Notes under the pieces: generated by a model | Databases searched by the model: none | What the model saw: the letters and a program-made list of their open reading frames with translations, nothing else | Told to the model about the DNA's origin: nothing | Position numbers and translations under genes: made by a program | DNA from: an uncultured Methanomassiliicoccaceae archaeon | Lineage (GTDB): Archaea > Thermoplasmatota > Thermoplasmata > Methanomassiliicoccales > JACIVX01 | Length of the DNA: 64,000 nucleotides | NCBI GenBank assembly: GCA_964544915.1 | Contig: CAZJDY010000015.1 | Coordinates: 1,248 to 65,247, forward strand | Direction: 5' to 3' | Part shown: positions 1-64,000 of the stretch, one piece after another | Layout: each line of letters opens with the position of its first letter | How positions within the stretch are numbered: the stretch's first letter is position 1

Positions 1-560
1 TTCGTTCCAAGTATCTTTGAGATATTGGCCGAGAAACGATTGAGCGCTTTGCCCCTAGCTGTCAACAATCGCCAAGCTTCTTCCTTCGTTGTTGCCTTCT
101 GATCGAAAGTCAATGTAATGAGCAGTAAATGGGTGTCCCTGACCAAATTGCGAGCATGAGGGACCGGATAGTCCCAATCAAGCTTCTTCAAGCCATGATG
201 GATTTCTGAGGCCTTCTTGCGCTTGTTCTTAGCATAGGCAGGATTACCTCGCTTCGGCGATAGCACCTCTGTGAACTCACCAGTCTCATTATTGACCAGA
301 TTGACGTAACATTCCTCCTCAATCCACCCCAGGAATGTCTCGACCATATCTCTCTCGTCAAGTCGGACAAGACCATCGTGCAACAAGCCCAAGACATCCG
401 GACTGTCATAGACCCATTTCGCCTCGCTCCCGTACCCCGCGAGACGCTTTGCGTCTCTTGGTGACAGGTCTATACGAGAACCCTTGCGTTTGCCCTTCCG
501 GGCCAATAACAGATCCGCAACGGTCCTGGGCACTTCACTTGCCCCCAAGACCGTCACCAT
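1..560 (-). CDS. Partial ORF open to the left window edge; hypothetical, possibly a mobile-element replication (rolling-circle Rep-like) protein
   Basis: My own minus-strand translation from ATG 560-558 (in-frame TAG at 578-576) stays open to base 1: MVTVLGASEVPRTVADLLLARKGKRKG...DTHLLLITLTFDQKATTKEEAWRLLTARGKALNRFS. It is absent from the ORF track because there is no stop in the window. ITLTF resembles RCR Rep motif 1, but motifs 2 and 3 would lie outside the window. Confidence 0.35.
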   Translation of the reverse strand, partial: MVTVLGASEVPRTVADLLLARKGKRKGSRIDLSPRDAKRLAGYGSEAKWVYDSPDVLGLLHDGLVRLDERDMVETFLGWIEEECYVNLVNNETGEFTEVLSPKRGNPAYAKNKRKKASEIHHGLKKLDWDYPVPHARNLVRDTHLLLITLTFDQKATTKEEAWRLLTARGKALNRFSANISKILGT

Positions 561-796
561 CAAGATCGTCGAGTTCTACCCGCTCATCACATTCTCTTTC
601 ACAGACGAAAAAATAAGAGAAAAGGGTTTGTGCAATTACCCTTTTAATTGAAGTCAAAAAATAATTGTCTGGGTAAGCAGTGATTCGAGGGCCTTCCCCC
701 GCACATTCATTCTTGCATTTGATTGCTTGAACTTCTCCCTAGAATCGCTTGCTGAGGTGGGATGCGATCACGAAGCTCGCTCTGCAGAAAGACGAT

Positions 797-1069
797 TCAG
801 TTCTTCCTGATGACGTTCGTCTCCTCTTTCTCCAAGTATGGCGTACTGCACATCGGGCACACGTGAGATTCTGCTCCCTCTTGTTTGAACCACGAGTGAC
901 CGCATCGCTTGCATTCTATTCTTGACACTCTCACATCTTCCAAGTTTGCGCTCGGAATCATATTGATCGTGTTGTTTCTTGGGAGTAGGCCGTAATCAAT
1001 CCTTCTGGTCCTCCGGACAACGAATCGGAGCGCAATATCCATCCAGTTCCTGATCTCACTGGCCTCCAA
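797..1069 (-). CDS. Small zinc-ribbon protein
   Basis: ORF track, 90 aa. C-terminal CKRCGHSW...CPMCSTPY four-Cys ribbon. No family recognised. Confidence 0.4.
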   Translation of the reverse strand: MEASEIRNWMDIALRFVVRRTRRIDYGLLPRNNTINMIPSANLEDVRVSRIECKRCGHSWFKQEGAESHVCPMCSTPYLEKEETNVIRKN

Positions 1070-1126
1070 GACAGCTTCTAGGAGGCGAGTTCCCTATTCC
1101 GTGTTTACGGAATGGCATCGATGAGG

Positions 1127-1291
1127 TCAGGCTACAATCTTCTCGAACATGTCCTTCTCGGCGCCGCATGTCGGGCATACCCAGCCATCTGGAAGGTCTT
1201 CGAAAGCCGTCCCCGGCGCGATTCCTGCGTCCTCATCCCCGATGGCCGGATCGTAGACATAGTCGCAAAGCGTGCACTTCCATTTGTTCAT
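1127..1291 (-). CDS. rub: Rubredoxin
   Basis: [15 protein letters not shown]...[12 protein letters not shown] has the two CxxCG knuckles of rubredoxin. I start at the internal ATG 1291 rather than the ORF-track start 1309. Confidence 0.9.
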
Positions 1292-1390
1292 TTCACCCCT
1301 CCTTTGCAATCCTTGAACTGTTCTTGTCGCTCAGTGAGTCTGTTGCTGTTTCTTGCCATCTGGGCACTTCCCGCCGCTCGCCCATCATCC

Positions 1391-1939
1391 TCATCCTGAC
1401 TTCTCGCTCTTCTCGGTTTTCTCGACGACCGCCTTGTACTTGTCGTGAATCATCTTCCTGTCGAACTCGGAAAACTCCTTCAACATGGCGTCCTTCTCTT
1501 CCCTGCTGAAGTAAGCCATGCATGGGACGAAGAAGCGCTTGTCTTCTTTCTGGATGTGCTTGGGGTATAGGTCGGTGAGGGCCTTCAGTCTCTTTGCTAT
1601 TTCGTCCGCGGCGCTCTGGTCATCCATCGAATAACTAAGCCTGGAATTGAATAGTGCTCCGACGTTCTGCCGCGCATAGACGTGTTCCTGGAGCAACTCG
1701 TCCATTATTGTCCTGTGTTCTTGGGCGAGCTTCTTCTTCGCCAGGTCCCTGAACAAAATGTCCTCCTCCTTCCCGTGATGGCATCTGTCAGCGTAGGTCC
1801 TGAGGAAGTCGACGGCAGTATCGATGAAGAATACGTCCACCTTGCATGTTTCCTCGATATTGCGCAATTCCCCTTGCATCAATAGAACCATTCGTTCGAT
1901 CAACCTGTGCTCGACCATTAGTGGACCTGCCGGCATCAT
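1391..1939 (-). CDS. Hemerythrin-like (HHE cation-binding) domain protein
   Basis: 182 aa. VEHRLIERM...DRCHHGKEEDILF...HIQKEDKRFF match His/Glu-rich hemerythrin-like motifs. Adjacent to rubredoxin. Confidence 0.7.
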   Translation of the reverse strand: MMPAGPLMVEHRLIERMVLLMQGELRNIEETCKVDVFFIDTAVDFLRTYADRCHHGKEEDILFRDLAKKKLAQEHRTIMDELLQEHVYARQNVGALFNSRLSYSMDDQSAADEIAKRLKALTDLYPKHIQKEDKRFFVPCMAYFSREEKDAMLKEFSEFDRKMIHDKYKAVVEKTEKSEKSG

Positions 1940-2565
1940 ATTCGGATCACCAGGGAGACCTTCTTAACGCAAAGAGAGACTAGACCCTATTTGTTACTTT
2001 CGAGGCTATGATGATGCTCCTGGGCTGGTCTGGATGGACCTCTGCTTGAAAACTTCTCGCCCCACGAAAGAAGGTTCGATTGTGTCGAAACGACTGATCC
2101 TATACTAAGATACGGGGCACTGGGGGAATACGTCTGCGGGGTAGTCACGGGCGTGGCCGAGTCGGATATGGACGCGAGGGGATTCTCGTAGAAAGTGAGG
2201 TCATGTCCATGTCACTTCATGTCCTGGACTGCTCAGAAGTCTTCTCGACTTTCGTCGTGCAGGCCGACAGAAGGCGGTGGTTTGAGTATCCTGCCAAGAA
2301 TCCCGCTTCTATGGGGTTTGACACGGCCTTGGTGCAGACTATCGAAGACACGAGAAGCATGGCAGGCCTTGAACCGAACATACCCGAACTCTAGCTGGAT
2401 GCGCCTCCCTTTGGCGCGGATTGCGGCAAATACAAGGTCCTAGGTGAATACGGGTGTCACGGATGTCCTGCCACCAACGCAGCGGAATCATTTGCCTAGC
2501 GATCGGACGAAACTTGTTGGCAAGGATGACTTTGCACCGAGGGCAGTATTATCGTAGCTGATAAT

Positions 2566-3195
2566 TTGCTGCTAGGGAGTTTTATGTTTGTCACCTATCG
2601 AAAACCGATAAACCTTGGAGAACAGCGGCAGAAAGCACAAGCGAAGGAGGGTGGGGCACTGCTAGCGATCGCCCACCTGTTCGTTGTGATGCTGCTCATC
2701 AGGCAGCTCGACCTCGACAGGAATGAGGCCATGGTCGGCATGCTTTTCGGCGTCTTCATCGACATTGACCACCTCCTGGGCATTCCAGATTTCATAAGCG
2801 CGAACGGTGCAGGCAACCTGGCGAACCCAGAGTCGCTTCTCAACTCGGGTATTCAGTGGAAGTCGACGCTTCACAGTCCGATCGCCGTGCTAGTCGTCGC
2901 TCCAGCCTCGGTCGCATTCCGTTTCGCCATTCCCCTGTCATTCTGGGGCATACACATCCTGATGGACACAGTCCAGATCGAGTATCTTGGCATTGCATCG
3001 TTTGCAGAGATTGTCTTGATCGGACTCCTGTTCCTTGCAATGATGTGGACGGAGCTTCGCGTTTTCAACACGCAGCATCATGACTATGAGAGGTCGACTG
3101 GCAAGTTCGTTTCATGGGAGATGAAGAGGATCACTTGGGTCCTGAACAGCGTCAACCCACTGAGCAAGACGAAGACCTCCAGTAGCACAGCTTAG
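2566..3195 (+). CDS. Integral membrane protein, possibly DUF457/YdjM-like metal-dependent hydrolase
   Basis: 209 aa, several hydrophobic helices, FIDIDHLLG motif. TTG start uncertain. Confidence 0.4.
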   Translation: MLLGSFMFVTYRKPINLGEQRQKAQAKEGGALLAIAHLFVVMLLIRQLDLDRNEAMVGMLFGVFIDIDHLLGIPDFISANGAGNLANPESLLNSGIQWKSTLHSPIAVLVVAPASVAFRFAIPLSFWGIHILMDTVQIEYLGIASFAEIVLIGLLFLAMMWTELRVFNTQHHDYERSTGKFVSWEMKRITWVLNSVNPLSKTKTSSSTA

Positions 3196-4190
3196 ACTTC
3201 CTCCAACAGTCCGATCAGCGCTTCGGTGTACGAGGCGGTCTCATGCTTCCCACCGACGTCCTGTGTCCTGATGCCTCTCTCTAGACCGAGTCGGATCACT
3301 TTCTCGATCCTTCCTGCTTCAACACGCTCTCCTAGGTACCTCAACATCATCGCAGTAGATAGCATGGCGGCCACGGGATTGGCTATCCCCGTGCCCGCGA
3401 TATCCGGCGCAGAGCCATGGGACGGCTCGAAGATGGCGTACCGGTCCCCTATGTTGCCAGAGGGACCGAAACCAAGGCCGCCCACCAACGCGGCAGCCTC
3501 GTCCGATAGTACGTCCCCGTAAAGGTTCAGGGTCACAACGCAATCGAGCTCTCTCGGCTTGAGGACCAGGGCGGCGGCAGCGGCATCAACAAGCATCTCC
3601 TGGGCGTCGAGTCCCGTTCCCTCGGTCTCTTCGAAGAAAACCCTCCGGAAGAGACCGTCCGAGATCCTCATCGCGTTCGCCTTGTGCACGCAGGTAATCC
3701 TCTTCCTCCCCTCGTTCAGACATAGCTCTACTGCGAATCTCACGATCCTTCTGCTCGCCTTTTCGGTCACCCGTCTTTCTAGCGTGACTCCATCGCTGTC
3801 CTCGCGCTCGATCCCAGTGTACATCCCTTCGGTGTTCTCTCTGACGATCGCTATGTCCAGGTCCACGAGTCCGATGGATGGGTGGAGGCGCTTCACCGGA
3901 CGGACGTTCGCGTAAAGGTCGAAATGCTTCCTCAGAAACAGAATGGAGGGACCGTGCTTCCGGTCCAGGGGCGTCGTCACCGCCCCGAACAAGCACGCGT
4001 CGCTCTGTTCGAGCGCCTGCATGGTCTCCCCAGGGATGAAGCGTCCGGTCTTATTGTAGCACTCCAGACCCATTTTCGCCGGTATGAGCTCCAGGTCCAC
4101 GTTCAGGTTCTCGAGGAGCCTTACTGCGGACGAAATCACCTCCGGGCCGATTCCATCCCCGCCGATGACAGCGACTTTCTTCAAGATCAT
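3192..4190 (-). CDS. Isocitrate/isopropylmalate dehydrogenase family (LeuB/AksF-like beta-decarboxylating dehydrogenase)
   Basis: MILKKVAVIGGDGIGPEV...NLYGDVLSDEAAALVGGLG...FEPSHGSAPDIAG are classic family motifs. Substrate not assignable by eye. Confidence 0.85.
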   Translation of the reverse strand: MILKKVAVIGGDGIGPEVISSAVRLLENLNVDLELIPAKMGLECYNKTGRFIPGETMQALEQSDACLFGAVTTPLDRKHGPSILFLRKHFDLYANVRPVKRLHPSIGLVDLDIAIVRENTEGMYTGIEREDSDGVTLERRVTEKASRRIVRFAVELCLNEGRKRITCVHKANAMRISDGLFRRVFFEETEGTGLDAQEMLVDAAAAALVLKPRELDCVVTLNLYGDVLSDEAAALVGGLGFGPSGNIGDRYAIFEPSHGSAPDIAGTGIANPVAAMLSTAMMLRYLGERVEAGRIEKVIRLGLERGIRTQDVGGKHETASYTEALIGLLEEV

Positions 4191-5125
4191 ACCCCGATGC
4201 GTTCAAGAATGCTCGCGACTATGATCGGAAGAGTGATCGTCGCATCTCCCTCGACGGTGATCTGGTCGGCAGAGGCCTTCACTTTCCCCCACGAGACGGC
4301 CTCACGCACCCTCGCTCCCGAAAGACTTCCGTCGTATTCCTCTGCGGTCGTCAGGTAAACCGCATGGTCGAGACCGTCGCGGAATTGGTTCCACCATATT
4401 ACGTGGTGTTTCGAGATTCCCCCTCCGACTATGATCGCTCCGGTTTCCTTCGCCTCGAATATGATGTCCGAAATGTCCTGTTCGTCCTTGAAGAGATCGA
4501 TCTTCAGATTTCTGTGGGTCTGCCAGTACATCCACAGTTGACTGCCAAAAGATCCGTCCGTGATTCCGGGAACGAACATCGGTACCCTATTCCTGTGACA
4601 CCAGTAGAGCAACGAGCTTTTGTCTTCCATCCTCGATCCGACGGCATCGATCAGTTCCCTCGTTGAGATTGATTCCTTTTCCTTCAATATCTCCCCGAAC
4701 ATCGGGATCAATCGTTTCTCCAGTATCAAGCCGTAGCTGTCGTCCGGGACCAGGACGTTCCCAAGCCTGCTGACCCTCCTCCTCCTGAGCTTCGCGTCGT
4801 CCATACAGAAGTCGCCGTGATAATAGTCCTTCCAGGTGCGGGCGAGATCGTGGTCGAGGGTCCCGCACGTCGTTATGATAACGTCTACTAGACGCCTCTT
4901 GACCAGCTCGACGATGACGCCCCTGGTACCAGTGGCCATTATGCACGCGGGGAATGAAAGGAAGGTCGTGCAATCCTCCCTCCGGGCCATGCCCTCGACA
5001 ATGTCGATGGCGTCGGCAAGTTTCCTCGAAGTGAAGCCGCCCGACTCCTTCATCTGTCTCACGAGCGAGTCCACTGTCATCGGCGCCTTAATCTTGATGT
5101 CTTTGACTGTCCTTTTCTCGTCCAT
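4187..5125 (-). CDS. dys: Deoxyhypusine synthase
   Basis: 312 aa. FLSFPACIMATGTRG...ITTCGTLDHDL...GGGISKHH pattern of DHS. 4-nt overlap with the downstream dehydrogenase gene. Confidence 0.85.
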   Translation of the reverse strand: MDEKRTVKDIKIKAPMTVDSLVRQMKESGGFTSRKLADAIDIVEGMARREDCTTFLSFPACIMATGTRGVIVELVKRRLVDVIITTCGTLDHDLARTWKDYYHGDFCMDDAKLRRRRVSRLGNVLVPDDSYGLILEKRLIPMFGEILKEKESISTRELIDAVGSRMEDKSSLLYWCHRNRVPMFVPGITDGSFGSQLWMYWQTHRNLKIDLFKDEQDISDIIFEAKETGAIIVGGGISKHHVIWWNQFRDGLDHAVYLTTAEEYDGSLSGARVREAVSWGKVKASADQITVEGDATITLPIIVASILERIGV

Positions 5126-5230
5126 AATGTCATCTCTTTCCCAGCGGTTTCCACTGAGTCCAAACAGTTACAAATAGAAAAATATTAGGATGATCGGAGA
5201 TCAGGAACGGGCAACCATCATCTTGCGGAT

Positions 5231-5607
5231 ATGGATTGTCATGATCTTGATCGTCATCGGTGTGAGGGGAGAGTCGCCAACATAATTCGTCAGCTGGCGC
5301 AGAGGACAATGGTCCAGAAGGCCTTGCATGAATCAAGGGAAATGCACAGGATGCTGGTCAGCGCCCCTCCGGACACGGTGTTCGTTTTCGATCTGAACGG
5401 AACAACCAGATGCGCATCGGACAGCGCGGTCACGGATCGATCCTCGTGAGGGAGATCCTCGGTATAACTGGAATGACCGTATCGGGGTGCGGTGAACCTG
5501 AGAATGGCGCGAGATCCGAGATCAAGGTCCCGAGAGGCAGCTACAGATTCACATGGATTGTGAGCCACAGCTGCCATTTCTGGATGAATAAGCATAGGTA
5601 TCGGTGA
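5231..5607 (+). pseudogene. Possible frameshifted PAS-domain remnant
   Basis: ORF 5231-5449 ends ...HRMLVSAPPDTVFVFDLNGTTRCASDSAV, which resembles the start of a PAS core. A second frame (5410-5607) continues GSILVREILGITGMTV...EIKVPRGSYRFTWIV. Together they look like one PAS domain split by an indel near 5440. No output domain. Confidence 0.3.
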
Positions 5608-5686
5608 GCCTTCTTCCTCGCCGTCCCCAGTCCAAGATTTGTAGAAAAACCTAAGTAGGGACATTCTTTACTGAAAGGAGACTTCT

Positions 5687-6628
5687 TTGAAAAAGGTAAA
5701 TGCTGCCTTGTTGTCCATTGTGAGCAATTCGTGTCTCGTCGTGATGAAGCTGGTAGCGGGCCTTATGATGTTCTCTGTCAGCGTGCTGTCAGAGGCAGTA
5801 CACTCGATGATGGATCTGATAGCGGCTATCATCGCCAACTATTCTATTAGGAAGGCCGTGAAGCCCCCAGACAAGGAGCACGCCTATGGACATGGCAAAT
5901 ACGAGAATGTTGCCGGTGTGATCGAGGCCCTGCTGATATTCTTCGCCGCTGCGATCATAATATATGAATCCTTTCTGAAGATCCTCATCAGCTCCCCGGT
6001 CGAATTCCTAGAGATCGGCATCATCATCATGGGCATCTCCACGGTAGTCAATTTCTTCGTTTCCAGGTACCTGTCGAAGGTCGCCGAGGACGAGGACTCG
6101 ATAGCGCTTGAGGCCGATTCGATGCATCTGAAGACAGATGTGCTGACATCCCTTGGGGTGTTCGTCGGACTGATAGTGATCAACCTGACAAACCTCAGGA
6201 TACTTGACCCCATCATAGCGATCGCGGTCGCGGTTCTCATAATCAGGGCGGCCTACAGACTCACGAAGGAATCGAGCAAGGGTCTAGTCGATGAGAAACT
6301 GCCGTCGGAGGAAGAGATGGTCATAAAGAACGTCCTGTTGGAGCACATGCCCGAGTTTGTCGAGTTCCACGGTCTCCGGACGAGGAAGGGAGGGGACCAG
6401 AGGTTCATCGACCTCCATTTGGTGATGAAGGCCGACACGAGCGTCGAGGACTCACACAAGGTCGCTGATCATCTCGAGCATGAGATCAAGAAGAGGCTCC
6501 CCCACACGAGCGTTCTGATACACGTGGAGCCATGCGACTGGCGCAACTGCCCACTTTCGGACGACAACAAGTTCATCGAGATCGAAGACCGATCGAAGGG
6601 AAAATCGAAGGATAAGAGAAAGATCTAG
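5687..6628 (+). CDS. Cation diffusion facilitator (CDF) metal efflux transporter
   Basis: 313 aa. SEAVHSMMDLIA...HAYGHGKYE...DSMHLKTDVLTS and a C-terminal cytoplasmic domain are typical of CzcD/FieF. Confidence 0.85.
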   Translation: MKKVNAALLSIVSNSCLVVMKLVAGLMMFSVSVLSEAVHSMMDLIAAIIANYSIRKAVKPPDKEHAYGHGKYENVAGVIEALLIFFAAAIIIYESFLKILISSPVEFLEIGIIIMGISTVVNFFVSRYLSKVAEDEDSIALEADSMHLKTDVLTSLGVFVGLIVINLTNLRILDPIIAIAVAVLIIRAAYRLTKESSKGLVDEKLPSEEEMVIKNVLLEHMPEFVEFHGLRTRKGGDQRFIDLHLVMKADTSVEDSHKVADHLEHEIKKRLPHTSVLIHVEPCDWRNCPLSDDNKFIEIEDRSKGKSKDKRKI

Positions 6629-6676
6629 CAGGTCGCTCCCCGATGATCCTGGACTGAGCTTCGAGTTCAAGTCCGC

Positions 6677-7903
6677 TTGAATTCATGCGTTCTAATATAT
6701 ACTGAAAAAGGCGTTTTGGGCTCGTTGCCTGACGCTAAGCGGTGGGCGGTCTATCTGGGTGCGTTCATAGGTCCACTCTCCGGAAACGCTGTCCTAGCGT
6801 TGGTCCCGACCCTCAAAACTGAGTTCAACACGACGGCACCTGGGGTCCTAGTCTCCATTTCCTTCTTTATGATCCCCTTCGCCTTCTTCACACTCTTCTC
6901 CGGCGCGATATCAGACGTCTACGACAGGAAGAAGACCGTGGCGGCCGGCTTCACCATCTACGCGATTGGGAGTCTGACATGCGCGGCGAGCGTGGACCTG
7001 AACATGTTCCTTCTGTCGAGGATGGTGCAAGGACTCGGGTACGGATTCGTTAACCCAGTGCTCGTCGCGATCCTCGGCGACATTACCCCGTTCAAGGACA
7101 GAGGGAAGGCGATGGGCTACCTCGGAGCGGCCACGACGACCGGCATCGCCCTCGGACCGTTCGTTGCAGGGTTCATCGCCATCATCAACTGGCGATTCGT
7201 ATTCATCGTCGTCGCCACGCTAGTCCTCCTTATCGGAGTGTTCTTCTCCCTGGCCTTTAGGGGCGCGACCTTCGAGAGAGGGGAAGGAGGATTCACAATG
7301 GTACTTAAGAATCTTGGGAGGACCGCCAGACAAAGGAGCGTTGTCCTCCTTTCTCTCGCAGGCTTCATGACATTCATGTGCTACGTCGCCACCCTGTCGT
7401 TCATCTCCGACACCCTGTCTCTCGATCCACTCTCCTTGTCAGAAAGTGACATCGGAATCGTAATGGCGACAACCGGTGTCGCGGGAATAGTCGCGGCGCC
7501 GATGGGAGGGAAGATGGTCGATCGATTTGGGAGGTACGTGACCGCGACGATAGGTTTTGTCATCATTATCTTAGCCTTCTCACTTCTCACCTTCTCTTCG
7601 ACCGTTGGCCACCATACAGGTTCATTGGCTGTCCTCGGTGTCGGCACCGCCATTACGTGGTCAGCTCTCCTAACTCTGACTGTCGAGGTGCTGCCGAAGC
7701 AGAGGGGAACGACGTCCTCTTTGTTCAATGGGGCGCGGTTCTTTGGATACGCCCTTGCTCCTCTGATCTTCGCTCCGGTGTATATCTCGTTGGGGATTCA
7801 CTCGATCTACTACGCGAGCATCGCCCTGGCAGCAGTGGCAATGGTGGTCACGTTGCTCATAAGGCTGAATCACCGAGAGCCGCGTTTCACGGAATCCCAA
7901 TAG
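6677..7903 (+). CDS. MFS transporter
   Basis: 408 aa, about 12 predicted helices, SDVYDRKK loop motif between TM2 and TM3. Confidence 0.75.
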   Translation: MNSCVLIYTEKGVLGSLPDAKRWAVYLGAFIGPLSGNAVLALVPTLKTEFNTTAPGVLVSISFFMIPFAFFTLFSGAISDVYDRKKTVAAGFTIYAIGSLTCAASVDLNMFLLSRMVQGLGYGFVNPVLVAILGDITPFKDRGKAMGYLGAATTTGIALGPFVAGFIAIINWRFVFIVVATLVLLIGVFFSLAFRGATFERGEGGFTMVLKNLGRTARQRSVVLLSLAGFMTFMCYVATLSFISDTLSLDPLSLSESDIGIVMATTGVAGIVAAPMGGKMVDRFGRYVTATIGFVIIILAFSLLTFSSTVGHHTGSLAVLGVGTAITWSALLTLTVEVLPKQRGTTSSLFNGARFFGYALAPLIFAPVYISLGIHSIYYASIALAAVAMVVTLLIRLNHREPRFTESQ

Positions 7904-8463
7904 AAAAGGATCTCGTCCAGCCGCTGATGAGATTCCACGTCCGAGAACGAGTTGTCGATCATCTCCCAGGATCCGCTGGTTAGGGACAGCACCTTCTCCC
8001 TTGTCCTTGTCAAGTGGAGGATGTCCTCAAACATCTCCTTCTTCTCCTTCCTGGCAGAGATCCTTCTAAGCGCGACCGCTGGGTCGATGTCGACAAGGAG
8101 CAACCGTTCCGGAACCGGCAGGAACTTAGCGAAGAACGTATAGCCTGTCTTGGCCAATCTCCCCGGAAGGTACGCAGTCGCCATGAGGTAGCGCACGAAG
8201 ACGATGTTATCATACTCGGCGTCTTGGCGCCTCATGATGCGAAGCGAGTTGAGTACGTCCATCATGAAGAACATCCCCGCCAGGGCTTGCATAACTCTTC
8301 CCGAGCCCTGCAGCGACCTCCTTGACAGTCTGCCGAGAAGCCGTGAGGACGGATGCATATAGATGATTGTGCTCTCCCCCCGCTTCTCGTAGTAGTCCCT
8401 TATCCAGTTGGCGTGGGTTGTCTTTCCAGATCCATCTATGCCGTCGACCACAATCCAACGCAT
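7870..8463 (-). CDS. Thymidylate kinase-like P-loop kinase
   Basis: MRWIVVDGIDGSGKTTHANWI is an N-terminal P-loop typical of dTMP kinase family. 197 aa. Confidence 0.6.
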   Translation of the reverse strand: MRWIVVDGIDGSGKTTHANWIRDYYEKRGESTIIYMHPSSRLLGRLSRRSLQGSGRVMQALAGMFFMMDVLNSLRIMRRQDAEYDNIVFVRYLMATAYLPGRLAKTGYTFFAKFLPVPERLLLVDIDPAVALRRISARKEKKEMFEDILHLTRTREKVLSLTSGSWEMIDNSFSDVESHQRLDEILFYWDSVKRGSR

Positions 8464-8466
8464 CGG

Positions 8467-9171
8467 TCACAACCCCACTAGGACGAACACTCCTGCTGTC
8501 AGGAGCGGGATGACCAGGTTGTCGTACTCACCCGGTGTCACCAACTCCACCATGGCGACGAAGGCGCCCGAGAAGATCGCTACTCCCAACGCGGCGAAGG
8601 GGTCAAGCGAGAACGTCCCGAACGCCCCGCTGCTCGCAAGGAACTGATAGAATAGGAGCACGGCGATCGTGGCTATGACGGTCGCCGTGAAGACCGCTGC
8701 CGTCCCTTCCAGAGTCTTCTCCCTCAGGATCTTCCTCTTCCCGTATCTCTTTCCGATCAGACCCCCGAAGCCATCGCCGTACGACATTGCGACTATGGCG
8801 ATCGATGCGATCATCCTCTTGTCGAAAAGGAAGAATGCGAGGATCGTCCACGATATCGCGTAGTACACTAGGCCGAGACCGTGGCTCTCGCCGGTCGTCT
8901 CTCCGAGGAATGAGGTTCGCAGTCTGCATACCGGTGAAAGCGGAGAAACGAGCAGTAGCAAGGGGATAAAGGGAGCGGCCGCGAGGAACGCCATTATGTA
9001 CGGCGAATCGAACATCCACCAGAGAAGTACGATGTTGCCGATGAGTATGTGTATGACCTTCCGATGGATGCCTCCGATACTCTTCTTCTTGACCAATCTT
9101 GAGATCAAGACCACCAGGACTACGTAGCTGTAAACAGAGAAGAGCCCGGTAAGATCCCCACCGCTCAGCAT
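8467..9171 (-). CDS. Polyprenol/dolichol kinase or CDP-alcohol (CdsA) family membrane protein
   Basis: 234 aa, polytopic. SYGDGFGGLIGKRYGKRK motif of the cytidylyltransferase/dolichol-phytol kinase family. Confidence 0.6.
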   Translation of the reverse strand: MLSGGDLTGLFSVYSYVVLVVLISRLVKKKSIGGIHRKVIHILIGNIVLLWWMFDSPYIMAFLAAAPFIPLLLLVSPLSPVCRLRTSFLGETTGESHGLGLVYYAISWTILAFFLFDKRMIASIAIVAMSYGDGFGGLIGKRYGKRKILREKTLEGTAAVFTATVIATIAVLLFYQFLASSGAFGTFSLDPFAALGVAIFSGAFVAMVELVTPGEYDNLVIPLLTAGVFVLVGL

Positions 9172-9569
9172 TTTATGTAGGTCAAAGCCTTACACATATA
9201 CATTGATTTCGCATCTGGCCAGTGCAGGAATTCTAAGGGAATCGTCTTCTTCGACGCGTGAGCTTCCGATTACGGTGGTCGGCCCGTCTCAAACCGGATA
9301 GTCTGCTGGAAATGCATGTAAATGGAGCCTATGAATCGGAAGAAAAGACTGGCATGAACGAGAAGGACGTCTGACTGATTCGGTCGATGATGGTGCTCGG
9401 CGATGCCACTCAGGGAGTCGCCGTGCTGCTTGATGTCAGATAGACACAGTTCGTGAGAGCCAATCTCGTTCTACTGAAGGGTCTCTGGAAGTGCTCAAGA
9501 TTCGGGGCAAGAACCGCCTGACAGGTAAGCAATCATTGGATATCACGCGGTCTGAAGGCACAGTCGTAC

Positions 9570-10856
9570 TCAAAGCGCGATTCTGACAGCGAACATCACG
9601 ACGACCGCCACAATCGTCGCGACCGTCGTCAGCAACAAGGCGGTCCGGGACCTGGAGAACACATCCCTCGACATGGTCCTGGAGATGATTAGCTTGTTGA
9701 GCGAACTTATCGCGCAGGCGATGAGAATCGTCTCCGCAGCTATCCAAGGGTCTATCTGTCCCGTCACTGTGAGCGTCGAGACAGAAGCGACCACTGCGGC
9801 TGATGAGATGAATCCCCCGATCGCAGCAAAATAGACTGCTTCGGCCCCGACATACTGATGGACCAGGATCGTCGCAGTGGAGACGACGACGAACATGATC
9901 CCGAACTTCAGGGCGGGGGCGATTGCAAATGGGGAGGTCACCTTCATCGGCTCCTTTTTCCCCAGTTCTACTTTCATCATCAGGCCCATGCCCATCCCGA
10001 GGGCGCTTACTATGAGGAGCGGTAGGGCGATGATGCCGGCTGTTGAGAGAGTCTGGTCTGCGAACAAGCAGACCACGAGGTTTCTGATGAACATGGTCGC
10101 GTTCGCGAGCACGACTCCTGATGCTGCGGCGCTAACGATTCCTTTCCTCTCGTTAGCTAGGCTGCAGATCGAAGCGGTCGCTGCCTCGGAGTTCACGAGC
10201 CCACCGAGCAGACCGGAGAACCTCAGGCCGCGGGACGGCCCCTTCCAACGAACTATCAGGAATGAGATGAAAGATATGGATGAGACAAATATGACGATCA
10301 GTATCGTGGTGCTGAGGTCGAGGGAGCCACCCCTTCCGAAGACGGCAAAGGGCCCGGTTAGGTGCAGTCCAAGGGCGAGTGGGTACAGGACGAAACCGAT
10401 CGTGATGAACTCGAGAGCACCGACTATCTCGCTCTCCGTCAGAAGCTGAGCGAACCTATGAAGATGCTTCTTCGATATCAGAAGGAAGGTCGTCGCGACG
10501 CTTAGCACTACCGCCTCCAGGATGTGATCGTATCCGATTAGGACGCCGGCTATGTACGTGACGATGAAGGCCAGAGGAGTGGTGAATCCGGGTATCTTAA
10601 GCTCGTACTGGATGTACAGCAATCCCATGGCGAAGGCCGCCACGATTACTAGCCCGACAATGACCAACTCGTCGAGATCGGGGTGCAGGCCCGCGAGATA
10701 CGAAAGGATGAATCCGCTCACCGAGATGAGCGGAAAGGTCCTTATGCCGGCCAGGACCATGTGTTCATCTCTATGATGCTCCCGCTCTAGACCTACGAGT
10801 GCTCCTACTGCGATGGCGACCAGAAGGTCATAGACGAAGGTCACCTCGCTAGCCAT
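9570..10856 (-). CDS. MgtC/SapB-type membrane protein with DUF4010-like C-terminal half
   Basis: 428 aa. N-terminal AVGALVGLEREHH...GIRTFPLI motif, polytopic throughout. Confidence 0.6.
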   Translation of the reverse strand: MASEVTFVYDLLVAIAVGALVGLEREHHRDEHMVLAGIRTFPLISVSGFILSYLAGLHPDLDELVIVGLVIVAAFAMGLLYIQYELKIPGFTTPLAFIVTYIAGVLIGYDHILEAVVLSVATTFLLISKKHLHRFAQLLTESEIVGALEFITIGFVLYPLALGLHLTGPFAVFGRGGSLDLSTTILIVIFVSSISFISFLIVRWKGPSRGLRFSGLLGGLVNSEAATASICSLANERKGIVSAAASGVVLANATMFIRNLVVCLFADQTLSTAGIIALPLLIVSALGMGMGLMMKVELGKKEPMKVTSPFAIAPALKFGIMFVVVSTATILVHQYVGAEAVYFAAIGGFISSAAVVASVSTLTVTGQIDPWIAAETILIACAISSLNKLIISRTMSRDVFSRSRTALLLTTVATIVAVVVMFAVRIAL

Positions 10857-10951
10857 CAGTGGTGGTAAGTGAGCTTATCGCAGATAATCTTTGTTTATCG
10901 AAACGATGGCGACCCCAGTTGACCCCTTCCTTCTTGGATGTTGGTAAAACA

Positions 10952-10959
10952 TTTATATA
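10952..10959 (+). promoter_or_regulatory. Candidate archaeal TATA box for the pyrophosphatase gene
   Basis: TTTATATA preceded by an A-rich BRE-like AAAAC, 46 nt upstream of ATG 11005. Confidence 0.35.
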
Positions 10960-11004
10960 GACACTTTAATTACGCCCCAAAAATCGGAGCAAGAAGGTCC
11001 GCTC

Positions 11005-13131
11005 ATGGATTCACTGATCTACGCAATTCCGGTCGCGGGCATCGTCGGACTGTTGTTCGCTGGTTACCTCACTTGGGACATATTCAAGAGGGACAAGGGA
11101 ACGCCAGAGATGAGAGTGATCGGGGATGCCATACGGGAAGGCGCGATGGCATACCTTGCCCGCCAGTATAAGACCATTGCAGTGATAAGCGTCATACTTG
11201 CCGTTGTAATCTCGATTGGAATTAGGGTTGAGGTCGGCATCGCGTTCATTCTCGGGGCCTTCTTCTCTGCTTTGTCGGGTTACATCGGGATGTATGTCTC
11301 AGTCAACGCGAACATCAGAACGGCAAGCGGAGCGAGAAGGACACTGAACGAAGCGCTCGTCATCTCCTTCAGGGGAGGGGCGGTATCTGGACTCGCCGTC
11401 GTGTCCCTGAGCCTTCTGGGAGTCGCGGGAGTCGTTTTCCTGTATGACTACTTCTTCGGGCTCAAGGACGCTCTCTTCTACGCGGTCGGTTACGCCTTCG
11501 GCGCAAGCTTCGCCGCTCTGTTCGCACAACTCGGTGGCGGTATCTACACGAAGGCTGCGGATGTGGCCGCCGATCTCGTCGGGAAGATCGAGGCTGGCAT
11601 TCCCGAGGATGATCCACGCAACCCTGCCGTCATCGCCGACCTCGTCGGTGACAATGTCGGTGATTGCGCTGGTCGTGGCGCAGACCTTTTCGAGTCCACG
11701 GCTGCTGAGAACATCGGTGCGATGATACTCGGTCTCTCTATCTTCCTGGCGACAGGCCAGACGCAATACGGTTGGGTCTTCTTCCCGTTGGTCGTCCGTG
11801 CGTTCGGTGTATTCGCAGCGATCGTCGGCATCATGTCCGTTCGGATGAGGAACGAGGACGAGAAGCCGATGAGCGCTTTGAATCGCGGTTATTACATCAC
11901 ATGCGTACTCGCGGCGATACTCTTCTACATCGCCGTTGATCAAATGCTAGGCAACATAGTCTACTTCTACTGCGGTCTAATCGGGATAGCCCTGAGCATC
12001 GTCATCGTCTACATCACCCAGTACTACACATCCGGCGAATGGAGACCGGTAAGAGAGATTGCGAAGGCGTCGGAGACCGGTCCCGCGACGAACATCATCA
12101 CCGGCTTCTCGGTCGGGTTGGAGACCGCTGCGATGCCAGTCATAGCGATCTGTGTCTCGTTGCTTGCAGCGTACGGAATTGGCCTGACGGCAGCGCCCGC
12201 TGGCGCGGTGTCCTTCGTATACGGTCTGTATGGGACTGCTGCAGCGACGATGGGCATGCTCGCCACTTGCGCGTTCGTACTCGCCGAGGATACGTTCGGA
12301 CCGATAACTGACAATGCGGGCGGAATCGTCGAGATGTCGAACCAGCCTGAGGATGTCCGCAGGAGGACCGATAGGCTTGATGCGGTCGGGAACACGACGA
12401 AGGCGCTCACAAAGGGATACGCGATGGGATCAGCTGCGTTGGCGGCATTCCTGTTGTTCGCGGCGTACTTCGAAGAGGTCGCGAAGCTGATGAACGACAA
12501 GCTGAACGCGGTCGTTCCCGGTTCGGGAACGCTTACCCTCGCGGACGTGTTTCACGTAGATATCGCGAGCCCGCCTGTGTTCGTAGGCGCGTTCATCGGG
12601 GCCATGCTAGTCTTCCTGTTCGCCTCTCTTGCGATCAGGGCGGTCGGTAAAGCCGCGTACGACATGATCGGCGAGGTCAGAAGACAGTTCAAGGAGATCC
12701 CTGGCATCCTGGAGGGCACGGCCAAGCCAGATTACGCGAAGTGCGTTGACATAAGTACAAGAGGCGCACTGAAGGCGATGGTCCTGCCTGGCATATTGCC
12801 TGTCGTCGTGCCTGTCGGTTTCGGTCTGATCCTGAGAATCCTAGGGTATACCGAGACGGTGCAGGCGGTCGGAGCACTCCTCATGGTTGGCACAATTGCA
12901 GGAGTGCTGATGGCCACCTTGATGAACAATGGAGGAGGTGCCTGGGATAATGCGAAGAAGTACATCGAGGCCGGGCACCATGGCGGGAAGAAAACGCCTG
13001 CCCATGCTGCAGCCGTTGTCGGTGACACTGTCGGGGACCCGTTCAAGGACACGGCGGGGCCGTCCCTGCATGTCCTGGTGAAGCTGCTCTCGACGATGAC
13101 CCTTGTCTTCGCGGCGCTGTTCGTTGTGTAA
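11005..13131 (+). CDS. hppA: Membrane-bound H+/Na+-translocating pyrophosphatase
   Basis: 708 aa. GGGIYTKAADVAADLVGK, DNVGDCAGRGADLFES, GGAWDNAKKYIE and VGDTVGDPFKDTAGPSL are diagnostic V-PPase motifs. Confidence 0.95.
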   Translation: MDSLIYAIPVAGIVGLLFAGYLTWDIFKRDKGTPEMRVIGDAIREGAMAYLARQYKTIAVISVILAVVISIGIRVEVGIAFILGAFFSALSGYIGMYVSVNANIRTASGARRTLNEALVISFRGGAVSGLAVVSLSLLGVAGVVFLYDYFFGLKDALFYAVGYAFGASFAALFAQLGGGIYTKAADVAADLVGKIEAGIPEDDPRNPAVIADLVGDNVGDCAGRGADLFESTAAENIGAMILGLSIFLATGQTQYGWVFFPLVVRAFGVFAAIVGIMSVRMRNEDEKPMSALNRGYYITCVLAAILFYIAVDQMLGNIVYFYCGLIGIALSIVIVYITQYYTSGEWRPVREIAKASETGPATNIITGFSVGLETAAMPVIAICVSLLAAYGIGLTAAPAGAVSFVYGLYGTAAATMGMLATCAFVLAEDTFGPITDNAGGIVEMSNQPEDVRRRTDRLDAVGNTTKALTKGYAMGSAALAAFLLFAAYFEEVAKLMNDKLNAVVPGSGTLTLADVFHVDIASPPVFVGAFIGAMLVFLFASLAIRAVGKAAYDMIGEVRRQFKEIPGILEGTAKPDYAKCVDISTRGALKAMVLPGILPVVVPVGFGLILRILGYTETVQAVGALLMVGTIAGVLMATLMNNGGGAWDNAKKYIEAGHHGGKKTPAHAAAVVGDTVGDPFKDTAGPSLHVLVKLLSTMTLVFAALFVV

Positions 13132-13142
13132 CCGGGAAATCC

Positions 13143-13170
13143 TTTCCCCTTTTCTCTTTTCCCTTTTCTT
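13143..13170 (+). terminator. T-rich tract after hppA (candidate archaeal terminator)
   Basis: CTTTCCCCTTTTCTCTTTTCCCTTTTCTT begins about 12 nt after the stop codon. Confidence 0.35.
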
Positions 13171-13210
13171 CATCCAGTATTATTCAATCCGAGGCTGAAC
13201 GGTCTCAAGA

Positions 13211-13219
13211 TTTAAATAA
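13211..13219 (+). promoter_or_regulatory. Candidate TATA box for the rpo7-spt4-DPCK-S24e-S27ae cluster
   Basis: TTTAAATAA about 40 nt upstream of ATG 13258. Confidence 0.35.
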
Positions 13220-13257
13220 GGGATGACGCATGCCCAAGTAGTCAAGAGGGCGTTCTA

Positions 13258-13821
13258 ATGTATTTACTTACGAATCGTGAGAGAGTGGTCAGGATTCCCC
13301 CGGACCGTCTTGGCGATGACCTTGATAAGGTGGTTAAGGAGCTTACCTGGGAATCTTACGAGGGGAAGATTGAAGGCAACGACTCGCTGACCATCCTCAT
13401 TCGGAACATCGAGCCCGTCGGGCTGGGCCGCGTGGTCCACGGGGACGGCGCTGTGTATCAGAAGGTCAAGTTCGATTCCTTGATATTCCGACCCCAGCTC
13501 CAGGAGGTCGTTGAGGGGACGATCTGTGAGGTAATGAAGTTCGGAGCTTTTGTAAGGTTCGGTCCTTTGGACGGACTGCTTCACATCAGCCAGATTATGG
13601 ATGACAGAATCGACGTGGACACCGACAACCAGAGGCTGATCGGGAAGGACACGAAGAGGGATCTGAGAATCGGGGACAAGGTCAGGGCGAGGATAGTCGC
13701 TCTGAGCCTGAACGAGCGGAGTCCCAGGGAGAGCAAGATTGGCCTCACGATGAGGCAGTCGGGCCTTGGCAAGTTCGAATGGATCGAGGAAGACCGCAAG
13801 AAGAAGGGTGGTGCCTCATGA
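13258..13821 (+). CDS. rpoE1: DNA-directed RNA polymerase subunit E' (Rpo7)
   Basis: 187 aa. N-terminal Rpb7 fold followed by an S1 domain (VEGTICEVMKFGAFVRFGPLDGLLHISQI). Confidence 0.9.
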   Translation: MYLLTNRERVVRIPPDRLGDDLDKVVKELTWESYEGKIEGNDSLTILIRNIEPVGLGRVVHGDGAVYQKVKFDSLIFRPQLQEVVEGTICEVMKFGAFVRFGPLDGLLHISQIMDDRIDVDTDNQRLIGKDTKRDLRIGDKVRARIVALSLNERSPRESKIGLTMRQSGLGKFEWIEEDRKKKGGAS

Positions 13822-14003
13822 AGGTCCAGAGGGCATGCAAGCACTGCAGTTACATAGTCGAGGAGGACACCTGTCCGCTGTGCGGGAACCCGACATCCGA
13901 TGACTGGCAGGGATATGTCATCATCATCGATCACACGAAGTCAGAGATAGCGAAGAGGATGGGTATCAATGTCAACGGCAAGTTCGCCCTCAGGGTCAGA
14001 TGA
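13818..14003 (+). CDS. spt4: Transcription elongation factor Spt4 (RpoE'')
   Basis: MKVQRACKHCSYIVEEDTCPLCGN...WQGYVIIID. ATGA overlap with the rpo7 stop. I use the internal ATG 13818 rather than ORF-track 13779. Confidence 0.85.
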   Translation: MKVQRACKHCSYIVEEDTCPLCGNPTSDDWQGYVIIIDHTKSEIAKRMGINVNGKFALRVR

Positions 14004-14043
14004 TCTCATAGTCCCCAAGAGAGGTTGGGCATTGCCGAATCAA

Positions 14044-14526
14044 ATGAGAGAACAGCTCAGGATGCCGTTCGGGAAGCTGATGGAAGAGAGTGATATGCTT
14101 AAGGAAATCGCGAACTGCCGTAGACTAGTGGCGGTCGGTGATGTCGTGTCGTTGACTCTCCTTCAGAATGGGGTCCAGCCAGACGTCCTCATATTCGACT
14201 ATAGGACCAAGAGGGACGAGATTAGCCTTCTCAAGGAAAGGGTCGAGGGCATGAACGGAGAAATGGTGGTCGTCAGCAACCCACCAGGACGCATCACGCC
14301 GGGGCTCGTCGATGAGGCGCGGAAGGCGATGAAGAGGAAGAGAAGGACGAAGATGCTGGTAAAGGGCGAAGAGGACCTCGCGGCCCTCGTGTGCGTAGCG
14401 CTCGCCCCTTCCGGGACATGTCTGGTGTACGGCCTCCCAGGCGAGGGCATGGTACTGGTCAAGATCGATAGAGAAACGTCGACTAGAGCGAAGTCGCTCA
14501 TATACGCGATGGAGGAGTTGAATTGA
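14044..14526 (+). CDS. DUF359 family protein (GTP-dependent dephospho-CoA kinase, archaeal type)
   Basis: LRMPFGKL...VAVGDVVS...DYRTKR...GEEDLAALV are DUF359-like motifs, in the conserved archaeal neighbourhood next to spt4 and S24e. Start is uncertain (13969, TTG 14032 or ATG 14044). Confidence 0.7.
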   Translation: MREQLRMPFGKLMEESDMLKEIANCRRLVAVGDVVSLTLLQNGVQPDVLIFDYRTKRDEISLLKERVEGMNGEMVVVSNPPGRITPGLVDEARKAMKRKRRTKMLVKGEEDLAALVCVALAPSGTCLVYGLPGEGMVLVKIDRETSTRAKSLIYAMEELN

Positions 14527-14963
14527 AGGTTGAGATTCAGAGCAAGAAGGAGAACGTGCTGCAGGAACGAACGGAAGTGCAATTCCAAGTGGACCACGAC
14601 GGGGAGCCGACCCCAACGCGGGATTCACTGAGATCAAAGATTGCGGAGCTCATGAACGTCCAGAAGGAGAGGGTCGTGATCGATCATCTCGACACCGAGT
14701 ATGGAAAGGGTGCGAGCGCGGGCTACTCGAAGGTCTACGCATCGGTCGAGGTCGTCAAGTCTCGGGAGAGCAAACACCAGCAGATTCGGCACGGACTGAT
14801 AGAGAAGCCGAAGAAGGAGAAGAAGGTCAAGGCGGCGAGGCCGACCCCGGCAGAGAAGAAGCCGGCAGAGAAGAAGCCCGTCACAGAAGAGAAGAAGCCG
14901 GCTACTGAGGAGAAGAAACCGGCCCCAGCAGAAAAGAAGCCTACCGCGGCGGAGAAGAAGTGA
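14523..14963 (+). CDS. rps24e: Ribosomal protein S24e with Lys/Pro/Glu-rich C-terminal repeat tail
   Basis: The N-terminal ~100 aa ([25 protein letters not shown]...) match S24e. The last ~45 aa are EKKPA-type repeats. Confidence 0.85.
14803..14960 (+). repeat. In-frame tandem GAGAAGAAGCC(N) repeats encoding (A/T)EKKP units
   Basis: gcagagaagaagccg / gcagagaagaagccc / gaagagaagaagccg / gaggagaagaaaccg / gcagaaaagaagcct / gcggagaagaag, read directly. Confidence 0.8.
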
Positions 14964-14974
14964 GGAGTGTTACA

Positions 14975-15127
14975 ATGCCAAAGAAGGATTACTATGAGGT
15001 CAAGGACGGCAAGGTGGAGAGGAAGCGTAGACACTGCCCGAAGTGCGGCCAGGGAGTGTTTCTGGCGGAGCACGGGGACCGGATTTCCTGCGGAAGATGC
15101 GGCTACACCGAGTTCAAGAAGAAGTGA
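14975..15127 (+). CDS. rps27ae: Ribosomal protein S27ae
   Basis: Own translation (below the ORF-track size cutoff): [50 protein letters not shown]. Zn-ribbon S27ae. Confidence 0.9.
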
Positions 15128-15163
15128 AGTCAGATTGGATTGGACCATACCATCATCTTTACT

Positions 15164-16765
15164 TCAGTCGTAGAACCGGCGTATAGCATAACCCGTTATG
15201 CTTCCGATTATTCCCATTTTTATCCCTTCGACTAACCCGATTATTACTGATTTGAAGACTGGGTCGGTCATCGGGAAAACATACCCAGAGTACCAGAGAG
15301 CAAATTGGAGTACAAGGGCAATTGGTACGCTGATTATAAGAGCCACGCCCACGCCAAGAACAAAACTAGCTATTCCAGCTTCAGAACTCCAAGCGATGAG
15401 GGCTGTGATCGCGCCTAAAATCCCGACATAAACAAGATACCCTGTGGTCCCTCCGAAAATACTTGCAGAATCCTCGCTAATAAATACGGCGGAGACAGCA
15501 ATTCCAACGAAGGCTCCAGCGACGAGAACATATAGGGTAATCTTCCTTGCATTCTGAATTCTCTTCCAGTTGAACGCTATCATAAGTGCGATTGATTCAC
15601 CTATTGCCGCGAGTCCAACGATAAACCATCCTATTTTGCTCCCAAGAATGATGTCCGTGTTATCGATAACCAGTAGATGATTTGAGTCGTAACCGACAAC
15701 GACTGATGCGCCGAAATCAGTGATGACATTCGTACAGACATCTCCGACTTTCGCTTCCCAGATCGGAGAGCTCCTGCCACCCCTATATGCTAGGATACTC
15801 TCTTTCGTCGAAACGAAGATGCTGCTGACTGCTGTCGGAGCTGTATAGGATGTGAGATCGTCTTTGGACACCTTCACCGAAACACCCTCGTTCGAAACCT
15901 CTAGTATATCATTACCAGATCTCACGAAGATCGATTCGATTTGTTTCTGTAGCTTCAGGTCGGTGCAGTTCCCCGGCAGATCCTTCTCGAGAATTGTCTG
16001 GATAGAATCTGATCTGTAGACGGATAATCTTGTCGGGTCGTGGCCCGAAAGGACAGCTAGACGGAGGCCAGTATTGGTCAGAACGATCTCCCTCACCCGC
16101 TCTCCAACATGGTAGATCCTTGTTGGAGTGCTCACAGATCTGCGAAACATGTACAACGAGTTATTTTCTAGGGCCATTGCGAAATGATGGGTGCTTTCGG
16201 ATCGGGCGGTCGCAACGACAAGTGATCCAAGGTCCTTGGTCCATTCTACTCCTCCGTCGGTGGAGATGGAGAGGACAACCACACTCGTGCTGGTTGAGTT
16301 ACTTGATAGAAGAACCACTTGTTCTGGAACGTAGCCTCTACTTGCGTACCCCTCGGTTATACCAATTAGTCTTATCGATCCATTCAAGTTGACTGAGAAG
16401 TGTGGTGTTGTCTGTCCTGGTTGGTAGTAGTGGATGACACCATCTTGGGTGACTATCGCTACAGCATCAGTCATATCTGCTATGCAGGCCCCCGTCACAT
16501 TGGTGCTGAGATCGTATTTCATAAATCCGCTAGGTGACGATAGTCGGACGCCGTCATCGGAGAGAATCAGTAGAGTGTCGGAGTAGGACTGCTGAACTTC
16601 TAGTATGTTGAAGGATGTGATTTGGATTTCAGCAGCTTTGTCCTCGATTGTATAACTGACCGTATACCAAGCGATTAGAAGGTCGGCCACGATGAGGATG
16701 ACGACAATCCCTGCTATGAAAATCCACTTCCTTTTCCTGATGACGTTCCGAAACCGAACCATCAT
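15164..16765 (-). CDS. Membrane protein: N-terminal anchor, ~380-aa extracellular beta-rich (propeller-like) region, C-terminal multi-TM block
   Basis: 533 aa. Hydrophobic segments at residues ~13-35 and the last ~150 aa. No family recognised. A+T-richer than the backbone (28/60 G+C in line 15601-15660). Confidence 0.55.
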   Translation of the reverse strand: MMVRFRNVIRKRKWIFIAGIVVILIVADLLIAWYTVSYTIEDKAAEIQITSFNILEVQQSYSDTLLILSDDGVRLSSPSGFMKYDLSTNVTGACIADMTDAVAIVTQDGVIHYYQPGQTTPHFSVNLNGSIRLIGITEGYASRGYVPEQVVLLSSNSTSTSVVVLSISTDGGVEWTKDLGSLVVATARSESTHHFAMALENNSLYMFRRSVSTPTRIYHVGERVREIVLTNTGLRLAVLSGHDPTRLSVYRSDSIQTILEKDLPGNCTDLKLQKQIESIFVRSGNDILEVSNEGVSVKVSKDDLTSYTAPTAVSSIFVSTKESILAYRGGRSSPIWEAKVGDVCTNVITDFGASVVVGYDSNHLLVIDNTDIILGSKIGWFIVGLAAIGESIALMIAFNWKRIQNARKITLYVLVAGAFVGIAVSAVFISEDSASIFGGTTGYLVYVGILGAITALIAWSSEAGIASFVLGVGVALIISVPIALVLQFALWYSGYVFPMTDPVFKSVIIGLVEGIKMGIIGSITGYAIRRFYD

Positions 16766-16900
16766 GACCAGTATCCCGCCGCCACTTCATATTCTTATTC
16801 CATACCTCTTAGGTTTTCATTATGAAAATTGTTAAAGTCTCAAGGTTTTTCAAATGACGTCAATCGATTCCACATCATGATCAATCCAGTCGGGACAAGC

Positions 16901-16906
16901 TTTATT
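16901..16906 (+). promoter_or_regulatory. Candidate TATA element for the tRNA gene
   Basis: TTTATT centred about 29 nt upstream of tRNA position 1 (16933). Confidence 0.4.
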
Positions 16907-16932
16907 GTGGACTTCAACTATCCCTTGGTCGC

Positions 16933-17056
16933 GGGCCTGTGGTGTAGCTTGGACATCACAGAGGCCTCCGGTGGTTTCTGTGCGAAGCCGAAGTGAGCCT
17001 CAGACTCGGGTTCGAATTCCCCAGCAAGGGGGACGAAAATCCCGACAGGCCCGCCA
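16933..17056 (+). tRNA. tRNA-Arg(CCG) with two putative introns and encoded CCA
   Basis: Hand fold: acceptor GGGCCTG/CAGGCCC, D arm GTGT..TCAC, anticodon stem GAGGC/GCCTC, loop CTCCGG..A (anticodon CCG at 16968-16970), T arm TCGGG-TTCGAAT-CCCGA, discriminator G, CCA. The fold requires removing 16972-16995 (position 37/38) and about 17018-17040 (T-loop/T-stem junction). Confidence 0.75.
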
Positions 17057-17057
17057 C
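17040..17057 (+). repeat. attL: 18-bp direct repeat TCCCGACAGGCCCGCCAC (3' end of the tRNA)
   Basis: Exact second copy at 34515-34532. Confidence 0.85.
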
Positions 17058-17159
17058 TGTCACCATCCAGCAAGTGCTAGATTTTCGTCAATAACGGCCT
17101 TCCGTGCAAATCGAAAGCTGCTGACAAACCCCTTTCTTTTTTCTTTTAATAAGCAGAGG

Positions 17160-17336
17160 ATGGGGAGAAGACGATCTACACAAACTCTCTCGATTATGGA
17201 TATTTTGTTGGAGCTGAGTAGTAGGGAGTATGCTGGCTATCCTAAGAAGATGTCTAACACCCCAATATCAGACATGTTAGACTTGAACATCTGGCTATCT
17301 CTAACATCGAATTTCGGAATAGAATTAAGGATGTGA
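17160..17336 (+). CDS. Small hypothetical protein (58 aa), possibly wHTH-like, coupled to the next HTH gene
   Basis: ATG 17160, in the distal part of ORF-track 16905-17336. MGRRRSTQTLSIMDILLELSSREYAGYPKKMSNTPISDMLDL... Its stop overlaps GTG 17333 of the next ORF. Confidence 0.35.
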   Translation: MGRRRSTQTLSIMDILLELSSREYAGYPKKMSNTPISDMLDLNIWLSLTSNFGIELRM

Positions 17337-17545
17337 AAAACATGGAATTGCCTCCCGGATGGGGAAATGTATGGAGCGCTAAGAAAGTTGATCGCATGCG
17401 GTTAGGTCCGTGCATAACCAGACTGTACCGGCTCGGACACTCAGAACGAGAGATCGCAAGAATACTCAAGATAAGTCCGTCAAGCGTGCATCGATATTTG
17501 GCACTGGTGAAAGCGTACGATGAATCGAGGAATACTTCAAAATGA
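17333..17545 (+). CDS. Small HTH DNA-binding protein (island regulator or excisionase candidate)
   Basis: 70 aa. C-terminal LGHSEREIARILKISPSSVHRYL is a typical helix-turn-helix. Confidence 0.6.
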   Translation: MKNMELPPGWGNVWSAKKVDRMRLGPCITRLYRLGHSEREIARILKISPSSVHRYLALVKAYDESRNTSK

Positions 17546-17567
17546 CCGCTATCGCTTCAAAAAGTGC

Positions 17568-17634
17568 GTTATTCGGTCGCTATCATTCGTTATTATCTGG
17601 ATGTGAAAAATGGTCGAAATAATGTCCGAATAAC
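17568..17634. repeat. Inverted repeat GTTATTCGG ... CCGAATAAC with related internal half-sites
   Basis: GTTATTCGG at 17568-17576 and CCGAATAAC at 17626-17634. ATTCGTTATTATC and CGAAATAATG lie between them. A+T-rich non-coding gap 17546-17890. Confidence 0.5.
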
Positions 17635-17989
17635 CCGTTCAATACCCATCTAGATAACGGACTAAAATGAAGCGAAGCAGCCGCCAAAGAACGATAATCT
17701 AACGAATGTAAAGAATTGAATGAGCCCCAATCAACTTACGGTTAGTGACATCATGTGACACGGTGCAGGCTATTCACCTTTTTTCTTTCTCGAGGAACAG
17801 GGGTGGGCAAATCTCGCGCTCGATTATGTCTTAACGATGAGCCGCATGGTAAGAAGGGAATGAATCCGAATCGTATCTTTAGCGTTTAGACGCTTGATCC
17901 AGCAACCTTATAAGCCGGTTAGCAAGATTAAGGTGAATCTTCCGCACGCTTGGCTGGAGGAATTGGGGGGATTGCTGATCCGAGACCGT

Positions 17990-18487
17990 GTGAGATCTCT
18001 GAAACCCATCATTGATGACCAGTCACGAGTTCTAATCCTTGGATCGATACCGAGTGCCATGTCCATAGAGAAACAGGAATACTACGCCAACAAGGGGAAC
18101 CACTTCTGGAGGGCTATCTACGCTATTTTTGATTCTGAACTAGACTCTTCATATGTTGAAAGGATTTCATTCCTGAGGGGAAAAGGAGTCGCACTCTGGG
18201 ATGTTCTCAAGGAGTGCAATAGAAAAGGAAGTGGCGACTTGACAATCACTGGGAGAGTGCCCAACGACTTTGCCTCCTTGTTTGAGGAGTATCCGGGAAT
18301 CAAGTTCGTGTTCTTCAACGGCAGGATGGCTGAAAAGTCGTTTGAGAAGCTAGTCAGACTGAATCCCAATTCAAGACTCAAACTCAAGAGACTTCCATCA
18401 ACTTCTTCAGCGAATGCCCGATTGACCATCGAGGCCAAGGTGGAAGAATGGCGAACTGTAAGAGAATGCTTAGAAAGGTGCGACTGA
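17990..18487 (+). CDS. UDG-superfamily DNA glycosylase, family-6-like (hypoxanthine/deoxyinosine DNA glycosylase)
   Basis: RVLILGSIPS...YYANKGNHFW...GVALWDV...LPSTSSANA matches the DNA-deoxyinosine glycosylase pattern as I recall it. I prefer GTG 17990; the longest ORF starts at TTG 17894. Confidence 0.7.
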   Translation: MRSLKPIIDDQSRVLILGSIPSAMSIEKQEYYANKGNHFWRAIYAIFDSELDSSYVERISFLRGKGVALWDVLKECNRKGSGDLTITGRVPNDFASLFEEYPGIKFVFFNGRMAEKSFEKLVRLNPNSRLKLKRLPSTSSANARLTIEAKVEEWRTVRECLERCD

Positions 18488-18751
18488 CCCGCCGAATCCG
18501 GAGCCAATGCCTCAGAAACAGAAGAACACATGTCATATGCGCCCACCCAGAGACCCTTCAGCAGACAGTCAACTTGTTTAATCCCTGAGAATTACGTCGA
18601 AAAGGTGGTTTGGAAAAGGCATTGCCTGAACATCAGCTTCTTCTCTATCTGATATTCTCTTCATGATGTAGTCTTTAATACTCATCTTACCTAATCTTGT
18701 CTTCTTGGTGTCAATAGTTGGTTGACGTACAGACTGTTTCTGACGCGCGTG

Positions 18752-19519
18752 ATGAAGGGGGCAAGCGGATTGGACCTTAGAGGCAAAACGCTGATCGTAA
18801 CAGGAGCTTCGAGGGGAATCGGTCGAGCTTTAGCTTTAGAACTGGCTCAAAATGGTGTCAACCTTGTCTTGAACTCCCGAAGCGAAGCACCCCTCGAGGA
18901 AGTGGCTACTGCTGCCCGAGGGAAAGATGTGAGCGTATTGACAGTAGTGGGCGATGCCGCGTTAGCCAGCAACTCCCGGCAGATGGTGAAAGCCGCGGTT
19001 GGCATTGGCGAATTCATTGGTTTCATTCACAACGCAGGAACTGCTCATCCAGGTCCATTCTTGTACGAACTACCTAAAGCCATGTTCGAGAATGTCTGGC
19101 GATCCAACGTGTTAGCTGGTTACCAGATCGCGCGCTTCTCCTATCCCGAGCTGCGCCGAAGGAAGAGCGGCTTAGCGGTCTTCTTTGGGTCTGGGGCCGC
19201 AGAGATGAACGTAGAAGGCATTGGAGCCTACTGCCTCTCCAAGGCCGCGGAAGAGCATTTGGCGAGACAACTCGCCGCTGAGGCTCCAGAAATCACTTGC
19301 TTCGTGTATCGACCTGGAGCTGTCGAGACTGAGATGCAGAAAGGTGGTCGGGAAGCAAAAGGCAGTGGAGCTAAAGGGTTACACCGATTCTTCGGAGAGT
19401 TGAAGGAGCGAGGAATCCTTCTAACTCCCGAAACAGCCGCACGAGCATTAGTGCGGATATTACAAAGAGACCCGCGCACCTTTCACGGTAGGATAGCTAC
19501 CTATGATGACGGATTGTGA
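18752..19519 (+). CDS. Short-chain dehydrogenase/reductase (SDR)
   Basis: KTLIVTGASRGIGRA Rossmann motif and YCLSKAA catalytic YxxxK. ATG 18752 preferred over TTG 18722. Confidence 0.85.
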   Translation: MKGASGLDLRGKTLIVTGASRGIGRALALELAQNGVNLVLNSRSEAPLEEVATAARGKDVSVLTVVGDAALASNSRQMVKAAVGIGEFIGFIHNAGTAHPGPFLYELPKAMFENVWRSNVLAGYQIARFSYPELRRRKSGLAVFFGSGAAEMNVEGIGAYCLSKAAEEHLARQLAAEAPEITCFVYRPGAVETEMQKGGREAKGSGAKGLHRFFGELKERGILLTPETAARALVRILQRDPRTFHGRIATYDDGL

Positions 19520-19789
19520 AAGTGGCGCGTGAATGCTAAGGGCTTTCTGCTCCTGTGCATGCGCTGACTACCGCCCATCGATTTGATTCGGCAGGAATTA
19601 CTCTTTAGTACTGAGTTTACCCAATCTAGTCTCTCGAGCGAACCAGTAGGCTTCGATAATCAGAACCGATTTTGAAGAACCTGAAGTAGGACTCCTCCTT
19701 TTTGCAGTAAGACCGCCAGAAGTCCGATGAAAGGGATTCTGGAGATTCGGACGAAGCTCATATCATAACAACTGGCGTAGAAGCCACCT

Positions 19790-20605
19790 CTATGGTGACC
19801 ACGTGAACATCCTAAACTCGCACAGCTCTTTGAACCCAAGTCTCTTGTAGATCGGGAAGCCCAATTCGCTCGCCTCGAGAACAGCAACATCATAGCCGGC
19901 TTCTTTTGCACGAATGAGAGGTTCGCGGGTCATCGCGGATCCTATGCCCTTCCTTCTCGCCCCGGTGAGTGTCGCGATATTGTAAATGCCGGCGACTTCC
20001 TCGTGAAGGACTAGAAGGGACATTGCGACAGGCTTCCCATCAAGGAACCCTAGGAACCAGCGGCGAGTCGGACTCGCGCCATAGCTCCTGATGAGACTCT
20101 CCCAACCTCCCCTGATGTCTTTTGGGACTTCAAACACTTCTGCTGATATATCGCTGCAACTCCCCAAGGACTTCGCGTCCTCGACTTGCTCAATCTCGAA
20201 ATCGGGAGGCAATGGTTCGCTGTTTACGTCTCTCAGATCGATAGCCATTCCCGGAGTCTTCGGTTCCGAGGCTAGACCCTGGCTCAATAGGAAGTTGCCA
20301 AGTGTCACTGGAGTGCTCGAGGGACCGAGAACCCATGTCATCGGAAGTTGAGCGCTTCTAAAGTATGTCATCGCCTCCTCAGCCCTTTTCGGGAGATTGC
20401 TGGCATTGAACCTTGGACCAAGAATGTAATTGAGCAAAGCCATACGAAGGCCTGTCGAGACGATGGTCATATCAGGCTCTCTACGCACGAATGAGCCCTG
20501 AAGGCCAGAACACAGGGATGTCAAGGCTTCATAGTGTGTTGTTTCAATTGTGCAAATCAACTCTTCCTCTGTAAACCTTCCCATCATAACGCGAAGGACT
20601 CCCAA
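19790..20605 (-). CDS. GNAT family N-acetyltransferase, two-domain type (paralog 1)
   Basis: 271 aa. C-terminal RRKGIGSAM...A...LY.RLGF acetyl-CoA-binding motif. Alignable along its whole length to ORF 31370-32167. Confidence 0.8.
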   Translation of the reverse strand: MGVLRVMMGRFTEEELICTIETTHYEALTSLCSGLQGSFVRREPDMTIVSTGLRMALLNYILGPRFNASNLPKRAEEAMTYFRSAQLPMTWVLGPSSTPVTLGNFLLSQGLASEPKTPGMAIDLRDVNSEPLPPDFEIEQVEDAKSLGSCSDISAEVFEVPKDIRGGWESLIRSYGASPTRRWFLGFLDGKPVAMSLLVLHEEVAGIYNIATLTGARRKGIGSAMTREPLIRAKEAGYDVAVLEASELGFPIYKRLGFKELCEFRMFTWSP

Positions 20606-20731
20606 ATTGCATTCTGTGGATGATTAGATAGTATTTTCGGTTTTGTCGTTCTCTCGAAAATGAAGTGGGCAAAGAAGTCCAGTTCCGCGCACTATCCGCA
20701 TATGGAACACAACACATGCGAAGAAACCTCT

Positions 20732-20757
20732 CCCCCATCTGCCGTCAGAAGCGTCAG
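20732..20757 (-). repeat. Island motif 1, copy A
   Basis: Plus strand: cccccatctgccgtcagaagcgtcag. Lies in the gap between the ICMT-like and GNAT-1 genes. Confidence 0.85.
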
Positions 20758-20780
20758 TCACGAAGTATGCGTGACCTTTC

Positions 20781-20820
20781 GGGATGCCGTGAGGTTCGGG
20801 CTGTGAGAGATTAGCTGAAC
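20781..20820 (-). repeat. Island motif 2, copy i
   Basis: Plus strand: gggatgccgtgaggttcgggctgtgagagattagctgaac. Confidence 0.7.
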
Positions 20821-20838
20821 ACTTTTCCGTTCTTCTTA

Positions 20839-21426
20839 TCAGAATTTCGGGATTCCTATCCATCTTGGGGTCCTATTCATGTATTCTCGGTATGCATTTC
20901 CATACTTTTGGAGGCAGGAACGTTCTTCAGAAACTATACCAGTATGCACTGGAATTAAGAAAACTGCGGTAATTAGCAGAAAAACCCAGGAAGCACATGC
21001 GATGCCTGTGCCGCCAAAGATCAAGAACATGCTAAAGTAGATAGGGTTTCTAGAAAAACGGTAGACCCCTTTGGTGACAGGTTTATCCACTGGAGTAGTG
21101 AAGAAATTTTGAACTGCTATAGTCTCGATAATCGCTCCCAGCAAATAGATGAGGAATCCAGCAAAGAACCAGACTGTCCCCAGTTCAAGCGGCAAGAAGA
21201 TGCTGTAAGCAATTAGAGCGATGAATAGAAAGGATATGATATTCGAGATTTTTTTCTCAGTCTCGTTGAGCGGCGCATCAGAACCTTTCTTCAATACCTC
21301 TTTGTCAATTAGCCATCCTGATAATAAAAAGGGCAATAAGTTTAAGAATGTCAAATAAAGCATGAAAATCCAAGCATTCCATAAGCCCAACTCAAAAGCT
21401 GGAATAAGCGACATAATCCTACCCAA
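20839..21426 (-). CDS. Isoprenylcysteine carboxyl / phospholipid methyltransferase-like membrane methyltransferase
   Basis: 195 aa, polytopic. GVYRFSRNPIYFSMF...EERSCLQKYGNAYREY is typical of the ICMT/PEMT family. Confidence 0.75.
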   Translation of the reverse strand: MGRIMSLIPAFELGLWNAWIFMLYLTFLNLLPFLLSGWLIDKEVLKKGSDAPLNETEKKISNIISFLFIALIAYSIFLPLELGTVWFFAGFLIYLLGAIIETIAVQNFFTTPVDKPVTKGVYRFSRNPIYFSMFLIFGGTGIACASWVFLLITAVFLIPVHTGIVSEERSCLQKYGNAYREYMNRTPRWIGIPKF

Positions 21427-21433
21427 GTCCGGA

Positions 21434-21931
21434 CTAGACCATGCGGTTCATGGTGTCTCTCGCGAATGCCCGAGCTTTCATGAGCCTAGCCTCGTCGGGT
21501 TGACCTTTACTGTTATGACTCTTTGCAAAAGTCCGAATTTTCTTATTAGTTGAGATTCTCATTATTAGCTCCAAACCCTTGGCTAGCTCCCCTTGGCAAT
21601 CGAAGAACCCTACTAGGTTCGCACCGGCAGCTGCTTGTTTGAACTTTGCCATCCATTCCGGGACTTCTGGTACATCTTCTGGGGCACAATGCGTCACGAA
21701 CAATGCTACCTTCCTTCCGCCCGTGCAATGTTTATCTAGGAATTCCTTTACCTTCTTGTCAGGTCCATATTGATGCGTGGGAAAGCCCAGGAATGAGATA
21801 TCATAAGCCCCGATATCCTGCACATCTTTAATCGGTCTGATCTCCTTCTCACCAGTTATCTCTCCATATATGGCTTCGGCTACCTTCTTGGTGTTGCCCG
21901 TCGACGACATGTATGCCACAAGCACTTTCAT
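21434..21931 (-). CDS. Flavodoxin
   Basis: MKVLVAYMSSTGNTKKVAEAI is an FMN phosphate-binding loop. 165 aa. Confidence 0.8.
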   Translation of the reverse strand: MKVLVAYMSSTGNTKKVAEAIYGEITGEKEIRPIKDVQDIGAYDISFLGFPTHQYGPDKKVKEFLDKHCTGGRKVALFVTHCAPEDVPEVPEWMAKFKQAAAGANLVGFFDCQGELAKGLELIMRISTNKKIRTFAKSHNSKGQPDEARLMKARAFARDTMNRMV

Positions 21932-21987
21932 TCCGTTGCCTCCAACTATTCTCCATTCGGGCGAGCATCCTTAAAACTTATGGCAGC

Positions 21988-22034
21988 GGTCCAGGACCTA
22001 TCAGGGTGCCGTGAGGTCGGGCTTTGACAGATAA
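21988..22034 (-). repeat. Island motif 2, copy ii
   Basis: Plus strand: ggtccaggacctatcagggtgccgtgaggtcgggctttgacagataa. Contains the palindrome GGTCCAGGACC. Confidence 0.7.
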
Positions 22035-22054
22035 AGAGCGTTCTCAAATGGTTC

Positions 22055-22324
22055 TTACTCCACGCGGGCTGGTAGGATTCGCTTCTCCGGATCCTCGTAG
22101 TGTTCCACCTTGATAATCACGTTTGACTTGACGCCAGCTACTGCAGATAGGACGTGATTCAAGATTTGCTCGGCGGTCGCCCGTAACTCTCGGCCACGTG
22201 CGCTCACTTTGTACCAGCCGCTCTTATCTCTATAATAGAACTCAGTAGAGTTCTTGCCGCTTATCTTGATAACATAGCTCTCATTGGTCAGGTTCATTTT
22301 ACATCCATCCACATGCATAAACAT
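22055..22324 (-). CDS. Small hypothetical protein immediately downstream of the STAND ATPase
   Basis: ORF-track 22055-22399. I trim the N-terminus because 22341-22396 is a non-coding repeat copy. Likely start is ATG 22324, 22318 or 22297 (MNLTNESYVIKISGKNSTEFYYRDKSGWYKV...). No family recognised. Confidence 0.45.
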   Translation of the reverse strand: MFMHVDGCKMNLTNESYVIKISGKNSTEFYYRDKSGWYKVSARGRELRATAEQILNHVLSAVAGVKSNVIIKVEHYEDPEKRILPARVE

Positions 22325-22340
22325 CAAGGTTTGTGACAGA

Positions 22341-22396
22341 GGTCCAGGACCTATCGCGATGCGGTGAGGTTCGGGCTCTGAGAGATGAGCTGAAAC
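22341..22396 (-). repeat. Island motif 2, copy iii
   Basis: Plus strand: ggtccaggacctatcgcgatgcggtgaggttcgggctctgagagatgagctgaaac. Confidence 0.7.
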
Positions 22397-22421
22397 CATT
22401 TACCTTTCCTTTTTTTTCCCT

Positions 22422-22450
22422 CCCCCCATCTGCCGTCAGAACCGTCAGAA
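22422..22450 (-). repeat. Island motif 1, copy B
   Basis: Plus strand: ccccccatctgccgtcagaaccgtcagaag. Lies 9 nt beyond the stop of the STAND gene. Confidence 0.9.
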
Positions 22451-22458
22451 GTGGCGGT

Positions 22459-24888
22459 TCAGTCAATATTCGATTCAAGCTCAGTGAGTAATACATCGAT
22501 CCTTGTAACTTGTCTTCCATTTCCATGTGATAAGAATATTTCTCTGGCCTTTGTCAATTGCTCAAATGCCTTTTCCCGATTTCCCAATCTTGATAAGAAT
22601 ATTCCAAGGGATTGTCTTGAGATTGCCTCCATATTTGGGTCCCTCACTCCTCCACTAAGCACATCCATTGCATTTTCCGATTGTCTAATGCATTCCTCAT
22701 TTCTTCCTTTAAGACCTTGGAGCATTGCTTGGGCTAATATTATCAGACCTCTAGCTGGCGTTTTTATGCTCCATTCATACGATTCTGTGAGTTGTTTCGA
22801 CCTATCGATCAGCTCCTCCGCATCATCCATCATTCCAGTCATAATATCGACCTGAGCAAGAACGGCACATGCCCGGGCATGCAGGACCGACTCCTCGATT
22901 GCTTGAGCGATTTCTAAGGTCTTCAGGCACTCGTCTCTTGCTCGAAGATAGTCTCCTCTCATCATCAATATCCTGGAAGAATCATTGTGAACCGCATAAA
23001 GGCATAGATTATGGCCCAGTTTGCTTGCCAATGTATGGGCGGACCTCAGGTGCTCGGCAGCCTTCTCCTCATCCCCGATTGTTATGAGTAGTTCTGCCAA
23101 CCCCAACTCGTATTTTAGTGAACTCAACGAGCTAGTTGACTCGCTGAGAATCGCAAATAGGCTCTCCATCTTTGAAATGGCTTCTTGCATCCTTTCCAGG
23201 GAACAAAGAAAGCCGGCATGATCATTCATGACGTCCATCAATCGATCCTTCCTTTTGCTTTTCCTAAGCATCATCTCGGCTTCATCATATGATCGCTCCG
23301 CCACGTCCAGCTTCCCCTCGAACATAGCAAGGTTCGCCTTTTCAGCTAAGATCGAACCAATGTCAAAGTCATTCATACCGGCGATTGACAAAGCCCGGTC
23401 GATATATTCCCATGCAAGTGCGGTGCTACCCTTCCCTAACGAAGTGGGACCGTACAATTTTGCCATCCTCCACAGAAGTTGGCCTTCTTTACATGGCTCC
23501 AGTTCCAATGATAGGGCCTGGTCGTAAGCACTTTGTGCAGAGTTGAAGTTGAGAACATCTACAAAGCTGTCGCCCAATCCGATTAATGCTCTGAGTTTCT
23601 CCTTCTTATGATTCGCACCTATTGGGATGCTATCCACGGCTCTTTGGAAAAATGTGACCGCCTCAGCACCCCCTGATTCTCCTAGGAAGTATTCTCCCGC
23701 TCGAATCGAATAATCGAGACTCTTTTCCTCTTGGCCGGCCAGATGGAAGTGAAATGATAGTGTGCCGAGCATCCTATCGTCCGGTAATCTCGATTCGAGA
23801 GAGGTCCCGACCTGCTTATGGAGTTCTTTCCTACGTGGTGGTGCGATCTGATTGTAAGCAACTTCCCTAACCTTGTCGTGTTCGAAGCGATATTCTTCAC
23901 CCATCGTTTTGACCAATTGGAATCTATTCTCCAGGGAGTCGAGCGATTCGAGAGCCTGCATCCTGTCCAGCTTCAGAACCTGCTCAATGATCTTTGGATC
24001 GAAATACTCACCGACCACAGACGCGCACTCCAACAACCGTCTCTGGTCTCTTGGCAGCCTTTCCAATCGCCTGAGGATGACCTCTCGCACCGTGGACGGA
24101 ATAGTTATCGTATCCTTATCTGAGAACACCCAGATGCCTTCCTTCAGGACTATGAGCCCCGAGGTTACAAGCATACGAACGATCTCTACAGCGAAGAGAG
24201 GATTCCCACCGCTCTCCTTGACGATTCGATGGGATACCGTTTCATGTACACGGCCTCCGAGCATGCTCTCAACAGCTTCGATGATTGCCTGGCCCTCCAG
24301 CCTGTTAAGATGTATTTCATTGACAATACCCTCCCTCACCATCAAATGAATAGTGTCCCCGAGGGGGTGCACTTGCTGCCCCGACTCAGCAATGATGTCC
24401 TCGGTACGGTAAGTTCCGGTAATCGCGACACGAAGGGGTCTGATGTTCCGTGCTAGGAAGTGCAGTAATTGGACTGTCACCGAGTCAGCCCACTGCAAGT
24501 CATCCAGACAAATCAGTATTGGTGTTTTTTCAGACTCTTTGGACAAGAAATCAAGGACTTTGAAGAGTACTATGCTGGAATCCTTCATCGCACGACCATC
24601 AGTCCCCGATTCATCTTCAAAAAGGCTTTGGGTGTATGAGGTGAAGGCTTCATAGAATGGAAGATATGGGCAAGGATTCCCAGGAATGCATCTACCTAAT
24701 AGGATTGTGAACCCAATTTGTCTTGCAATGTCAGCAGCTGCATTCATTACCCTTGTCTTGCCGATTCCTGCCTCCCCGGAAATCAGAACTAATGAACCGC
24801 TTCCTGAAAGCACCTCGCCTATATGGCCAACAATTCTTTCGATCTCTTCTTCCCTACCCACCAAAATGGGCTCGAGTTCCATTGTCAC
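22459..24888 (-). CDS. STAND-type P-loop NTPase (AAA_16-like) with long TPR/helical-repeat C-terminus and no recognisable effector or HTH domain
   Basis: 809 aa. Walker A GEAGIGKT, Walker B ILICLDDLQWAD. The ATPase module begins at about residue 10. The C-terminal ~450 aa are TPR-like repeats. Confidence 0.75.
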   Translation of the reverse strand: MTMELEPILVGREEEIERIVGHIGEVLSGSGSLVLISGEAGIGKTRVMNAAADIARQIGFTILLGRCIPGNPCPYLPFYEAFTSYTQSLFEDESGTDGRAMKDSSIVLFKVLDFLSKESEKTPILICLDDLQWADSVTVQLLHFLARNIRPLRVAITGTYRTEDIIAESGQQVHPLGDTIHLMVREGIVNEIHLNRLEGQAIIEAVESMLGGRVHETVSHRIVKESGGNPLFAVEIVRMLVTSGLIVLKEGIWVFSDKDTITIPSTVREVILRRLERLPRDQRRLLECASVVGEYFDPKIIEQVLKLDRMQALESLDSLENRFQLVKTMGEEYRFEHDKVREVAYNQIAPPRRKELHKQVGTSLESRLPDDRMLGTLSFHFHLAGQEEKSLDYSIRAGEYFLGESGGAEAVTFFQRAVDSIPIGANHKKEKLRALIGLGDSFVDVLNFNSAQSAYDQALSLELEPCKEGQLLWRMAKLYGPTSLGKGSTALAWEYIDRALSIAGMNDFDIGSILAEKANLAMFEGKLDVAERSYDEAEMMLRKSKRKDRLMDVMNDHAGFLCSLERMQEAISKMESLFAILSESTSSLSSLKYELGLAELLITIGDEEKAAEHLRSAHTLASKLGHNLCLYAVHNDSSRILMMRGDYLRARDECLKTLEIAQAIEESVLHARACAVLAQVDIMTGMMDDAEELIDRSKQLTESYEWSIKTPARGLIILAQAMLQGLKGRNEECIRQSENAMDVLSGGVRDPNMEAISRQSLGIFLSRLGNREKAFEQLTKAREIFLSHGNGRQVTRIDVLLTELESNID

Positions 24889-24954
24889 CTTTCAATAGGA
24901 GTTTCTTGAAGGCTTAGACTTTTGGATTCTCCTTCATCGTTCTGTTTCCTTTGT

Positions 24955-24981
24955 CCTTCAGAACCGTCGGATGTGTCAGAA
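24955..24981 (-). repeat. Island motif 1, copy C (degenerate 5' part)
   Basis: Plus strand: ccttcagaaccgtcggatgtgtcagaa. Near-identical to the distal part of copy E. Confidence 0.65.
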
Positions 24982-25069
24982 ATATGAGAGATAGGCCAAA
25001 CCTCATCCATTCTCTTCTTAACATTTTACTCCTCATAGATCAGATATTCATCCATCGCTCCAAGTTGAG

Positions 25070-25264
25070 TCAGTCGTCGAAGATGAATAGCTCGTTGATG
25101 CTCGTCTTCAACGCCTTTGCTATCGAGTGTGCCAGGTTGAGGGATGGGTTGTAGTCGCCCTTCTCGACGAAGAGGATGGTCTCCCTACGCACGCCCACCA
25201 TCTTGGCGAGATCTTCTTGAGTCATGTCGTACCTCGCCCTGAGCTCCTTGATCCTGGTCTTCAT
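25070..25264 (-). CDS. XRE-family HTH transcriptional regulator (64 aa)
   Basis: [56 protein letters not shown] overlap with the upstream membrane-protein gene. Confidence 0.85.
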
Positions 25265-25704
25265 TTGGGGACACCCTTTCTCTTGAGATAGGTGTTCAGA
25301 ACCAGGAAGATTGACCCCATCGCTGCAACGTAGATCATGAGCCATTCAGATGTGGGGAGTGACGAGATTTGGTTATCCTCAAGTATCACATGAAAGAAGC
25401 TCATTCCGAACACAAAGTATAAGCTGATGTAGAAGGCAAGATAGCCAGCGCGCATCTTGATCGTATGTGTTCGCTCGTCTTCGCTTGGAATTCCACTTTT
25501 CAGCTCCCTCAGCTTCCTTCGAGCGACAATGAGAGCGATCGCTGCCATTGTGATTACGATCACTGCCGACACCATCGTCGCCCAGTTGTCAACATTGACG
25601 TTCTCATATGCGATGACGAAAACTGTCCCCAAAACCAGCACAGTGACGGTCATCCATACAAACGCCCGAAACCTCGCTCTGTCGTCCATGTCAAACCTCT
25701 CCAT
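25261..25704 (-). CDS. Four-TM membrane protein (DUF2178-like by recollection) co-transcribed with the XRE regulator
   Basis: 147 aa with four hydrophobic helices. Translationally coupled to 25070-25264. Confidence 0.55.
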
Positions 25705-25850
25705 GATATTCTTTTGTTACTTTACGCGAACTTTTTGTTTGTTTAATATCGCTTTATGTTATCTATAACTAACATCACATATATGAATCCTTTGACGAGA
25801 CTTCTACGAAACGAGTCCTTAGAAACCCCTTTCTTCTTTCTAGTTCTCTT

Positions 25851-25885
25851 TCCCCATCTGCCGTCAGAACCGTCAGAAATGTCAC
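25851..25885 (-). repeat. Island motif 1, copy D
   Basis: Plus strand: tccccatctgccgtcagaaccgtcagaaatgtcacc. Confidence 0.9.
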
Positions 25886-26021
25886 CATTATCGATCTAGA
25901 GAATAGAGCTGAGGAATTTCTCAATGTCCGAGACAACAAGAGCGCTTCCGCAATACGGACAGTTGGTCAGCCTGTCAATTGAAGTGTCTTTGTTTATTGT
26001 CATCTCGTGCTAATGGTCCGT

Positions 26022-26576
26022 TTACTTCTTGAATTCTTTACCAATGGTCCAGCCTTTGGCGAGCTTTTCGCCGAGACAATAGTAGTTCCTGTCAGTCATC
26101 GTGAATAGGATCGGACGAAGTTTCGAGAGGTCCACTGCTGCATCTGTCATAACTTCCTCATCGCAATAGGTCGCAACGACCTTTCCGATGAACAGATCAT
26201 GATTGGGCATGTCAATTGTATCGATGAGCTCGCATTCCATAGAGACCGGACACTCTTCAATCATAGGAGCGGTCCCAAGTTTTCCGTAAAAAGTCTTGAA
26301 AAGAACAGACTTGTCTTCATCTTTCCCAGATACGATTCCACAATAATCAGTCACCTTTACCATATCCTCTTTGGGGATGTTGACGCTGAAGCACTTGTTC
26401 TCTCTTATGCCAATGTTCGTGTAGTGCTTCTTGTTCATGCTTAGTGAAATTGAACTGTGATCTGCAATGCCGACATGGGCCATTGTGATGTAGTTCGGCT
26501 TTCCTTCAACCAGCGCCCCCACAAGAACTATGGGTAAAGGATACAGGCAGTTCTTCGCCCCGATTTCTTTTTTCAT
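26022..26576 (-). CDS. Flavin reductase-like (FMN-binding split-barrel) protein
   Basis: MKKEIGAKNCLYPLPIVLVGA...NYITMAHVG. GGAGG 7 nt upstream of ATG 26576. Confidence 0.75.
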   Translation of the reverse strand: MKKEIGAKNCLYPLPIVLVGALVEGKPNYITMAHVGIADHSSISLSMNKKHYTNIGIRENKCFSVNIPKEDMVKVTDYCGIVSGKDEDKSVLFKTFYGKLGTAPMIEECPVSMECELIDTIDMPNHDLFIGKVVATYCDEEVMTDAAVDLSKLRPILFTMTDRNYYCLGEKLAKGWTIGKEFKK

Positions 26577-26658
26577 CCAAGTGACCTCCTTCAGGGTATT
26601 TTGCATAACATATATATTCTATTCGTTGACGATCCCGGTATGTTCGTCTTCCGGTCTT

Positions 26659-26696
26659 TCCCCATCTGCCGTCAGAACCGTCGGAAGTGTCAGAAG
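26659..26696 (-). repeat. Island motif 1, copy E (longest form)
   Basis: Plus strand: tccccatctgccgtcagaaccgtcggaagtgtcagaag. Minus-strand reading: CTTCTGACACTTCCGACGGTTCTGACGGCAGATGGGGA. Confidence 0.9.
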
Positions 26697-26865
26697 CCTC
26701 GAAAAAATCGAAGTCGCTATCCTTAACTGAACAGACCGGCGTTTTCTTGGTGTTTTCGTCATTTCCCTAGCAGTTGAATATAAAAAAAGTCCCTGGTTCC
26801 ACTTCTCCCGACTGGCGTTCCCAAATCACGAATTTCCGTGTTTCATTCTTTGCGAGGCATGCCCT

Positions 26866-28095
26866 CTACAGAGATTCTTGAGATGCTTCCACTTTCCCTA
26901 GTATTGGCTCATGGATGAATGACTTCTTCTTGAACGCAAGACGAGCTGCATCCACCAATAGCAAGGTCCCAATAAGAATCAGCGTGAATCCAACCAGCCA
27001 ACTACCTTCAAACTGGAACGGAATCTCGCCGTTATCTCTCATTGCTAAACCGGCGGATATGATGATTGGGGGATAGGCCAGAAACAGCCTCTTGGCAATT
27101 CTCCAATCCTTGGCCGCCCAGACGGACAGCATGGCGACCGGCATTATGTAGTATCCCGAATGGATTTTCGGATAGAACACTACGAAGACTATGAGAACAA
27201 GTGTGACGCTATCCCAGACCCCCATTCTTTTGCGGTGACAGTACAGATAAGTGAGGAAAAGTGAAGCTAGAACGATCCCAAGTTCGATTTCATTCTGGAT
27301 TCCGAGTCCCCCCATGCGCAGGAAATGCCACATGCTTGACCCGCCGGTCGGTCTTCCGGATTCACCCAAGAAGTAGAAGTCTATGAATCCGGCAAAATCG
27401 TCATAACAGAGAACTACAAATGGCAATGTTACGACAGAGGTGACAGCCAGAATGATCAGAATAAAAAACATCTTCTCCCTCGAGCTTCGCAGCCTCAGGA
27501 ATTGAATCGGAAGCAGTAGAATGGCGAACATCTTCGTCCATATACCTGCTGCAATCGCCGCAGCAGCAAGCCTGTTGCGTTCGTGTAGCATGAGGACCAC
27601 AGATATCAAGAAGACAAATGCAACAAGTGACTCGTCCTGACCCACCGAAGTATCTATGACGCTGAAAGGAGTGACGAGAACCAGAAGGCCGGTCAGAAAG
27701 GCGCTGTGGTCGTCCCATCGACGCAGGGCAACATAGAGGACACAGGCAGTTAGGAATGCGAAAAACGAGAAGTATATGCTCCAAACCCAATCGTACTGAG
27801 AACCTCCGAGCAGCTGAGCCGGAATCATAAGGTAGTTCACAAGAGGCGGAGTCTCGGTGTGAACATCCCTGTACAATAGATCACCGTTGAGTATGGTCTG
27901 GGTTCTCTCCCGGTAGTTGTAGATGTCAGCGTGGGCAACTTCTGGTTCGACCAGACCAGAAAACCACAAGAAATTGACTGGGATAGTAGCTCCGTATATG
28001 ACCGCCGTCAGGGCAAGATAGAACAAGATCTTCTTTCGGAAGTCGAACCCTCTCAGCTTTCTGTCAATCTTACCTATCTTGCCCCCGATATTCAT
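26866..28095 (-). CDS. GT-C-type membrane glycosyltransferase (DUF2029/GT87-like)
   Basis: 409 aa, polytopic. First extracytoplasmic loop reads NGDLLYRDVHTETPPLVNYL, like the GT-C/DUF2029 motif. Confidence 0.6.
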   Translation of the reverse strand: MNIGGKIGKIDRKLRGFDFRKKILFYLALTAVIYGATIPVNFLWFSGLVEPEVAHADIYNYRERTQTILNGDLLYRDVHTETPPLVNYLMIPAQLLGGSQYDWVWSIYFSFFAFLTACVLYVALRRWDDHSAFLTGLLVLVTPFSVIDTSVGQDESLVAFVFLISVVLMLHERNRLAAAAIAAGIWTKMFAILLLPIQFLRLRSSREKMFFILIILAVTSVVTLPFVVLCYDDFAGFIDFYFLGESGRPTGGSSMWHFLRMGGLGIQNEIELGIVLASLFLTYLYCHRKRMGVWDSVTLVLIVFVVFYPKIHSGYYIMPVAMLSVWAAKDWRIAKRLFLAYPPIIISAGLAMRDNGEIPFQFEGSWLVGFTLILIGTLLLVDAARLAFKKKSFIHEPILGKVEASQESL

Positions 28096-28232
28096 GGTGT
28101 ACCATCTTCGTATGAGACTCCAGAACAGGTGAGTGATTCTTCTATGTTTCTACTTTCTCGAAGTGATGATATCGGGCAAGATTGGTGTGACGACCAACCA
28201 TAGCAACGGTTAAGACCAAAATCCTGTGAAAT

Positions 28233-29180
28233 TCAAATAGGTCTTATAACTTGCCTGTACCACTCAACAAACCGCTGAAGTCCTTCTTCGATATCGACTT
28301 TCGGCTCCCAGTCAAGAATCCTTCGCGCCAAAGAGTTATCTCCCCAGGTATGTTCGACATCACCTGGTTGTTCTGGCAAGTACTCAGGCTCAATGTCCTC
28401 TCGGTCACAGATCTGAAGAATGTTCGAGACGAGGCGGTTCACTGTCAATCTCCTCCCGCTGCAGATGTTCAACGAGATTCCTTCCGCGTTCCCACAATCA
28501 ATCGATGCATTGATAGCCGGAACGACATCAGAGATGAAAGTGAAGTCCCTTGTCTGCTCCCCATCGCCAAATATCTGCGGTTTCTGGTTCCTAAGGACCC
28601 TGTCAGTGAAGATCCTTATTGCCATGTCCGGACGCTGGCGCGGACCGTACACTGTGAAGTACCTCAGTGAGATGGTTTCCAATCCATATAGCTCGTTGAA
28701 CTGGCGGCAGTAGACCTCCGCGATCATCTTGCTTGCGGCATATGGGGAGACGGGCTCAAGAGGATCATCTTCCTTCACTGGTAAACGTTTCGCATTGCCG
28801 TAAACAGACGATGATGAGGAGTTCACCAGCCTCCGAACCCCAGAATCTCTGCAAGCGACAAGAAGATTCAGTGTTCCCAGTGCGTTTACGGTGTGTGATT
28901 TCAGAGGATTTGCGACAGAAAAACGCACTCCCGCTTGGGCCGCCAGGTGCACGACAACATCGGCACCTTTGACCGTCCTTCTCATGCGCTCAAGATCGAG
29001 TATGTCCGCCTTGATGAGCTCGAAGTCAGGGTTTTTCTCGTGCTGAGCAAGAAACTGCATCTTACCAGAGTAGTAGTCGTCGAAGTTGTCTACCGCCTTC
29101 ACTTCATGTCCCTTGCAGACAAGGAGGTCGATCACATGGCTACCGATGAACCCAGCTGCTCCGGTCACAACGATCTTCAG
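28233..29180 (-). CDS. NAD-dependent sugar-nucleotide epimerase/dehydratase (extended SDR)
   Basis: (L/M)KIVVTGAAGFIGSH...YAASK catalytic motif. The conserved beta1 strand lies upstream of the first ATG/GTG/TTG (29168), so I extend to CTG 29180 (see finding). Confidence 0.8.
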   Translation of the reverse strand: MKIVVTGAAGFIGSHVIDLLVCKGHEVKAVDNFDDYYSGKMQFLAQHEKNPDFELIKADILDLERMRRTVKGADVVVHLAAQAGVRFSVANPLKSHTVNALGTLNLLVACRDSGVRRLVNSSSSSVYGNAKRLPVKEDDPLEPVSPYAASKMIAEVYCRQFNELYGLETISLRYFTVYGPRQRPDMAIRIFTDRVLRNQKPQIFGDGEQTRDFTFISDVVPAINASIDCGNAEGISLNICSGRRLTVNRLVSNILQICDREDIEPEYLPEQPGDVEHTWGDNSLARRILDWEPKVDIEEGLQRFVEWYRQVIRPI

Positions 29181-29184
29181 ACCT

Positions 29185-29976
29185 TCACCTCCTCTTCCTG
29201 AGCGCTTCCATTTCCACCCTGTGCTGTCTCTTGAACTTGGAGAAATCCCTGAGGGTTATGAACGGAACTGTGTACGATTTTATGTACGATCTGCCGCTGG
29301 GCCTTGCGTAGTGTGTGATAGGTATCTCCACGATTCTCATACCCTTGAGCGCGGCCAACGGGAGAATGAAGCGATGCAAGCCTCTGTAGCCCTCAGGATC
29401 GAACTGCATCGTGACAGCTTTCTCCCTTCGGAATGCCTTGAAGCCGCTGTTCTGGTCTTTGACCTTCAGTCCGAATCTTCTCTGTATGATGCGACGATTG
29501 TAAACGCTTGATATGAACTTCCTTATGAACGGATCGGTTCTTTGATGCCTCCAACCAGTGACGACATCATATCCCTCAGCGACTTTTTCAAGAAACAGCG
29601 TTATCTCTTTCGGTTCATACTGGCGATCCCCATCCATAATTATGATGACATCTCCTCTCGCTTCCTGGAACCCTGTTCTGATAGCGAAAGATCTTCCCTT
29701 GTTTACTTTGTGATGGATTGCTCTGACATTCTCGTGCCGTCTTGCTAGATCATCGCAGATCGCAGGGGAACGATCAACGCTGCCATCGTCAACGAGAACG
29801 ACCTCGCCATCAATCTTGTCAGATCTGTATACTTGAAGTATCGCCTCTGTCAGCGGCTCTATGTTATTCTCCTCGTCCTTTATCAGAAGCACTGTGCTGC
29901 ACTTCAGGCGAATCCCTCGGTCTTCACTGAGATTCCTGTGAATCAGTCGAAATTGACGGTTTGTGGCGTCCCTCAT
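29185..29976 (-). CDS. GT2 glycosyltransferase, polyprenol-phosphate sugar synthase-like (GtrB/DPM-like)
   Basis: VVLVDDGSVDRS...NKGRSFAIRTGF...IIIMDGDRQYEP is typical of the GT2 Dpm1/GtrB clade. Confidence 0.8.
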   Translation of the reverse strand: MRDATNRQFRLIHRNLSEDRGIRLKCSTVLLIKDEENNIEPLTEAILQVYRSDKIDGEVVLVDDGSVDRSPAICDDLARRHENVRAIHHKVNKGRSFAIRTGFQEARGDVIIIMDGDRQYEPKEITLFLEKVAEGYDVVTGWRHQRTDPFIRKFISSVYNRRIIQRRFGLKVKDQNSGFKAFRREKAVTMQFDPEGYRGLHRFILPLAALKGMRIVEIPITHYARPSGRSYIKSYTVPFITLRDFSKFKRQHRVEMEALRKRR

Positions 29977-30952
29977 AGAAGATCATCGCAAGGACCCCTA
30001 CTGGGATTGAAAGCCAGATGGACGTGAGAGCACTGAGGATTCCTGCAGTGGCGGCTATGTCATAGTTAATTCCACTGGCAGTGAAGATGGCGGAGGAAAC
30101 GACGACGTTGCTGCTTCCCGCCGATAGAAACACCGCGCTGAGAGACGCGATGCTTGCCGTTGCGACGACCGCAACGAGACTCGCCTGTACGCCAAGCGCC
30201 TCCATGATAAGGAATAGACGGACAATTTCGTTCGTCCAGATTACGATTGTAAGGGCGCCAGCATATGCAATCAATCTTCGTTTACCCTCTATCTTTGTCG
30301 AGTGGATTGCAGAGTTGAATGAGCCAACGAATCCCTTGATGCTATTCGAAAGTTTTCTTCCTCTCTCCCCCTTTGCTATCATCCGTACGGTTTTAGCCAT
30401 AAGATTGCCTGATTTTGCGAGGAACTTGGGTATTGCCAGCATATAGATGATGAGGAAATTCACAATCACCATGACTACAACAGTGGCGATTAGCTGATTC
30501 CTCATGTCCTCCACCAAGAAGGTAAGGAGGAGCATCAGGCTTGTAACGCACAGAATCGTCAATACTATAAAATCCATTAGTCTCTCCGACACAACGGTCG
30601 CAAGACAGGTGCCGATGCCGACACTCTCCTTAGCCCTCATCCCGTATACTCGACTTGCCTCTCCTACCACCCTTCCAGGAGTGACGTTGTTCAGGGCCTG
30701 AGAGAATGAGAATGTGGCAAATATCGAGGCGAAACGTATCTTATTCCCGGTACTGCGCATCAGCAACCCCCAGCGAAAGCTCTTCACCACGAGATTGATG
30801 AAGTAGAGTAATACGACAGAAGCGATGATAACAAGGTCAACTCCCACGAGGGCGTCTCCGACAGACTCAGGATTTGAAATCACGATCGTTGCGGCTATCA
30901 GTCCAACCGAGATGGCAATGTTGACCTTGGTGCTTCCGTTTATCTTCCTCAA
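29924..30952 (-). CDS. Flippase-like / lysylphosphatidylglycerol-synthase TM-domain (UPF0104) membrane protein
   Basis: 342 aa, about 8 helices. FRWGLLMR...TPGRVGE-like motif (NVTPGRVVGEASRV). Confidence 0.6.
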   Translation of the reverse strand: MRKINGSTKVNIAISVGLIAATIVISNPESVGDALVGVDLVIIASVVLLYFINLVVKSFRWGLLMRSTGNKIRFASIFATFSFSQALNNVTPGRVVGEASRVYGMRAKESVGIGTCLATVVSERLMDFIVLTILCVTSLMLLLTFLVEDMRNQLIATVVVMVIVNFLIIYMLAIPKFLAKSGNLMAKTVRMIAKGERGRKLSNSIKGFVGSFNSAIHSTKIEGKRRLIAYAGALTIVIWTNEIVRLFLIMEALGVQASLVAVVATASIASLSAVFLSAGSSNVVVSSAIFTASGINYDIAATAGILSALTSIWLSIPVGVLAMIFYEGRHKPSISTDSQESQ

Positions 30953-31052
30953 CGATTACTCAACTCCTCCCCTCAAAGTTGACTTCTTGACAGAAACGAC
31001 CTAGAATTGGCAAAAGGAGGATAAATAGTGTACCTAGCAGCGGTCAACCTCC

Positions 31053-31090
31053 TCTCCATCTGCCACCAGGACCGCTGGAAAGTGTCAGAG
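31053..31090 (-). repeat. Island motif 1, copy F (degenerate)
   Basis: Plus strand: ctctccatctgccaccaggaccgctggaaagtgtcagagg. Confidence 0.6.
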
Positions 31091-31270
31091 GAATGGATCG
31101 GGCGAAGCCCGAACGCTTTCGATCCGCTTGTTATCTGAATTGGGAAGAATGTGGGGCTCGCCCGAGACCGAACTCTGCACAATCCAGATGGGCAAAATCA
31201 AAATGCAATTCTCGCACCTTAACGCATGACCAGCCCATGAAACCCCTTCCCCCTTTTTCTCCTGATCTGT

Positions 31271-31299
31271 AACCCCATCTGCCGTCAGAACCGTCAAGG
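31271..31299 (-). repeat. Island motif 1, copy G
   Basis: Plus strand: aaccccatctgccgtcagaaccgtcaagg. Confidence 0.9.
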
Positions 31300-31302
31300 C
31301 TG

Positions 31303-31321
31303 CCGGAATCGGTGATTCCGG
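31303..31321. repeat. Perfect 8-bp-arm palindrome CCGGAATC-GGT-GATTCCGG abutting motif copy G
   Basis: Read directly. Lies about 50 nt beyond the stop of GNAT paralog 2 on the minus strand. Confidence 0.6.
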
Positions 31322-31369
31322 GCGAGCCGCGCACGATTCACTACCTGGTAGCCGCCAATGGATTTGCAT

Positions 31370-32167
31370 TCATGGCGACCACGTGTATGTCCTAAACTCG
31401 CAAAGCTCTCTGAACCCAAGTTTTCTGTAGATCGGGAGACCCATTTCGCTCGCCTCGAGAACGGCAACTTCGTAGCCAGCATTCTTGGCGATTTGAAGTG
31501 GTTCCCGAGTGATCGCGGTTCCTATGCCCTTCCTTCTTGCCTCAGGGATAGTCGCGATATTGTATACGCCGGCGACGTCCTCGTGAAGGACCAGAAGGGA
31601 TACTGCAACGGGCTCTCCGTTAAGAAACCCCAGAAACCAGCGACGCGTCGAACTCATGCCAAAGCTATCGATGAGTTCTCTCCAGCCGTCCCTGATGTTT
31701 CCAGGGATTTCGAAAACGTCTGCCATTATATCGCTGCAAGTTCTCAAGGACACCCGATCCTCGACCTGCTGAATCTCGAGTCCAGAAGGCAATGGTTCGC
31801 GGTTCACAGTCCTTAGGTCGATGGCCATTCCTGGGGTCGTCCTTTCTGAGACAAACCCCCGATTCAATAAGAAGTCGTCGAGCTCTGCTAGAGTGCTTGA
31901 GGGACCCAGAACCCATCTCATTGGAAGTCCAGTGTTCTTGAAATGTGACATCGCCACCTCGGCCCTTTCCGAGAAATCACTTGAGCCGAATCTCGGGCCG
32001 AGAACGCCGTTCAGTAAGGCCATGGGAAGACCGCTCGAACATACGATCATGTCTGGTTCCCTACGCAAGAATGAACCTGGAATGCCAGTGCAGAGAGCTA
32101 TGATAGCTTCGTAGTAGGTCCTCTCAATAGCTCGAATCAACTCTTTCTCTTCGAATCCTCCTATCAT
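31370..32167 (-). CDS. GNAT family N-acetyltransferase, two-domain type (paralog 2)
   Basis: 265 aa. RRKGIGTAI...LGF motif. Alignable along its full length to 19790-20605. Confidence 0.8.
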   Translation of the reverse strand: MIGGFEEKELIRAIERTYYEAIIALCTGIPGSFLRREPDMIVCSSGLPMALLNGVLGPRFGSSDFSERAEVAMSHFKNTGLPMRWVLGPSSTLAELDDFLLNRGFVSERTTPGMAIDLRTVNREPLPSGLEIQQVEDRVSLRTCSDIMADVFEIPGNIRDGWRELIDSFGMSSTRRWFLGFLNGEPVAVSLLVLHEDVAGVYNIATIPEARRKGIGTAITREPLQIAKNAGYEVAVLEASEMGLPIYRKLGFRELCEFRTYTWSP

Positions 32168-32313
32168 AGCACTCAGAACTCTCAGATTACATGCTGCAAA
32201 CGGTTAGATAGTGTTTTGGTTTTGTCGCTCTGTCGAAAATGAGAAGGAGAAAGCAGTCCAGCTTCGCACAGTAGCCCCTTATGTGACCCAGGGACAAAAG
32301 CAAAGAGGTCTCT

Positions 32314-32342
32314 CTCCCCTTCTGCCGTCAGAACTGTCAAGG
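32314..32342 (-). repeat. Island motif 1, copy H
   Basis: Plus strand: ctccccttctgccgtcagaactgtcaagg. Confidence 0.8.
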
Positions 32343-32502
32343 AGGAGCGGGTTGAGTGGGATTCTTACCCGCGATTCTGACTAGCAAGAGGTCGATTTGT
32401 ACCGTTTACGGTACAAAGCACCTGTTTGAAGGTATGAAAGATAGACCAAACCTCTTCCATTTTTCCCTTTTGAAATACCCTTGGTATGTCCAGATGATAG
32501 CT

Positions 32503-33066
32503 TCAGGGCGAGCTGAGGATGGTGGCGGCGAACTCATCCACCTTTCCCTGCCAGCCTTCCTCCAGCGGCCCCTTCATCTTCTCCCCTGAAACTAAGAATA
32601 TCTTGTCGGCAACTTTCACCAGCCCCTTCCCCCTCAAGATCTCATCCAGGATAGGTATGGTCTTCCTCCAGCGGTTGAGTCCTTCCTCCGTCGGCATCAG
32701 CCCGGTCTTCTTATCAGGCACCGCGTCACCGTGGGTCGCGAATATGGCACACTTTGTTCCCGACGGCAGTGAGACCTTCTTGATGAAACGGCGCATGCTC
32801 CCTAGTGGCCCGCCGAATCGCGTGGGTGACCCAAAGACGTACAGGTCGGCGAGGGGCAGCTCCTTAGGCTTCGACTCATCGATATGATGCACGTTCACCT
32901 GATGGCCTTTGGTCTCCATGACCCGCCGTAACTCCTCGGCGACCTTCGCTCCGTTCCTGAATTTCGAGGCGTGATATAGCTCAATCTTGATGAGGATCCC
33001 CCGGCCATGGCGAATGCAACTAATCCCTATTAATGATTTCTTGCAAGCCGGCTCCAAAACCTTCAA
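32503..33066 (-). CDS. Flavodoxin-like fold protein
   Basis: ILIKIELYHASKFRNGAKVAEEL...LYVFGSPTRFG pattern. The true start may be downstream of ORF-track 33066. Confidence 0.6.
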   Translation of the reverse strand: MKVLEPACKKSLIGISCIRHGRGILIKIELYHASKFRNGAKVAEELRRVMETKGHQVNVHHIDESKPKELPLADLYVFGSPTRFGGPLGSMRRFIKKVSLPSGTKCAIFATHGDAVPDKKTGLMPTEEGLNRWRKTIPILDEILRGKGLVKVADKIFLVSGEKMKGPLEEGWQGKVDEFAATILSSP

Positions 33067-33093
33067 GTCTGTCGCGCTGCAATCTCCGAATCT

Positions 33094-33615
33094 GTGTGTG
33101 GTAGGTTCACGTTGATATTCGACTCGGAGTTCTTCAGGAGGTTCGCTCTACAATCAAGGAACGTCGAGATCTCCACAAGATACAATATCGCGCCGACGCA
33201 GGAGGTTCCGATAATCGTCAATGACGGCAGGAACAAGGTCTTCATGATGAGGTTCGGTCTTATCCCCTCCTGGTCGAAGGAAAAGAAAACGAGATACAGC
33301 CTCATCAACGCAAGGGCCGAGACCGTCACAAAGAAGCCGATGTTCCGCCGACTTCTCGCCAAGCATCGCTGCCTAGTTCCTACGACCGGCTTCTACGAAT
33401 GGAAGAAGGTCGGCAGTCGCAAGACCCCTCATTTCATTCGCGTGAAGTATGAGAACTACTTCGCACTCGCCGGACTCTGGGACCATTGGAAGGATCCGAA
33501 AGGAGAGGAGATCAAGTCCTTCACCATCATAACAACCAAGGCAAATGATGTCCTGAGCGAAATACATCCCCGGATGCCGGTGATACTCAGGAAAGAAGAT
33601 GAGGTATCTGGGTAG
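33094..33615 (+). CDS. SRAP (SOS-response-associated peptidase / abasic-site processing) domain protein, C-terminally short
   Basis: MCGRFTL (Cys2), INARAET, GFYEWKK and EIHPRMPVIL are SRAP catalytic motifs. It ends at 173 aa, 17 nt inside the integrase ORF. Confidence 0.8.
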   Translation: MCGRFTLIFDSEFFRRFALQSRNVEISTRYNIAPTQEVPIIVNDGRNKVFMMRFGLIPSWSKEKKTRYSLINARAETVTKKPMFRRLLAKHRCLVPTTGFYEWKKVGSRKTPHFIRVKYENYFALAGLWDHWKDPKGEEIKSFTIITTKANDVLSEIHPRMPVILRKEDEVSG

Positions 33616-34507
33616 TGTGTTCGAAGGCTTGAAGTCGCAAGGACTCATAAGCACGACCGACCCCAGGCACATAGGGCGGCGGGAGATCCAAGAACTCCTC
33701 TGTTATTTCAGGAAGAAAGGACTGGACGTCTCGACCCAGGATACCCACTTGAAGTATCTCAAAGCCATCCTGAAGACCTTCAAGAACCATGTGATCGATG
33801 ACATGGAATCCGAGGGGGTCAGGTTCCCGAAGCCCATTAAGAAGCCGATTTTTGCCTTGTCGATCGAGGAGCTGACCAAGATGTTCGCCTCGGTTAAGGA
33901 AATGGACCGGTGGGAGGGGTCGTTGGCGCGGGGGATAATCGCGCTCCATTTCGCTACCGGAGTTCGACCGGGGGAGCTACGAATGGCCCATGTTGAGGAT
34001 TTGAATCTAGAAGAGGGGACCTTTTTCGTTCGATTCCCTAAAGGACTGGGCAGATGGGCTTCACCGGAAAAGATCCCGCTCATTCGGGGCGACGTGGCAC
34101 ATCTACTGCGGCAATATCTCGAAGAAAGGGAAGAGTATCTGAAAGCGCGCGGCATCGACAAGGCGATAGCTCTATTCCCCAGTATCCGTAGCAAAACTGG
34201 ATTCTATTCCCGCCAAAGGTTCCAGGACATCAAGGAAGACATTGAGAGAATGTCAGGGGTCAAGTTCAAGTTGAAGGACTTCAGGCCAACCCTGGCAAGT
34301 ATTACGGTAGCAGGTGATCTCAGTCGATTGCCTGCCGTCTCGGCGCAACTGAGGCACTTGGACCCAAAGACAACGACGGATTTCTATGCGAGAATCGAAC
34401 TGAACACCGTCACTCGGCAGCTTCGGGACGTGTGGAAGGAAAACCCGACAACAATGTACAATACACCCGTTATTGAGAAAGAATATGACATATCTGGCTA
34501 TCAGTAA
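33599..34507 (+). CDS. Tyrosine recombinase / integrase
   Basis: 302 aa. Box I HFATGVRPGEL. C-terminal LRHLDPKTTTDFYARI with a candidate nucleophilic Tyr. N-terminal SAM-like core-binding helices (THLKYLKAILKTF). Confidence 0.85.
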   Translation: MRYLGSVFEGLKSQGLISTTDPRHIGRREIQELLCYFRKKGLDVSTQDTHLKYLKAILKTFKNHVIDDMESEGVRFPKPIKKPIFALSIEELTKMFASVKEMDRWEGSLARGIIALHFATGVRPGELRMAHVEDLNLEEGTFFVRFPKGLGRWASPEKIPLIRGDVAHLLRQYLEEREEYLKARGIDKAIALFPSIRSKTGFYSRQRFQDIKEDIERMSGVKFKLKDFRPTLASITVAGDLSRLPAVSAQLRHLDPKTTTDFYARIELNTVTRQLRDVWKENPTTMYNTPVIEKEYDISGYQ

Positions 34508-34514
34508 TGGACAT

Positions 34515-34532
34515 TCCCGACAGGCCCGCCAC
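34515..34532 (+). repeat. attR: 18-bp direct repeat TCCCGACAGGCCCGCCAC
   Basis: Exact copy of 17040-17057. Starts 8 nt after the integrase stop codon. Confidence 0.85.
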
Positions 34533-34613
34533 CAACTCCCCAGAGCGCGGCACAAAGATTGAGCTAGAAATGTCCAAAACTGTTTTACAGGGCAAGTCTC
34601 TATCGGGCAATGC

Positions 34614-35783
34614 ATGTTCCTCACCCGGGATGAAGAAGCGGTCTTGAAAGGCGAGAAGGGATTGGGCGTCCAGCGGGCCATGGAATTGCTTGTAGCGATT
34701 GGCACCGTCTATGAGGCGGAACGTCTAATCCCAATAAGCTCGGCTCACCTCTCCGGAGTTTCCTATAAGACGATAGGCGAGGGGGGCGTCGACTTTCTGA
34801 CTAACATAGCCTCGGATTCGAAGGTCGTCGTAAAGACGACGCTTAACCCCGCGGGGATGGACCTCGTTCGCTGGGGAGAGATGAAGATCTCGAAGAGGTT
34901 CGCCGAGAGGCAACTTGAGATCATTGATTGCTATTCGAGGCTGGGTGTCGAGACCAATTGCACCTGTACCCCATACCTGGCAGGAAACCTCCCAAGAAAG
35001 GGTGATACCGTCGCCTGGGCCGAATCCTCTGCGCTCTCGTACATTAACTCGATCGTCGGCGCTCGAACGAACCGCGAAGGAGGCCCAGGGGCGCTAGCCG
35101 CCTCGATTCTCGGCAAGACACCAGCCTATGGCCTGCATCTCGACGAGAACCGGAAGCCGACCGTGGTGATAGATGCGGAGATTGACGGCGGGCTCTTCGA
35201 CCACACGCTCCTGGGGCAAGTTGTGGGCAAAAAGGTTGCGAATGCGGTCCCTTATTTTAGGAACATAAGGCCGAATCCCGACGAGGCTAAGACCCTTGCA
35301 GCGGCCATGGCCGCTTCAGGGTCTGTTGCGATGTTCCATGTAGAGGGGATGAAGCCCGAGGCAAACGATGCCGATCTGAAGGGACTCGAGAGGATTGGGG
35401 TCGAACGGAGAGATCTGATCGATGCGAGAGAAACCTTGTCCACTGGTCGGGAGCCGGATCTCATCGCTGTTGGCTGTCCACATCTGTCCGAGGCCGAGAT
35501 CCGAGATCTCGCCTCAATCTTGAAATGCAAGAGCAAGAAGACCGATATCGACGTCTGGTTCTGCACGTCGAAGGCCACGAGGAAGCGATGTCCGAAAGAG
35601 ATTGACGTACTGGAACGCTTTGGCAAGGTCCTGTGCGACACATGCATGGTCGTCGCTCCGATTGAGGATCACTATTCTTGCAGTGCCACGAATTCCGCGA
35701 AAGCGTGCAACTACCTGCCGACGCTCTGCTCGCAGAAGGTCGTCTGCGCTAGCGCGGCGGACTTGATGAAGATGGTCACATGA
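34614..35783 (+). CDS. Aconitase X large subunit (DUF521); mevalonate-5-phosphate dehydratase-type
   Basis: 389 aa. ISSAHLSGVSYKT...CTCTPYL...AWAESSA...FHVEG are motifs of DUF521/AcnX. Confidence 0.8.
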   Translation: MFLTRDEEAVLKGEKGLGVQRAMELLVAIGTVYEAERLIPISSAHLSGVSYKTIGEGGVDFLTNIASDSKVVVKTTLNPAGMDLVRWGEMKISKRFAERQLEIIDCYSRLGVETNCTCTPYLAGNLPRKGDTVAWAESSALSYINSIVGARTNREGGPGALAASILGKTPAYGLHLDENRKPTVVIDAEIDGGLFDHTLLGQVVGKKVANAVPYFRNIRPNPDEAKTLAAAMAASGSVAMFHVEGMKPEANDADLKGLERIGVERRDLIDARETLSTGREPDLIAVGCPHLSEAEIRDLASILKCKSKKTDIDVWFCTSKATRKRCPKEIDVLERFGKVLCDTCMVVAPIEDHYSCSATNSAKACNYLPTLCSQKVVCASAADLMKMVT

Positions 35784-36577
35784 TCCTGAGAGGGAGGGGA
35801 ATATTCAGGGGAATCGCAAGAGGTCCGATCGTAGCGCTGGACAGCCCTTTCAGCTTTCTCGGGGGAGTCGATCCGTCGACCGGTCTTCTCTCCGATTCAA
35901 ATGATGTCAGCATCGCCGGCAAGGTCCTCGCTTTCCCGACCGGAAAGGGGAGCACCGTCGGCTCCTATACAATGCTGGAGATGAAAAGGCAGGGAACGCT
36001 CCCGGCGGCGATTCTAAACAAGAAGGCCGAGCCGATCGTAACGACCGGTGCGGTCATGTGCGGCATCCCCCTGGTCGATTCAATCGACGTCTCAGTGCTT
36101 AGAAGCTGGGATGTGGCGATAGTGGACGGGACCGAGGGTACAGTCGAGGTCGAGGGAGTCGAAAAGAAGAGCGTTGTCACGTGCATCCTGATGAAGAGGG
36201 ACAGGTTCCTGATCCTGAAGAGGAGCGAGAAGGTCGGGACCTTCAGGGGCAAATGGGCAGGCGTCAGCGGGTACGTCGAGGTCGGCGAGGAGCCGATTCA
36301 GACAGCACTCAAGGAGATGTGCGAAGAAGTGAGGGTGACGGATGCCGAGCTTGTCAGGCAGGCCGATCCGATCGTCGTCCGTTCCGGTGAAATCGTGTGG
36401 GAGATACATCCCTTCCTCTTCAAGGTCAAGGGGGATGGGATAACGACGGACTGGGAACACACGGGGCACAGGTGGATCGTGCCGGACGAACTCCCGGGAT
36501 TCGACACTGTCCCGGGTTTCGACAGAGTGGTCGAGATGCTCCTCTCAAGGAAGATCGTTTCGACCGGAACGCGATGA
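35780..36577 (+). CDS. Aconitase X small (swivel, DUF126) subunit fused to a C-terminal Nudix hydrolase domain
   Basis: The N-terminal ~130 aa (GKVLAFPTGKGSTVGSY...LPAAILN) look like DUF126. The C-terminal ~135 aa carry a Nudix box, GYVEVGEEPIQTALKEMCEEVRV. 4-nt overlap with the large subunit. Confidence 0.75.
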   Translation: MILRGRGIFRGIARGPIVALDSPFSFLGGVDPSTGLLSDSNDVSIAGKVLAFPTGKGSTVGSYTMLEMKRQGTLPAAILNKKAEPIVTTGAVMCGIPLVDSIDVSVLRSWDVAIVDGTEGTVEVEGVEKKSVVTCILMKRDRFLILKRSEKVGTFRGKWAGVSGYVEVGEEPIQTALKEMCEEVRVTDAELVRQADPIVVRSGEIVWEIHPFLFKVKGDGITTDWEHTGHRWIVPDELPGFDTVPGFDRVVEMLLSRKIVSTGTR

Positions 36578-36614
36578 TTTGTCGCCGAACTCGTGACTTG
36601 CCCCGTCCAGGTCA

Positions 36615-39600
36615 TCACATCGTGACGTCGACTTCTTTCTCCAGCAGGTTAAGCTCGTGGGGTTCCAGCGTCGATGGGTTTAGCGCCATCAGCAGTATGG
36701 CGTTCCTGATGGCGATTTGGTCCCTCAGCGACTGAACGAATCTCAAGACCGTGAGGAAGTTGTTGTTCGTGATGAGGTACTCGAGTCCGTCAAGCAAGAC
36801 TATGCTGCCCTTGCCAGGGTCCGCTGCGGTGATGAACTGCTCCAGGGACACGCTCAGTTTCTCGAGGTCCTTTGGCCTGAGCGTGTTCTCCTTTCCAACG
36901 TTCGATAGCCAGATGATCGGAGTGTCCCCGATGTTGTGCTTTGCCTTGATCTTCAGCGGGTAGTTCCTTGTGACGCAGAAGCCCTTGAGGCCCTCGGACA
37001 GGGCCTTGACGAAAAACGCGTAGGCCCGCTCGGCCTTCTCCTCTTTAATCAGGTAGGCGAATGACGGCTCGAGCTTGTAGTCCTCGGTCGAGATCGCCTC
37101 GCCCTCCTCCTCGACCTCCTCTTCCTCCGCGACCTCCGAGGGCGCCTCCGCCCCGCACGACGGGCATGTCACCGCATCCGGCGGAATGCTGGTCCCGCAC
37201 TTCTCGCACTTCACAGGGTTCTTGAATCCGCCAGCGTGGACATAGGCCATGATACTCTCTGCCGTCTTCGCACCGATCCCCTTGACATGACGGATCTCAT
37301 CCTTTGACGCAGCCTCGATCTTCTCTATGCCGTCGAACCCGGCATCGTACAGCATCTCCGCCTTGACCATGTTCATCCTCGGGATCCTGAGCAGGTAGGG
37401 GATGAGCTTATCCCTGGGCATTGATCCACCTTTGGCGACCAGGCTCTTCCCGCAGGACGAGCAGGTCTCGGACCCTTCTTTTATAGGGGTGCCGCATTCG
37501 GGGCATGTCTGCTCCGCGCCCGCCCCAGTCTTCTGCAAGTAGTGAATGATCTTCCTCGCGTCCGTCTTCGAGACGTTTCTTATCGCGGCTATCTCCTCCT
37601 CTGAAAGAGACTTCAGGTCGGTCGGCGACTTGTGCCCCGCCTCCACCAATCCAAGCGCCCCTTCCCGAGACAGTCCGGGTATCGCAGAGAACTGGCCTAT
37701 CGACTCCCTGGTATGTAGAGACGTCACGCCGACCTCGATGTCCTCTCCCTCAACCTCCCAGCTGACGACCCTCTCCCCTCCGGGTTCTTCAGTGAAATTC
37801 ATGTCCTTCGCCCTGGTCTCCTTCATCATGTGTTCCTTCCAGACCTTGAAGAACTCGATGAGCTTCGCAGAGGCCTTGACCTTCGCAGTGATGAACTCCT
37901 CCACGTCCAGATCCATGTCTTTTCTCATCTGCTGTATGCGCCTTATCAGGTCCCTGGCATAGCCCTCCGCTTCGATTTCCGGAGTCATCTCGAAGTCGAC
38001 GTAGACTTCGCCCTCGGAGAACTTAACGCTCGTGACGTCTGGGGGCAGTGAGGTTGTGAACGAGACCATGTTTGGTTCGATCTTGATCATCTGGCCTTCA
38101 ATGCCGAGAGAGTACTCTCCCTTTTCGATGCTCTCCTTTATCTGACATGCAGGCCTGCTCTTCAGAAGGATCGCTATCTTGCTGGACCATTGGCGATAGA
38201 CCTTCCCGATTGCCATCGGGTTCGGGATCACGTTGAGTATCAGATCTTTCCAGTCCTCATCAGGGTTGACGAACTCGACCCCTTTGAGGTTGGCCTGAGA
38301 GGCCAGGACGCCCTCGAGGGTTTTCAACATGTCCAGCGTTTCATTCGTGTTGGCCTTGATTGTCAGCCTTCTGAGCGGCCAGCGGAGCTTCACGCCCCTC
38401 GATTGCCTCTCCCTGGTCACTATCTCTACTATCTCCTTGACCAGGGACATTGCCCCTTCCAGCCTGTCATCCGCCTTTGTCAGGTCAGGAGTGGGCCAAT
38501 CCGACATGTGGACGGAGGCTTTCGAACCGTCGAGGTTCTGGTATATCTCCTCCGTTATGTGAGGGCAGAACGGCGCTAGCAGCTTGGTGAGCGACATCAA
38601 CGATTCGTAAAGGACCTTATAGGCCGCGATCTTGTCCAAGTCCCCTTCTTCTCTCCACATCCTGTCCCGGATCAGCCGTACGTACCATCGCGACAGGTCC
38701 TCGAGGATGAACTCCTCGAGGGCCCTGCAGGCCTTGTGCAGCTCGAACGATTCGAGATGCTTCGCGACCTCGTTCTTCAGCCTCTCGCTTCTGGATACCA
38801 ACCACCTGTCCTCGGGCCGAAGCGTCGCGGTAAGGCTCGCGTAGTCTACGGCATTCGGATCGAAGTGGTCGATTGACATGTACGTGGTCGCGAAGTTGCA
38901 GACGTTCCAGAGGACGTTCAGCGTGCGTCGAGCGTTCTTCACCCCTTCGCGCTGGAAGGCGATGTCCTCCCACGGGGCGTTTGCCTTCATCATGTAAAAT
39001 CTGAGCGCGTCCGCGCCGTGCTCGCCTATGACCTCTGCCGGTTCGATGGCGTTCCCCTTGCTCTTCGACATCGGTTGCCCCTGAGGGTCCAGTATCCAGC
39101 CGTGCATGAGCACCGACTCATATGGCGCTCTCTCGAAACCTATGCATCCTGCGGCGAGCTGCGAGTAGAACCAGCCGCGCGTCTGATCATGAGCTTCGGT
39201 GATCCACTTGGCGGGCCACCATCTGTCCAGTTCCTTCCTGCTGCCGGGAAATCCCAGCTGGGCCCAGGTCGACACACCAGAGTCGAACCAGACGTCGAGG
39301 ACGTCTGGCACTCGTTTCATCTTTCCTCCACACTTGTCGCACTTCAGAGTCACGGCGTCGATCCACGGTCTGTGGAGCTCCATCCCTTCGCGGTAACCGT
39401 CGGCACCCTTGAGGTCGTTGACCGAACCGATGACCTTCATCTCCCCGCACTGGCACCGCCAGATCGGCAACGGAATGCCCCAATACCTCTGTCGTGATAT
39501 GCACCAGTCCCTTGCGTTGACGGCCCAGTCGTACTCCCGTGACGACCCCGCCCAATCGGGGGTCCACCTGACCTTATCAATCTCCTCGAGCATGAGGTCC

Positions 39601-40877
39601 TTTATCTGGGTGATTCTCAAGAACCATTGAGAGGTCGTTCTGTATATGAGAGGAGAATCACACCTCCAGCAGTGCCCGTACCTGTGCTCGAGCGAGTGAT
39701 CGTAGAACATCAATCCCTTTTCCTTCAGCGCCTGAGCGATCTCGACGTTGGCATTCCTCGCGTGCATGCCAGAGAACTTCTCTCCTGCCTCGGAGCTGAA
39801 CTTGCCGCTCTCGTCAACCGGGCAGAACGCTTCGATTCCGAACTCCTGCCCGAGCTCGAAGTCCTCGGGACCATGGCCAGGAGCGATGTGCACCAACCCT
39901 GTGTTCTCCGCGGCTACGGTCGACGAAGGTATGACGCGGTGCGTCCATTTTCCTGTCACGGTCTTCTGGTACGGGATCTCGTCTTGGAACGGGGTCAGGT
40001 ACTCCATCCCGACCAGATCGTCACCCTCTATCAGCTCGGCGATCTCGTACTCGTCCCAATCCGCAAGCGCCCCGATCTCCTCCGCGAGGTCCTCCAGCAC
40101 GATGACGCTCTCCTTCTCCTTTCCTTCCGACCGGGAATATGTAACCTTAGCATAGGTGAAATCCGGATGAACCGCCACTGCCATGTTCGCCAAGAGGGTC
40201 CAGGGTGTGGTAGTCCAGATCAACAGGGACACGCCCTCCTCGTCCCGCAGAGGTAATTTCACGTAGATCGATGGGTCGCTCTCATCCCAGAATTCGATCT
40301 CAGCTTCGGCAAGTGCAGTCTCGCAACGTGGGCACCACGACAGCACGCGATTGGCGGATATCAGCAGACCCTTGTCATACGCCCGTCTTAGCGTCCACCA
40401 AGCCGCCTCGACGTATTCCGGAGAGATAGTGAGGTAGGGGTTGTCCCAGTCCATCCATACACCGAGCTCCTTGAACTGCTCGGTCATGCGTTTCTGGAAA
40501 TCGATGGCGAAGTTCTTGCACGTGCTGACGAACTTGTCTATCCCGTAGTCCTCGATCTCCTTCTTGTTCTTCACCCCAATCGTCCGCTCGACCTTGACCT
40601 CGATCGGCAGGCCGTGCATGTCATAGCCAGGCTGATCGCGGACGTTGAACCGCTGCATTCGCTTATATCTAATGATCGTGTCCTTCAGGCTCTTGTTCCA
40701 CGCTGTTCCTAGATGGATCGAGCCAGTAGTGTAGGGAGGACCATCCACGAAGTAAAAATCCGCACCGCTCGAGCGAAGCTCCTTGACCTTCTTGTATGTG
40801 TTGTTGCGGTTCCAATTCTCTCTTACCTTCTTCTCGAGTTCCGCCGGATTGTATGTGGATTGGACCTGCTTTATCAT
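36615..40877 (-). CDS. ileS: Isoleucyl-tRNA synthetase with ~365-aa C-terminal HhH/Zn-ribbon/DUF835-like extension
   Basis: 1420 aa. PPYTTGSIHLGTA (HIGH), KMSKSKGN (KMSKS) and the editing domain are present. The tail is described in the findings. Confidence 0.95.
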   Translation of the reverse strand: MIKQVQSTYNPAELEKKVRENWNRNNTYKKVKELRSSGADFYFVDGPPYTTGSIHLGTAWNKSLKDTIIRYKRMQRFNVRDQPGYDMHGLPIEVKVERTIGVKNKKEIEDYGIDKFVSTCKNFAIDFQKRMTEQFKELGVWMDWDNPYLTISPEYVEAAWWTLRRAYDKGLLISANRVLSWCPRCETALAEAEIEFWDESDPSIYVKLPLRDEEGVSLLIWTTTPWTLLANMAVAVHPDFTYAKVTYSRSEGKEKESVIVLEDLAEEIGALADWDEYEIAELIEGDDLVGMEYLTPFQDEIPYQKTVTGKWTHRVIPSSTVAAENTGLVHIAPGHGPEDFELGQEFGIEAFCPVDESGKFSSEAGEKFSGMHARNANVEIAQALKEKGLMFYDHSLEHRYGHCWRCDSPLIYRTTSQWFLRITQIKDLMLEEIDKVRWTPDWAGSSREYDWAVNARDWCISRQRYWGIPLPIWRCQCGEMKVIGSVNDLKGADGYREGMELHRPWIDAVTLKCDKCGGKMKRVPDVLDVWFDSGVSTWAQLGFPGSRKELDRWWPAKWITEAHDQTRGWFYSQLAAGCIGFERAPYESVLMHGWILDPQGQPMSKSKGNAIEPAEVIGEHGADALRFYMMKANAPWEDIAFQREGVKNARRTLNVLWNVCNFATTYMSIDHFDPNAVDYASLTATLRPEDRWLVSRSERLKNEVAKHLESFELHKACRALEEFILEDLSRWYVRLIRDRMWREEGDLDKIAAYKVLYESLMSLTKLLAPFCPHITEEIYQNLDGSKASVHMSDWPTPDLTKADDRLEGAMSLVKEIVEIVTRERQSRGVKLRWPLRRLTIKANTNETLDMLKTLEGVLASQANLKGVEFVNPDEDWKDLILNVIPNPMAIGKVYRQWSSKIAILLKSRPACQIKESIEKGEYSLGIEGQMIKIEPNMVSFTTSLPPDVTSVKFSEGEVYVDFEMTPEIEAEGYARDLIRRIQQMRKDMDLDVEEFITAKVKASAKLIEFFKVWKEHMMKETRAKDMNFTEEPGGERVVSWEVEGEDIEVGVTSLHTRESIGQFSAIPGLSREGALGLVEAGHKSPTDLKSLSEEEIAAIRNVSKTDARKIIHYLQKTGAGAEQTCPECGTPIKEGSETCSSCGKSLVAKGGSMPRDKLIPYLLRIPRMNMVKAEMLYDAGFDGIEKIEAASKDEIRHVKGIGAKTAESIMAYVHAGGFKNPVKCEKCGTSIPPDAVTCPSCGAEAPSEVAEEEEVEEEGEAISTEDYKLEPSFAYLIKEEKAERAYAFFVKALSEGLKGFCVTRNYPLKIKAKHNIGDTPIIWLSNVGKENTLRPKDLEKLSVSLEQFITAADPGKGSIVLLDGLEYLITNNNFLTVLRFVQSLRDQIAIRNAILLMALNPSTLEPHELNLLEKEVDVTM

Positions 40878-41000
40878 CGCCGTCCCTAGAGGCCTAATGT
40901 GTGTTACCCCTCTTATAACTATAGGGCTCTGGCACTCATTCTGATAACGAGCTATCCCCGGCTTCTCTTACCCCTCGGAAGCGTCCGGGGAGCGGGATCA

Positions 41001-42032
41001 TCAAAAGATGTCGAGGCTGCTCTGCGAGTGCGTCTGAGCGCGTTCCGCCTTGTGCTTTTCCTCGATCCTGCTCAGCGCGCCCTCCACTCGAGACCTCGAG
41101 AAGTCGTGGCCTTCGCACAGGAACTCGATCACCTTCTCCTTGTCCGGCGCCCTCCAATCCAGTCGATAGTCGCCTGTCTTTTCGTACGCCAGGAAGATGC
41201 GTTTCACCGCTTCGCACCTGGGGATGTCGGCCCCTATGGACTTGAGCACCGCTTCAATGCTTCCATGCTCTCGTATCAGCTTCAGGGCCTTCTTCGGGCC
41301 GATCCCGGAAATGCCGCTGTTGTAATCGGTCCCCATCAGGATGCACAGATCGATAAGCTGCTCACTTGAGAGTTCCAGTTCGTGGAGGACCCTGCTCAGT
41401 TCGATGACCTCGATGCTCACTGTCTTGTAATCGTTCCTTCCCGGCATCTTCCTCTTGCCAGTGATGGTCAGGTTCCGCACTAATCTGGGGGCTCCGAAAA
41501 GAAGGGAATCGAAGTCCTGGGAGGACGCGGCCCAGACGCCTCCTTTCAGGGCCATGTATGCGGCCTGTGCCTCGCCCTCCTCCGGGGCCTGCACGATAGG
41601 AATGCCCATGTAGGTCAGGAGAATCCGGGATGACTCCACGATCTCGTTCGTGATCCTTGAGGCCTGGGTCGCCTTCGAGAATGCCTTCCCGTAATCGCCC
41701 TTCTTCAGTGCCTCCTCCCATTCCATCTTCGCCTTCACCCTCTTCTCGGATCTCTCCAGTATCGTCTCTCGCTTCATTTCCGGGGGGATGCCGTCGAAGA
41801 CGTAGGAGGGGCGGATCCCCGCCTCGATCAAGTTCGTATTTCTGTAAAGCAGACCGGCCAGGTGGGAGGTTATCCTGCCTCTCGAATCCATCAAAGGCGT
41901 GCCATCGGGCTGCCTTATCACCGATAGGAACTGGTATATCGCATTGTAGGCATCGACAGCTACGCTCTTCCCGGCCAGGTCCTCGAGCTGCACGACATCG
42001 ACCGGGACGATGTCTGAGAGATTTACGCCCAT
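41001..42032 (-). CDS. fen: Flap endonuclease 1
   Basis: 343 aa. MGVNLSDIV...AVDAYNAIYQFL...SQDFDSLLFG...GTDYN are FEN-1/XPG motifs. Confidence 0.92.
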   Translation of the reverse strand: MGVNLSDIVPVDVVQLEDLAGKSVAVDAYNAIYQFLSVIRQPDGTPLMDSRGRITSHLAGLLYRNTNLIEAGIRPSYVFDGIPPEMKRETILERSEKRVKAKMEWEEALKKGDYGKAFSKATQASRITNEIVESSRILLTYMGIPIVQAPEEGEAQAAYMALKGGVWAASSQDFDSLLFGAPRLVRNLTITGKRKMPGRNDYKTVSIEVIELSRVLHELELSSEQLIDLCILMGTDYNSGISGIGPKKALKLIREHGSIEAVLKSIGADIPRCEAVKRIFLAYEKTGDYRLDWRAPDKEKVIEFLCEGHDFSRSRVEGALSRIEEKHKAERAQTHSQSSLDIF

Positions 42033-42120
42033 GGCATTCTGACATATTGGAGCATCGTCAAATATACTTTCCTGGCCAATGGAGGTTATGCTTAACTAGT
42101 ACCATTGCCATCTTCGGATC

Positions 42121-42339
42121 ATGACGGGAGAGTATGGTTTCAAAGGTCGGAAACCAGTCGCAGAGGGGCAGGTCTACACGATACAGATCACCGACATAGG
42201 ATCGCAGGGGGACGGCATAGGGAAAGTGGAAGGCATGATCGTTTTCGTTCCAAACACGAAGGTGGGCCAGGAAGTGAAGGTCAAGATAACCAAGGTGGTC
42301 AGAAGAGCGGCCTTCGGAGACGTCGTCGATCAGACCTGA
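42121..42339 (+). CDS. TRAM domain protein
   Basis: 72 aa. GQVYTIQITDIGSQGDGIGKVEGMIVFVPNTKVGQEVKVKITKV is a typical archaeal stand-alone TRAM. Confidence 0.8.
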   Translation: MTGEYGFKGRKPVAEGQVYTIQITDIGSQGDGIGKVEGMIVFVPNTKVGQEVKVKITKVVRRAAFGDVVDQT

Positions 42340-42342
42340 GAT

Positions 42343-42513
42343 TCATTCCTTATTGTGTGGAAGATAGAGCATGAAGGTGCCGATCCCAATCCAGACCAGG
42401 ATCGCAATTATGACCACGACGTTCGAGCCCAGATACACCGCCGCGGCGAGAAGGAGAAGTGGGAAAACCACTGTCACCAGTATCAGAAACGTCTTGCTTG
42501 TGAACCCGTTCAT
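42343..42513 (-). CDS. Small two-helix membrane protein (56 aa)
   Basis: Own translation: MNGFTSKTFLILVTVVFPLLLLAAAVYLGSNVVVIIAILVWIGIGTFMLYLPHNKE. Below the ORF-track cutoff. Confidence 0.35.
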   Translation of the reverse strand: MNGFTSKTFLILVTVVFPLLLLAAAVYLGSNVVVIIAILVWIGIGTFMLYLPHNKE

Positions 42514-42599
42514 CTTGCCACTTGGGGCAGAATGAGGGGAAGCGTTTATGAATCTTTCCTATCGGACGCGTGTCAGTTTCTTGGTCCGGTATCCCTACG

Positions 42600-43250
42600 C
42601 TACCCGAACCGGTGCCAGGTCTCCATCTCCTTTTTGAGATCGGGACACTCGAAGAGGGCGCTCCCCGCAGCGAGCACGGATGCGCCCGCCTCCACTGCCA
42701 TCTTTCCGGTCCTTGCGTTTATTCCCCCATCGACCTCGATCTCGACCCCAAGCCCTTCTCTGTCGATGTATTCGCGAGCCTCGTGGATCTTCGGGAGCAT
42801 ATCGGTGATGAACTCCTGACCGGCAAAGCCAGGGTGAACGGTCATCACGAGCAAGAGGTCAATCTCCCGCATGTAGGGTTCGACCTTCTTGAACGGCGTC
42901 TCAGGGTTGAGAGAAAGCCCGCACCTCCTCCCCAGGGACCTTATCCTGTTCAGCGTGGATCGGACCTTCTCGGTCGCCTCCACGTGGACGGTGATTATGT
43001 CGGAACCGGCGCTCGCGAAAGGTTCGACGTATTTATCCGGGTTCATTATCATGAGGTGGACGTCGAATGGTATCGAGCAAAAGTGCCTGACTTGACGGAC
43101 GACGATGGGGCCGATCGTGATGTTCGGCACGAAGTTGCCGTCCATGACGTCCACGTGGACCCAATCCGCTCCAGCTTCCTCGAGCTTCCTCACCTCATCA
43201 CCAAGCTTGGAGAAGTCCGCGGACAGGATGGACGGGGCTATCTTGATCAT
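42600..43250 (-). CDS. rpe: Ribulose-phosphate 3-epimerase
   Basis: 216 aa. IAPSILSADF...HVDVMDG.FVPN...FDVHLM...MTV.PGF.GQ.F motifs. Confidence 0.92.
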   Translation of the reverse strand: MIKIAPSILSADFSKLGDEVRKLEEAGADWVHVDVMDGNFVPNITIGPIVVRQVRHFCSIPFDVHLMIMNPDKYVEPFASAGSDIITVHVEATEKVRSTLNRIRSLGRRCGLSLNPETPFKKVEPYMREIDLLLVMTVHPGFAGQEFITDMLPKIHEAREYIDREGLGVEIEVDGGINARTGKMAVEAGASVLAAGSALFECPDLKKEMETWHRFG

Positions 43251-43373
43251 CCAGCCGCAGTATCGGTAACCTGAATAATAATACTTCGCCGGGTGGTCCG
43301 AGGCCGCGCGTCAGTATGTCCAGACCCGAATCGTTCCGATGATCGCAGAAAAAGTTCATAATCTGCAAGGAAG

Positions 43374-43598
43374 ATGACTGGGAGCATGGAAGGAACGCAG
43401 TGTGCTTCCGAGGCGGGGACGTGTGATGTCACGGGATGCGGAAAGCCAGCAGAGCGCTCGGTGTCCGTGAAACTGGCAGCGAGAGCTGGTCTGAAGCTCG
43501 ACGAATCCCTGAGGCGCGTGCATCTCTGCAAGGAGCATTACAGGAAGCTCAAGAAGGAGACGAAGGAGCTCAGACAGCTTGAGTCTCTTGGTCGTTGA
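43374..43598 (+). CDS. Small hypothetical protein with Cys/His cluster
   Basis: 74 aa. CDVTGCGK...HLCKEHY followed by a basic coiled tail. No family recognised. Confidence 0.4.
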   Translation: MTGSMEGTQCASEAGTCDVTGCGKPAERSVSVKLAARAGLKLDESLRRVHLCKEHYRKLKKETKELRQLESLGR

Positions 43599-43638
43599 CG
43601 GACCGGAAAAGGTTAAGAATGGCAAGGATTTCTAGCCC

Positions 43639-44748
43639 TTGATGAAGGCCTCCACGATCCAAATGCTCTCCAACGCAGGGCTGGCCGGGGCCTCCTTGCT
43701 AATACCCAACCTAGCCAGGGACGGGTTCGGGTCGAACACTGTGGAGATAGGCCTGATAGTGGCGTCCTACAACGTCGCGGTCTTCACATCTTCCTACATA
43801 TTCGGGAGGGCCTCTGACGTCTATGGTCGACGCATCATCCTGGTCGTCGGACTATTGCTGTCGGCCATTGCCTGCGGTCTTCACATCTTCGCGTCCAATA
43901 CCTTCACGCTCGCGATAATCAGGGTGATAGTCGGCATCTGTGCGGGAATGTTCCCATCGGCTCTGATCGCGTACGTCTATGAATCCAGCAAGAAGATAGG
44001 TAAGTTAGCCTCTTGGGGAAGCTTCGGATTCGGGGCTGGCACTTTCATCGCGGGCTTCATTGGCATTTACTATGAGATATTCCTGTTCAGTGCTGGGCTC
44101 CTGGCAGTTTCATTCGCCATTTCCCTTTTTCTGCCGTTCGGCAAGGAGACGTTGCACGAAGTGGCGTTTTTCCCACGAGCGCTTATGAAGAGGAACCTTC
44201 CGGTCTACTCCTCGATCATGCTGAGGCACATCGGTGCGAACATGATCTGGGTCACATATCCACTATTCCTCGAGGACCTCGGCGCAGACCCTTTGTTCAT
44301 CGGCGCGATATACGCGGTCAATGCATTCGGACAGTTCTTCTTCATGCAACTGCTCGATCGTTTCAGCTCCTCCTCACTGGTCGCTTTCGGTTTCGTCTTC
44401 TCCGCCATAACCTTCCCGACTTACACGTTCGCGCTAGTGTATTGGCAAATAATTCCGGCCCAGATCATCCTCGCCGCCGCTTGGTCATGTCTTTATGTCG
44501 GGTCGATGAAGTACGTGATGGAGAGGAATGACGAGAAGGGAACCGCAGTCGGGATCCTGCATTCGGTACTCTCGGTATCGGCAATCTTGGGCGCGTTGCT
44601 GGGAGGCGTCGTATCATTCGCTTTCGGATATCACGGGGCGATGTACTTCGCTACTGGTCTTGCGATCGTGGGTCTGGTCGTGTTCGCGATGAGCGACAGC
44701 TGGATGAGAGCGAGAATCAGGAAAGGATTTAATCGCAGCAAATCATAG
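43639..44748 (+). CDS. MFS transporter
   Basis: 369 aa, about 12 helices, GRASDVYGRR loop motif. Confidence 0.75.
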   Translation: MMKASTIQMLSNAGLAGASLLIPNLARDGFGSNTVEIGLIVASYNVAVFTSSYIFGRASDVYGRRIILVVGLLLSAIACGLHIFASNTFTLAIIRVIVGICAGMFPSALIAYVYESSKKIGKLASWGSFGFGAGTFIAGFIGIYYEIFLFSAGLLAVSFAISLFLPFGKETLHEVAFFPRALMKRNLPVYSSIMLRHIGANMIWVTYPLFLEDLGADPLFIGAIYAVNAFGQFFFMQLLDRFSSSSLVAFGFVFSAITFPTYTFALVYWQIIPAQIILAAAWSCLYVGSMKYVMERNDEKGTAVGILHSVLSVSAILGALLGGVVSFAFGYHGAMYFATGLAIVGLVVFAMSDSWMRARIRKGFNRSKS

Positions 44749-44755
44749 TCCTTGC

Positions 44756-45664
44756 ATGCGGCTCGTATTCCTGGGGACAGGCGGGAGCATCCCTGCACCA
44801 AATAGGAACGTCAGCGCCACCGCGCTTCAGATCGCGTCAGAGATATTGCTTTTCGATTGCGGGGAGGGCACGCAGCGGCAGTTCATGATGTCCTCGGCGT
44901 CGTTCATGAAGGTGCAGAAGATCTTCGTTACGCACTTCCACGCTGACCACTTCCTCGGGATACCGGGGATGATCCAATCGATGAACTTCAGTGGCAGGGA
45001 CAAGCCTCTGGATATATTCGGTCCGCCCGGGATGATTGACATCATGCGGAACCTGCTGCGGGTGGGGTATTTCTCCCCGAGCTTCGACGTCCATGTCTAT
45101 GAGGTCCACGGAGGTGAGGCTGTCAAGTTTCCAGGTTACGACGTAGAGGCGGTCGAGGTCGACCACAACGTCCCGGCGCTCGGTTATATCCTAAAAGGGG
45201 AGGACCGTCCCGGGCGGTTCAATGTGGAGATGGCGAGGGAGCTCGGAGTGCCCGAGGGACCGATGTTTAGGTCCCTACAGCAGGGGAAGAGCGTCCGGGT
45301 TGGGAAGAGGATGGTGAAACCCGACATGGTCTTGGGAGAGATGAGGTCTGGAATAAGGATCGCGTTCTCCGGCGATACCAGACCCTGCGAAAGGCTGATC
45401 GAGGCGGCCATGGGGGCAGATGTCCTCGTGCATGAGGCCACGGCGGACTCATCACTCGAAGCGAGGGCGAACGAGTTCGGTCATTCAACCGCGAAGGGCG
45501 CCGCGACGGTCGCGGTCAAGGCGAAAGTGGCCGCCCTTTACTTGAATCATATAAGCAACCGCTACGAGGACCCGTCAGTTCTCGAATCTGAGGCGCAGCA
45601 GATATTCCCGAAGACGAAAGTCGTCGAGGACCTTATGGTCGTGACGGTGCGGACGATGGAGTGA
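44756..45664 (+). CDS. rnz: Ribonuclease Z (tRNA 3' endonuclease)
   Basis: MRLVFLGTGGSIP...LFDCGEGTQ...THFHADHFLG. Confidence 0.9.
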   Translation: MRLVFLGTGGSIPAPNRNVSATALQIASEILLFDCGEGTQRQFMMSSASFMKVQKIFVTHFHADHFLGIPGMIQSMNFSGRDKPLDIFGPPGMIDIMRNLLRVGYFSPSFDVHVYEVHGGEAVKFPGYDVEAVEVDHNVPALGYILKGEDRPGRFNVEMARELGVPEGPMFRSLQQGKSVRVGKRMVKPDMVLGEMRSGIRIAFSGDTRPCERLIEAAMGADVLVHEATADSSLEARANEFGHSTAKGAATVAVKAKVAALYLNHISNRYEDPSVLESEAQQIFPKTKVVEDLMVVTVRTME

Positions 45665-45749
45665 TACCGGGAAGGGGTTCGGCTCTTTTCGGGAAAACTG
45701 GAAGTAATCGAAGCATCATCTCATAAAGAGACCGCCGGGGGGGTGGCCA

Positions 45750-46901
45750 ATGGTTGACATGACATCGAGGGAAAGGGTCATTAAGGCAGTGGAAAGGAAG
45801 GAGCCGGACCGGGCCCCTATCGATTTCGGAGGGGTCGTCGCCGGCATAGTGATTGGACCGCCACATGGTTACGGGGCTCTTTGCCGTCAGCTCGGGATCA
45901 CCGACCCTGAGACCCCGGTCATCAACACGAGGCTCAGCAGCGTTCAGAACGTCGACGAGCGCATCCTCCGAAGGTTCAGGGTGGACACGAGGCACGTGAA
46001 CATTGGCGGCGAACCGCTGCAGGAGCTTCCGGACGGGAGGTACAGGGACGCCTGGGGACTGATTCTCAAACAATCCGGGTTGTACAAGAGCATCCCGGAC
46101 AGTCTCGCGCCCCTAAGGGACGCTTCTACCCAGGACGAAATAGAGGGCTACAAGTACTGGCCGGACCCGAGGAATCCCGCCTTCGTCAAGCAGAAGAGGA
46201 AGGAGGCCAAGCGCCTGCACGAACAGACGGACTTCGCCGTATTCTCGCATCCCGGATACGCGGGCAGGATCTTCCACATGTACGCCGGGTTGAGGGGGTT
46301 CGACAAGTGGCTGCTCGACATGAAGATGGAGCCGGATTTCTACAAGACGTTCGCGGACAAGATAACCGATGTCGCGATCGATGTTTGTGAAGCGTTCTAT
46401 GGTGAGGTGGGGGATTACACTGACGTCGCCGTCTACTACGACGACATGGGAATGCAGACTGGCGGTTTTGTGTCCCCAGACGATTTTCGTCAGTTCGTGA
46501 GGCCGTACACGGGCAGGTACGTCAAGGCGATCAAGAAGATGACTGGTGCGAGACTCTTCTATCACACTTGCGGTTCCGTTTATTCCTATATGAATGACAT
46601 AATCGAAATGGGAATCGACATCCTGAACCCGATTCAGCCCCTGGCGAAGAACATGGATCCCAGGATTCTGAAGTCGGAGTTCGGAAAGCGTATCTGCTTC
46701 CACGGCGGGATCGACGAGCAGAAGCTGCTGCCTTTCGGGTCGAAAAGGGACGTGGAGAAGTCGGTCGCCAAAACGGTTAATATACTGGCTCCAGGTGGCG
46801 GATGGATCGTGGCACCCGCCCACAACATACAACCCGACACCCCGCCGGAGAACATAATAGCCATGTACGACACGGCCTTTGAGACGGCGAGCAATCTGTA
46901 A
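45750..46901 (+). CDS. Uroporphyrinogen-decarboxylase (URO-D) family protein, possibly a corrinoid-dependent MT2-type methyltransferase
   Basis: 383 aa with URO-D-like C-terminal half. The H-T-C in LFYHTCGS plus a downstream Cys (RICFHGG) resemble the Zn site of MtaA/MtbA-type enzymes. Confidence 0.6.
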   Translation: MVDMTSRERVIKAVERKEPDRAPIDFGGVVAGIVIGPPHGYGALCRQLGITDPETPVINTRLSSVQNVDERILRRFRVDTRHVNIGGEPLQELPDGRYRDAWGLILKQSGLYKSIPDSLAPLRDASTQDEIEGYKYWPDPRNPAFVKQKRKEAKRLHEQTDFAVFSHPGYAGRIFHMYAGLRGFDKWLLDMKMEPDFYKTFADKITDVAIDVCEAFYGEVGDYTDVAVYYDDMGMQTGGFVSPDDFRQFVRPYTGRYVKAIKKMTGARLFYHTCGSVYSYMNDIIEMGIDILNPIQPLAKNMDPRILKSEFGKRICFHGGIDEQKLLPFGSKRDVEKSVAKTVNILAPGGGWIVAPAHNIQPDTPPENIIAMYDTAFETASNL

Positions 46902-46904
46902 TGA

Positions 46905-47468
46905 TTAGATCAATTTGAGCACGTCGGAGCTGGTGATTATCCCAGTTATTCTGCCTCTTCTCGTGGTTAGTACAGCATGTGAGGTCGAGAGAAGCGAGGT
47001 CACGGTCTCTATCGGTGTCTCCTCGCTGATCACAGGAAAGGTCTCGTCCATTATGGATCCCACGTTCTTCTCCGCCAGATCCTCCATTCTGGTGCCGTCC
47101 TTGAGAAGCATGAGAACACCGTACTCGCTCACGCTCCCGACCGGTCGCGCCCCCTCGAAGACTGGAAGTTGGGAATAGCCAGTCTCCCTCATGATCTCCG
47201 AGACCCTCTTCACCTTCTCATCGACTTGGACGGACACGACTTTGCCGGACGTGACATCCCTGGCCTTCATCCCCCGCCTGCGCTTGTTGACCTCATCATG
47301 AAGCACTTTGAAGATTCTGACCATTGCATCGTAGCTTCCGCTTATTCCGCCTCTCTCTATCTTTGCGATAGTCGACTGACTGACCCCCGACAGACTCGCC
47401 AATTCGGCCTGAGTCAGGTCGATTGACTTCCTGAGCCGCTTTATATCGGAAGCCTCCGGGAATTTCAC
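46905..47468 (-). CDS. XRE-type HTH fused to a CBS-domain pair
   Basis: LTQAELASLSGVSQSTIAKIERG followed by two CBS motifs (ARDVTSGKVVSV..., VGSIMDETFPVIS...GIITSSDVLK). Confidence 0.8.
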   Translation of the reverse strand: MKFPEASDIKRLRKSIDLTQAELASLSGVSQSTIAKIERGGISGSYDAMVRIFKVLHDEVNKRRRGMKARDVTSGKVVSVQVDEKVKRVSEIMRETGYSQLPVFEGARPVGSVSEYGVLMLLKDGTRMEDLAEKNVGSIMDETFPVISEETPIETVTSLLSTSHAVLTTRRGRITGIITSSDVLKLI

Positions 47469-47635
47469 CGTCTTACCATCTTCTTATTCCTATATGAATA
47501 ATTGTGTCAATCAGCTATTTATGGAGGGAATCAATACAACGGTTTTGAAGGTGCCTTGCGGCATGTTTGGATTGGGATGGATAAAGAATTCGTGTAGATC
47601 ATAGAATACGAATGTATTGAAAAAGGTGACATGTT

Positions 47636-48832
47636 ATGGGCAAGAATATCTTCGTTGAGCAAGTTGACCACATTCCTGTCAACAAGCAGAGAGTCGAGCT
47701 TGTCGAGCGAAAGGGCATAGGGCACCCTGACAGCATTGCTGACGGATTGTCGGAGTCTGTCAGTAGAGCCCTGAGCCAGATGTATATCGAACGTTACGGA
47801 AGGATTCTGCATCACAATACCGACGAGACGCAGATCGTAGGCGGGCAGTCTTCTCCCAAGTTCGGCGGAGGTGTCATGCTTGAACCGATATACGTCTTGC
47901 TAGTCGGCCGCGCCACGACTGATGTCAACGGAGAGAGATTACCCTTCAGATCCACTGCGATTAAGGCCGCCTCGGATTATCTCAAGATGCACTTCCCCAA
48001 CCTTGACGTCGGAACGGACGTCATGTTGGACTGCATGATTGGAAGGGGAAGCGTCGATCTCAGTGCGGTATACGAGACGAAGAAGCTTCTGGCGAACGAT
48101 ACCTCCTTCGGTGTCGGGTACGCGCCCCTGAGCGAGACGGAAAAGGTCACGCTCGAGACGGAGAAGTACGTCAACGGGGACATGAAGAGGAAGCTGAAGG
48201 AGACGGGGGAGGACGTCAAGGTGATGGCATCCCGCGTCGGCGACGAGTTGTCACTCACAGTCGCTTGTGCCATGGTCGACAGGTACATCGACGACCCTGA
48301 CCACTACCAGAGCGCCATAGCCGATATGAAGAGCATGATCGTTGACCATGCCGCGAAATTCACGGGCCTGGACGTCAAGGTCTACATCAACACTGCTGAC
48401 AACTACAAGGATGGGATATACTACCTGACCGTCACGGGGTTGTCAATGGAGAACGGGGACGACGGCTCTGTGGGAAGGGGCAACAGGGTGAACGGACTCA
48501 TCACGCCCTTTAGGCCGATGAGCATGGAGGCTGCGGCAGGCAAGAACCCAGTGACGCATGTCGGGAAGCTCTACAACATCCTCGCGAAGATCATAGCCGA
48601 TGAGATCGCAGAGATGGGCGGTGGAGATATCTACGAGGCGAGGGTCAGGATCCTGTCCCAGATTGGCAGACCGATATACGATCCCCAGACCGCGAGCGTT
48701 CAGCTCAACATTGCGAAGAACGCGAAGTTCTCCAAGCTCAAGTCGGAGGCAGAGCGGATCGTCGACTACTGGTTGGAGAATATCGGACAGATAACAAGCA
48801 AAGTAGTAAATGGCGAAATCACCGTATTCTAA
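47636..48832 (+). CDS. mat: S-adenosylmethionine synthetase, archaeal type
   Basis: 398 aa. [15 protein letters not shown]...[11 protein letters not shown]...[17 protein letters not shown] is typical of archaeal MAT. Confidence 0.92.
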
Positions 48833-48835
48833 CGG

Positions 48836-49420
48836 ATGAGACTTGTCGACCTTCCGAAATACGGCCCTGTGCACCGTTTCGCAGATTACCACGTGTACAG
48901 CGTCCTCTCCATACTTACTGATCGGAAACGCAGGGGAAGGAAGCAGCTTGCCGAACTTGTAGGAGTGGGCGAGGGCAGCATGCGAACGATACTTGGCTGG
49001 ATGAGGGAGAAGGGACTAGCCAGCGTAAAGCAGACCGGCGTGAGGATTACCAACACCGGCCTGGAGTTCTTTTCCAGGTTGCCGGTTCATGTCAGGAATA
49101 TGGAGTCGTCGGATATCTCGGTCGGCAGCTGCAATGTCGCCGTTCTTGTCAGCGGGAGAAAGGAGGAGGTCGGCTCTGGCATAGAGCAGCGAGACGCGGC
49201 GATCAAGGCTGGGGCGGATGGCGCCACGACGATCGTGGTCAAAGGCGGGAGACTGATCGTACCGACAGACTATGATCTTGACAAGGAGGATTCGGATCTA
49301 GCATCGTCGATAAGGGATCTTTTCGAATTGAAGGATGGCGATGTCATTATCGTCGGCAGTGCCACATCCAGGAAGATTGCAGAAGAAGGAGCACTCGCGG
49401 CTGCTCTCGAACTCTTGTGA
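48836..49420 (+). CDS. wHTH-containing protein (DUF4443-like by recollection), 4 nt downstream of mat
   Basis: 194 aa. N-terminal RRGRKQLAELVGVGEGSMRTILGWMREKGL is a winged helix. C-terminal alpha/beta domain. Confidence 0.5.
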   Translation: MRLVDLPKYGPVHRFADYHVYSVLSILTDRKRRGRKQLAELVGVGEGSMRTILGWMREKGLASVKQTGVRITNTGLEFFSRLPVHVRNMESSDISVGSCNVAVLVSGRKEEVGSGIEQRDAAIKAGADGATTIVVKGGRLIVPTDYDLDKEDSDLASSIRDLFELKDGDVIIVGSATSRKIAEEGALAAALELL

Positions 49421-49593
49421 ACACCGAGACTTCTGGTCTGAATCCGAAATCGCGTTGCCGTCATTTTGGCGGCTCTCATTCTGGTTAGGTATAGGTGAGA
49501 AAGGACTATATATGACGAGCACATTAGCCTCATTAGTTGGATGATACATCCAACTAATTGCATACCAGAAAGATAGAGAAGGGAGGGCAATCG

Positions 49594-51258
49594 ATGAAAT
49601 TTGCGTCTTTCTTGACACTCCTGATGATTCTCAGCGCGTCTATTGCGGTTGCTGTGTCCGCTGCGGACGATGGGTCTGAGGGATGCCTGGTTCTGATCGA
49701 CTTTGGGAATGGTAAGGTTCTCTGGACAAGCGTCGAAGTCCAGGAGAACTTGAGCGCGTTCAACGTCACAATGGATGCCGCCGGGCAGCTCGGCTTGGAC
49801 GTCAGCTATTCCGAATCCTCGTTCGGGGTCTTCGTGAACGGAATCGGGGGAGTGATGGGGGACTGGCCGAATGAATGGTGGCATTTCTGGATATGGAACC
49901 CTGCGAGCAAGGCGTGGGAAAGTGCCACGCAAGGGCCATCTTCAGTGGCAGCGAAGGATATCGTCGCAATAGCATGGAGCTATGTGATGGACAGGCCTGA
50001 CTTCTCGGCCCAGTCTCCTCTCGCGACTCCCGACCACAAGTACCCTTGGACGAGTCTTAGGCATGACCTTCTGAGCACTGGGTCATCACAAACTGGTTCT
50101 TCGGCGAAGATTAGTCTGGATTGGGACAAGGACCTGACCAATGGTCCTGTTTCAACGTCAGTCGTTGCCGCAAACGATCGCCTCTACGTCCTCACATCCG
50201 GTGTGTATGATTGGACTCAGATGACATACGACTCCCCTCCCCACCTATCCTGCCTGAACCGGGCGGGAGAAATCTTATGGAACGCAACCATTGACGGGGC
50301 TAAGTACCAGATCGCTTCTCCAATGATAACCGAGGACTTCGTGGTCGTGCCGTCCTCGAACGGGAAAGTGTACGCATTCGACTCGAAGACCGGAGCCCCC
50401 TACTGGATTTCCGGAATCGAATCGTCCGGAACGGGATTGACGTCGTCCCCAATACTCTACAGGAATCAGGTCATCGTCGGAGGCGGTGACGGGAAGCTGT
50501 ACTCGTTTGCCGATAACGGAACTCTCCTCTGGGCGACCAAGGTCGCATCCTCGATCTACTTCTCCTCCCCCGCTGCGCGCGACGGGATGGTGTACATCGG
50601 CTCGGAGGAGGGACAGTTGCACGCTGTTGCGGCAAATGGAACCGGTGAGATATGGAACGTGACAGTGGGAGGGAAGGTGCGCTCGGCTCCATTGCTTCTC
50701 GAGAATGAGATTGTGGTGACGTATTCGACCTACGAGGATATCACCGCCGTTGACGGAGGAGCGGTCGCGGTCTCATACGATGGCGAGGAGCTGTGGAGAG
50801 TGGACGTGAATGCAACCTCGAGCTCTGCGGCTGAGACCATTAGTGGAGTCGTGGTCTCTTCGGCGGATGGTCTGACGATGATATCACTGGGCGGGCAAGT
50901 CATTTGGAGGACGAGTCTGGGAGCTCACATCACAGGATCGCCCTCGGTGGGAAAAGACGCGATATATGCGGTAACGTCCGAGGAGCAGAGCCGCGTGGTC
51001 GCAGTCAGTCTCTCGGGAGCGATAATTTGGTCCTATGCACTCGAGCCTAAGCAATACTCCATGTGCTCTCCGACAATATCGGACGATGTCCTCTACGTGA
51101 CATCGGACAACGGCCATGTGTACGCGTTCTCTTTGATCGAACCTGAACAGGTCGGAGGCGGGAATATGCTGTTACTTATCATTGTCTTCATCGGGATCTT
51201 CACAATCCTGATGATTGGCGCAATAGGTAACTGGATTGGCAGGAAGAGAGAAGGTTAG
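49594..51258 (+). CDS. Secreted, C-terminally membrane-anchored protein: DUF4430 (transcobalamin-like C-terminal) domain plus PQQ-like beta-propeller
   Basis: Signal peptide MKFASFLTLLMILSASIAVAVSA. WWHFWIWNPASKAWE...IVAIAWSY is DUF4430-like. Repeated GKVYAFD/GKLYSFA/GQLHAV/GHVYAF propeller blades. C-terminal TM LLLIIVFIGIFTILMIGAIG. ATG 49594 with GGAGGG upstream. Confidence 0.7.
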   Translation: MKFASFLTLLMILSASIAVAVSAADDGSEGCLVLIDFGNGKVLWTSVEVQENLSAFNVTMDAAGQLGLDVSYSESSFGVFVNGIGGVMGDWPNEWWHFWIWNPASKAWESATQGPSSVAAKDIVAIAWSYVMDRPDFSAQSPLATPDHKYPWTSLRHDLLSTGSSQTGSSAKISLDWDKDLTNGPVSTSVVAANDRLYVLTSGVYDWTQMTYDSPPHLSCLNRAGEILWNATIDGAKYQIASPMITEDFVVVPSSNGKVYAFDSKTGAPYWISGIESSGTGLTSSPILYRNQVIVGGGDGKLYSFADNGTLLWATKVASSIYFSSPAARDGMVYIGSEEGQLHAVAANGTGEIWNVTVGGKVRSAPLLLENEIVVTYSTYEDITAVDGGAVAVSYDGEELWRVDVNATSSSAAETISGVVVSSADGLTMISLGGQVIWRTSLGAHITGSPSVGKDAIYAVTSEEQSRVVAVSLSGAIIWSYALEPKQYSMCSPTISDDVLYVTSDNGHVYAFSLIEPEQVGGGNMLLLIIVFIGIFTILMIGAIGNWIGRKREG

Positions 51259-51267
51259 GCGAGAGAG

Positions 51268-51771
51268 ATGAAGTCCGGGAGCCTTGCATGGCTGGTCGTC
51301 ACTGTGACGGTCGTCGCAGCCGTCATGCTCTCGGGCTGTCTCTCCGGAGGTGACGGCGGAAGCGAGCAGCGGACCGCCTCCCTCATCATCGATTTCAAAG
51401 GGAACGGAGGATTGACAAACCCAGGCAATCTGACGACATGGACGAAGGTCGAGAATACTTGGATGCCCACAACTTTGTCGAACGGCGGTAAGACGGTGTG
51501 GGTGTTCAATAATGTGACGTCCGGTTCCACAGTCTTGGACCTAGTTGAGGAATGCTCCAAGATCGGCGGTTTCGAGATAGTGACGAAGCACTACATCGGC
51601 CTGGGGACCCTCGTGGAGTCGATCGGCGGGGTCCACAATGAGAAACCAGGGCGGGGATGGCAGTACTACGTAAACGGGCAGTATGCCACAAAGGCTTGCG
51701 ACCTGTTTGCGATGGACAACAATGACGTCGTCACCTGGATGTTCGCAGACCTGACAGATTTTGCGCGGTAG
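51268..51771 (+). CDS. DUF4430-domain lipoprotein
   Basis: Signal peptide plus lipobox-like LSGC. C-terminal GRGWQYYVNGQYATKACDLFAMDNNDVVTWMF is typical of DUF4430. Confidence 0.7.
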   Translation: MKSGSLAWLVVTVTVVAAVMLSGCLSGGDGGSEQRTASLIIDFKGNGGLTNPGNLTTWTKVENTWMPTTLSNGGKTVWVFNNVTSGSTVLDLVEECSKIGGFEIVTKHYIGLGTLVESIGGVHNEKPGRGWQYYVNGQYATKACDLFAMDNNDVVTWMFADLTDFAR

Positions 51772-51776
51772 GTCAC

Positions 51777-52643
51777 ATGCTATTTCCCTACAAGAACACA
51801 TCGTCCAGAATCCACGGCCTCGATGCGAGGCCGAAGATAGTGTTCGTCTTTGCCGTGTTCGTTTCCTCAATTCTGCTATCCGACATACTGTATCTCTCGG
51901 TCCTACTCGCGTTAGTTCTGATAGTTTCAGCGGTCGCTCGCACCCTCAAATCCACTTTGAGCCTTCTGAGATACGCTGTCTTCGTCGCTATCTTCGTCAT
52001 ACTGTTCAACGTGCTGCTTTCTAGCGGAAGGGACGTGGTGTTCATGCTGGGATCGATCGCCGTCACAAGTGAGTCGATCCTCTTCTCGATCAGCATGTGT
52101 CTCCGGCTCTTCCTTGCGGTCTCCGCATTCTCACTCCTCACATTCGCCATCCATCCAGACGAAGCCCTCAGGACGATGTCGAAGGTAGGGTACAAGACCA
52201 TGACTGCATTGTCTCTCTCGACGAGGATGTATCCTACGATCGCCGCAGATTCAAGGAACATCATGGATTCGATGCGGGCCAGGGGGGTCGAGTTCGATCG
52301 TGGCGGATTCTTCACCAAGCTGAGGGCGAGAGCTAACGTCGTCATGCCGCTGCTCTTCAACTCGCTTGACCGATCGATCGCCATCGCTGAGGCGATGGAG
52401 ACCAGGGGTTTCGGGGCAGGAAGGCGAACGAACTACTCTGAGGCGAGACTGTCCCGAGGGCAGAAGTGGATGGTCGCCTTCTTCGTGCTTTCCATTATTG
52501 TCGGCATCGCCTTGTTTGTGTTCGGATATGGGAATGCTGACTATCTGAACGGCGCGGGCTTCGTCTACGGATTCGACGACCTGATCGTTCTCGCAGTGTA
52601 TGTCATCCTTCTCTCTCCGATATTGGTCGGGGGTGGAGAATGA
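51777..52643 (+). CDS. ECF transporter transmembrane (T) component, CbiQ/EcfT family
   Basis: 288 aa. Coupling-helix motifs MRARGV and AMETRGF. Confidence 0.85.
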   Translation: MLFPYKNTSSRIHGLDARPKIVFVFAVFVSSILLSDILYLSVLLALVLIVSAVARTLKSTLSLLRYAVFVAIFVILFNVLLSSGRDVVFMLGSIAVTSESILFSISMCLRLFLAVSAFSLLTFAIHPDEALRTMSKVGYKTMTALSLSTRMYPTIAADSRNIMDSMRARGVEFDRGGFFTKLRARANVVMPLLFNSLDRSIAIAEAMETRGFGAGRRTNYSEARLSRGQKWMVAFFVLSIIVGIALFVFGYGNADYLNGAGFVYGFDDLIVLAVYVILLSPILVGGGE

Positions 52644-54106
52644 TCTCGGTCGAGGCCATGACGTTCACCTATGCGGGGTCCGATTGCCCGGTCCTCAAGG
52701 ACGTTTCCACGCGGATAAGCGAGGGCGAGTTCGTTCTTGTCGTAGGGAGGTCTGGATGCGGGAAATCAACGCTGTGTCGGGCACTGAACGGCCTTGTTCC
52801 CCACTTCCACGGAGGGCTTCTCTCCGGAAGAGTCCTCGTCGACGGACGAGACACGAGGAAGACCCCCCCATCCAGATTCGCAGACCTGATAGGAATGGTG
52901 TTTCAGGATCCCGAGAATCAGCTCGTCATGACGAACGTCGAGAACGAGATGGCGTTCGGTCTGGAGAACCTCGGGGTTCCGGTCTCGGAGATGAAGGAGC
53001 GCGTGATCCGGTACGCCGATTACTTCGATCTCAGAAGGTTCTTCCAACGTTTCATCCCCGAGCTATCGGGCGGCGAGAAGCAGAAGGTTGCGCTTGGCTC
53101 GGTCCTCGCCATGAAGCCGAAGTACCTAATTTTGGACGAACCGACCTCCCAACTCGACGCCGAGAACGCGGCCCTGTTCCTGGAATTCCTGACAAAGCTC
53201 AATAAGGATTTCGGTGTCGGAATAATCCTCGTTGAGCACAGATTGGAGCGATGCCTGCCCTATGCCGACCGCGTGATATTGATGAATGAGGGCAGGATAG
53301 TCGCAGACGGGCCGAAAGACGAGGTCGTCCCGGCCCTGAAGGAAAGTGGTCTTCTCGGAACCGTTTCCAGGATGATCGCTGATGTCGCCGGCAATGGAGA
53401 TTCTTTGCTGTCGGCGAAGGACATACACTTCTCATATGACCAGACGCCCGTCCTCGATGGGGCTGATTTGGTCCTTGCAAGGGGTGAGCTCGTCGCGATC
53501 ACTGGGGCGAACGGAAGTGGCAAGTCAACGCTCATCAAACAGTTGAATGGTCTGCTGAAGCCGCAAACGGGGATCGTCACACTGTTGGGAAGGGACGTGT
53601 CCTCTGTCACGACCGCGAGCATCGCCAAGGAAATCGGATATCTGGGTCAGAACCCGAACGACTATCTGTTCGAGGAGACGCTTGAGAAGGAGCTTGAATT
53701 CACACTGTCTAATCTCGGAGTCGATACGAAGGAATGGAATGAGCGGATTGAATGGACCCTTTCGATGCTGGACCTCGCAAGGTTCAGGGGGATGTTCCCG
53801 CGCGACCTTAGTTGTGGGCAGAGAGAACGCACCGCGTTGGCAACAATCCTTGTCGGGCGGCCGAAGATCCTCATTCTCGATGAACCGACTAGGGGTCTCG
53901 ACTACTGGAGCAAGACGAAGTTAGGCTCCATGCTCGAGAGTCTGAGGAGGCAGGGCATGGCAATCCTCTTAGTGACTCATGACTATCGATTCATAGCCGA
54001 GCATGCGACGCGTATCCTTCGCCTGGAAGGAGGGCGGTTGCTTGAAGTTCCTGTCGACCAAATGGTCTTCCTCGCATCGGAGAGTGCGGCGACCGGAGGT
54101 ACCTGA
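52640..54106 (+). CDS. ECF transporter ATPase, fused tandem ABC domains (EcfA-EcfA')
   Basis: 488 aa. Walker A GRSGCGKST and GANGSGKST. Signatures LSGGEKQKV and LSCGQRERT. Confidence 0.9.
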   Translation: MISVEAMTFTYAGSDCPVLKDVSTRISEGEFVLVVGRSGCGKSTLCRALNGLVPHFHGGLLSGRVLVDGRDTRKTPPSRFADLIGMVFQDPENQLVMTNVENEMAFGLENLGVPVSEMKERVIRYADYFDLRRFFQRFIPELSGGEKQKVALGSVLAMKPKYLILDEPTSQLDAENAALFLEFLTKLNKDFGVGIILVEHRLERCLPYADRVILMNEGRIVADGPKDEVVPALKESGLLGTVSRMIADVAGNGDSLLSAKDIHFSYDQTPVLDGADLVLARGELVAITGANGSGKSTLIKQLNGLLKPQTGIVTLLGRDVSSVTTASIAKEIGYLGQNPNDYLFEETLEKELEFTLSNLGVDTKEWNERIEWTLSMLDLARFRGMFPRDLSCGQRERTALATILVGRPKILILDEPTRGLDYWSKTKLGSMLESLRRQGMAILLVTHDYRFIAEHATRILRLEGGRLLEVPVDQMVFLASESAATGGT

Positions 54107-54107
54107 T

Positions 54108-54875
54108 ATGTCTGTCTCAAAGAAGACGATCATACCCCTCTTCGGTGCTGTCTTCACTTTGCTGGTGTTCCTCCTTGTGTCGGTCTTCGCGAAAGAGAGT
54201 CTGGCTACCTATGCGACAATCCTTGCATTCTTCTTCGTGCTCTTCCTTATGATTCTCCTGTTCGCGAGGTTCGAGGAATCGGCAATCAGCTCGAAGGAGG
54301 TCGCATTAGTCGGGATTCTCGCGGCTATAACGGCCGCGGCCCGAATCCCCTTCGCAGCCCTGCCGAACATCCAGCCGTGTACGTTCCTGATAATCGCGAC
54401 CGGTATCGTGTTCGGGCCTCTGGCAGGAGTTATGGTCGGGAGCATGACAGCTGCAGTGTCGAACATGTTCCTCGGTCAGGGCCCTTGGACTGTCTGGCAG
54501 ATGGCCAGCTGGGGTTTGGTCGGCCTTCTGTCCGGGTTCATCGGCAAGAGAAGACAGCAGATCGGACCGCTCGGGATCGCCGTTCTGGGCGCGATTCTCG
54601 GCATGGTCTACAACACCATCATGGATTTCTCTAGCTGGGTGTGGCTATACGGTCTCGATCCGACAAAGTTCCTCGCTGTCTACTCTCTCGGACTTCCATT
54701 CGGCATCGCCCATTCGATAGGAAATGTGGTCTTCGCGTTGGCGCTGGGAAAGCCGGTGCTCTTTGCGTTCAGGAGGTTCCAGCGAAGATTCCACGTCGCG
54801 TATGTCGACGAGGGCTTGCCGAGAACTCAGGCAGGTGGAGGAGTCGATGAGTTGGTCAGTCAAGAGAGAACTTGA
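54108..54875 (+). CDS. ECF transporter substrate-capture (S) component-like membrane protein
   Basis: ATG 54108 lies 1 nt after the ATPase stop. About 6 helices. AARIPFAALPNIQPCTFLII is an S-component-like motif. Substrate unknown. Confidence 0.6.
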   Translation: MSVSKKTIIPLFGAVFTLLVFLLVSVFAKESLATYATILAFFFVLFLMILLFARFEESAISSKEVALVGILAAITAAARIPFAALPNIQPCTFLIIATGIVFGPLAGVMVGSMTAAVSNMFLGQGPWTVWQMASWGLVGLLSGFIGKRRQQIGPLGIAVLGAILGMVYNTIMDFSSWVWLYGLDPTKFLAVYSLGLPFGIAHSIGNVVFALALGKPVLFAFRRFQRRFHVAYVDEGLPRTQAGGGVDELVSQERT

Positions 54876-54931
54876 GGCTTCTCATAACGCGTCATTAGCC
54901 GCTGGACAGTATGTCTCGCGGTCGATTCTCC

Positions 54932-55666
54932 TCACTTCACCTCAGGGACTGCCTCGGGGTTGAAGGGATTGGTCCTAACAGCAAGTGAGAACAGGTAGGG
55001 GTAGTCATCCTTCAGGTGCTTCATATAGCTCAACCACTCCCTGACAAGCAGAGTGTATGCCCTTTTCGCGTCATTTGCGAGATGCACAAGATCCGACTCA
55101 GGTATCTCCGTCACGTACTTCCTGGCTCCGAGCTCCTCTGTCAGGTGGAACACCGCCCATAGCAGCTCCGTGAATTCCTCATGTTCGAGCAGGTTCGGGT
55201 TCTGCAGAAGGCCGAGCAAGAACTCCCTCTTCTGCTTGAGGAAGTCCCCGAGGCGCCTCATGTCGCCTCTCTCAGCGACGATTTTGTACTGATAGCTCTT
55301 GATGCGCTCTGCCGCATCCTGGAACTCCTTGTCAGGCCACTCATTCTTCACCTCGAGCTCTTTCCTGACTTTCCCAACTTCCGTGTCGAGGCCAGACATA
55401 TCCCTGATAAGACTCGTTCCGACCTCGCTGTAGAAGGCTCCAATGACCATATTGAGCTTCTTTAGCATCGCGCTTTTGTCTCTCCGAGAGAGGAGTGCTT
55501 CGATAATTAATGTGACCATAAGCACGCTTATGAAAACGAAGGCGATGTTCATCAGCAGCCAGTAGTATATGTTGTACGAATCTCTGTAAACCTCGTAATG
55601 AATTAAGTAGGTTATCACCGAAGCTATGATCAGGATCGCTCCTATCTTGATCTGCCATCTGTCCAT
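54932..55666 (-). CDS. Hypothetical protein with two N-terminal TM helices and a helical cytoplasmic domain
   Basis: 244 aa. No family recognised. Confidence 0.5.
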   Translation of the reverse strand: MDRWQIKIGAILIIASVITYLIHYEVYRDSYNIYYWLLMNIAFVFISVLMVTLIIEALLSRRDKSAMLKKLNMVIGAFYSEVGTSLIRDMSGLDTEVGKVRKELEVKNEWPDKEFQDAAERIKSYQYKIVAERGDMRRLGDFLKQKREFLLGLLQNPNLLEHEEFTELLWAVFHLTEELGARKYVTEIPESDLVHLANDAKRAYTLLVREWLSYMKHLKDDYPYLFSLAVRTNPFNPEAVPEVK

Positions 55667-55813
55667 TCTTCATCGCTCCCCTTCGGTCTTGTCCGTTTCC
55701 AAATCAACCCGTCACTGACAGACTACCTTTGCGCAGACGTAGCAACTTCTCCTTATACGTTTGCCCATCGCGTCACAGGGAAAACCGAAACTCTGTTCTG
55801 AAGGAATGTCCAT

Positions 55814-57913
55814 CTAACCATTCTTGAGCATCTTCATCATCGTGTCAGCATCGGTGGTCGGTTCCCTGCAAGAGCGATTCGAGCACACGTATGCTGTCGT
55901 TTTGCCGTCGATCGCGAGCTTGCCGGCGATCGTCTTTGCCAGAACAGGAGCAGATCCCCCTCCCATTGTTGGGTTCAAGATGACGACCAGATTCGGTAGG
56001 AATCCCTCCCTCAGGGTGCGTATCATCACTTTCGTCCCCGAGTTCTCCGGATCGCCGGCTATCACCACATCGAACGACGGTCCGAAGGCGAAATCCAATG
56101 CGATAAGTGACTGTGTGTATGCTTCCGGCATCGTCGATACTTCTCTGGAGAACCGCCGCGCGACCCGATATGCCATCCTCTCCAGTTCCAGATCGTCAGT
56201 CAAATGGGACAGCTTCAACAGGTCGAGCATGGCGACAGAGTTGCCGGAAGGCAAGTCGCCGTCGTGCGACTCCTTCTTCCTGACAACGACCTCCTCCGCG
56301 TCAGCCGTTGTGAAGAAGAACCCGCCTTCCGAGTCATCCCAGAACAGATCTATCATTGTCCTCGTCATATTCATTGCATCTTGGAGGAACTTGGTGTCGA
56401 ATGAGGATTCGTAGAGCTCTATGAATCCCCAGATTAGGAATGCATAATCGTCCAGGAACCCCTCGACTGCCGCCTCGCCATCCCTGAAGCGATGATAGAG
56501 GCGCCCATTCGAATGCCTCATGTTGTTGAGAAAGAACTCTGCCGCCCTTACGGCAGACTTCTCGTAGCCCTTGCACCCAAATGCCTGGGCTGCCTTGGCG
56601 AAAGCGGCGATCATCAATCCATTCCAGTCGGCAAGGACCTTATCATCCCTCTGCGGGCGAATCCTTTTCTCCCTCAGGTCGAAGAGCTTCTTTGATGCAA
56701 TTGCCAGGACATCTCGCAGTTCTTCCGTGGTCATGTCCATTTGCGAAGCCATTTCGTTCAATGGTCCGGTCAGATACAAGACGTTGCTCTTTGATTCCCC
56801 GTTCTCGCGCCCCTCCCCGATATTGCCATACGAAGTCATGTTGAAAACCTTTGCGAATGCCCGTGCCTCCCGAGGAGACAGCACCTGTTCGATCTCGTCG
56901 AGGGTCCACAGATAGTGCTTCCCCTCGACACCCTCACTGTCAGCATCCTCCGCAGAGTAGAACGCCCCATCGGGTGACGTCATCTGTCTGGTGACATACT
57001 CCAGGATTTCTCGCACGGTCTGCGCATACTCGTCCTTCTTCGTGGCCTGATACGCTTCGGTGTATGCTATTGACATGAGCGCCTGGTCGTAGAGCATCTT
57101 CTCGAAATGGGGCAGGATCCAAGCCCTGTCCGTTGAGTATCGATGGAATCCTTGACCGATATGATCATGGATGCCTCCCCGCCTCATCTGGGTAAGGGTT
57201 TCCTCCACAATTCTCAGCGCCCTCTCTTTTCCTGTTCTCTTCCAGTAATGCAGTAGAAACGCCAGCTTCTCCGGGGTCGGGAACTTCGGAGCGTCTCCGA
57301 AGCCTCCATATCTTTCATCGAACGAGTCAGAAAGTCGCTCGAAGGCTTCGTCCAGTATTGTGATGTCCGGGTTCTCCTCCGCCTCCGTGCGATCGGTTTC
57401 TTTCAGCGCGGAGCCGACTCTGTCGGAGATATCCCCGACCTTGTCCCTCTGGTACATCCAGATATTCCGGACGTTCGGGATCAGCTCCTTCATCCCTATC
57501 CGGCTGAAGATGCTCTCCTTCGGGATGTAGGTCGTCGCGAAGAACGGCTTCTTGTCGGGCGTCATTATGATGGACAAGGGCCATCCGCCGCTACCAGTCA
57601 TCATCTGGCAGGCTGTCATGTAGACCTTGTCAATATCCGGTCGCTCCTCCCTGTCGACCTTGATGCACACGAAGGCCTCGTTCATCATATTCGCGATCTC
57701 GAGATCCTCGAAGGACTCCCTTTCCATTACATGGCACCAGTGGCAGGTCGAGTATCCTATTGAGAGAAAGACAGGTCTGTCCTCGGTCCTGGCCTTTTCG
57801 AAAGCCTCTTCCCCCCATGGATACCAGTCCACAGGATTGTACGCGTGTTGGAGCAGGTAGGGGCTCTTCTCGGAGATCAGCCGGTTTGGGCGCCGATCAG
57901 CTTCCGGCCGCAT
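55814..57913 (-). CDS. Thioredoxin-domain protein of the DUF255/YyaL family (thioredoxin fold plus six-hairpin domain)
   Basis: 699 aa. [22 protein letters not shown]...[14 protein letters not shown]. Confidence 0.85.
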
Positions 57914-58331
57914 GCTCGTGCTCTTCCACGCTTTCCTTCTTGCGAGGCTCGATCTTTATTCCCTTTCGCTTATAGTAATCCTCGATCGCTGCGTGCAGAG
58001 CGTCGGCCGCAAGGTTCGAGCAGTGCATCTTGATTGGTGGAAGTCCTTCCAGTGCGTTCGCGACGTCGCCCCTGGTTATTCTCAACGCTTCCTCGATTGT
58101 CTTCCCATTCGCAAGTTCAGTGATCATGCTGCTGGTGGCTATCGCCGCCCCGCAGCCGAAAGTCCTGAACTTGATGTCACTGATCACTTCGTCCTTGACC
58201 TTAATCTGGATCTCCATCATATCCCCGCACACGGGGTTGCCTACGCGTCCAACACCATCAGGGTCCTTTATCGTCCCGACGTTCCTCGGGTTCCTGAAGT
58301 GGTCCATACATCTGTCAGTATACACACTCAC
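57897..58331 (-). CDS. iscU: Fe-S cluster scaffold IscU/NifU N-terminal type
   Basis: HFRNPRNVG...GNPVCGDMM...[11 protein letters not shown]...HCSNLA. The start is probably GTG 58331 or 58325, or ATG 58307, abutting the nifS stop; ORF-track 58430 is unlikely. Confidence 0.85.
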
Positions 58332-59500
58332 ACCTCCGTCTCCGGGGTCAGCGGGGACATCTTCCTCAGAAGGTCCACCACCCCCGGAACGTTCTCTAGA
58401 ACGTAATCCACATCCTTCTCGGTCGTCCATCTTCCCGTCGTCAGAAGGAGCGTTCCCTGCGCTTCCTCCGCCGGAACGCCCATTCCCCTCAAGACATGCG
58501 ACGGCTCAAGGGTCTTTGAGCTGCAGGCAGAGCTTGTCGCCGCGGCGATTCCCAGATCGTTCAGTCTGAGTATCAGCGCCTCGCCCTCTATGTAATTGAA
58601 CCTGAAGTTGACGTTGTTTGGAGCGCGTTTGTCTGGATGTCCATTAAGGATCGCTCCCTTCGTTCTCGATCCGATCCCTCTTATCATCCTGTCCCGGAAT
58701 GCCTTCAGCCTGGCGCTCTCCCCCGTCATCTCCTTCCTCGCCAGCTCAGCCGCTTTTCCGAAGCCCACTATTCCTGGCACGTTCTCGGAGCCGGAACGCA
58801 ATCCTCTTTCCTGTCCGCCTCCGTGAATCAGCGGCTCTATCTTCACTCCCTTCCTTATGTAAAGCGCCCCGACGCCCTTCGGGCCGCAGATATCGTTCGA
58901 TGACATCGACATGAGATCGATGTTCTCGCTTCGAACATCGACCGCCATCCTCCCGACGGCCGGAACCCCGTCCACATGCATGTAGGCTCCATGGTCCCTG
59001 GCTACCTTGCCGATCTCCCTGATCGCTTGCACAGTGCCGACCTCGCCATTCGCATAAGTGACCGAAACGAGTGTGGTATCTTTCGTTATGGCCGCCTCTA
59101 TGCTTGCAGGGTCAACGAATCCGAAGCTGTCCACAGGAACGAAAGTCACGTTGAAACCCTTGGTCGTGAGGGACTTCGCCGTGTTAAGCACGGACATGTG
59201 TTCGATCGTCGTCGTTATCAGATTCTTGCCCTTATCCGCATTCCTGTAGGCTACGCCCTTCAACGCCATGTTGATGGATTCGGTCGCGCCTGATGTGAAC
59301 ACGATCTCTCTCGGTCTCTCTGCGTTTATCAGATCGGTGACCTGCTGTCGACCATTCTCGATTGCTTCCCGCGTCTCCGCACCGACGTTGTGTATGCTCG
59401 AGGGGTTGCCGAACCTCTCGGAGACGTATGGCAGCATCGCCTCTGAGACCCTGGGGTCAACAGGGGAAGCGCTTGCGTAGTCCATATACACTGTTTTCAA
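58328..59500 (-). CDS. nifS: Cysteine desulfurase (NifS/IscS class)
   Basis: 390 aa. Class-V aminotransferase pattern: SSIHNVG...TSGATESIN...LMSMSSNDICGPKGVGALY...SSACSS. Confidence 0.9.
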   Translation of the reverse strand: MKTVYMDYASASPVDPRVSEAMLPYVSERFGNPSSIHNVGAETREAIENGRQQVTDLINAERPREIVFTSGATESINMALKGVAYRNADKGKNLITTTIEHMSVLNTAKSLTTKGFNVTFVPVDSFGFVDPASIEAAITKDTTLVSVTYANGEVGTVQAIREIGKVARDHGAYMHVDGVPAVGRMAVDVRSENIDLMSMSSNDICGPKGVGALYIRKGVKIEPLIHGGGQERGLRSGSENVPGIVGFGKAAELARKEMTGESARLKAFRDRMIRGIGSRTKGAILNGHPDKRAPNNVNFRFNYIEGEALILRLNDLGIAAATSSACSSKTLEPSHVLRGMGVPAEEAQGTLLLTTGRWTTEKDVDYVLENVPGVVDLLRKMSPLTPETEV

Positions 59501-59511
59501 TCTGATCCCTG

Positions 59512-59880
59512 CTAGAATGAGATTATCGAGTCGGCCTCAAGCGCCAGATCGTTCAGGGTAGCAGCCCCGACCACCTTGGTGTAGCTGACGAAGTCTCCTC
59601 TGGACAGGCCCAGTAGCTGCGTGCTCTGGTCGCAGACGTACATCTTCACACCGGCCTTGCTCGCCTGATCCATGACTTCTTTGAGAGACGGGAACGACCC
59701 GATCTTGATCTTCTCCGCCTCGCCCTTCTTGACTCCGCTCACTCCCGTGATGAGGAAGTATATCGTCGCGTCGATGTCCATCGCAGCCGCAGTGGTTGCG
59801 AGTATGAATGGCGCGTACAGTCTCTCGGGATGGTCAGTTCCAGATGTCTGGATGTAAAGTATCTTCTTCTTATCAGCCAA
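59512..59880 (-). CDS. DsrE/DsrF-like sulfur-relay family protein
   Basis: 122 aa. KKILYIQTSG...ATIYFLITGV...MYVCDQS. Confidence 0.65.
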   Translation of the reverse strand: MADKKKILYIQTSGTDHPERLYAPFILATTAAAMDIDATIYFLITGVSGVKKGEAEKIKIGSFPSLKEVMDQASKAGVKMYVCDQSTQLLGLSRGDFVSYTKVVGAATLNDLALEADSIISF

Positions 59881-59891
59881 TCAGATTCCTC

Positions 59892-60152
59892 CTAACCTTT
59901 CTTCACTAATATCCTCAGTCTCCCGTTCTCCTTCTCGATGAGCAGGACCTCGTTTCCCGTTCTCTTGGCCCACCGCTCGATGTCCTCCTCGGCTGCAGGG
60001 TCGTCTGCCAGTATCTCCAATACTTGTCCTTTCGAGAGTTCTTCGATCCCTTCTCTGGTCTTCAATATCGGCACTGGACAGTATAGTCCAATTGCGTCGA
60101 GTGTCTTTTCGACCTTGATTACCTCACCAGAGGTCTCGCTTTTCTTTCCCAT
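59892..60152 (-). CDS. tusA: TusA/SirA-like sulfurtransferase
   Basis: 86 aa. LDAIGLYCPVPILKT with the CPxP motif. Confidence 0.8.
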   Translation of the reverse strand: MGKKSETSGEVIKVEKTLDAIGLYCPVPILKTREGIEELSKGQVLEILADDPAAEEDIERWAKRTGNEVLLIEKENGRLRILVKKG

Positions 60153-60382
60153 GTTCTCCCTACCTTAACGATGGTTATGGTACTATTTGATATAGTCGAT
60201 TCCCCGAACCTGTTAGGTCACGGCTACGCTTGACCGAGGAGTCTAAGAGCGGAGGCTGCTTTCGGCGGCGCATTTGCAGTGCTCGACAAATCAGATGATA
60301 ACTCCTTAGATAAAATCTCATCGGGTGTCCGCATCGGCTCCTACGGCAAGAAAGGCTGACCGTTCCAATACTGTCACTCGGT

Positions 60383-60898
60383 TCAGTACTTGTTGTAGGA
60401 GACTAGCTCTGTGAGGTTCTTCCTGTCGGTCCGCTCCATCTCCTCAGCTGGATAGCCTAGCGGGGTTAGGGCGACGACCTTCGCTTCCTGCGGTACTCCG
60501 ACCGTCTCCGCTACCTTCTCCTCTTTGAACGAACCGATCCAGCAGGTTCCAAGTCCCTCCGACGCTGCGGCGAGCATCAGGTGGTCCAGGACGATGGCGA
60601 CGTCGACCGGATAACTGTTCATGTATCCGCCCATGATTGGATACGCCTCGTCAGGCAGACCACAGGCCACGAGAACGACAGGCGCCTCGGCGACGAAGCG
60701 CTGGTTGTTGCAGGCCGGTACGAGCTTTCTTTTTATGTCCTCATCCGTTACGACGATGATCTTCCAGGGCTGGAAATTCTCCGCGGTGGGGGCCATCCTG
60801 GCTGCGTTCAAGATCTTCTTCAGCGACTCCTCCGGGACAGGGTCGCGTCTGTATTTCCTCACGCTCTTTCTCGATTTGATTGTTTCGTACAAATCCAC
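60383..60898 (-). CDS. Nitroreductase family protein
   Basis: 171 aa. ETIKSRKSVRKY...APTAENFQPW. Confidence 0.85.
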   Translation of the reverse strand: MDLYETIKSRKSVRKYRRDPVPEESLKKILNAARMAPTAENFQPWKIIVVTDEDIKRKLVPACNNQRFVAEAPVVLVACGLPDEAYPIMGGYMNSYPVDVAIVLDHLMLAAASEGLGTCWIGSFKEEKVAETVGVPQEAKVVALTPLGYPAEEMERTDRKNLTELVSYNKY

Positions 60899-61271
60899 AG
60901 AATCACTCCATGATGCACCCGATTGAGTTCATTCTCCTTGCCTCAAAAATGATCTAGGAGGTGACAGCTCCCCGTCGAAGTCGCCCGAGAGCAGAACACT
61001 TCTCCGAGCCTCGTTGCTTTCCCTCCTGAGGTACAGCAAGCAATGCTCCGCACGCACAAATCCGCGCATTGACACGGTAATTTCTGGTAATGTGATTTTT
61101 GATATTAATCCTTTCGGAGAGAGTGACTCGTCCGTCAGCGAATTGCCAGGCTCGTGGAATGGGGTCAATGTGTCGGCACGAATGTGTCTAGTACTGAACG
61201 ATCGACCTTCGTCATTCGGTCCACCGAAGTGAAGGGACACCGGAGCGAAGAGGGACGGTCTTTTCTCGAGG

Positions 61272-63071
61272 CTACATGTTGATTCGGTCGCTCAACTTCT
61301 TTGTTGCAGAGGCGACCGCTCCGTTCGCGATCTTTCTGCTCTTCCTCACCCCAGGCTTATTGGCGGTGACAGCCGGGGCTGAGCTCCATTCTTCGACCCG
61401 ATTCGCATTTCCGGATTGTAGCAAGTATGGGATTACTCGGTCCGCCATCTCTTCCATCAGCTCGATGCCGGTGACCTGGCGAGCCCGCTCGCTCAGCGAG
61501 ACGACGTCGTCCCTGTCCAGGAACGTGAGTTTGAACTTCCTCGATCCCGCCATTAGCTGCTTGAGCCCTTCTCCGACGCGGTCGACGAAGCAGGTGTAAA
61601 GGCCGATTGCACCCCACGGGATATCCTTTCCAATGATGAGATCTGGATGTGTGCGCTTGAACTCCTGTGCCATTATGAAGAACTTCCTCGGATCCTCCCC
61701 GTATTCGTCCGCAAACCCCTTGGGGAGCTTCTTCGATTCGGCCAGTCTAGTGAAGTAGCCGGATTTCATGACCGTGAGGAGAGGCGCTCGAGCCATGGCT
61801 ATCGCCTTTATGACAGGTCCATCCCCGAGATTGCTCATCGCTATGGACTTGAACATCTGGGTCTCGTTCACGAACCCGCCCGCCATGGCTATGTCGGGGA
61901 TGAACTTTCCCTTCTTTTTCAGGATCTGGACGCACTTGAGCACTTGGGCTTCGAGGTGAATCGTCGGCGTGCTCGATTCATTCATCATTGGCACGGGGCT
62001 CATGCCAGTGCCCCCGCCGGCGCCATCGATTGTCAAGAGGTCGATCTTGGCATCCGAAGCAACCCTCAGAGTGAACGCCACGACGGCTGGCCTGTAGGCT
62101 CCAGTTTTCAGGAAGACGTACTTCGCTCCCTTTTCCCGAAGGGATTCCACATCCTCGACGAATGACTTCTCGTTTGGGAAACCGACGCGACTGTGCCTCT
62201 CGAACGTCTTGAAGGTGCCCGACCTGAACTCTTCCTGGACCATCTTTTCCTCCGGGTCAGGCAATACGAGGTACCCTCTCCTCTTCAGCTCCAGCGCTCT
62301 CTCGATGGAGCCCAGTCTGACCTCACCACCGATCGACTTGGCGCCTTGCCCCCACTTCCTCTCGATGATGTCGACCTCCAGCTTCGACATCGCGTAGTCA
62401 TCGACCGCCGCCCTCTGATCCTCAACGTTGGTCTGGACGGCGATGTTGCCATTTTCTCCATCCCAAAGCTCTCGGTAGGTCTTAATCCTCCAAGCCAGGT
62501 CCGGCGATGCCTTGACCATGCCATTCGAATAGGATGCGTCTGGGTCCATGCCGCAGACGTTCTCTCCGATCACCTGAATGGTTCCCGCGAGCGCGGCCCC
62601 CTTGGCCAATCCATCCCAGTTCTTCTTTGCCACTGCCGTTGAGCCCAATCCCGCAATCATGAGTGGAACCTTCAGTCTGATCGGCTTCTTCGAATGGTTG
62701 GCAACCGAAGTGCTGATGTCGACGTTCTCAAAGAATGCCTTGTCTGGGCTGGGCTCGATACCCCAAGCGCCGAGAAGATCCGAAAGGATTTGGAAATGCG
62801 ACCAATCCAGCATGAAATCCTTATTTGAAGCTGCAGTGCTGACTCCGAAGTATTCCGGGCTCGGGTAGAGTACCTCCCTCCCGCGGAATGCTGATTTCCC
62901 CACCTCGCACAACATGGGGCATTCTTCTATGCACAAGGGACACATCCCGCTGAGCGGGCTCACATCTGAGACACGCGTGCGCGTGCCACTAGTGGTTCTC
63001 GCATTCTCCGTGATATGCATCGAGTCACCGTACCCTGACAAAGATTGCCTTGCTATGATAAAGCATAGCAA
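61272..63071 (-). CDS. FMN-dependent glutamate-synthase-domain-2-like protein with N-terminal Cys cluster
   Basis: CPLCIEECPMLCE...IDGAGGGTGMSP...GG. The start may be ATG 63020 (MHITEN) rather than 63071. Confidence 0.8.
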   Translation of the reverse strand: MLCFIIARQSLSGYGDSMHITENARTTSGTRTRVSDVSPLSGMCPLCIEECPMLCEVGKSAFRGREVLYPSPEYFGVSTAASNKDFMLDWSHFQILSDLLGAWGIEPSPDKAFFENVDISTSVANHSKKPIRLKVPLMIAGLGSTAVAKKNWDGLAKGAALAGTIQVIGENVCGMDPDASYSNGMVKASPDLAWRIKTYRELWDGENGNIAVQTNVEDQRAAVDDYAMSKLEVDIIERKWGQGAKSIGGEVRLGSIERALELKRRGYLVLPDPEEKMVQEEFRSGTFKTFERHSRVGFPNEKSFVEDVESLREKGAKYVFLKTGAYRPAVVAFTLRVASDAKIDLLTIDGAGGGTGMSPVPMMNESSTPTIHLEAQVLKCVQILKKKGKFIPDIAMAGGFVNETQMFKSIAMSNLGDGPVIKAIAMARAPLLTVMKSGYFTRLAESKKLPKGFADEYGEDPRKFFIMAQEFKRTHPDLIIGKDIPWGAIGLYTCFVDRVGEGLKQLMAGSRKFKLTFLDRDDVVSLSERARQVTGIELMEEMADRVIPYLLQSGNANRVEEWSSAPAVTANKPGVRKSRKIANGAVASATKKLSDRINM

Positions 63072-63275
63072 CGGGCATTAGGACGCGACTATTTGTATCT
63101 TTTGAAGTGAAAACGCTGAATTCGTGAAGGAATCTACGCGATGCGTCAACTCTTCTTCGCAATTCGTCGATGGGAGATTGCATCTTTTTCCGGGGGAGGA
63201 TAAGATTCTGCCGCGGATTCTGTAGCAGAATCACCCGGGCAATCGCGAAAGGGTTTATACTGCGATTGGCGTTAG

Positions 63276-64000
63276 ATGGAAAGATATCAGATGCCAGTGC
63301 TCAGGGAGAAGAAACTCAAGTGGCTTCCGACGAAAAAGACATGCACCTGCAAAGAGGGCCGCCTCAACTGCCTGACTCGAAAGGAGACATACGAACTCGG
63401 ATCCACGGTACTGAACGTGCGCAGGAGGCAGGTATGGAAGGATTCGCACCCCGCGAGATTCGTCCCCGAGCTGCCGGAGAAATACATCAGGTTGTTCTCT
63501 CACAAGGGCGAGACGGTACTTGACCCCTTCTGCGGATCTGGCACCACGAATGTCGTTGCGATGAAGCTCGGGCGGAACAGTATCGGGATCGACATAAATC
63601 CTTACTCGACCGATCTCACATCGGAAAGACTGGCGAGCACTGAGTCGGGAGGTCCGGAGATTGGCACCGTTCACATGGTACTGAATGGAGATTGCAGAGA
63701 CCTGATGAAGGAGATTCCGCGGGATTCGATCGATCTGGTTGTTACCTCTCCTCCATATTTCGATGTCGTGGACTACAACCACGATGATCCTGATCAGCTA
63801 GGTAACTTCCATGACTACGACGCCTTCCTCTCTGGAATGGAGACGGCGTTTGCTGGGATGTTCTCGGTGTTGAAATCTGGGGGATACGCCGTGGTCAACA
63901 CTCAGGATCTCTTCAAGAAGAACGCCAAGTGCCCGATTCATTCAGACTACATCCAATTGGCGAAGAGGGTGGGTCTAGAAACAATAAACGTCAACATCTA
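63276..64000 (+). CDS. Partial N4/N6 DNA methyltransferase (runs off the right edge)
   Basis: Own translation from ATG 63276: ...VWKDSHPARFVPELPEKYIRLFSHKGETVLDPFCGSGTT...DSIDLVVTSPPYFDVVDY... Not in the ORF track because there is no stop in the window. Confidence 0.8.
   Translation, partial: MERYQMPVLREKKLKWLPTKKTCTCKEGRLNCLTRKETYELGSTVLNVRRRQVWKDSHPARFVPELPEKYIRLFSHKGETVLDPFCGSGTTNVVAMKLGRNSIGIDINPYSTDLTSERLASTESGGPEIGTVHMVLNGDCRDLMKEIPRDSIDLVVTSPPYFDVVDYNHDDPDQLGNFHDYDAFLSGMETAFAGMFSVLKSGGYAVVNTQDLFKKNAKCPIHSDYIQLAKRVGLETINVNI

What the first reader, a model, noticed from the sequence alone, without database searches (positions are those of the whole stretch)
17040..34532. ~17.5-kb integrated element in tRNA-Arg(CCG) bounded by an exact 18-bp direct repeat
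I find TCCCGACAGGCCCGCCAC twice. One copy is 17040-17057, which is the T-stem 3' strand, acceptor 3' strand and CCA of the tRNA. The other is 34515-34532, 8 nt after the stop of a tyrosine recombinase (33599-34507). The interval is visibly A+T-richer than the flanks: my spot counts are 26/60 G+C in line 21001-21060 versus 41/60 in line 39001-39060. It contains only accessory-type genes, mostly on one strand. I recognise no capsid, terminase, replication or conjugation genes, so the element class (provirus, integrated plasmid or mobilisable island) is open.
Basis: partly seen in the sequence, partly recalled or inferred. Interest (0 to 1): 0.7.

Follow-up and report, generated by a model that had tools for sequence, protein, structure and literature searches.

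The report
Decayed tRNA-integrated island holding a cassette array
A 17.5-kb block of foreign accessory genes sits in the last exon of an intron-split tRNA-Arg gene of an uncultured methanogen-related archaeon; the insertion itself is ordinary, but inside it the genes are arranged as a one-directional array of swappable modules separated by a conserved short DNA motif that does not match any described cassette system.

Summary
The 18-bp repeat is exact at 17040-17057 and 34515-34532, and chance expects 0.03 copies. The left copy is the 3' exon, plus one base, of a real tRNA-Arg(CCG). ARAGORN and Rfam miss this tRNA because it carries two introns. The closest reference genome (a Methanomassiliicoccales MAG, about 78% nt identity) has one att copy and no insert. 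About 45 Thermoplasmata species keep this tRNA directly next to the right-flank gene. The island has 48.9% G+C against 54-55% in the flanks.

It is neither a provirus nor a self-replicating plasmid, because no virion, replication or transfer genes were found. The integrase lacks a conserved N-terminal ~68 aa, lost in a deletion that also truncated the neighbouring SRAP gene. A related strain carries a full-length copy at the same site. A 15-codon tail of a second integrase abuts the tRNA.

The new result is inside the island. Between 20.7 and 32.4 kb there are seven same-strand copies of a 35-43-nt motif with the core GACRGTTCTGACGGCAGAWGGGG. The same core occurs in 91 metagenome contigs as one-directional arrays (92 of 95 neighbouring copies co-oriented), often beside tRNA genes. 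The cargo is very diverse and flanks are exchanged exactly at the core. The motif is not attC-like and is unlikely to be a promoter. Its recombinase is unknown.

The parts
16933..17056 (+). tRNA-Arg(CCG) gene with two introns. Exons are 16933-16971, 16996-17016 and 17040-17056. The anticodon-loop intron is 16972-16995 and the T-loop (59/60) intron is 17017-17039.
   Evidence: The spliced sequence is called as a 77-nt tRNA-Arg(CCG) by ARAGORN, and the T-arm folds as helix-bulge-helix-bulge-helix. An intron-less orthologue exists in L021. The T-loop intron is present in 34 of 45 orthologues.
17040..17057 (+). attL core: the tRNA 3' exon plus one base
   Evidence: Exact 18-bp repeat. It is the overlap between the two alignment blocks to the empty site in L009.
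17060..17107 (-). Probable remnant (15 codons plus stop) of a second integrase, in the family's usual position with its stop 2 nt from the reverse-complemented CCA end of the tRNA
   Evidence: The translation ...ARKAVIDENLALAGW* resembles the family C-termini ...P[VF]I[ED]x6[ST]GY[AGQS]*, which abut tRNA CCA ends in L090, L091 and L183-L188. This is a short match, so it is probable, not proven.
17333..17545 (+). 70-aa HTH protein (resolvase-type HTH_7), a candidate excision or regulatory factor next to attL
   Evidence: Pfam HTH_7 at 6.8e-6. The assigned role is inference.
17894..19519 (+). Block of a DNA-deoxyinosine glycosylase (UDG superfamily, 17894-18487) and a short-chain dehydrogenase (18722-19519)
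   Evidence: NCBIfam TIGR04274, 162.6 bits against a cutoff of 80. Pfam adh_short. The block occurs at 94% identity inside another array in L166.
19790..20605 (-). GNAT acetyltransferase module, a paralogue of 31370-32167
   Evidence: Pfam. The internal repeat 19792-20216 matches 31372-31796 at 77-83%.
20733..20757 (-). Junction motif, copy 1
   Evidence: nhmmer 23 bits
20839..22399 (-). Module with a 114-aa ORF (22055-22399), a flavodoxin (21434-21931) and a PEMT/ICMT-like membrane methyltransferase (20839-21426)
   Evidence: Pfam. The block occurs at 98% identity in L134 behind a different upstream module.
22420..22458 (-). Junction motif, copy 2
   Evidence: nhmmer 47 bits
22459..24888 (-). 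809-aa STAND-type ATPase (AAA_16 plus TPR)
   Evidence: Pfam. No convincing PADLOC match. A similar 844-aa protein sits in the L129 array.
24958..24980 (-). Junction motif, copy 3 (degenerate)
   Evidence: nhmmer 17.6 bits
25070..25704 (-). Module with a DUF2178 membrane protein (25261-25704) and an XRE-type HTH_3 regulator (25070-25345)
   Evidence: Pfam
25847..25884 (-). Junction motif, copy 4
   Evidence: nhmmer 47 bits
25887..26003 (-). 3' remnant of a zinc-ribbon gene (...CPYCGSALVVSDIEKFLSSIL*), a scar of module replacement
   Evidence: Shared with L107 and L164, where L164 has the long ORF
26022..26606 (-). Flavin reductase module
   Evidence: Pfam Flavin_Reduct. The module occurs at 93-94% identity in three different contexts (L092/L159 and L133). 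Homology starts inside the motif core and ends about 28 nt after the stop.
26655..26695 (-). Junction motif, copy 5
   Evidence: nhmmer 51 bits
26866..30952 (-). Glycan-modification module: flippase-like membrane protein (29924-30952), polyprenol-phosphate-sugar-type GT2 (29185-29976), NAD-dependent epimerase/dehydratase (28233-29168) and a GT87-like membrane glycosyltransferase (26866-28095)
   Evidence: Pfam. NCBIfam TIGR00374 flippase-like, and GT2 resembling ArnC, PgfS and AglJ.
31272..31308 (-). Junction motif, copy 6
   Evidence: nhmmer 36 bits
31370..32167 (-). GNAT acetyltransferase module
   Evidence: Pfam
32311..32484 (-). Junction motif copy 7 (32311-32340) plus a ~140-nt conserved junction block that ends in a degenerate tRNA-His-like 3' fragment
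   Evidence: nhmmer 33 bits. Member of the 23-member junction family. The block is shared with 14 or more metagenome contigs.
32503..33066 (-). Flavodoxin-like protein
   Evidence: Pfam Flavodoxin_5, below the cutoff
33094..33615 (+). SRAP (abasic-site sensor peptidase) gene, 3'-truncated
   Evidence: Pfam SRAP covers profile positions 1-175 of 214. The L158 homologue continues for 48 more residues.
33593..34507 (+). Tyrosine integrase, 5'-truncated. Homology starts at residue 69 of the 372-aa form and the ORF runs from the ATG at 33599.
   Evidence: tblastn with P0001 gives 94% identity over residues 69-372 only. Homologues are about 370 aa. The deletion junction shows microhomology.
34515..34532 (+). 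attR core: the displaced copy of the tRNA 3' exon

Best explanation
This is a composite genomic island that can no longer move on its own.

Shown: it entered by tyrosine-recombinase site-specific recombination into the 3' exon of an intron-containing tRNA-Arg(CCG) gene of an uncultured Methanomassiliicoccales archaeon. The element carried its own copy of the last 18 bases, so the tRNA was regenerated (attL) and a displaced copy was left at the far end (attR). The integrase belongs to a family normally found in compact 5-10-kb elements with the layout small ORFs, then a 456-723-aa protein, then the integrase, sitting beside a tRNA. In the window that backbone is gone. One integrase survives only as a ~15-codon tail abutting the tRNA. 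The other has lost its conserved N-terminal ~68 residues in a microhomology deletion that also clipped the adjacent SRAP gene.

Inferred: the island probably cannot excise by itself. It could still be moved in trans by the full-length integrase seen at the same site in a related strain.

Shown: the interior (20.7-32.4 kb) is a one-directional array of modules. These comprise two GNATs, a flavodoxin/methyltransferase set, a STAND ATPase, an HTH/membrane pair, a flavin reductase and a four-gene surface-glycan modification set. Each module is bounded by a 35-43-nt motif made of 2-3 tandem TTCTGACGG units plus CAGATGGGGAGAG. In metagenomes this motif marks the point where neighbouring modules are exchanged.

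Inferred: the motif is a double-strand recombination site at which modules are inserted, lost and swapped, so the island works as a reservoir of accessory genes. The enzyme acting on the motif is not identified.
For: Integration:
- The 18-bp repeat is exact.
- The tRNA is verified after splicing.
- L009 is an empty site, with the two alignment blocks overlapping by exactly the att core.
- The tRNA-AcnX adjacency holds in about 45 species.
- The composition contrast is significant.

Non-autonomy:
- No virion, replication or transfer families were hit.
- The integrase homology starts at residue 69.
- The missing segment is conserved in the family, with nearly invariant G40, P43, F44, R55, G57, T63, E66, R69 and K70.
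- SRAP is truncated at the same breakpoint.
- A full-length integrase (94% identical) sits at the same attR and flank in L089.
- Relatives have the compact layout and abut tRNA-Ala, -Pro and -Val. L090's large protein has a weak P4-primase match.

Array:
- Seven same-strand motif copies lie inside the island and none in the 46 kb of flanks.
- 91 metagenome contigs carry the exact 23-nt core.
- Neighbouring copies are co-oriented in 92 of 95 pairs, p = 7e-24.
- Median module length is 1.1 kb.
- The cargo spans 110 Pfam families in 95 proteins.
- Window modules recur in other contexts at 93-98% identity.
- Flanks are exchanged exactly at the core.
- Arrays start beside tRNA genes in L113, L121, L146, L168 and L179.
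- Junctions contain integrase-3'-end-like and tRNA-3'-like fragments.
Against: - No excised circle and no empty site was seen in the same population. Every contig crossing attR is occupied.
- The truncated integrase keeps its catalytic residues and an in-frame ATG, so residual activity is not excluded.
- The motif is absent from all nine loci that carry full-length members of the integrase family. Only two distant integrase fragments occur in the 91 motif contigs. So the link between this integrase family and the motif is unproven.
- The tRNA-like fragments at junctions are heterogeneous and do not match the tRNA at the head of the array. Simple serial integration at one att site does not predict this.
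- The window array points the opposite way to its tRNA, unlike the five metagenomic array heads.
- Exchange at a 23-43-nt identical core could be homologous rather than site-specific recombination.
- Some shuffled joins in short-read metagenome contigs could be assembly chimeras at the repeat.
Confidence: 0.8

Rival explanations
1. The 17.5-kb element is still a functional mobilisable unit. It excises as one circle through the two 18-bp cores, using the shortened integrase or a full-length copy supplied in trans.
For: The att cores are perfect. The catalytic residues R193, the LRH box and Y333 are retained, and an in-frame ATG exists. A full-length variant occupies the same site in another sample. 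One contig, L008, ends exactly at the last base of attL, as expected if reads diverge there.
Against: The conserved N-terminal module is missing. No contig with an attP or attB junction was recovered. The L008 break could equally reflect a variant island with a different left end.
Confidence: 0.2
2. The element is a defective provirus or an integrated plasmid whose hallmark genes are too divergent to recognise.
For: Three small ORFs have no family assignment (22055-22399, 20624-20863, 31085-31369). Relatives of the integrase sit beside large proteins that mostly lack Pfam matches.
Against: Fifteen of 18 main ORFs have clear metabolic, envelope or regulatory assignments. There is no ORF of the 456-723-aa class next to the integrase. 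PHROGs gave no structural or packaging hits. No integrase relatives were found in IMG/VR.
Confidence: 0.04
3. The repeated motif is a regulatory element, meaning an operator, promoter or 5' leader of an island regulon controlled by the island's HTH or STAND proteins. It is not a recombination site.
For: In the window all seven copies lie upstream of and co-oriented with the next gene. The tandem 9-nt units look like protein-binding repeats. The island encodes HTH_3, HTH_7 and STAND proteins.
Against: In metagenomic arrays the longest ORF in a module is co-oriented with the motif in only 44 of 77 cases. Distances to start codons range from 24 to about 390 nt. A 23-nt core that is invariant across 91 contigs is unusually rigid for an operator. 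Flank exchange maps exactly to the core.
Confidence: 0.15
4. The array is an integron or a CALIN (a cluster of attC sites lacking an integrase).
For: It has a polar array of short modules. A tyrosine recombinase sits at one end and is transcribed divergently from the window's array. GNAT-type and other accessory cargo is typical of cassettes. Integrons have been reported in Archaea (PMC9668308).
Against: There is no attC-like single-strand folding at the junctions (six of seven z-scores fall between -1.7 and +0.2). Rfam gave no hit in the window. The integrase scores 44.9 bits against the 220-bit cutoff of the XerA/integron-integrase model. ORF orientation within modules is mixed.
Confidence: 0.03
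5. The motif is a dispersed lineage-specific repeat of the REP or MITE type. Module shuffling is a by-product of homologous recombination between its copies, with no dedicated machinery.
For: The exchange point cannot be resolved within the identical core. No recombinase is consistently linked to the arrays.
Against: Co-orientation in 92 of 95 pairs is not expected for randomly inserting repeats. There are no copies in the 46 kb of core flanks or in about 1.3 Mb of related Thermoplasmata loci. The motif associates with tRNA-proximal islands and with att-like and integrase-remnant sequences.
Confidence: 0.2

Closest known systems
tDNA-integrated genomic islands as catalogued by Islander (PMC4383910). 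Among archaeal elements, this is the class in which the integrase gene stays intact on integration (pNOB8-type, from my own knowledge of She et al.).
   Same: A tyrosine integrase lies inside the island near one end. An intact tRNA sits at one end and a displaced 3' fragment forms a direct repeat at the other. An empty site exists in a relative, and the composition is foreign. The att core lies 7 nt beyond the integrase stop, so integration does not split the gene.
   Different: The target is the 3' exon of a tRNA with a non-canonical T-loop intron, and the identity block stops exactly at the intron/exon border. The integrase is truncated. The interior is a motif-delimited array. Sequence-level membership in the pNOB8 integrase family was not tested.
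Tycheposon-seeded genomic islands of Prochlorococcus (bioRxiv 10.1101/2020.12.28.424599)
   Same: Both are islands next to tRNA genes that carry metabolic cargo. Both show repeated insertions with older material pushed inward, and fragmented integrases and partial tRNAs scattered through the island (one search compared).
   Different: Here every junction carries an additional, highly conserved non-tRNA motif. The tRNA-like fragments differ from the head tRNA. Modules are much smaller (median 1.1 kb). The host is an archaeon. Tycheposon hallmark genes were not looked for.
Integrons and CALINs, including the archaeal integrons of Ghaly et al. 2022 (PMC9668308)
   Same: Both are polar arrays of small, very diverse accessory-gene modules separated by a conserved short site, with module exchange at that site.
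   Different: There is no attC hairpin, no IntI-type integrase and mixed ORF orientation. The site is built from direct 9-nt repeats, and the arrays are anchored at tRNA genes.
CIMEs and accretion-mobilisation of integrative elements in streptococci (reviewed in PMC5704250)
   Same: Both involve integrase-less units flanked by att-type sites that accumulate in tandem beside an integration site and could be moved by an integrase supplied in trans.
   Different: CIME arrays repeat one att sequence. Here the att-like cores are heterogeneous and a separate invariant motif is the common element. There is no conjugation context.
Three-component periplasmic glycan modification (Gtr-like: polyprenol-phosphate-sugar synthase, flippase and GT-C transferase, carried by temperate phages). 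Recalled from my own knowledge, not tested here.
   Same: The largest module encodes a GT2 of the polyprenol-phosphate-sugar type, a flippase-like membrane protein, a GT87-like membrane glycosyltransferase and an epimerase. A mobile element carrying surface-glycan modification genes is a common theme.
   Different: The substrates and acceptor are unknown, the host is archaeal, and no functional test was done.

Membership tests
tRNA-integrated genomic island (Islander-type) | An intact tRNA gene at one end and a displaced 3' fragment as a direct repeat at the other | tested here: met
tRNA-integrated genomic island (Islander-type) | A tyrosine integrase gene inside the island near an end | tested here: met
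   Pfam Phage_integrase above the cutoff, but the gene is 5'-truncated
tRNA-integrated genomic island (Islander-type) | An uninterrupted site in a related genome | tested here: met
   L009 alignment blocks overlap by exactly the 18-bp core. The tRNA is adjacent to AcnX in about 45 species.
Provirus | Capsid, portal, terminase or other virion hallmark genes | tested here: not met
   No such Pfam or PHROGs hits. No integrase relatives in IMG/VR.
Integrated plasmid of the same integrase family (small ORFs, a 456-723-aa protein, then the integrase) | A large Rep-like or primase-like gene immediately upstream of the integrase | tested here: not met
   Present in L090, L091, L183, L184 and L187. In the window a truncated SRAP gene occupies that position.
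Integrated plasmid of the same integrase family | The integrase stop codon abuts the CCA end of a complete tRNA in convergent orientation | tested here: not met
   Not met for the main integrase, which is followed by a direct-orientation fragment. Met only by the 15-codon remnant at attL.
SSV1-type archaeal integrase (gene split on integration) | attP lies inside the integrase ORF, so integration partitions the gene | tested here: not met
   The att core starts 8 nt after the last base of the stop codon. The truncation is at the other (5') end and is caused by a deletion.
Integron / CALIN | attC sites with a conserved single-strand hairpin structure | tested here: not met
   Folding z-scores fall between -1.7 and +0.2 for six of seven junctions. 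No Rfam hit.
Integron / CALIN | An IntI-type integrase | tested here: not met
   44.9 bits against the 220-bit cutoff for NF040815. The IntI-specific domain was not examined.
Integron / CALIN | A polar array of small cassettes with diverse cargo | tested here: met
Tycheposon-like or accretion island | Modules separated by partial copies of the island's own tRNA | tested here: not met
   Junction fragments are tRNA-like but do not match the head tRNA. His-like tails occur in arrays headed by tRNA-Arg. There is no third Arg core in the window.
Tycheposon-like or accretion island | Fragmented integrases scattered in the island | tested here: met
   A remnant at attL. The IEIRKRMSGYA-type junction remnants are enriched about 5-fold over controls. 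Partial integrases in L104 and L168.
Archaeal bulge-helix-bulge tRNA intron | Two 3-nt bulges separated by a 4-bp helix at the splice sites, and a canonical tRNA after removal | tested here: met
   The layout is TCGGG-TTCG-AAT-hairpin-CGAA-AAT-CCCGA. It is conserved with a varying hairpin in 34 of 45 orthologues. The anticodon-loop intron has one C-A mismatch in its central helix (my reading of the sequence).

The most novel reading that the evidence does not exclude
The 35-43-nt motif may define a previously undescribed archaeal gene-cassette system. In this reading, one-directional arrays seeded at tRNA genes in wetland, peat and sediment Methanomassiliicoccales-like archaea gain, lose and reorder 0.3-3-kb modules by site-specific recombination. 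The site would be a double-stranded, non-palindromic sequence built from tandem 9-nt units. It would play the role of integron attC/attI but be mechanistically and evolutionarily distinct, perhaps derived from the attP arm of a tRNA-targeting integrative element. The window island would be one such array captured between two att cores.
Probability: 0.3. Interest if true: 0.8.

Novelty: new variant of a known kind. Interest (0 to 1): 0.6.

Why it matters
The insertion itself is a standard tRNA-targeted island, though it is a well-documented one for Methanomassiliicoccales, an order with few characterised mobile elements.

Two points go further. First, the att core coincides exactly with the 3' exon of a tRNA that carries a conserved T-loop intron. 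So this non-canonical intron does not protect the gene from integration, which bears on the old idea that tRNA introns shield genes from integrative elements.

Second, the island exposes a widespread, polar, motif-delimited module array with very diverse metabolic cargo and exchange points at an invariant 23-nt core. If a dedicated recombinase acts there, it would be a new route for accessory-gene flow in anaerobic archaea that matter for methane cycling. It would also be a second, non-attC solution to the cassette-platform problem. The hypothesis can be tested directly with existing read sets and a simple recombination assay.

Tried and rejected
- ARAGORN and Rfam on the raw window found no tRNA. 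This was resolved by manual splicing, so it is not evidence against the tRNA.
- I first guessed a Thermoproteales host from the multi-intron tRNA. Flanking-gene relatives showed Methanomassiliicoccales/Thermoplasmata instead.
- I looked for an empty site or an excised circle in the same population through exact-protein look-ups of both flanks and the integrase. Only occupied junctions were found. Two further look-ups of island proteins added nothing.
- An integrase search in IMG/VR found no relatives. A motif search in IMG/VR and in 91 loci held at that time found none.
- PADLOC on the STAND protein and the small ORFs gave no credible defence-system assignment.
- Motif as an arm-type site of this integrase family: rejected as a general rule, because nine loci with full-length family members lack it.
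- Motif as promoter or leader: disfavoured by the mixed ORF orientation.
- Motif junctions as attC: rejected.
- Junction tRNA-like fragments as copies of the head tRNA, as expected for simple serial integration: rejected.
- An intact T-arm upstream of the motif is rare, found in 3 of 76 contexts. A strict integrase-C-terminus signature is present in only 6 of 147 junctions, although this is about 5-fold enriched.
- A decayed third att core that would separate two elements in the window was not found.
- No PDB relative of the integrase by sequence.

Full report
**Observation.** The 18-mer TCCCGACAGGCCCGCCAC occurs exactly twice in the window, at 17040-17057 and 34515-34532. Both copies are on the + strand, and no further copy appears with up to two mismatches. 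Dinucleotide-preserving shuffles expect 0.03 copies. ARAGORN and an Rfam gathering-threshold scan report no tRNA anywhere in the window, which at first seems to undercut the finding.

Reading 16933-17056 shows an acceptor stem (GGGCCTG...CAGGCCC-G-CCA) interrupted by two insertions. I removed 16972-16995 (24 nt, after position 37) and 17017-17039 (23 nt, between positions 59 and 60). The result is a 77-nt sequence that ARAGORN calls tRNA-Arg(CCG) with a canonical cloverleaf. Removing only the T-loop insertion lets ARAGORN find the gene with a standard anticodon-loop intron. The T-arm region reads TCGGG-TTCG-AAT-[TCCCC...GGGGA]-CGAA-AAT-CCCGA. That is a helix, a 3-nt bulge, a 4-bp helix, a 3-nt bulge and a helix, which is the archaeal splicing motif (and the sequence itself). 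The left repeat therefore begins exactly at the first base of the 3' exon and runs through CCA plus one base.

**Host and empty site.** The flanks encode archaeal core functions. On the left are an H+-pyrophosphatase, Rpb7/RpoE', Spt4, S24e and S27ae. On the right are the two AcnX subunits, a 1420-aa class-I tRNA-synthetase-like protein and FEN1. Near-identical contigs (99.5-99.9%) exist in Logan assemblies of several ERR43347xx and ERR38043xx runs.

A scan of one genome per species with the right-flank AcnX protein returned Methanomassiliicoccales and other Thermoplasmata. The best hit, L009 (MAG OWC_0007), has 80% aa identity. In about 45 of these loci the orthologous tRNA lies directly upstream of AcnX, within ~100 nt in most. 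L009 aligns to the window in two blocks, L009 2379-9919 with window 9476-17057 and L009 9902-21167 with window 34515-45788. The blocks overlap by exactly the 18-bp core. This is the expected signature of an uninterrupted site. The insert is 17058-34514 (17,457 bp) plus one core copy. The same alignment shows that the low-GC 533-aa ORF left of the tRNA (15164-16765) is conserved and is not part of the island.

**Composition.** The island has 48.9% G+C, against 53.9% in the left flank and 55.4% in the right. One-kb windows differ with Mann-Whitney p = 3e-8. GC3 is 0.46-0.58 for most island genes against 0.69-0.77 for flank genes. The right-hand 3.5 kb of the island is closer to the host (52.2% G+C, GC3 0.64-0.73).

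**Gene content.** Pfam, NCBIfam, PHROGs and PADLOC give the following, from left to right:
- a small HTH_7 protein
- a DNA-deoxyinosine glycosylase (above the NCBIfam cutoff)
- a short-chain dehydrogenase
- a GNAT
- a PEMT/ICMT-like methyltransferase, a flavodoxin and a 114-aa unknown
- an 809-aa AAA_16+TPR STAND ATPase
- an XRE-type HTH with a DUF2178 membrane protein
- a flavin reductase
- a four-gene set: a GT87-like membrane glycosyltransferase, an NAD-dependent epimerase/dehydratase, a polyprenol-phosphate-sugar-type GT2 and a flippase-like protein
- a second GNAT
- a flavodoxin-like protein
- SRAP
- the integrase

Nothing resembles a capsid, portal, terminase, replication initiator, partition or transfer protein. 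The four-gene set resembles a three-component surface-glycan modification pathway. That is an inference from the family names, not a tested function.

**The integrase is truncated.** Its homologues in the 5.8-billion-protein collection are 353-397 aa. The closest, P0001 (94% identical), is 372 aa. tblastn of P0001 against the window aligns residues 69-372 only, starting at 33593, and the first 68 residues match nowhere. In a 16-member alignment the missing part contains a conserved block (R/K-LGR-Y/F-PF ... ERRxGT ... EEERKLRYL), whereas the catalytic Arg, the LRH box and the Tyr are retained.

The upstream SRAP ORF covers only profile positions 1-175 of 214. A homologue in L158 continues for 48 more residues. 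The three sequences share a short AGGAAAGRAGNTGA-like microhomology at the joint. So one deletion removed the SRAP 3' end, the integrase 5' end and whatever lay between them.

P0001 itself lies on a contig (L089, a different sample) with the same attR and the same right flank but different upstream genes. An intact-integrase variant of the island therefore occupies the same site in a related strain.

**What the integrase family normally looks like.** Six further contexts (L090, L091, L183, L184-186, L187-188) share one layout: a few small ORFs, a 456-723-aa protein, then the integrase. One of these large proteins has a weak P4-family primase match, and one has a precomputed hit to a family named after a Methanothermobacter plasmid gene. 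The integrase stop codon lies 0-5 nt from the reverse-complemented CCA end of a complete tRNA (Ala-TGC, Pro-TGG, Pro-GGG, Val-CAC). These are compact, plasmid-like integrative elements.

The window's main integrase departs from this layout. It is followed by a direct-orientation 3' fragment at the end distal to the tRNA. However, on the minus strand at attL an ORF tail ...ARKAVIDENLALAGW* stops 2 nt before the reverse-complemented tRNA end. This is the canonical position, and its spacing resembles the family C-terminus. I read it as a probable remnant of a second integrase, so the island is probably composite. No third att core was found, so the history cannot be reconstructed.

**The internal array.** Repeat finding revealed CCCCATCTGCCGTCAGAACCGTCAG at six or seven places between 20.7 and 32.4 kb. 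All are on the same strand and all lie in gaps between gene blocks. There are none elsewhere in the window. On the coding strand the element reads (TTCTGACAC)TTCTGACGGTTCTGACGGCAGATGGGGAGAG.

The 23-nt core GACRGTTCTGACGGCAGAWGGGG has exact matches in 91 JGI metagenome contigs. Most of these share only the motif region with the window. Several carry single window modules in other surroundings: the flavin reductase at 93-94%, the 114aa-flavodoxin-PEMT block at 98% and the glycosylase-SDR block at 94%.

A profile search finds 244 copies in 97 sources, typically several per contig and up to seven. It finds none above noise in about 1.3 Mb of related Thermoplasmata loci. Further properties of the arrays:
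- Adjacent copies are co-oriented in 92 of 95 pairs, p = 7e-24.
- Spacing has a median of 1.1 kb, with a 10-90% range of 0.45-3.4 kb.
- Ninety-five non-redundant array ORFs hit 110 Pfam families, none in more than three proteins, and no recombinase recurs.
- Identical upstream flanks are joined to up to four different downstream sequences and vice versa, with the switch always inside the roughly 30-nt conserved core.
- An alignment of one module in three contexts shows homology beginning inside the core and ending about 28 nt after the stop codon.

**What the motif is not.** It is unlikely to be a promoter or leader, because the longest ORF in a module is co-oriented with it in only 44 of 77 cases. 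It is not an attC. Single-strand folding of the seven window junctions is unremarkable (six z-scores between -1.7 and +0.2), whereas archaeal integrons described so far have canonical folded attCs (PMC9668308). It is not a general feature of the integrase family, being absent from all nine full-length family loci. Its strong polarity and its restriction to islands argue against a REP- or MITE-type dispersed repeat.

**What surrounds the motif.** Arrays start beside tRNA genes and point the same way in five contigs. Four have tRNA-Arg(TCG). One has tRNA-His, with the motif 21 nt after the CCA. One of them has a divergent integrase fragment between the tRNA and the array.

Junctions upstream of the motif are heterogeneous, with 79 singletons among 148. 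Two families stand out.
- One family (24 members, itself heterogeneous) includes junctions that read ...IEIRKRMSGYA, which matches the integrase family's C-terminal signature, fused to a direct tRNA T-arm and acceptor tail. The strict peptide signature is about 5-fold enriched over controls but is present in only 6 of 147 junctions.
- The other (23 members) is a ~130-nt block that ends in a tRNA-His-like 3' end followed by TTCTCTAAATCGATAA. The window's junction at 32311-32484 belongs to this family.

The shortest "empty" unit (L120 4220-4401, 182 nt) consists of the motif, a purine-rich tract, a GGGTTT block, an integrase-3'-end-like remnant, a tRNA-3'-like core and the next motif. So each junction resembles an attP-type region with no cargo. 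The tRNA-like fragments do not match the tRNA at the head of the same array. Simple serial integration at one att site does not explain this, and it remains unexplained.

**Interpretation.** The following are shown:
- site-specific insertion into the tRNA 3' exon
- an empty site in a relative
- foreign composition
- absence of virus, plasmid and transfer hallmarks
- truncation of the integrase and of SRAP by one deletion
- a polar motif array whose core is an exchange point in metagenomes

The following are inferred:
- The island is no longer self-mobile.
- It could be mobilised in trans.
- The array grows and is reshuffled by site-specific recombination at the motif.
- The junction structure derives from attP regions of small integrative elements.

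The nearest described analogue for the array is the tycheposon-seeded island of Prochlorococcus, with serial insertions at a tRNA and scattered integrase and tRNA fragments. Next come integrons/CALINs and streptococcal CIME accretion. None of them has an invariant non-tRNA junction motif built of direct repeats.

**Caveats.**
- ORFs are mechanical calls.
- The metagenome contigs are short-read assemblies, so some shuffled joins could be chimeric. Several contigs end at the motif, as expected for a repeat.
- The enzyme acting on the motif is unknown.
- No attP or attB junction from the source population was seen.
- One contig (L008) ends exactly at the last base of attL. This hints at heterogeneity there but could reflect a variant island rather than an empty site.

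**Verdict.** As an integration event it is a new member of a known kind. The array it contains is, as far as I could find in the searchable literature, an undescribed variant of cassette or accretion islands, and it deserves follow-up.

Noticed in passing
window 17017-17039; loci L009-L086: The non-canonical T-loop (59/60) intron of tRNA-Arg(CCG) is present in 34 of 45 orthologues across Thermoplasmata. The TTCG-AAN ... CGAA-ANT splice-site frame is constant, while the inner hairpin changes sequence but stays paired. Eleven species have no intron and six have only the T-loop intron. Because of this intron, ARAGORN and Rfam both miss the gene.
   Followed up: partly
window 36615-40877 (-): A 1420-aa ORF combines class-I aminoacyl-tRNA-synthetase domains (tRNA-synt_1, Anticodon_1, DUF5915) with zinc-ribbon, HHH_5 and DUF835 hits. 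This is an unusually long fusion for an Ile/Val/Leu-type synthetase (precomputed Pfam list).
   Followed up: no
window 15164-16765 (-): A 533-aa ORF with no Pfam hit and island-like composition (47.8% G+C, GC3 0.51) sits immediately left of the tRNA. It is nevertheless conserved at the same place in the 78%-identical relative L009. It may be an older acquisition.
   Followed up: partly
L124 17-720 matches window 704-1 (89%): In a related metagenome contig, motif copies lie 1.3-3 kb beyond the homologue of the window's left edge. A second motif array may therefore lie just outside the window start.
   Followed up: no
window 17121-17172: About 65-115 nt inside attL there is a minus-strand copy of the purine-rich/GGGGTTTG block that usually follows the motif. 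There is also a plus-strand half-motif, GCAGAGGATGGGGAGAAG. Its relation to the array and to the integrase remnant is unclear.
   Followed up: partly
window 20773-20831, 21978-22017, 22331-22406: Three partial copies of the 5' end of the 114-aa ORF (83% identical) are scattered near motif copies. The same sequence (GGTTCAGCTCATCTCTCAGAGCCCGAACCTCAC...) recurs after motifs in metagenome contigs with frameshifts. This suggests DNA-level rather than protein-level conservation.
   Followed up: partly
L091 104-135, 461-492, 11106-11137: A relative of the integrase sits in an element bounded by three copies of the tRNA-Pro(TGG) 3' end. This implies a ~10.6-kb element plus a 357-bp tandem remnant. 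Its cargo includes two URO-D-family methyltransferase-like genes and DUF2099.
   Followed up: partly
L187 7410-9347 and L188 26-1963: ARAGORN reports a tRNA-Val with an 1845-nt intron next to the genuine tRNA-Val that abuts the integrase. This is most likely a displaced partial tRNA copy (an att repeat) being stitched to other sequence, which would mark the far end of that element.
   Followed up: no
L008 (ERR4334735), end corresponds to window 17057: A Logan contig stops exactly at the last base of attL. This suggests that reads diverge at that point in that sample, because of either an empty site or a variant island.
   Followed up: partly
window 19792-20216 and 31372-31796: The two GNAT genes of the island are paralogues (77-83% nt identity) and each follows a motif copy. 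Module duplication within one array therefore occurs.
   Followed up: partly

Follow-up and report, generated by a model that had tools for sequence, protein, structure and literature searches.

Integrons are among the described systems closest to the locus reported here, and they resemble it in their arrays of mostly single-gene modules with highly diverse cargo including GNAT acetyltransferases, in the co-oriented recombination sites that separate the modules, with exchange exactly at these sites as is also found here, and in the tyrosine recombinase gene that heads the array and points away from it. Archaeal integrons have been reported from a search for attC structure, and the main text of that report contains no mention of tRNA, Thermoplasmata or Methanomassiliicoccales (PMC9668308). 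In tycheposons, cargo accumulates beside tRNA genes and partial tRNA copies separate the units, newer units displace older ones from the tRNA, and integrase fragments are scattered among the units (bioRxiv 10.1101/2020.12.28.424599). The dif modules of Acinetobacter plasmids, bounded by pdif (XerC/XerD) sites, are small accessory modules that lack a recombinase, carry short conserved sites and shuffle between replicons (PMC6449649, PMC13141974). The archaeal locus described below follows a logic that resembles the integron, but the tests for an IntI-type integrase, for attC sites and for promoterless, co-oriented cassettes gave negative results, and no published description of its motif system was found in the literature.

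The window, that is, the whole 64-kb stretch of DNA analysed, contains a motif in six clean copies, one degenerate copy (F) and two decayed ones; they lie at 19.7–32.3 kb, share the minus strand and are without exception placed between ORFs. The full form of the motif is (TTCTGACAC)-TTCTGACGG-TTCTGACGG-CAGATGGGG, which confirms the tandem 9-nt units noticed in the preliminary description. Searching with the pattern CCCCATCTGCCGTCAGAACCGTCAG (at most three mismatches) gave six plus-strand matches starting at 20733, 22424, 25852, 26660, 31273 and 32316, while 0/100 shuffles were matched, the chance expectation being none. A Hamming scan of both strands of the full 64 kb with the 27-mer TTCTGACGGTTCTGACGGCAGATGGGG (at most seven mismatches) returned the same six clean copies together with copy F (31054–31080) and no others, all on the minus strand. 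The eight co-oriented copies of the preliminary description, as well as their position in gaps between genes, were confirmed, and a ninth, decayed copy downstream of GNAT1 was recognised by homology, an intact motif lying at the equivalent position of locus L074. The features of the region are as follows.

16931–17057, plus strand: tRNA gene with two insertions, anticodon CCG (Arg) by manual reading
19697–19721, minus strand: ninth copy, decayed, TTCTGGCGG-TCTTACTG-CAAAAAGG; closes both the GNAT1 cassette and the array on the 3′ side
20733–20757, minus strand: copy A, CTGACGC-TTCTGACGG-CAGATGGGG; 5′ boundary of the GNAT1 cassette
20755–22390, minus strand: cassette group of a 114-aa ORF, a flavodoxin and a PEMT-like methyltransferase
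22424–22459, minus strand: copy B, AACCGCCAC-TTCTGACGG-TTCTGACGG-CAGATGGGG; abuts the STAND stop codon
24955–25004, minus strand: copy C, decayed, TTCTGACAC-ATCCGACGG-TTCTGAAGG, without CAGATGGGG
25852–25920, minus strand: copy D with left arm; motif at 25852–25885, degenerate tRNA-like left arm at 25886–25920
26660–26695, minus strand: copy E, full three-unit form TTCTGACAC-TTCCGACGG-TTCTGACGG-CAGATGGGG; 5′ boundary of the flavin-reductase cassette
31054–31090, minus strand: copy F, degenerate, three-unit, CTCTGACAC-TTTCCAGCGG-TCCTGGTGG-CAGATGGAG
31273–31299, minus strand: copy G, CCTTGACGG-TTCTGACGG-CAGATGGGG; downstream of GNAT2
32316–32342, minus strand: copy H, CCTTGACAG-TTCTGACGG-CAGAAGGGG; first junction of the array
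32343–32454, minus strand: left arm of junction H, tRNA-Ala-like 3′ fragment and conserved block
33599–34507, plus strand: Xer-like tyrosine integrase (Pfam Phage_integrase) at the array head, transcribed away from the array
34510–34532, plus strand: displaced tRNA 3′ fragment, attR-like, directly 3′ of the integrase stop codon

The array lies inside a tRNA-integrated island (17058–34509) whose ends are marked by a repeat, the last 23 nt of the tRNA (17035–17057) recurring at 34510–34532. The native sequence of 16931–17057 gave no tRNA call by ARAGORN or Rfam, and the ARAGORN call appears only once the two inserted segments are removed. The duplication of the GNAT unit ends at the motif as previously described, with 19792–20711 and 31372–32290 sharing 75–83% identity at an offset of 11,580. 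Copy C has kept three 9-nt units (24955–24981) and lost CAGATGGGG, and upstream of it stand the first 22 nt of a conserved block (24983–25004). At junction H the block (32380–32454) contains the palindrome TGTACCG-N4-CGGTACA and precedes the degenerate tRNA-Ala-like 3′ fragment (32343–32379); in about 25 further loci, motif copies are likewise preceded by the block and the tRNA fragment. The left arm of copy D is similar to the sequence 3′ of tRNA-Ala in L024, and the interval between copies G and F (31091–31272) is geneless.

The motif had been thought specific to this island, which holds within the window only: public genomes and metagenomes yielded 95 Methanomassiliicoccales loci with 201 copies, making it a multi-locus element of a Methanomassiliicoccales clade. 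Among 185,579 species genomes, the exact 18-mer TTCTGACGGCAGATGGGG occurred at 16 loci, spread over 14 contigs from four Methanomassiliicoccales/Thermoplasmata MAGs, and the remaining 24 exact matches were single and bacterial, about 35 chance matches being estimated for a pattern of such length. A stricter motif pattern matched 111 metagenome stretches. Adjacent copies were co-oriented in 103/106 cases and spaced by a median of 1,122 nt (range 145 to 6,827 nt) of unrelated content, with a single ORF in 59 of 103 inter-motif intervals. The 102 non-redundant cassette proteins were assigned to 100 Pfam families, and neither recombinase nor transposase families are among the 25 cassette-protein families listed. 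Overall, these data show a genuine motif that has a direction and extends through the lineage, and modules of cassette size. Information content, calculated from 74 copies that do not match the retrieval pattern, peaks at TTCTGACGGCAGA and falls on either side. The motif is often followed by a purine-rich stretch that includes a conserved GGTTT... box.

Comparison of related variants, a check proposed in the preliminary description, showed that gene content in related contigs changes exactly at motif copies, the same module occurring with different neighbours and homology always breaking within the 18-mer. The flavin-reductase cassette is homologous to L042 (93%) and L095 (94%) from a point inside copy E onward, with a different upstream junction in the window, L042 and L095. 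The cassette group at 20755–22390 is 98.35% identical to L096 over 1,636 nt with different sequence upstream; it is subdivided by a second repeat, the 'variant block' (22347–22397, 21994–22022 and 20773–20820), and in L055 the flavodoxin forms a lone cassette between two full junctions. The copy B junction recurs in L017, there with only the last ~70–75 nt of the STAND gene. A two-module segment of 1,790 nt is present or absent between L045 and L079 on the one side and L058, L101 and L114 on the other, its flanks being 100% identical and overlapping by exactly the 18-mer; insertion or deletion with exact boundaries is thereby shown as a polymorphism in at least one case. L066 consists of the upstream part of L080 (99.96%, 2,453 nt) joined in the motif to the downstream part of L070 (99.7%, 4,660 nt). 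In the linkage profile of 21 pairs with shared downstream and different upstream sequence, mismatches are high through position 8 and nearly zero from position 9, and in 12 converse pairs they are low through position 26 and rise abruptly at 27. The points of exchange lie within the 18-mer, and variants of the GGGG that follows the core travel with the downstream context.

Of the three readings offered beforehand, that of a recombination site, cassette-like without attC cores, is supported by this module exchange at motif copies, whereas the operator or iteron reading and the RNA or 3′-end reading found no support. The motif is read, with a probability of roughly 0.7, as a site of site-specific recombination that is double-stranded, is defined by its sequence and delimits small integrase-less gene cassettes. 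The left arm of such a site would comprise a 9-bp unit (TTCTGACRS), single or as two or three direct repeats, at times preceded by a segment resembling a tRNA 3′ end, the core would be TTCTGACGGCAGAT, and the weaker right arm would be GGGG and then a purine-rich tract. Strand exchange would take place within the 18-mer, probably just 3′ of CAGAT, where a putative trans-acting recombinase, most likely of the tyrosine type, would release a cassette in circular form with one site; reinsertion of the circle at another copy would build co-oriented arrays, located downstream of tRNA genes or within tRNA-integrated islands. Each cassette would carry its own promoter, and its gene direction would therefore be free. 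From these patterns we infer enzymatic rather than homologous exchange, the exact cleavage position and circular intermediates; a search for a circular cassette contig found none.

The association with tRNA genes bears on another explanation. In five arrays the motif begins 3–16 nt after an intact tRNA gene, and as L024 duplicates L109 these arrays represent four contexts. The genes are tRNA-Ala(TGC) in L009, tRNA-Arg(CCT) in L026, tRNA-Met in L093, and in L024 and L109 a tRNA-Ala(CGC) by manual reading, which ARAGORN calls Gly or His. Some inner junctions of the tRNA-Ala arrays L009, L024 and L109 carry a repeat of the final 22 nt of the tRNA, the fragment in L009 differing from the 3′ end of the adjoining gene at one of 22 positions. 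The motif might be no more than an arm of the sites at which ordinary tRNA-integrating elements attach, placed immediately beyond the core that is identical to the tRNA and bound, for instance, by the integrase or by an accessory protein, in which case the arrays would have arisen by repeated integration at the same tRNA followed by decay, and the exchanges by homologous recombination or slippage. Tandem 9-bp direct repeats are typical of the arm-type sites of lambda-type integrases, the conserved palindrome-bearing block across the tRNA core is P-arm-like, and integrases adjoin tRNA 3′ ends. The tRNA 3′ fragments within arrays are better explained by ordinary integration at tRNA genes than by motif-based exchange, and exchange confined to 18 identical bp is equally expected if short repeats recombine homologously or if replication slips between them. 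Nevertheless, this explanation is judged unlikely. T-loop-like strings stand upstream of 29/159 junctions, against 2.6% of control windows, but no tRNA-like string is present upstream of the other 130. The 9-mer units move with the upstream context, whereas a P′ arm should move with the downstream element body. In addition, 19 of 161 unique left-intact copies are half-sites that end uniformly after CAGA(T) and are joined there directly to unrelated DNA, which is not a product of homologous recombination, and integrase-less one-gene modules of 0.15–2 kb are far commoner than the decay of full elements suggests.

A very improbable role is that of an operator, iteron or upstream promoter element through which an island regulator (HTH 17333, XRE 25070 or STAND) would co-regulate the cargo. 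Within the window, the ORFs between copies that reach 100 aa number 11 and all follow the motif direction, the copies lie 25–150 nt upstream of start codons, and the core combines direct repeats with the imperfect palindrome TCTG-ACGG-CAGA, both common in operators. Across the 95 loci, by contrast, ORFs of at least 100 aa inside modules point 54 with and 49 against the motif, therefore making a promoter, operator or RNA role unlikely; another count of gene direction gave 86 and 76. In the other loci, the first gene 3′ of the motif runs in the same direction in 49 cases and in the opposite one in 46, and the next co-oriented ORF begins at distances from <0 to >800 nt. None of the other 94 loci encodes a homologue of the XRE or HTH protein, and only two encode a STAND homologue. 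Some copies stand immediately 3′ of a tRNA gene and are followed by a convergent gene, and the TATA-like box of the flavin-reductase gene lies inside its cassette and is conserved and moves with it. The operator reading is largely refuted by the orientation statistics.

Still less probable is a transposon or MITE end lying by chance between genes: the repeat is indeed multi-copy and lineage-restricted, but it has no inverted partner and delimits no fixed-length unit, and the recurrent proteins include no transposase. Least probable of all is an RNA-level element (sRNA, 5′-UTR element, terminator or processing signal), for which the intergenic position and the downstream purine-rich tract would speak, but no Rfam family was matched, 107-nt motif-centred windows fold no better than random windows from the same loci (both −25.2 kcal/mol), and gene orientation is unrelated to motif orientation.

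As a recombination site, the motif differs from each of the known systems. In integrons, the attC site is a structure-defined hairpin, an imperfect palindrome with R''/L''-L'/R' cores (GTTRRRY), whereas a conserved sequence of 18–36 bp is found here, its consensus having no GTTRRRY core and its folding energy equalling that of random windows. attI1, with direct repeats beside a simple core, is comparable to the motif in layout. Integrons encode IntI, an integrase subfamily with an extra domain; against the NCBIfam integron-integrase model TIGR02249, the Xer-like integrases here score 18–22 bits (window integrase 17.9, L113 integrase 21.7) with a cut-off of 265. Integron cassettes are mostly promoterless and co-oriented and depend on a platform promoter for expression, whereas those here face either direction with promoters of their own, in arrays anchored at tRNA genes. 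With tycheposons, with the tandem accretion of tRNA-targeting integrative elements and with the cis-mobilizable elements that accretion leaves in bacteria, the shared traits are tRNA-side cargo, partial tRNA copies (at some junctions here), unit displacement and integrase fragments, and L009, L024, L109, L026 and L093 likewise start at an intact tRNA gene. Here, however, the motif that recurs at the boundaries lies outside the tRNA, most boundaries are without a tRNA fragment, and the exchange points are located in the motif, not in the tRNA-derived segment. The units are of 0.15–7 kb, usually with one gene and without integrase or replication genes, and the hosts are archaeal; accreted units carry a tyrosine recombinase of their own or are remnants of units that did, whereas no recombinase family appears among the 25 listed cassette families. 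The dif modules are, like the cassettes here, small, recombinase-less and bounded by short conserved sites; they are served in trans by the host Xer recombinase, and Xer-like recombinases lie near the arrays here. pdif sites are 28 bp long with inverted arms, resemble the host dif site and alternate in orientation, whereas direct repeats with no 11-6-11 layout are seen here and nearly all neighbouring pairs (103/106) are co-oriented.

The chances appear about even that this Methanomassiliicoccales clade possesses its own gene-cassette system, integron-like in function and independent in design. Such a system would be built on the core TTCTGACGGCAGAT/GGGG with 9-bp iterons, exchange would be driven by a putative trans-acting recombinase, and self-promotered cassettes facing either way would form arrays seeded at tRNA 3′ ends or borne on tRNA-integrated islands. 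If so, it would be a source of much of the strain-level variation in gene content of these wetland and peat archaea.

The recombinase would most likely be a tyrosine recombinase acting in trans. By inspection, the site is without the usual layout of tyrosine-recombinase sites (two inverted arms and a 6–8 bp spacer), its consensus holding direct 9-bp repeats and only the 4+4 bp palindrome mentioned above. A tyrosine integrase is the only mobility gene that recurs near the arrays; its matches are confined to array heads, and of the 12 loci with an integrase, 10 have it at the head and directed away from the array. The preliminary description had placed the motif beside such a recombinase, and the integrase does adjoin the array, but it is N-terminally truncated by ~68 residues, as several array-adjoining integrases are truncated, and the integrase family does not predict motif presence, 12 loci fetched through integrase homologues (40–94% identical to the window or L113 integrase) containing no motif copy. 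The best NCBIfam matches of the window integrase are XerA/XerC/XerD, all far below cut-off. Its homologue P0001 is 94% identical and 372 aa long, and the homology of the P0001 contig to the window begins at 33589.

In the direction of the genes, the repeated element reads (TTCTGACAC)-TTCTGACGG-TTCTGACGG-CAGATGGGG and is followed by a purine-rich tract. A core search with mismatches allowed, judged against 100 shuffles, located six copies and found no match in any shuffle (0/100). A Hamming scan of the entire 64-kb window on both strands with the 27-mer TTCTGACGGTTCTGACGGCAGATGGGG (at most seven mismatches) yielded the same six copies and a degenerate one, copy F.

Copies of the element in the window
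20733, 22424, 25852, 26660, 31273 and 32316 (plus-strand starts), minus strand: six core copies
31054-31080, minus strand: degenerate copy F
24955-24981, minus strand: copy C, three 9-nt units kept and CAGATGGGG lost
19697-19721, minus strand: decayed ninth copy, directly after GNAT1

At the position homologous to the decayed ninth copy, an intact motif stands in L074, a related contig. The repeated, co-oriented motif of the preliminary description was thus recovered as six clean copies and the degenerate F on a single strand, none being found in shuffles; every window copy is intergenic, as had been claimed, and the GNAT duplication was found to end at the motif at the same point. After many copies, e.g., at 22398-22423 and 25826-25851, the consensus displays a purine-rich tract of ~25 nt and then GGTTTC/G, which may form part of the right arm of the site or be a ribosome-binding or promoter region shared by the cassettes. 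The interval between copies G and F (31091-31272) contains no ORF, starts with the purine-rich tract and a GGGGTTTC box as after many copies elsewhere, and may be an empty or decayed cassette.

The motif had been called specific to the island, and a search beyond the genome had been proposed; once run, this search located copies outside the window's island, in Methanomassiliicoccales and Thermoplasmata MAGs and in JGI metagenome loci. The exact 18-mer TTCTGACGGCAGAWGGGG matched 40 loci among 185,579 species genomes, 16 of which belong to 14 contigs of four MAGs (Methanomassiliicoccales SPRUCE_353 and OWC_0006, Methanomassiliicoccaceae UBA472, and a Thermoplasmata archaeon); the remaining 24 are single bacterial matches, the chance estimate for a pattern of this length being ~35. 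A stricter pattern gave 111 stretches in JGI metagenomes, and 80 of them were taken as loci. In the resulting set of 95 loci (592 kb, window included), a Hamming scan with at most six mismatches detected 201 motif copies, with almost none in shuffled sequence. The sole match in viral contigs lay inside a radical-SAM coding sequence and was treated as chance.

Neighbouring copies have the same orientation in 103 of 106 cases and lie 145-6,827 nt apart (median 1,122 nt), and 59 of 103 intervals hold one ORF and eight hold none. The flanks on either side are unrelated from copy to copy. Based on the 74 copies outside the retrieval pattern, the information content is highest at TTCTGACGGCAGA, decreasing across the upstream units and dropping past the T of CAGAT. 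The matches of the 102 non-redundant cassette proteins comprised 100 Pfam families, including GNAT acetyltransferases, flavodoxins, nitroreductases, methyltransferases, and SHOCT proteins, and no recombinase or transposase family was among the 25 Pfam families listed for them. The window cargo, comprising two GNATs, two flavodoxin-like proteins, a PEMT-like methyltransferase, a flavin reductase, a STAND NTPase, an XRE/DUF2178 pair, and a four-gene glycosylation operon, agrees with this picture. A search for circular cassettes found no metagenome contig with terminal overlaps. In L042, two arrays face each other, with plus-strand copies at 622, 3649, and 3864 and minus-strand copies at 8272, 7039, and 6265.

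Gene content switches exactly at motif copies, in line with the suggestion that a recombination site delimits the modules, and the comparison of island variants proposed earlier likewise showed changes at the copies (L042, L095, L096, and the L045/L101 sets). The flavin-reductase module (25997-26682) matches L042 at 93% and L095 at 94% identity; its homology starts inside the motif, and its upstream context is different in the window, L042, and L095. The group at 20755-22390 is 98.35% identical in L096, where the upstream neighbour is different, and its flavodoxin occurs in L055 as a single module between two full junctions. The 5' region of GNAT2 retains 97% identity in L112 right up to the motif, and in L017 the STAND gene upstream of a copy is reduced to its final ~70-75 nt. 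A 1,790-nt two-module segment between two copies is present in L045 and L079 and absent from L058, L101, and L114; the flanks show 100% identity among the five contigs, and the overlap between the alignments is precisely the 18-mer. L066 corresponds to the upstream part of L080 (99.96% over 2,453 nt) fused within the motif to the downstream part of L070 (99.7% over 4,660 nt). The exchange positions were resolved with copy pairs whose distant flanks are shared on one side only.

Mismatch along the motif in pairs of copies sharing one flank
Same downstream, different upstream (n=21): mostly 0.3-0.9 through position 8, near 0 from 9 on
Same upstream, different downstream (n=12): low through position 26, mostly 0.6-0.8 from 27 on

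Both profiles place all exchanges within positions 9-26, that is, TTCTGACGGCAGATGGGG. Variants of the upstream 9-mers move with the upstream context, and GGGG variants, such as ACAA in L079 and L101, with the downstream context. In addition, 19 of the 161 unique copies that have an intact TTCTGACGGCAGA are half-sites, running into unrelated sequence right past CAGA(T). Half-sites are not a product of simple homologous recombination between repeats, and their common end point suggests a fixed cleavage near CAGAT/G. With a probability of roughly two in three, mobile cassettes without an integrase are bounded by the motif acting as a double-stranded recombination site that has a direction and is defined by its sequence. 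The main alternative, rather unlikely, is that it represents a mere arm region of ordinary tRNA-targeting elements exchanged by homologous recombination, which leaves both the half-sites and the movement of the 9-mers with the upstream side unexplained.

The strength of this alternative lies in the tRNA fragments, for which it accounts well. Intact tRNA genes lie 3-16 nt before the start of five arrays, which represent four distinct contexts because L024 and L109 are near-identical duplicates, and several repeats accompany the arrays and their relatives.

tRNA genes and repeats at arrays and related loci
L009, array start: tRNA-Ala(TGC)
L024 and L109, array start: intron-containing tRNA, read as Ala(CGC) from G3:U70, Gly or His according to ARAGORN
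L026, array start: tRNA-Arg(CCT)
L093, array start: tRNA-Met
Window 32380-32454; L009 6459-6566; L113 3987-4098 and 11266-11349; ~25 other loci: block with palindrome TGTACCG-N4-CGGTACA
Window 22347-22397, 21994-22022, and 20773-20820; L165 6046, 7377, and 9465: variant block GGTTTCAGCTCATCTCTCAGAGCCCGAACCTCACCGCATC...
L167 3518, 4398, 7256, and 8294: a different 60-nt repeat

At the inner junctions of tRNA-Ala arrays, the last 22 nt of the tRNA is repeated and the conserved palindrome-bearing block of ~75-110 nt lies upstream; junction H of the window (32343-32454) is of this type. The block directly adjoins tRNA-Ala-like fragments on their upstream side at many junctions and could represent the opposite arm of an attachment site or a site of protein binding. 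The six full copies compared exhibited no compensatory changes in its hairpin stem. A T-loop-like string was found upstream of 29 of 159 junctions vs 2.6% of control windows; most junctions thus carry no tRNA trace, which the arm-region explanation leaves unaccounted for. The two mechanisms may also act jointly, with integration at tRNA genes seeding the arrays and exchange at the motif shuffling the cassettes.

A profile built from three integrases and run on the loci detected integrase genes or fragments in 12 of them, and in 10 of these 12 the gene sits at the array head, directed away and abutting a tRNA or tRNA fragment. Many integrases near arrays are truncated. All-against-all clustering of the 787 ORFs of the loci returned only the integrase and some cargo families as recurrent, making the integrase the only recurrent mobility gene and yielding no further platform gene. 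The preliminary description had placed the modules beside a tyrosine recombinase, and the integrases at array heads support this position. The adjacent family was nevertheless rejected as a motif predictor: the 12 loci retrieved by integrase homology, eight via the window enzyme (L155-L164) and four via the L113 enzyme (L165-L168), contain no motif copy, and therefore the adjacent integrase is not named as the cassette recombinase. In the window, the three-gene cassette group is subdivided by the variant block, which resembles the beginning of the palindrome-bearing block over its first ~30 nt. The variant block also occurs three times as an intergenic element in the cargo of the motif-less L165 and may be a second junction type. 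The intergenic 60-nt repeat of L167, another Methanomassiliicoccales contig, occurs four times among cargo genes upstream of a homologous integrase and may play a similar boundary role in a sister lineage. Sister lineages may use other sites.

The island enclosing the window cargo is bounded by a 23-nt direct repeat (17035-17057 and 34510-34532), the left copy being the 3' end of a tRNA gene (16931-17057) in which one insertion follows the anticodon loop and a second lies within the T-loop. On the native sequence of the window, ARAGORN called no tRNA with or without the intron option, and Rfam at gathering thresholds matched no family across the window and missed this gene; once the two insertions were deleted, ARAGORN folded it as a tRNA, and its anticodon was read by hand as CCG.

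Integrase of the window
33599-34507: tyrosine integrase, Xer-like and not an integron integrase, its stop 2 nt before the right repeat

Relative to a homologue of 372 aa with 94% identity, this enzyme lacks ~68 N-terminal residues, and the contig of the homologue matches the window only from 33589 on. Other DNA seems to have taken the place of the original element body as far as 33589. A shortened SRAP (SOS-response peptidase) ORF at 33094-33615 overlaps the integrase start.

The reading as an operator or promoter fares worse than the arm-region one. Genes in motif-bounded intervals are split almost evenly between the motif direction (86) and the opposite one (76), as are the first genes past a copy (49 vs 46) and ORFs of at least 100 aa (54 vs 49), the window being an outlier with 11 vs 0. 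The eight-copy array of L113 contains six opposite-strand genes, and in L009 the first copy comes after the tRNA and faces a convergent cupin gene. The other loci hold no homologues of the island XRE and HTH proteins, and STAND homologues occur in just two of them. These counts and missing regulators remove operator, promoter, and terminator as general explanations. The TATA-like box past copy E is located within the flavin-reductase cassette, and other contigs conserve the two together, indicating that cassettes appear to carry their own promoters. An RNA structure or attC-like hairpin was rejected, because motif-centred windows fold no better than random windows of the same loci on either strand and no Rfam family matched in the window. 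A split SSV-type integrase, with block, tRNA fragment, and motif (SDTSDGSDGRWG in one frame) as N-terminal coding part, was rejected since different copies are followed by unrelated sequences and the short ORFs show little conservation.

Site-specific cassette capture is well described in bacteria, where integrons and dif modules perform it, and to our knowledge it is known in archaea only through attC-type integrons from structure searches. Acinetobacter dif modules share with the motif cassettes the idea of a trans-acting Xer-type recombinase, but have inverted-arm sites, which alternate in orientation. The overall logic is common to integrons: among four defining features tested, the motif cassettes share the array structure with exchange at the sites and lack the other three, namely an integrase of the IntI family, attC structure, and promoterless co-oriented cassettes. 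A literature search for the motif sequence and similar archaeal systems found no description. Archaeal integrons were detected by attC structure searches, and the main text of that study makes no mention of Methanomassiliicoccales, Thermoplasmata, or tRNA (PMC9668308). Tycheposons resemble the arrays in tRNA anchoring and tandem growth, but each carries an integrase of its own, and tRNA fragments form their boundaries (bioRxiv 10.1101/2020.12.28.424599).

An easily searchable site different from attC marks hundreds of single-gene modules in methane-cycle archaea of wetland and peat, and co-occurring strains display recent insertion/deletion differences at it. The case also shows that a motif resembling a shared promoter in one island can prove to act differently when many loci are compared. 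If the mechanism were confirmed, the flexible genes of these uncultured archaea could be catalogued by reading from motif to motif, a second, independent case of integron-like logic would be available for comparison, and a short defined site could be used for gene insertion in this group, for which we know of no genetic tools.

The host is an archaeon: the window also codes for ribosomal protein S24e and an archaeal-type isoleucyl-tRNA synthetase, and outside it the motif occurs only in Methanomassiliicoccales and Thermoplasmata among the MAGs matched. The same host region recurs in two independent Logan assemblies, L153 (ERR3804376) and L154 (ERR4334730). Each assembly is broken within the flavodoxin-like gene at ~32590-32600, immediately ahead of the array head, which strain heterogeneity at the array would explain. 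The isoleucyl-tRNA synthetase (36615-40877, 1,420 aa) carries a long C-terminal extension with zinc-ribbon, HhH, and DUF835 Pfam matches, which is unusual for this enzyme.

What the first reader, a model, noticed from the sequence alone, without database searches (positions are those of the whole stretch)
36615..37725. Isoleucyl-tRNA synthetase carries a ~365-aa C-terminal extension: HhH, Zn-ribbon, HhH, Zn-ribbon, acidic linker, DUF835-like domain
The ORF is continuous for 1420 aa, whereas archaeal IleRS enzymes I know are roughly 1050 aa. The canonical C-terminal domain ends at ...VSWEVEGEDIEVGVTSL. After it come the following segments. (1) A helix-hairpin-helix-like segment (FSAIPGLSREGALGLVEAGHKSPTDL). 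(2) CPECG...CSSCG. (3) A second HhH (IRHVKGIGAKTAESIMAY). (4) CEKCG...CPSCG. (5) An EEEEVEEEGE linker. (6) About 135 aa matching my recollection of DUF835 (FCVTRNYP...IIWLS...IVLLDGLEYLI..NNF..VLRFVQSLRD...LNP..L). DUF835 has no known function. Fusion of nucleic-acid-binding HhH and Zn modules plus DUF835 to an essential aaRS suggests an added regulatory, tethering or tRNA/DNA-linked activity.
Basis: partly seen in the sequence, partly recalled or inferred. Interest (0 to 1): 0.65.

Follow-up and report, generated by a model that had tools for sequence, protein, structure and literature searches.

The report
Isoleucyl-tRNA synthetase with dead-ATPase docking tail
The cell's isoleucine-charging enzyme is permanently fused, through a flexible leash, to an inactivated KaiC/RecA-like domain that archaea otherwise attach to sensor proteins; the fusion is real, is conserved across at least 193 species of Thermoplasmatota and has not been studied.

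Summary
Window 36615-40877 (-) is one 1420-aa ORF holding a complete IleRS (TIGR00392, 965 bits; HIGH, KMSKS and editing motifs intact). After it come HhH, Zn-ribbon, HhH, Zn-ribbon, an acidic linker and DUF835 (111 bits; cutoff 33).

It is not an assembly artefact. Relatives of the tail occur in 193 species-representative genomes. Of the best 80, all Methanomassiliicoccales or other Thermoplasmatota, about 58 have core and tail in one uninterrupted frame. The rest are cut by contig ends or scattered frameshifts, never by a stop at the junction. Cultured Methanomassiliicoccus luminyensis has it too (1301 aa).

DUF835 is as conserved as the catalytic core (68% vs 66% identity). The HhH and Zn modules vary or are absent, and linkers reach more than 1100 disordered residues. 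The DUF835 model (pLDDT 94) has a KaiC/ArlH/RecA fold without a Walker A loop.

Elsewhere DUF835 ends sensor proteins (REC, PAS, GAF, 7TM). IleRS is the only enzyme found fused to it.

Most likely it is a leash-held docking or oligomerisation module linking IleRS to a KaiC-type assembly. That function is inferred, not shown.

Databases name these proteins only "isoleucine--tRNA ligase", and I found no paper on the fusion. Verdict: a new variant of a known kind, of moderate to high interest.

The parts
36615..40877 (-). Single ORF of 1420 aa: IleRS core plus C-terminal tail (stop codon 36615-36617)
   Evidence: ORF; TIGR00392 ileS equivalog, 964.7 bits vs cutoff 621.4; identical 1420-aa protein P0121 in a JGI metagenome
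38979..40823 (-). Class I catalytic domain with the CP1 editing insertion (res 19-633). Motifs: HLGT 55-58 (HIGH), MSKSKG 603-608 (KMSKS), TTTPWT 222-227 (editing)
   Evidence: PF00133, E 4e-126; motif positions
38370..38810 (-). Anticodon-binding domain (res 690-836)
   Evidence: PF08264, E 7e-38
37722..38297 (-). Canonical IleRS C-terminal domain (DUF5915, res 861-1052); the normal enzyme ends here
   Evidence: PF19302, E 4e-23; aligns to the C-terminus of solved IleRS 8c8u, 934-1018 of 1032
37524..37706 (-). HhH module 1 (res 1058-1118). Aligned in all 61 full-length orthologs, though one distant long-tail variant (P0250) lacks HhH. Weakly conserved (36% identity) and not basic
   Evidence: (helices, pLDDT >95)
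37434..37514 (-). Zn ribbon 1 (res 1122-1148; CPEC...CSSC); present in only 32 of 61 orthologs
37233..37415 (-). HhH module 2 (res 1155-1215; canonical GIG hairpin at 1200-1202). Resembles the RadA N-terminal domain, Hel308 domain 5 and the NusA AR domains
37143..37220 (-). Zn ribbon 2 (res 1220-1245; CEKC...CPSC); present in 43 of 61 orthologs
37074..37142 (-). Acidic, disordered linker (res 1246-1268, net charge -10). It is the only long low-confidence segment of the model. Its length varies from 12 to 69 aa in close orthologs, and the whole inter-domain region reaches >1100 aa in distant ones
   Evidence: pLDDT <50 at tail residues 211-222
36618..37070 (-). DUF835 (res 1270-1420): an inactivated KaiC/RecA-like domain. 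Motifs: WLSN 1323-1326, RPKDLEKL 1334-1341, EYLITNNNF 1366-1374. The Walker A position reads CVTRNYP

Best explanation
SHOWN. The gene encodes a complete, apparently active isoleucyl-tRNA synthetase. Its C-terminus continues into a beads-on-a-string tail: HhH domain, Zn ribbon, HhH domain, Zn ribbon, acidic disordered linker, and a terminal DUF835 domain. DUF835 has the KaiC/ArlH/RecA fold but lacks the Walker A P-loop, so it is a pseudo-ATPase. The fusion is ancestral to a large part of Thermoplasmatota. The terminal domain is under purifying selection as strong as that on the catalytic core, whereas the spacer modules come and go.

INFERRED. DUF835 is a protein-protein docking or oligomerisation module. 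Like its relatives ArlH, PH0284 and KaiC, which form rings and dock onto partner ATPase rings, it either self-associates or joins a KaiC-family ATPase assembly. The flexible leash keeps the synthetase tethered to that assembly while leaving the enzyme free to work. The consequence would be localisation, clustering or regulated sequestration of IleRS. That would be a prokaryotic counterpart of the appended docking domains that hold eukaryotic synthetases in the multi-synthetase complex. The HhH and Zn modules act mainly as spacers, possibly with weak, non-specific nucleic-acid or protein contacts.
For: A real and intact enzyme:
- TIGR00392 scores 965 bits against a cutoff of 621.
- The HIGH, KMSKS and editing motifs are present.

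A real fusion:
- Relatives of the tail occur in 193 species genomes.
- About 58 of the 80 fetched loci have core and tail in one frame of 1372-1541 aa.
- The interruptions are frameshifts at scattered positions, not at the junction.
- Apparent stand-alone tails lie directly downstream of an IleRS core in loci that contain scaffold N runs.
- Cultured M. luminyensis has the fusion (P0168).

Selection:
- DUF835 shows 68% identity and 26% invariant columns, against 66% and 24% for the catalytic core.
- The HhH modules show 36-43% identity. The Zn ribbons are present in 32 and 43 of 61 orthologs. The linker shows 16% identity.

Fold:
- The DUF835 model has pLDDT 94.3 and pTM 0.90.
- It matches FlaH/ArlH 4yds (TM 0.66), PH0284 2dr3 (0.70-0.71), KaiC (0.6-0.7) and RecA.
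- The only meaningful PDB sequence relatives are FlaH 4yds and 4wia, aligned over the Walker B region.
- The Walker A position reads G..GLCITR..P across the family.
- The literature calls DUF835 'iKaiC' (PMC5847659).

Leash:
- The tail's pTM is only 0.49 despite a pLDDT of 90.6, and the linker is disordered.
- Tails range from ~245 aa (M. luminyensis) to ~1290 aa (P0246), through acidic/Pro-rich inserts with 23-29% D/E.

Docking precedent and partners:
- ArlH hexamerises and binds the ArlI ring (PMC10983859).
- 17 of the best 150 family representatives carry two tandem DUF835 domains.
- A KaiC-family ATPase gene lies next to stand-alone DUF835 genes in 2 of 6 non-IleRS contexts examined (L087/L088 and L097).
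Against: - No partner has been identified, and no oligomeric state was computed or measured.
- Only 6 non-IleRS DUF835 contexts were examined, so the KaiC adjacency (2 of 6) is anecdotal.
- DUF835 (~150 aa) is much smaller than the ring-forming relatives (220-240 aa; TM normalised to the target is ~0.5). It may lack the elements needed for ring formation.
- In all other architectures DUF835 follows sensor domains. That fits a signalling-output role (rival 1) at least as well as a passive tether.
- I could not check whether these genomes also encode a second, tail-less IleRS.
Confidence: 0.45

Rival explanations
1. Signal-input model. IleRS occupies the position that REC, PAS, GAF or 7TM sensor domains occupy in other DUF835 proteins. 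The enzyme's state (isoleucine or tRNA-Ile occupancy, i.e. charging status) would be relayed through DUF835 to a KaiC-type signalling hub. This would be an archaeal amino-acid-sufficiency signal, comparable in logic to GCN2 or to LARS1-mTORC1.
For: - Outside IleRS, DUF835 is always C-terminal to input modules: REC (P0409, P0416), PAS (P0430), GAF (P0444) and HTH+REC (P0456).
- Among 58 further long family members, HisKA_7TM occurs in 8, GAF in 8 and PAS in 7.
- Membrane or PAS-like N-termini occur in P0449, P0411 and P0426.
- The literature lists DUF835 as a response-regulator output domain (PMC5847659).
- IleRS is the only enzyme found fused to it.
Against: - The connection is a disordered, acidic leash of highly variable length, from 12 to more than 1100 residues, with optional folded beads. 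That is poorly suited to transmitting a conformational change from the enzyme to DUF835.
- No downstream pathway is known for DUF835.
Confidence: 0.22
2. Cis-acting nucleic-acid-binding appendage. The HhH domains and Zn ribbons (and perhaps a DUF835 ring, as in the tRNA-associated RecA-like Elp456 ring) bind tRNA non-specifically. This would raise tRNA-Ile affinity or channel tRNA, as the EMAPII/Trbp111 or Lys-rich extensions do in other synthetases.
For: - The HhH and Zn-ribbon modules pass their Pfam thresholds.
- The HhH parts resemble the nucleic-acid-associated HhH domains of RadA, Hel308 and haloarchaeal ribosomal protein eL32.
- The DUF835 fold also matches Elp456 (4a8j_D, TM 0.66), a RecA-like hexamer that is part of the tRNA-modifying Elongator complex (PMC5286394).
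- Stand-alone DUF835 genes sit beside translation and transcription genes: class I LysRS, L11/NusG and Spt4.
Against: - The HhH modules are acidic to neutral (median pI 5.1-5.6, net charge about -2), unlike known tRNA-binding appendages.
- They are the least conserved folded parts (0-1 invariant columns).
- The Zn ribbons are missing in about a third to a half of orthologs.
- M. luminyensis has one HhH and no ribbon, and P0250 has no HhH at all.
- What is conserved is DUF835, for which no nucleic-acid binding is known.
Confidence: 0.15
3. DNA-linked moonlighting. The tail is a RadA-like unit (HhH N-terminal domain plus RecA-like core) that brings IleRS to DNA or to the recombination/replication machinery.
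For: - Foldseek aligns the whole tail over ~300 columns to RAD51/RadA, covering both the HhH N-terminal domain and the core (E ~6e-6).
- NCBIfam RadA and Hel308 models hit the HhH region.
- The FEN-1 gene is the conserved upstream neighbour.
- One stand-alone DUF835 gene directly follows Orc1/Cdc6.
- Vertebrate IARS1 has a DNA-repair link through its own appended domain (PMC9643514).
Against: - The RadA model scores 27-31 bits against a cutoff of 259.
- The rmsd is 12-19 Å because only the parts match, not the arrangement.
- Walker A is absent.
- HhH is not part of DUF835 proteins in general, so the resemblance is a domain combination and not descent.
- The FEN-1 adjacency may simply reflect shared ancestry within one clade.
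Confidence: 0.07
4. Artefact. The long ORF would be a mis-assembly or a lost stop codon joining ileS to a separate downstream gene.
For: Some database entries show the tail as a separate short protein (P0030, P0081, P0108).
Against: - Those short entries are explained. L003 is a continuous 1439-aa ORF. L085 and L086 have an IleRS core directly upstream and contain scaffold N runs. The others are frameshifts at scattered sites.
- About 58 independent species-level genomes keep one frame.
- Codon usage is uniform across core and tail.
- An identical protein exists in another dataset.
Confidence: 0.01

Closest known systems
Canonical archaeal/eukaryote-type isoleucyl-tRNA synthetase (TIGR00392; solved examples 8c8u, 8wnd)
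   Same: It has the full catalytic, editing, anticodon-binding and C-terminal (DUF5915) domains, and it scores far above the equivalog cutoff.
   Different: It carries about 365 extra C-terminal residues (HhH, Zn, HhH, Zn, linker, DUF835), which canonical enzymes of ~1030-1080 aa lack.
Vertebrate cytoplasmic IleRS (IARS1) with its C-terminal UNE-I domain
   Same: Both are IleRS enzymes with a non-catalytic C-terminal appended module used for protein-protein docking. UNE-I binds EARS1 in the multi-synthetase complex and also BRCA1 (PMC9643514).
   Different: UNE-I is a pair of tandem UBX domains. Here the module is an inactivated KaiC/RecA-like domain on an HhH/Zn/acidic leash. The origins are independent, and a docking function is only inferred here.
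DUF835 / 'iKaiC' output domain of archaeal response regulators and sensor proteins (PF05763; Galperin et al. 2018)
   Same: It is the same Pfam family, well above threshold. It has the same extreme C-terminal position and the same motifs (TR..P, WLS, LDG.EYL, N.F).
   Different: The upstream partner is a housekeeping enzyme instead of a REC, PAS, GAF or 7TM sensor. The IleRS-linked subfamily is unusually conserved (RPKDLEKL, EYLxTNNxF).
ArlH/FlaH and other single-domain KaiC-like proteins (4yds, 4wia, PH0284 2dr3, Sso2452 2w0m)
   Same: These are the best structural matches (TM 0.66-0.71) and the only meaningful sequence-level PDB relatives. ArlH forms hexamers that dock on another ATPase ring (PMC10983859).
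   Different: ArlH binds ATP through an intact Walker A and autophosphorylates. DUF835 has no P-loop and is ~70-90 residues shorter.
RadA/RAD51 recombinases
   Same: Both have an HhH domain N-terminal to a RecA-like core, and Foldseek aligns both parts.
   Different: There is no Walker A, and the RadA model scores far below its cutoff. A Zn ribbon and an acidic linker are inserted between the parts. The resemblance is one of architecture, not membership.
Elp456 ring of Elongator
   Same: It is a RecA-like fold protein lacking classical recombinase function that works within a tRNA-handling machine (4a8j_D, TM 0.66; PMC5286394).
   Different: It is a eukaryotic hetero-hexamer and is not fused to a synthetase. 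The similarity is at fold level only.
IleRS with an N-acetyltransferase domain (NCBIfam NF040702, ileS_w_GNAT)
   Same: It is another curated example of a prokaryotic IleRS carrying an extra domain (listed).
   Different: The appended domain is a different one (GNAT). That model scores 440 bits against a cutoff of 1999 here, so this protein is not a member.

Membership tests
Isoleucyl-tRNA synthetase (TIGR00392 equivalog) | Whole-protein score above the curated equivalog cutoff | tested here: met
   964.7 bits vs cutoff 621.4, covering residues 6-851
Isoleucyl-tRNA synthetase (TIGR00392 equivalog) | Class I signature motifs HIGH and KMSKS, and the CP1 editing motif | tested here: met
   HLGT 55-58, MSKSKG 603-608, TTTPWT 222-227
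Isoleucyl-tRNA synthetase (TIGR00392 equivalog) | Aminoacylation of tRNA-Ile; being the sole or housekeeping copy in the genome | not testable with these tools
The conserved syntenic position across the clade suggests it is the ortholog.
DUF835 (PF05763) | Score above the Pfam gathering threshold over the full-length profile | tested here: met
   111-114 bits vs 33.1; profile positions 3-135 of 136
KaiC/RecA-superfamily ATPases | RecA-like alpha/beta core fold | tested here: met
   The model has pLDDT 94.3. Foldseek prob 1.00 to FlaH, PH0284, KaiC and RecA, with TM 0.6-0.71 normalised to the query.
KaiC/RecA-superfamily ATPases | Walker A P-loop (GxxxxGK[ST]) | tested here: not met
   The strand-loop-helix at that position reads G..GLCITR..P family-wide (CVTRNYP in the window). 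No Gly-Lys-Thr is present.
KaiC/RecA-superfamily ATPases | Walker B acidic residue and catalytic glutamate(s) | tested here: inconclusive
   A Walker-B-like hhhhDG.E (LLDGLEYL) is retained and aligns to the FlaH Walker B region. The position where KaiC-like proteins carry catalytic Glu appears to read WLSN, but that assignment is by pattern only, not by superposition.
RadA/RAD51 recombinase | Score above the family cutoff; ATPase core with Walker A | tested here: not met
   NF003301 scores 27-31 bits vs cutoff 259, and TIGR02236 scores 23-29 bits vs 361. Both hit only the HhH region. Walker A is absent.
Helix-hairpin-helix domain (PF14520 HHH_5) | Score above the gathering threshold; helical hairpin structure | tested here: met
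   63 bits vs 27, in two stretches. The model shows five-helix bundles at pLDDT >94. A canonical GIG hairpin occurs only in module 2.
Helix-hairpin-helix domain (PF14520 HHH_5) | Nucleic-acid binding | not testable with these tools
   The only indirect evidence is that the modules are not basic (median pI 5.1-5.6) and that their nearest relatives include the protein-binding NusA AR domains.
Zinc ribbon (PF13240) | Two CxxC knuckles; score above threshold | tested here: met
   48 bits vs 25. CPEC/CSSC at 1125/1139 and CEKC/CPSC at 1224/1238.
Eukaryote-style multi-synthetase-complex docking domain | Homology to UNE-I (UBX), WHEP, GST-like or EMAPII modules | tested here: not met
   No such Pfam hit anywhere in the tail at E <= 1. 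The analogy is functional only.

The most novel reading that the evidence does not exclude
An essential aminoacyl-tRNA synthetase is hard-wired into the archaeal KaiC-type signalling network. DUF835 would be the transmitter through which isoleucine or tRNA-Ile charging status is reported to a KaiC-family ATPase hub, or through which that hub controls translation capacity. This would give archaea an amino-acid-sensing pathway built on a synthetase, analogous in logic to GCN2 or LARS1-mTORC1 in eukaryotes but evolved independently. It would also give the first function for the ~2,750-cluster DUF835 family.
Probability: 0.2. Interest if true: 0.8.

Novelty: new variant of a known kind. Interest (0 to 1): 0.6.

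Why it matters
Appended, non-catalytic domains that connect synthetases to signalling and to large complexes are regarded as largely a eukaryotic elaboration. Here a whole archaeal lineage keeps such a domain on its IleRS, and selection on that domain is as strong as on the active site. The lineage includes cultivable, gut-relevant methanogens of the Methanomassiliicoccales.

The domain belongs to a large family (about 2,750 clusters at 50% identity) with no assigned function. In every other architecture examined here it ends sensor or scaffold proteins rather than enzymes. The fusion therefore works as a 'Rosetta stone' in two directions:
- It suggests that IleRS is tethered to, or regulated by, a KaiC-type assembly.
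- It gives DUF835 its first concrete link to translation. That link is reinforced by stand-alone DUF835 genes next to class I LysRS, L11/NusG and Spt4.

The idea is directly testable in M. luminyensis or with recombinant protein.

Tried and rejected
- Sequencing or assembly fusion: rejected.
- Natural two-gene versions: the candidates P0004, P0016, P0030, P0081, P0108 and P0406 all turned out to be frameshifted long-read assemblies, loci with scaffold N runs downstream of an IleRS core, or partial gene calls inside a continuous ORF.
- A pyrrolysine or in-frame-stop explanation for the split calls: not needed, because the breaks are frame changes. The one in-frame TAA (L005) is a single-base difference from TAC.
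- Other DUF835 copies in the window: none found with a custom HMM on the six-frame translation.
- Other synthetases or enzymes fused to DUF835: none among the 74 long family members scanned; only IleRS.
- tRNA genes or Rfam RNAs in the window that might relate to the gene: none.
- The key review on archaeal KaiC-like proteins (Makarova et al. 2017, mBio) is not in the held library. Its content is cited only through papers that quote it.
- Literature on the fusion itself: one paper mentions DUF835 at all, and none mentions IleRS-DUF835.
- Docking of the tail onto the IleRS core could not be assessed. The full protein exceeds the predictor's length limit, and the tool returns no inter-domain error map.
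Full report
**1. What is in the sequence**

Window 36615..40877 on the minus strand is one ORF of 1420 codons.

Pfam places these domains on it:
- tRNA-synt_1 at residues 19-633.
- Anticodon_1 at 690-836.
- DUF5915, the IleRS C-terminal domain, at 861-1052.
- Two HHH_5 stretches and two Zn_Ribbon_1 stretches.
- DUF835 at 1280-1415 (111 bits whole-protein, 114 bits tail-only; gathering score 33.1).

NCBIfam's ileS equivalog TIGR00392 scores 965 bits against a cutoff of 621.

The class I motifs are present: HLGT 55-58, MSKSKG 603-608 and the editing motif TTTPWT 222-227. The four CxxC pairs of the two ribbons lie at 1125/1139 and 1224/1238.

The finding's coordinates (36615-37725) are the tail.

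**2. Is the fusion real?**

Core and tail have the same composition: GC3 is 0.77 vs 0.80 and the codon-frequency correlation is 0.87. An identical 1420-aa protein is present in an independent JGI dataset (P0121).

A scan of one genome per species with a tail alignment found relatives in 193 genomes. The 80 best are all Methanomassiliicoccales or other Thermoplasmata MAGs.

In each of these loci I walked the reading frame of the DUF835 match upstream to the first stop. In about 58 of the 80, the whole IleRS core (query residues 1-1055) lies in the same uninterrupted frame, giving ORFs of 1372-1541 aa.

The remainder are cut by contig ends or by frame changes at scattered positions inside the core or the tail. 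These occur mostly in long-read MAGs and never at a conserved junction.

Database entries that look like stand-alone tail proteins are explained as follows:
- L003 is in fact a continuous 1439-aa ORF.
- L085 and L086 have an IleRS core directly upstream of the 'stand-alone' gene and contain scaffold N runs.
- L090 is frameshifted.

A full-length search returned 120 hits of 1300-1446 aa that carry PF05763 (the one shorter hit, P0178, is cut off by the end of its contig). Where a source names them, the name is simply 'isoleucine--tRNA ligase'. One is the RefSeq/UniRef protein of cultured Methanomassiliicoccus luminyensis (P0168, 1301 aa).

More distant Thermoplasmatota carry even longer versions of 1436-2329 aa.

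The artefact hypothesis is rejected.

**3. Anatomy and selection**

I aligned 61 full-length orthologs:

| Module | Identity to window | Invariant columns | Present in orthologs |
|---|---|---|---|
| Catalytic core | 66% | 24% | 61/61 |
| DUF835 | 68% | 26% | 61/61 |
| HhH1 | 36% | 0% | 61/61 |
| HhH2 | 43% | 2% | 61/61 |
| Zn ribbon 1 | 23% | 0% | 32/61 |
| Zn ribbon 2 | 38% | 0% | 43/61 |
| Acidic linker | 16% | 0% | 60/61 |

Tail architecture varies widely between lineages:
- M. luminyensis has only HhH1, a Pro/Ala-rich linker and DUF835.
- Some lineages have three ribbons.
- P0250 has no HhH at all, only PEE-type repeats, ribbons and DUF835.
- P0246 has 1146 residues of mostly acidic/Pro-rich sequence between the core and DUF835.

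The AlphaFold model of the tail is locally confident (pLDDT 90.6) but has a pTM of only 0.49. The acidic linker is its one long low-confidence stretch. In other words, the tail is a set of folded beads on a flexible string.

The HhH modules are not basic: median pI is 5.1-5.6 and net charge about -2.

What evolution keeps is a flexible leash ending in DUF835. In the IleRS-linked subfamily DUF835 has near-invariant motifs WLSN, RPKDLEKL, EYLxTNNxF and QxLRD.

**4. What DUF835 is**

A model of the domain alone is very confident (pLDDT 94.3, pTM 0.90).

Foldseek against the PDB gives these matches:
- ArlH/FlaH 4yds: E 1.5e-6, TM 0.66.
- The KaiC-like PH0284 hexamer 2dr3: TM 0.70-0.71.
- KaiC CI/CII: TM 0.6-0.7.
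- RecA.
- Sso2452.
- Elp456: TM 0.66.

A family-wide sequence profile finds only FlaH (4yds, 4wia) as a meaningful relative in the PDB, aligned over the Walker B region.

Where these ATPases have the P-loop, DUF835 has G..GLCITR..P, with an invariant Arg and Pro and no GK[ST]. A Walker-B-like LLDGLEYL remains.

This agrees with Galperin et al. 2018, who list DUF835 as an 'iKaiC' (inactivated KaiC-like) output domain of archaeal response regulators (PMC5847659).

The whole tail also aligns to RadA/RAD51, matching the HhH N-terminal domain plus the RecA core (E ~6e-6). However, the rmsd is 12-19 Å, the RadA models score an order of magnitude below their cutoffs, and HhH is not a general companion of DUF835. 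I treat this as a resemblance of architecture, not as membership.

**5. The company DUF835 keeps**

An exhaustive search finds 2,753 cluster representatives.

Among the 74 long members scanned, the only enzyme attached is IleRS. The others carry HisKA_7TM, PAS, GAF, TPR, extracellular repeats plus a TM helix, or Zn ribbons with acidic repeats and long helical regions.

Shorter members include REC-DUF835, PAS-DUF835, GAF-DUF835 and HTH-REC-DUF835. There are also forms with a membrane or PAS-like N-terminus. DUF835 is at the extreme C-terminus in nearly all of the best 150 hits.

Seventeen of the best 150 representatives have two tandem DUF835 domains, reminiscent of the KaiC duplication.

Six neighbourhoods of non-IleRS DUF835 genes were examined:
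- One has a KaiC-family ATPase 7 nt downstream (L087/L088).
- One (Altiarchaeales; similar places on four further contigs) has a divergent KaiC-family ATPase on one side and a class I lysyl-tRNA synthetase 19 nt downstream on the other (L097).
- One directly follows Orc1/Cdc6 (L093).
- One follows Spt5/NusG and L11 (L094-096).
- One follows Rpb7 and Spt4 (L098/099).
- One lies among glycosyltransferases (L091/092).

These are single observations. They point towards KaiC-type partners and towards information-processing genes.

**6. How it most likely works**

Shown: this is an intact IleRS, covalently and ancestrally joined by a flexible leash to a strongly conserved KaiC/RecA-fold pseudo-ATPase.

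Inferred (confidence about 0.45): DUF835 is a docking or oligomerisation module, like ArlH, which hexamerises and binds the ArlI ring (PMC10983859). It would tether IleRS to a KaiC-type assembly or to copies of itself. The result would be localisation, clustering or sequestration of the enzyme. The leash's extreme variability in length argues for tethering rather than for allosteric transmission.

Rivals:
- IleRS as the 'input' of a DUF835 signalling protein (0.22). The sensor-type partners seen everywhere else support this, and the floppy linker weakens it.
- A cis-acting tRNA or nucleic-acid-binding appendage (0.15). This is weakened because the HhH and Zn modules are acidic to neutral, poorly conserved and dispensable.
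- A RadA-like DNA link (0.07).
- An artefact (0.01).

**7. Comparison with what is known**

The closest functional analogue is the vertebrate IARS1 UNE-I domain. It consists of tandem UBX domains that dock IleRS to EARS1 in the multi-synthetase complex and bind BRCA1 (PMC9643514). The position and logic are the same, but the fold is unrelated.

By family, the tail end is a bona fide DUF835/iKaiC domain. By fold it belongs to the KaiC/RecA superfamily, but it fails the defining Walker A test, so it should not be called an ATPase.

I found no publication describing the IleRS-DUF835 fusion, although hundreds of such proteins sit in public databases under the plain name 'isoleucine--tRNA ligase'.

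**8. Verdict**

It is a new variant of a known kind: a synthetase with an appended domain, where the appended domain is a signalling-type pseudo-ATPase of unknown function. The mechanism remains inferential. Interest is 0.6.

Noticed in passing
window 17058-34514 (direct repeats at 17035-17057 and 34510-34532; integrase 33599-34507 +): A ~17.5-kb lower-GC segment is absent from the two relatives compared (L005, L003). It is flanked by a 23-nt direct repeat (core TCCCGACAGGCCCGCCAC) and has a tyrosine-recombinase gene at its right end, so it looks like an integrated island inserted next to the AcnX/ileS cluster, with no tRNA gene at the site. Its cargo includes an SRAP peptidase, two GNAT acetyltransferases, an AAA_16+TPR STAND-like ATPase (22459-24888), glycosyltransferase and epimerase genes, and a UDG-like protein.
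   Followed up: partly
window 20732, 22423, 25851, 26659, 31272, 32315 (26-48 nt each): An intergenic motif, CCCCATCTGCCGTCAGAACCGTCAG, occurs six times, all inside the island (families D2/D3). It could be a shared promoter or regulatory element, or a small repeat element. It remains unexplained.
   Followed up: no
window 19790-20605 (-) and 31370-32167 (-): Two paralogous GNAT acetyltransferase genes, 77-83% identical at the DNA level including their flanks, lie 11.58 kb apart within the island (D1/D4/D6).
   Followed up: no
window 35780-36577 (+); also L001, L002, L003, L086, L090: The Aconitase-X small (swivel) subunit is fused to a NUDIX domain, next to the AcnX large subunit (34614-35783). 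The arrangement is conserved in all relatives and converges on the end of ileS. AcnX acts in the archaeal mevalonate pathway. The NUDIX fusion was not examined further.
   Followed up: no
L097 5001-7604 (Altiarchaeales contig; similar places on four further contigs): A membrane-anchored DUF835 gene lies 19 nt upstream of a class I lysyl-tRNA synthetase gene. It is divergent from a KaiC-family ATPase (PF06745+DUF7125) and a V4R protein. This is a second, independent link between DUF835 and a class I synthetase.
   Followed up: partly
L087 5001-6284, L088 723-2006; L093 3827-5600; L094 4230-6056; L098 362-1472: Stand-alone DUF835 genes sit directly beside a KaiC-family ATPase (7-nt gap), Orc1/Cdc6 (5-nt gap), Spt5/NusG-L11 and Rpb7-Spt4 respectively. 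This suggests that the family is tied to KaiC-type partners and to information-processing genes. Each case was seen only once.
   Followed up: partly
P0246 (2329 aa), P0243, P0242, P0250 (Thermoplasmatota MAGs): These are IleRS-DUF835 proteins with giant tails. Up to 1146 residues of acidic/Pro-rich, apparently disordered sequence (23-29% D/E) lie between the core and DUF835. P0250 has PEE-type repeats and no HhH.
   Followed up: partly
one search hit list (e.g. P0266, P0276, P0285, P0287, P0294, P0296, P0297): Seventeen of the best 150 DUF835 representatives contain two tandem DUF835 domains, recalling the CI-CII duplication of KaiC.
   Followed up: no
L005 3760-3762 (MAG OWC_0007, the closest relative at 89% identity): There is an in-frame TAA where the window has TAC (Tyr293) in the IleRS editing region. 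It is a single-base difference, either a sequencing error or a recent nonsense mutation in that MAG.
   Followed up: yes
L003 6001-6729 (GCA_014361295.1) and several NCBI/JGI entries: Public annotation often calls only the last 210-290 residues as a separate 'DUF835 domain-containing protein' inside what is a continuous IleRS ORF. P0030 starts at a Met just before HhH2. JGI gives tail fragments unrelated names such as 'amidophosphoribosyltransferase', 'FlaH' or 'rubredoxin'. Domain-architecture censuses will therefore under-count the fusion.
   Followed up: partly
window 41001-42032 (-) and 42600-43250 (-): FEN-1 (XPG_N/XPG_I) and ribulose-phosphate 3-epimerase are the conserved upstream neighbours of ileS, on the same strand, throughout the clade. 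The fen1-ileS gap is 123 nt. Whether they are co-transcribed is unknown.
   Followed up: no
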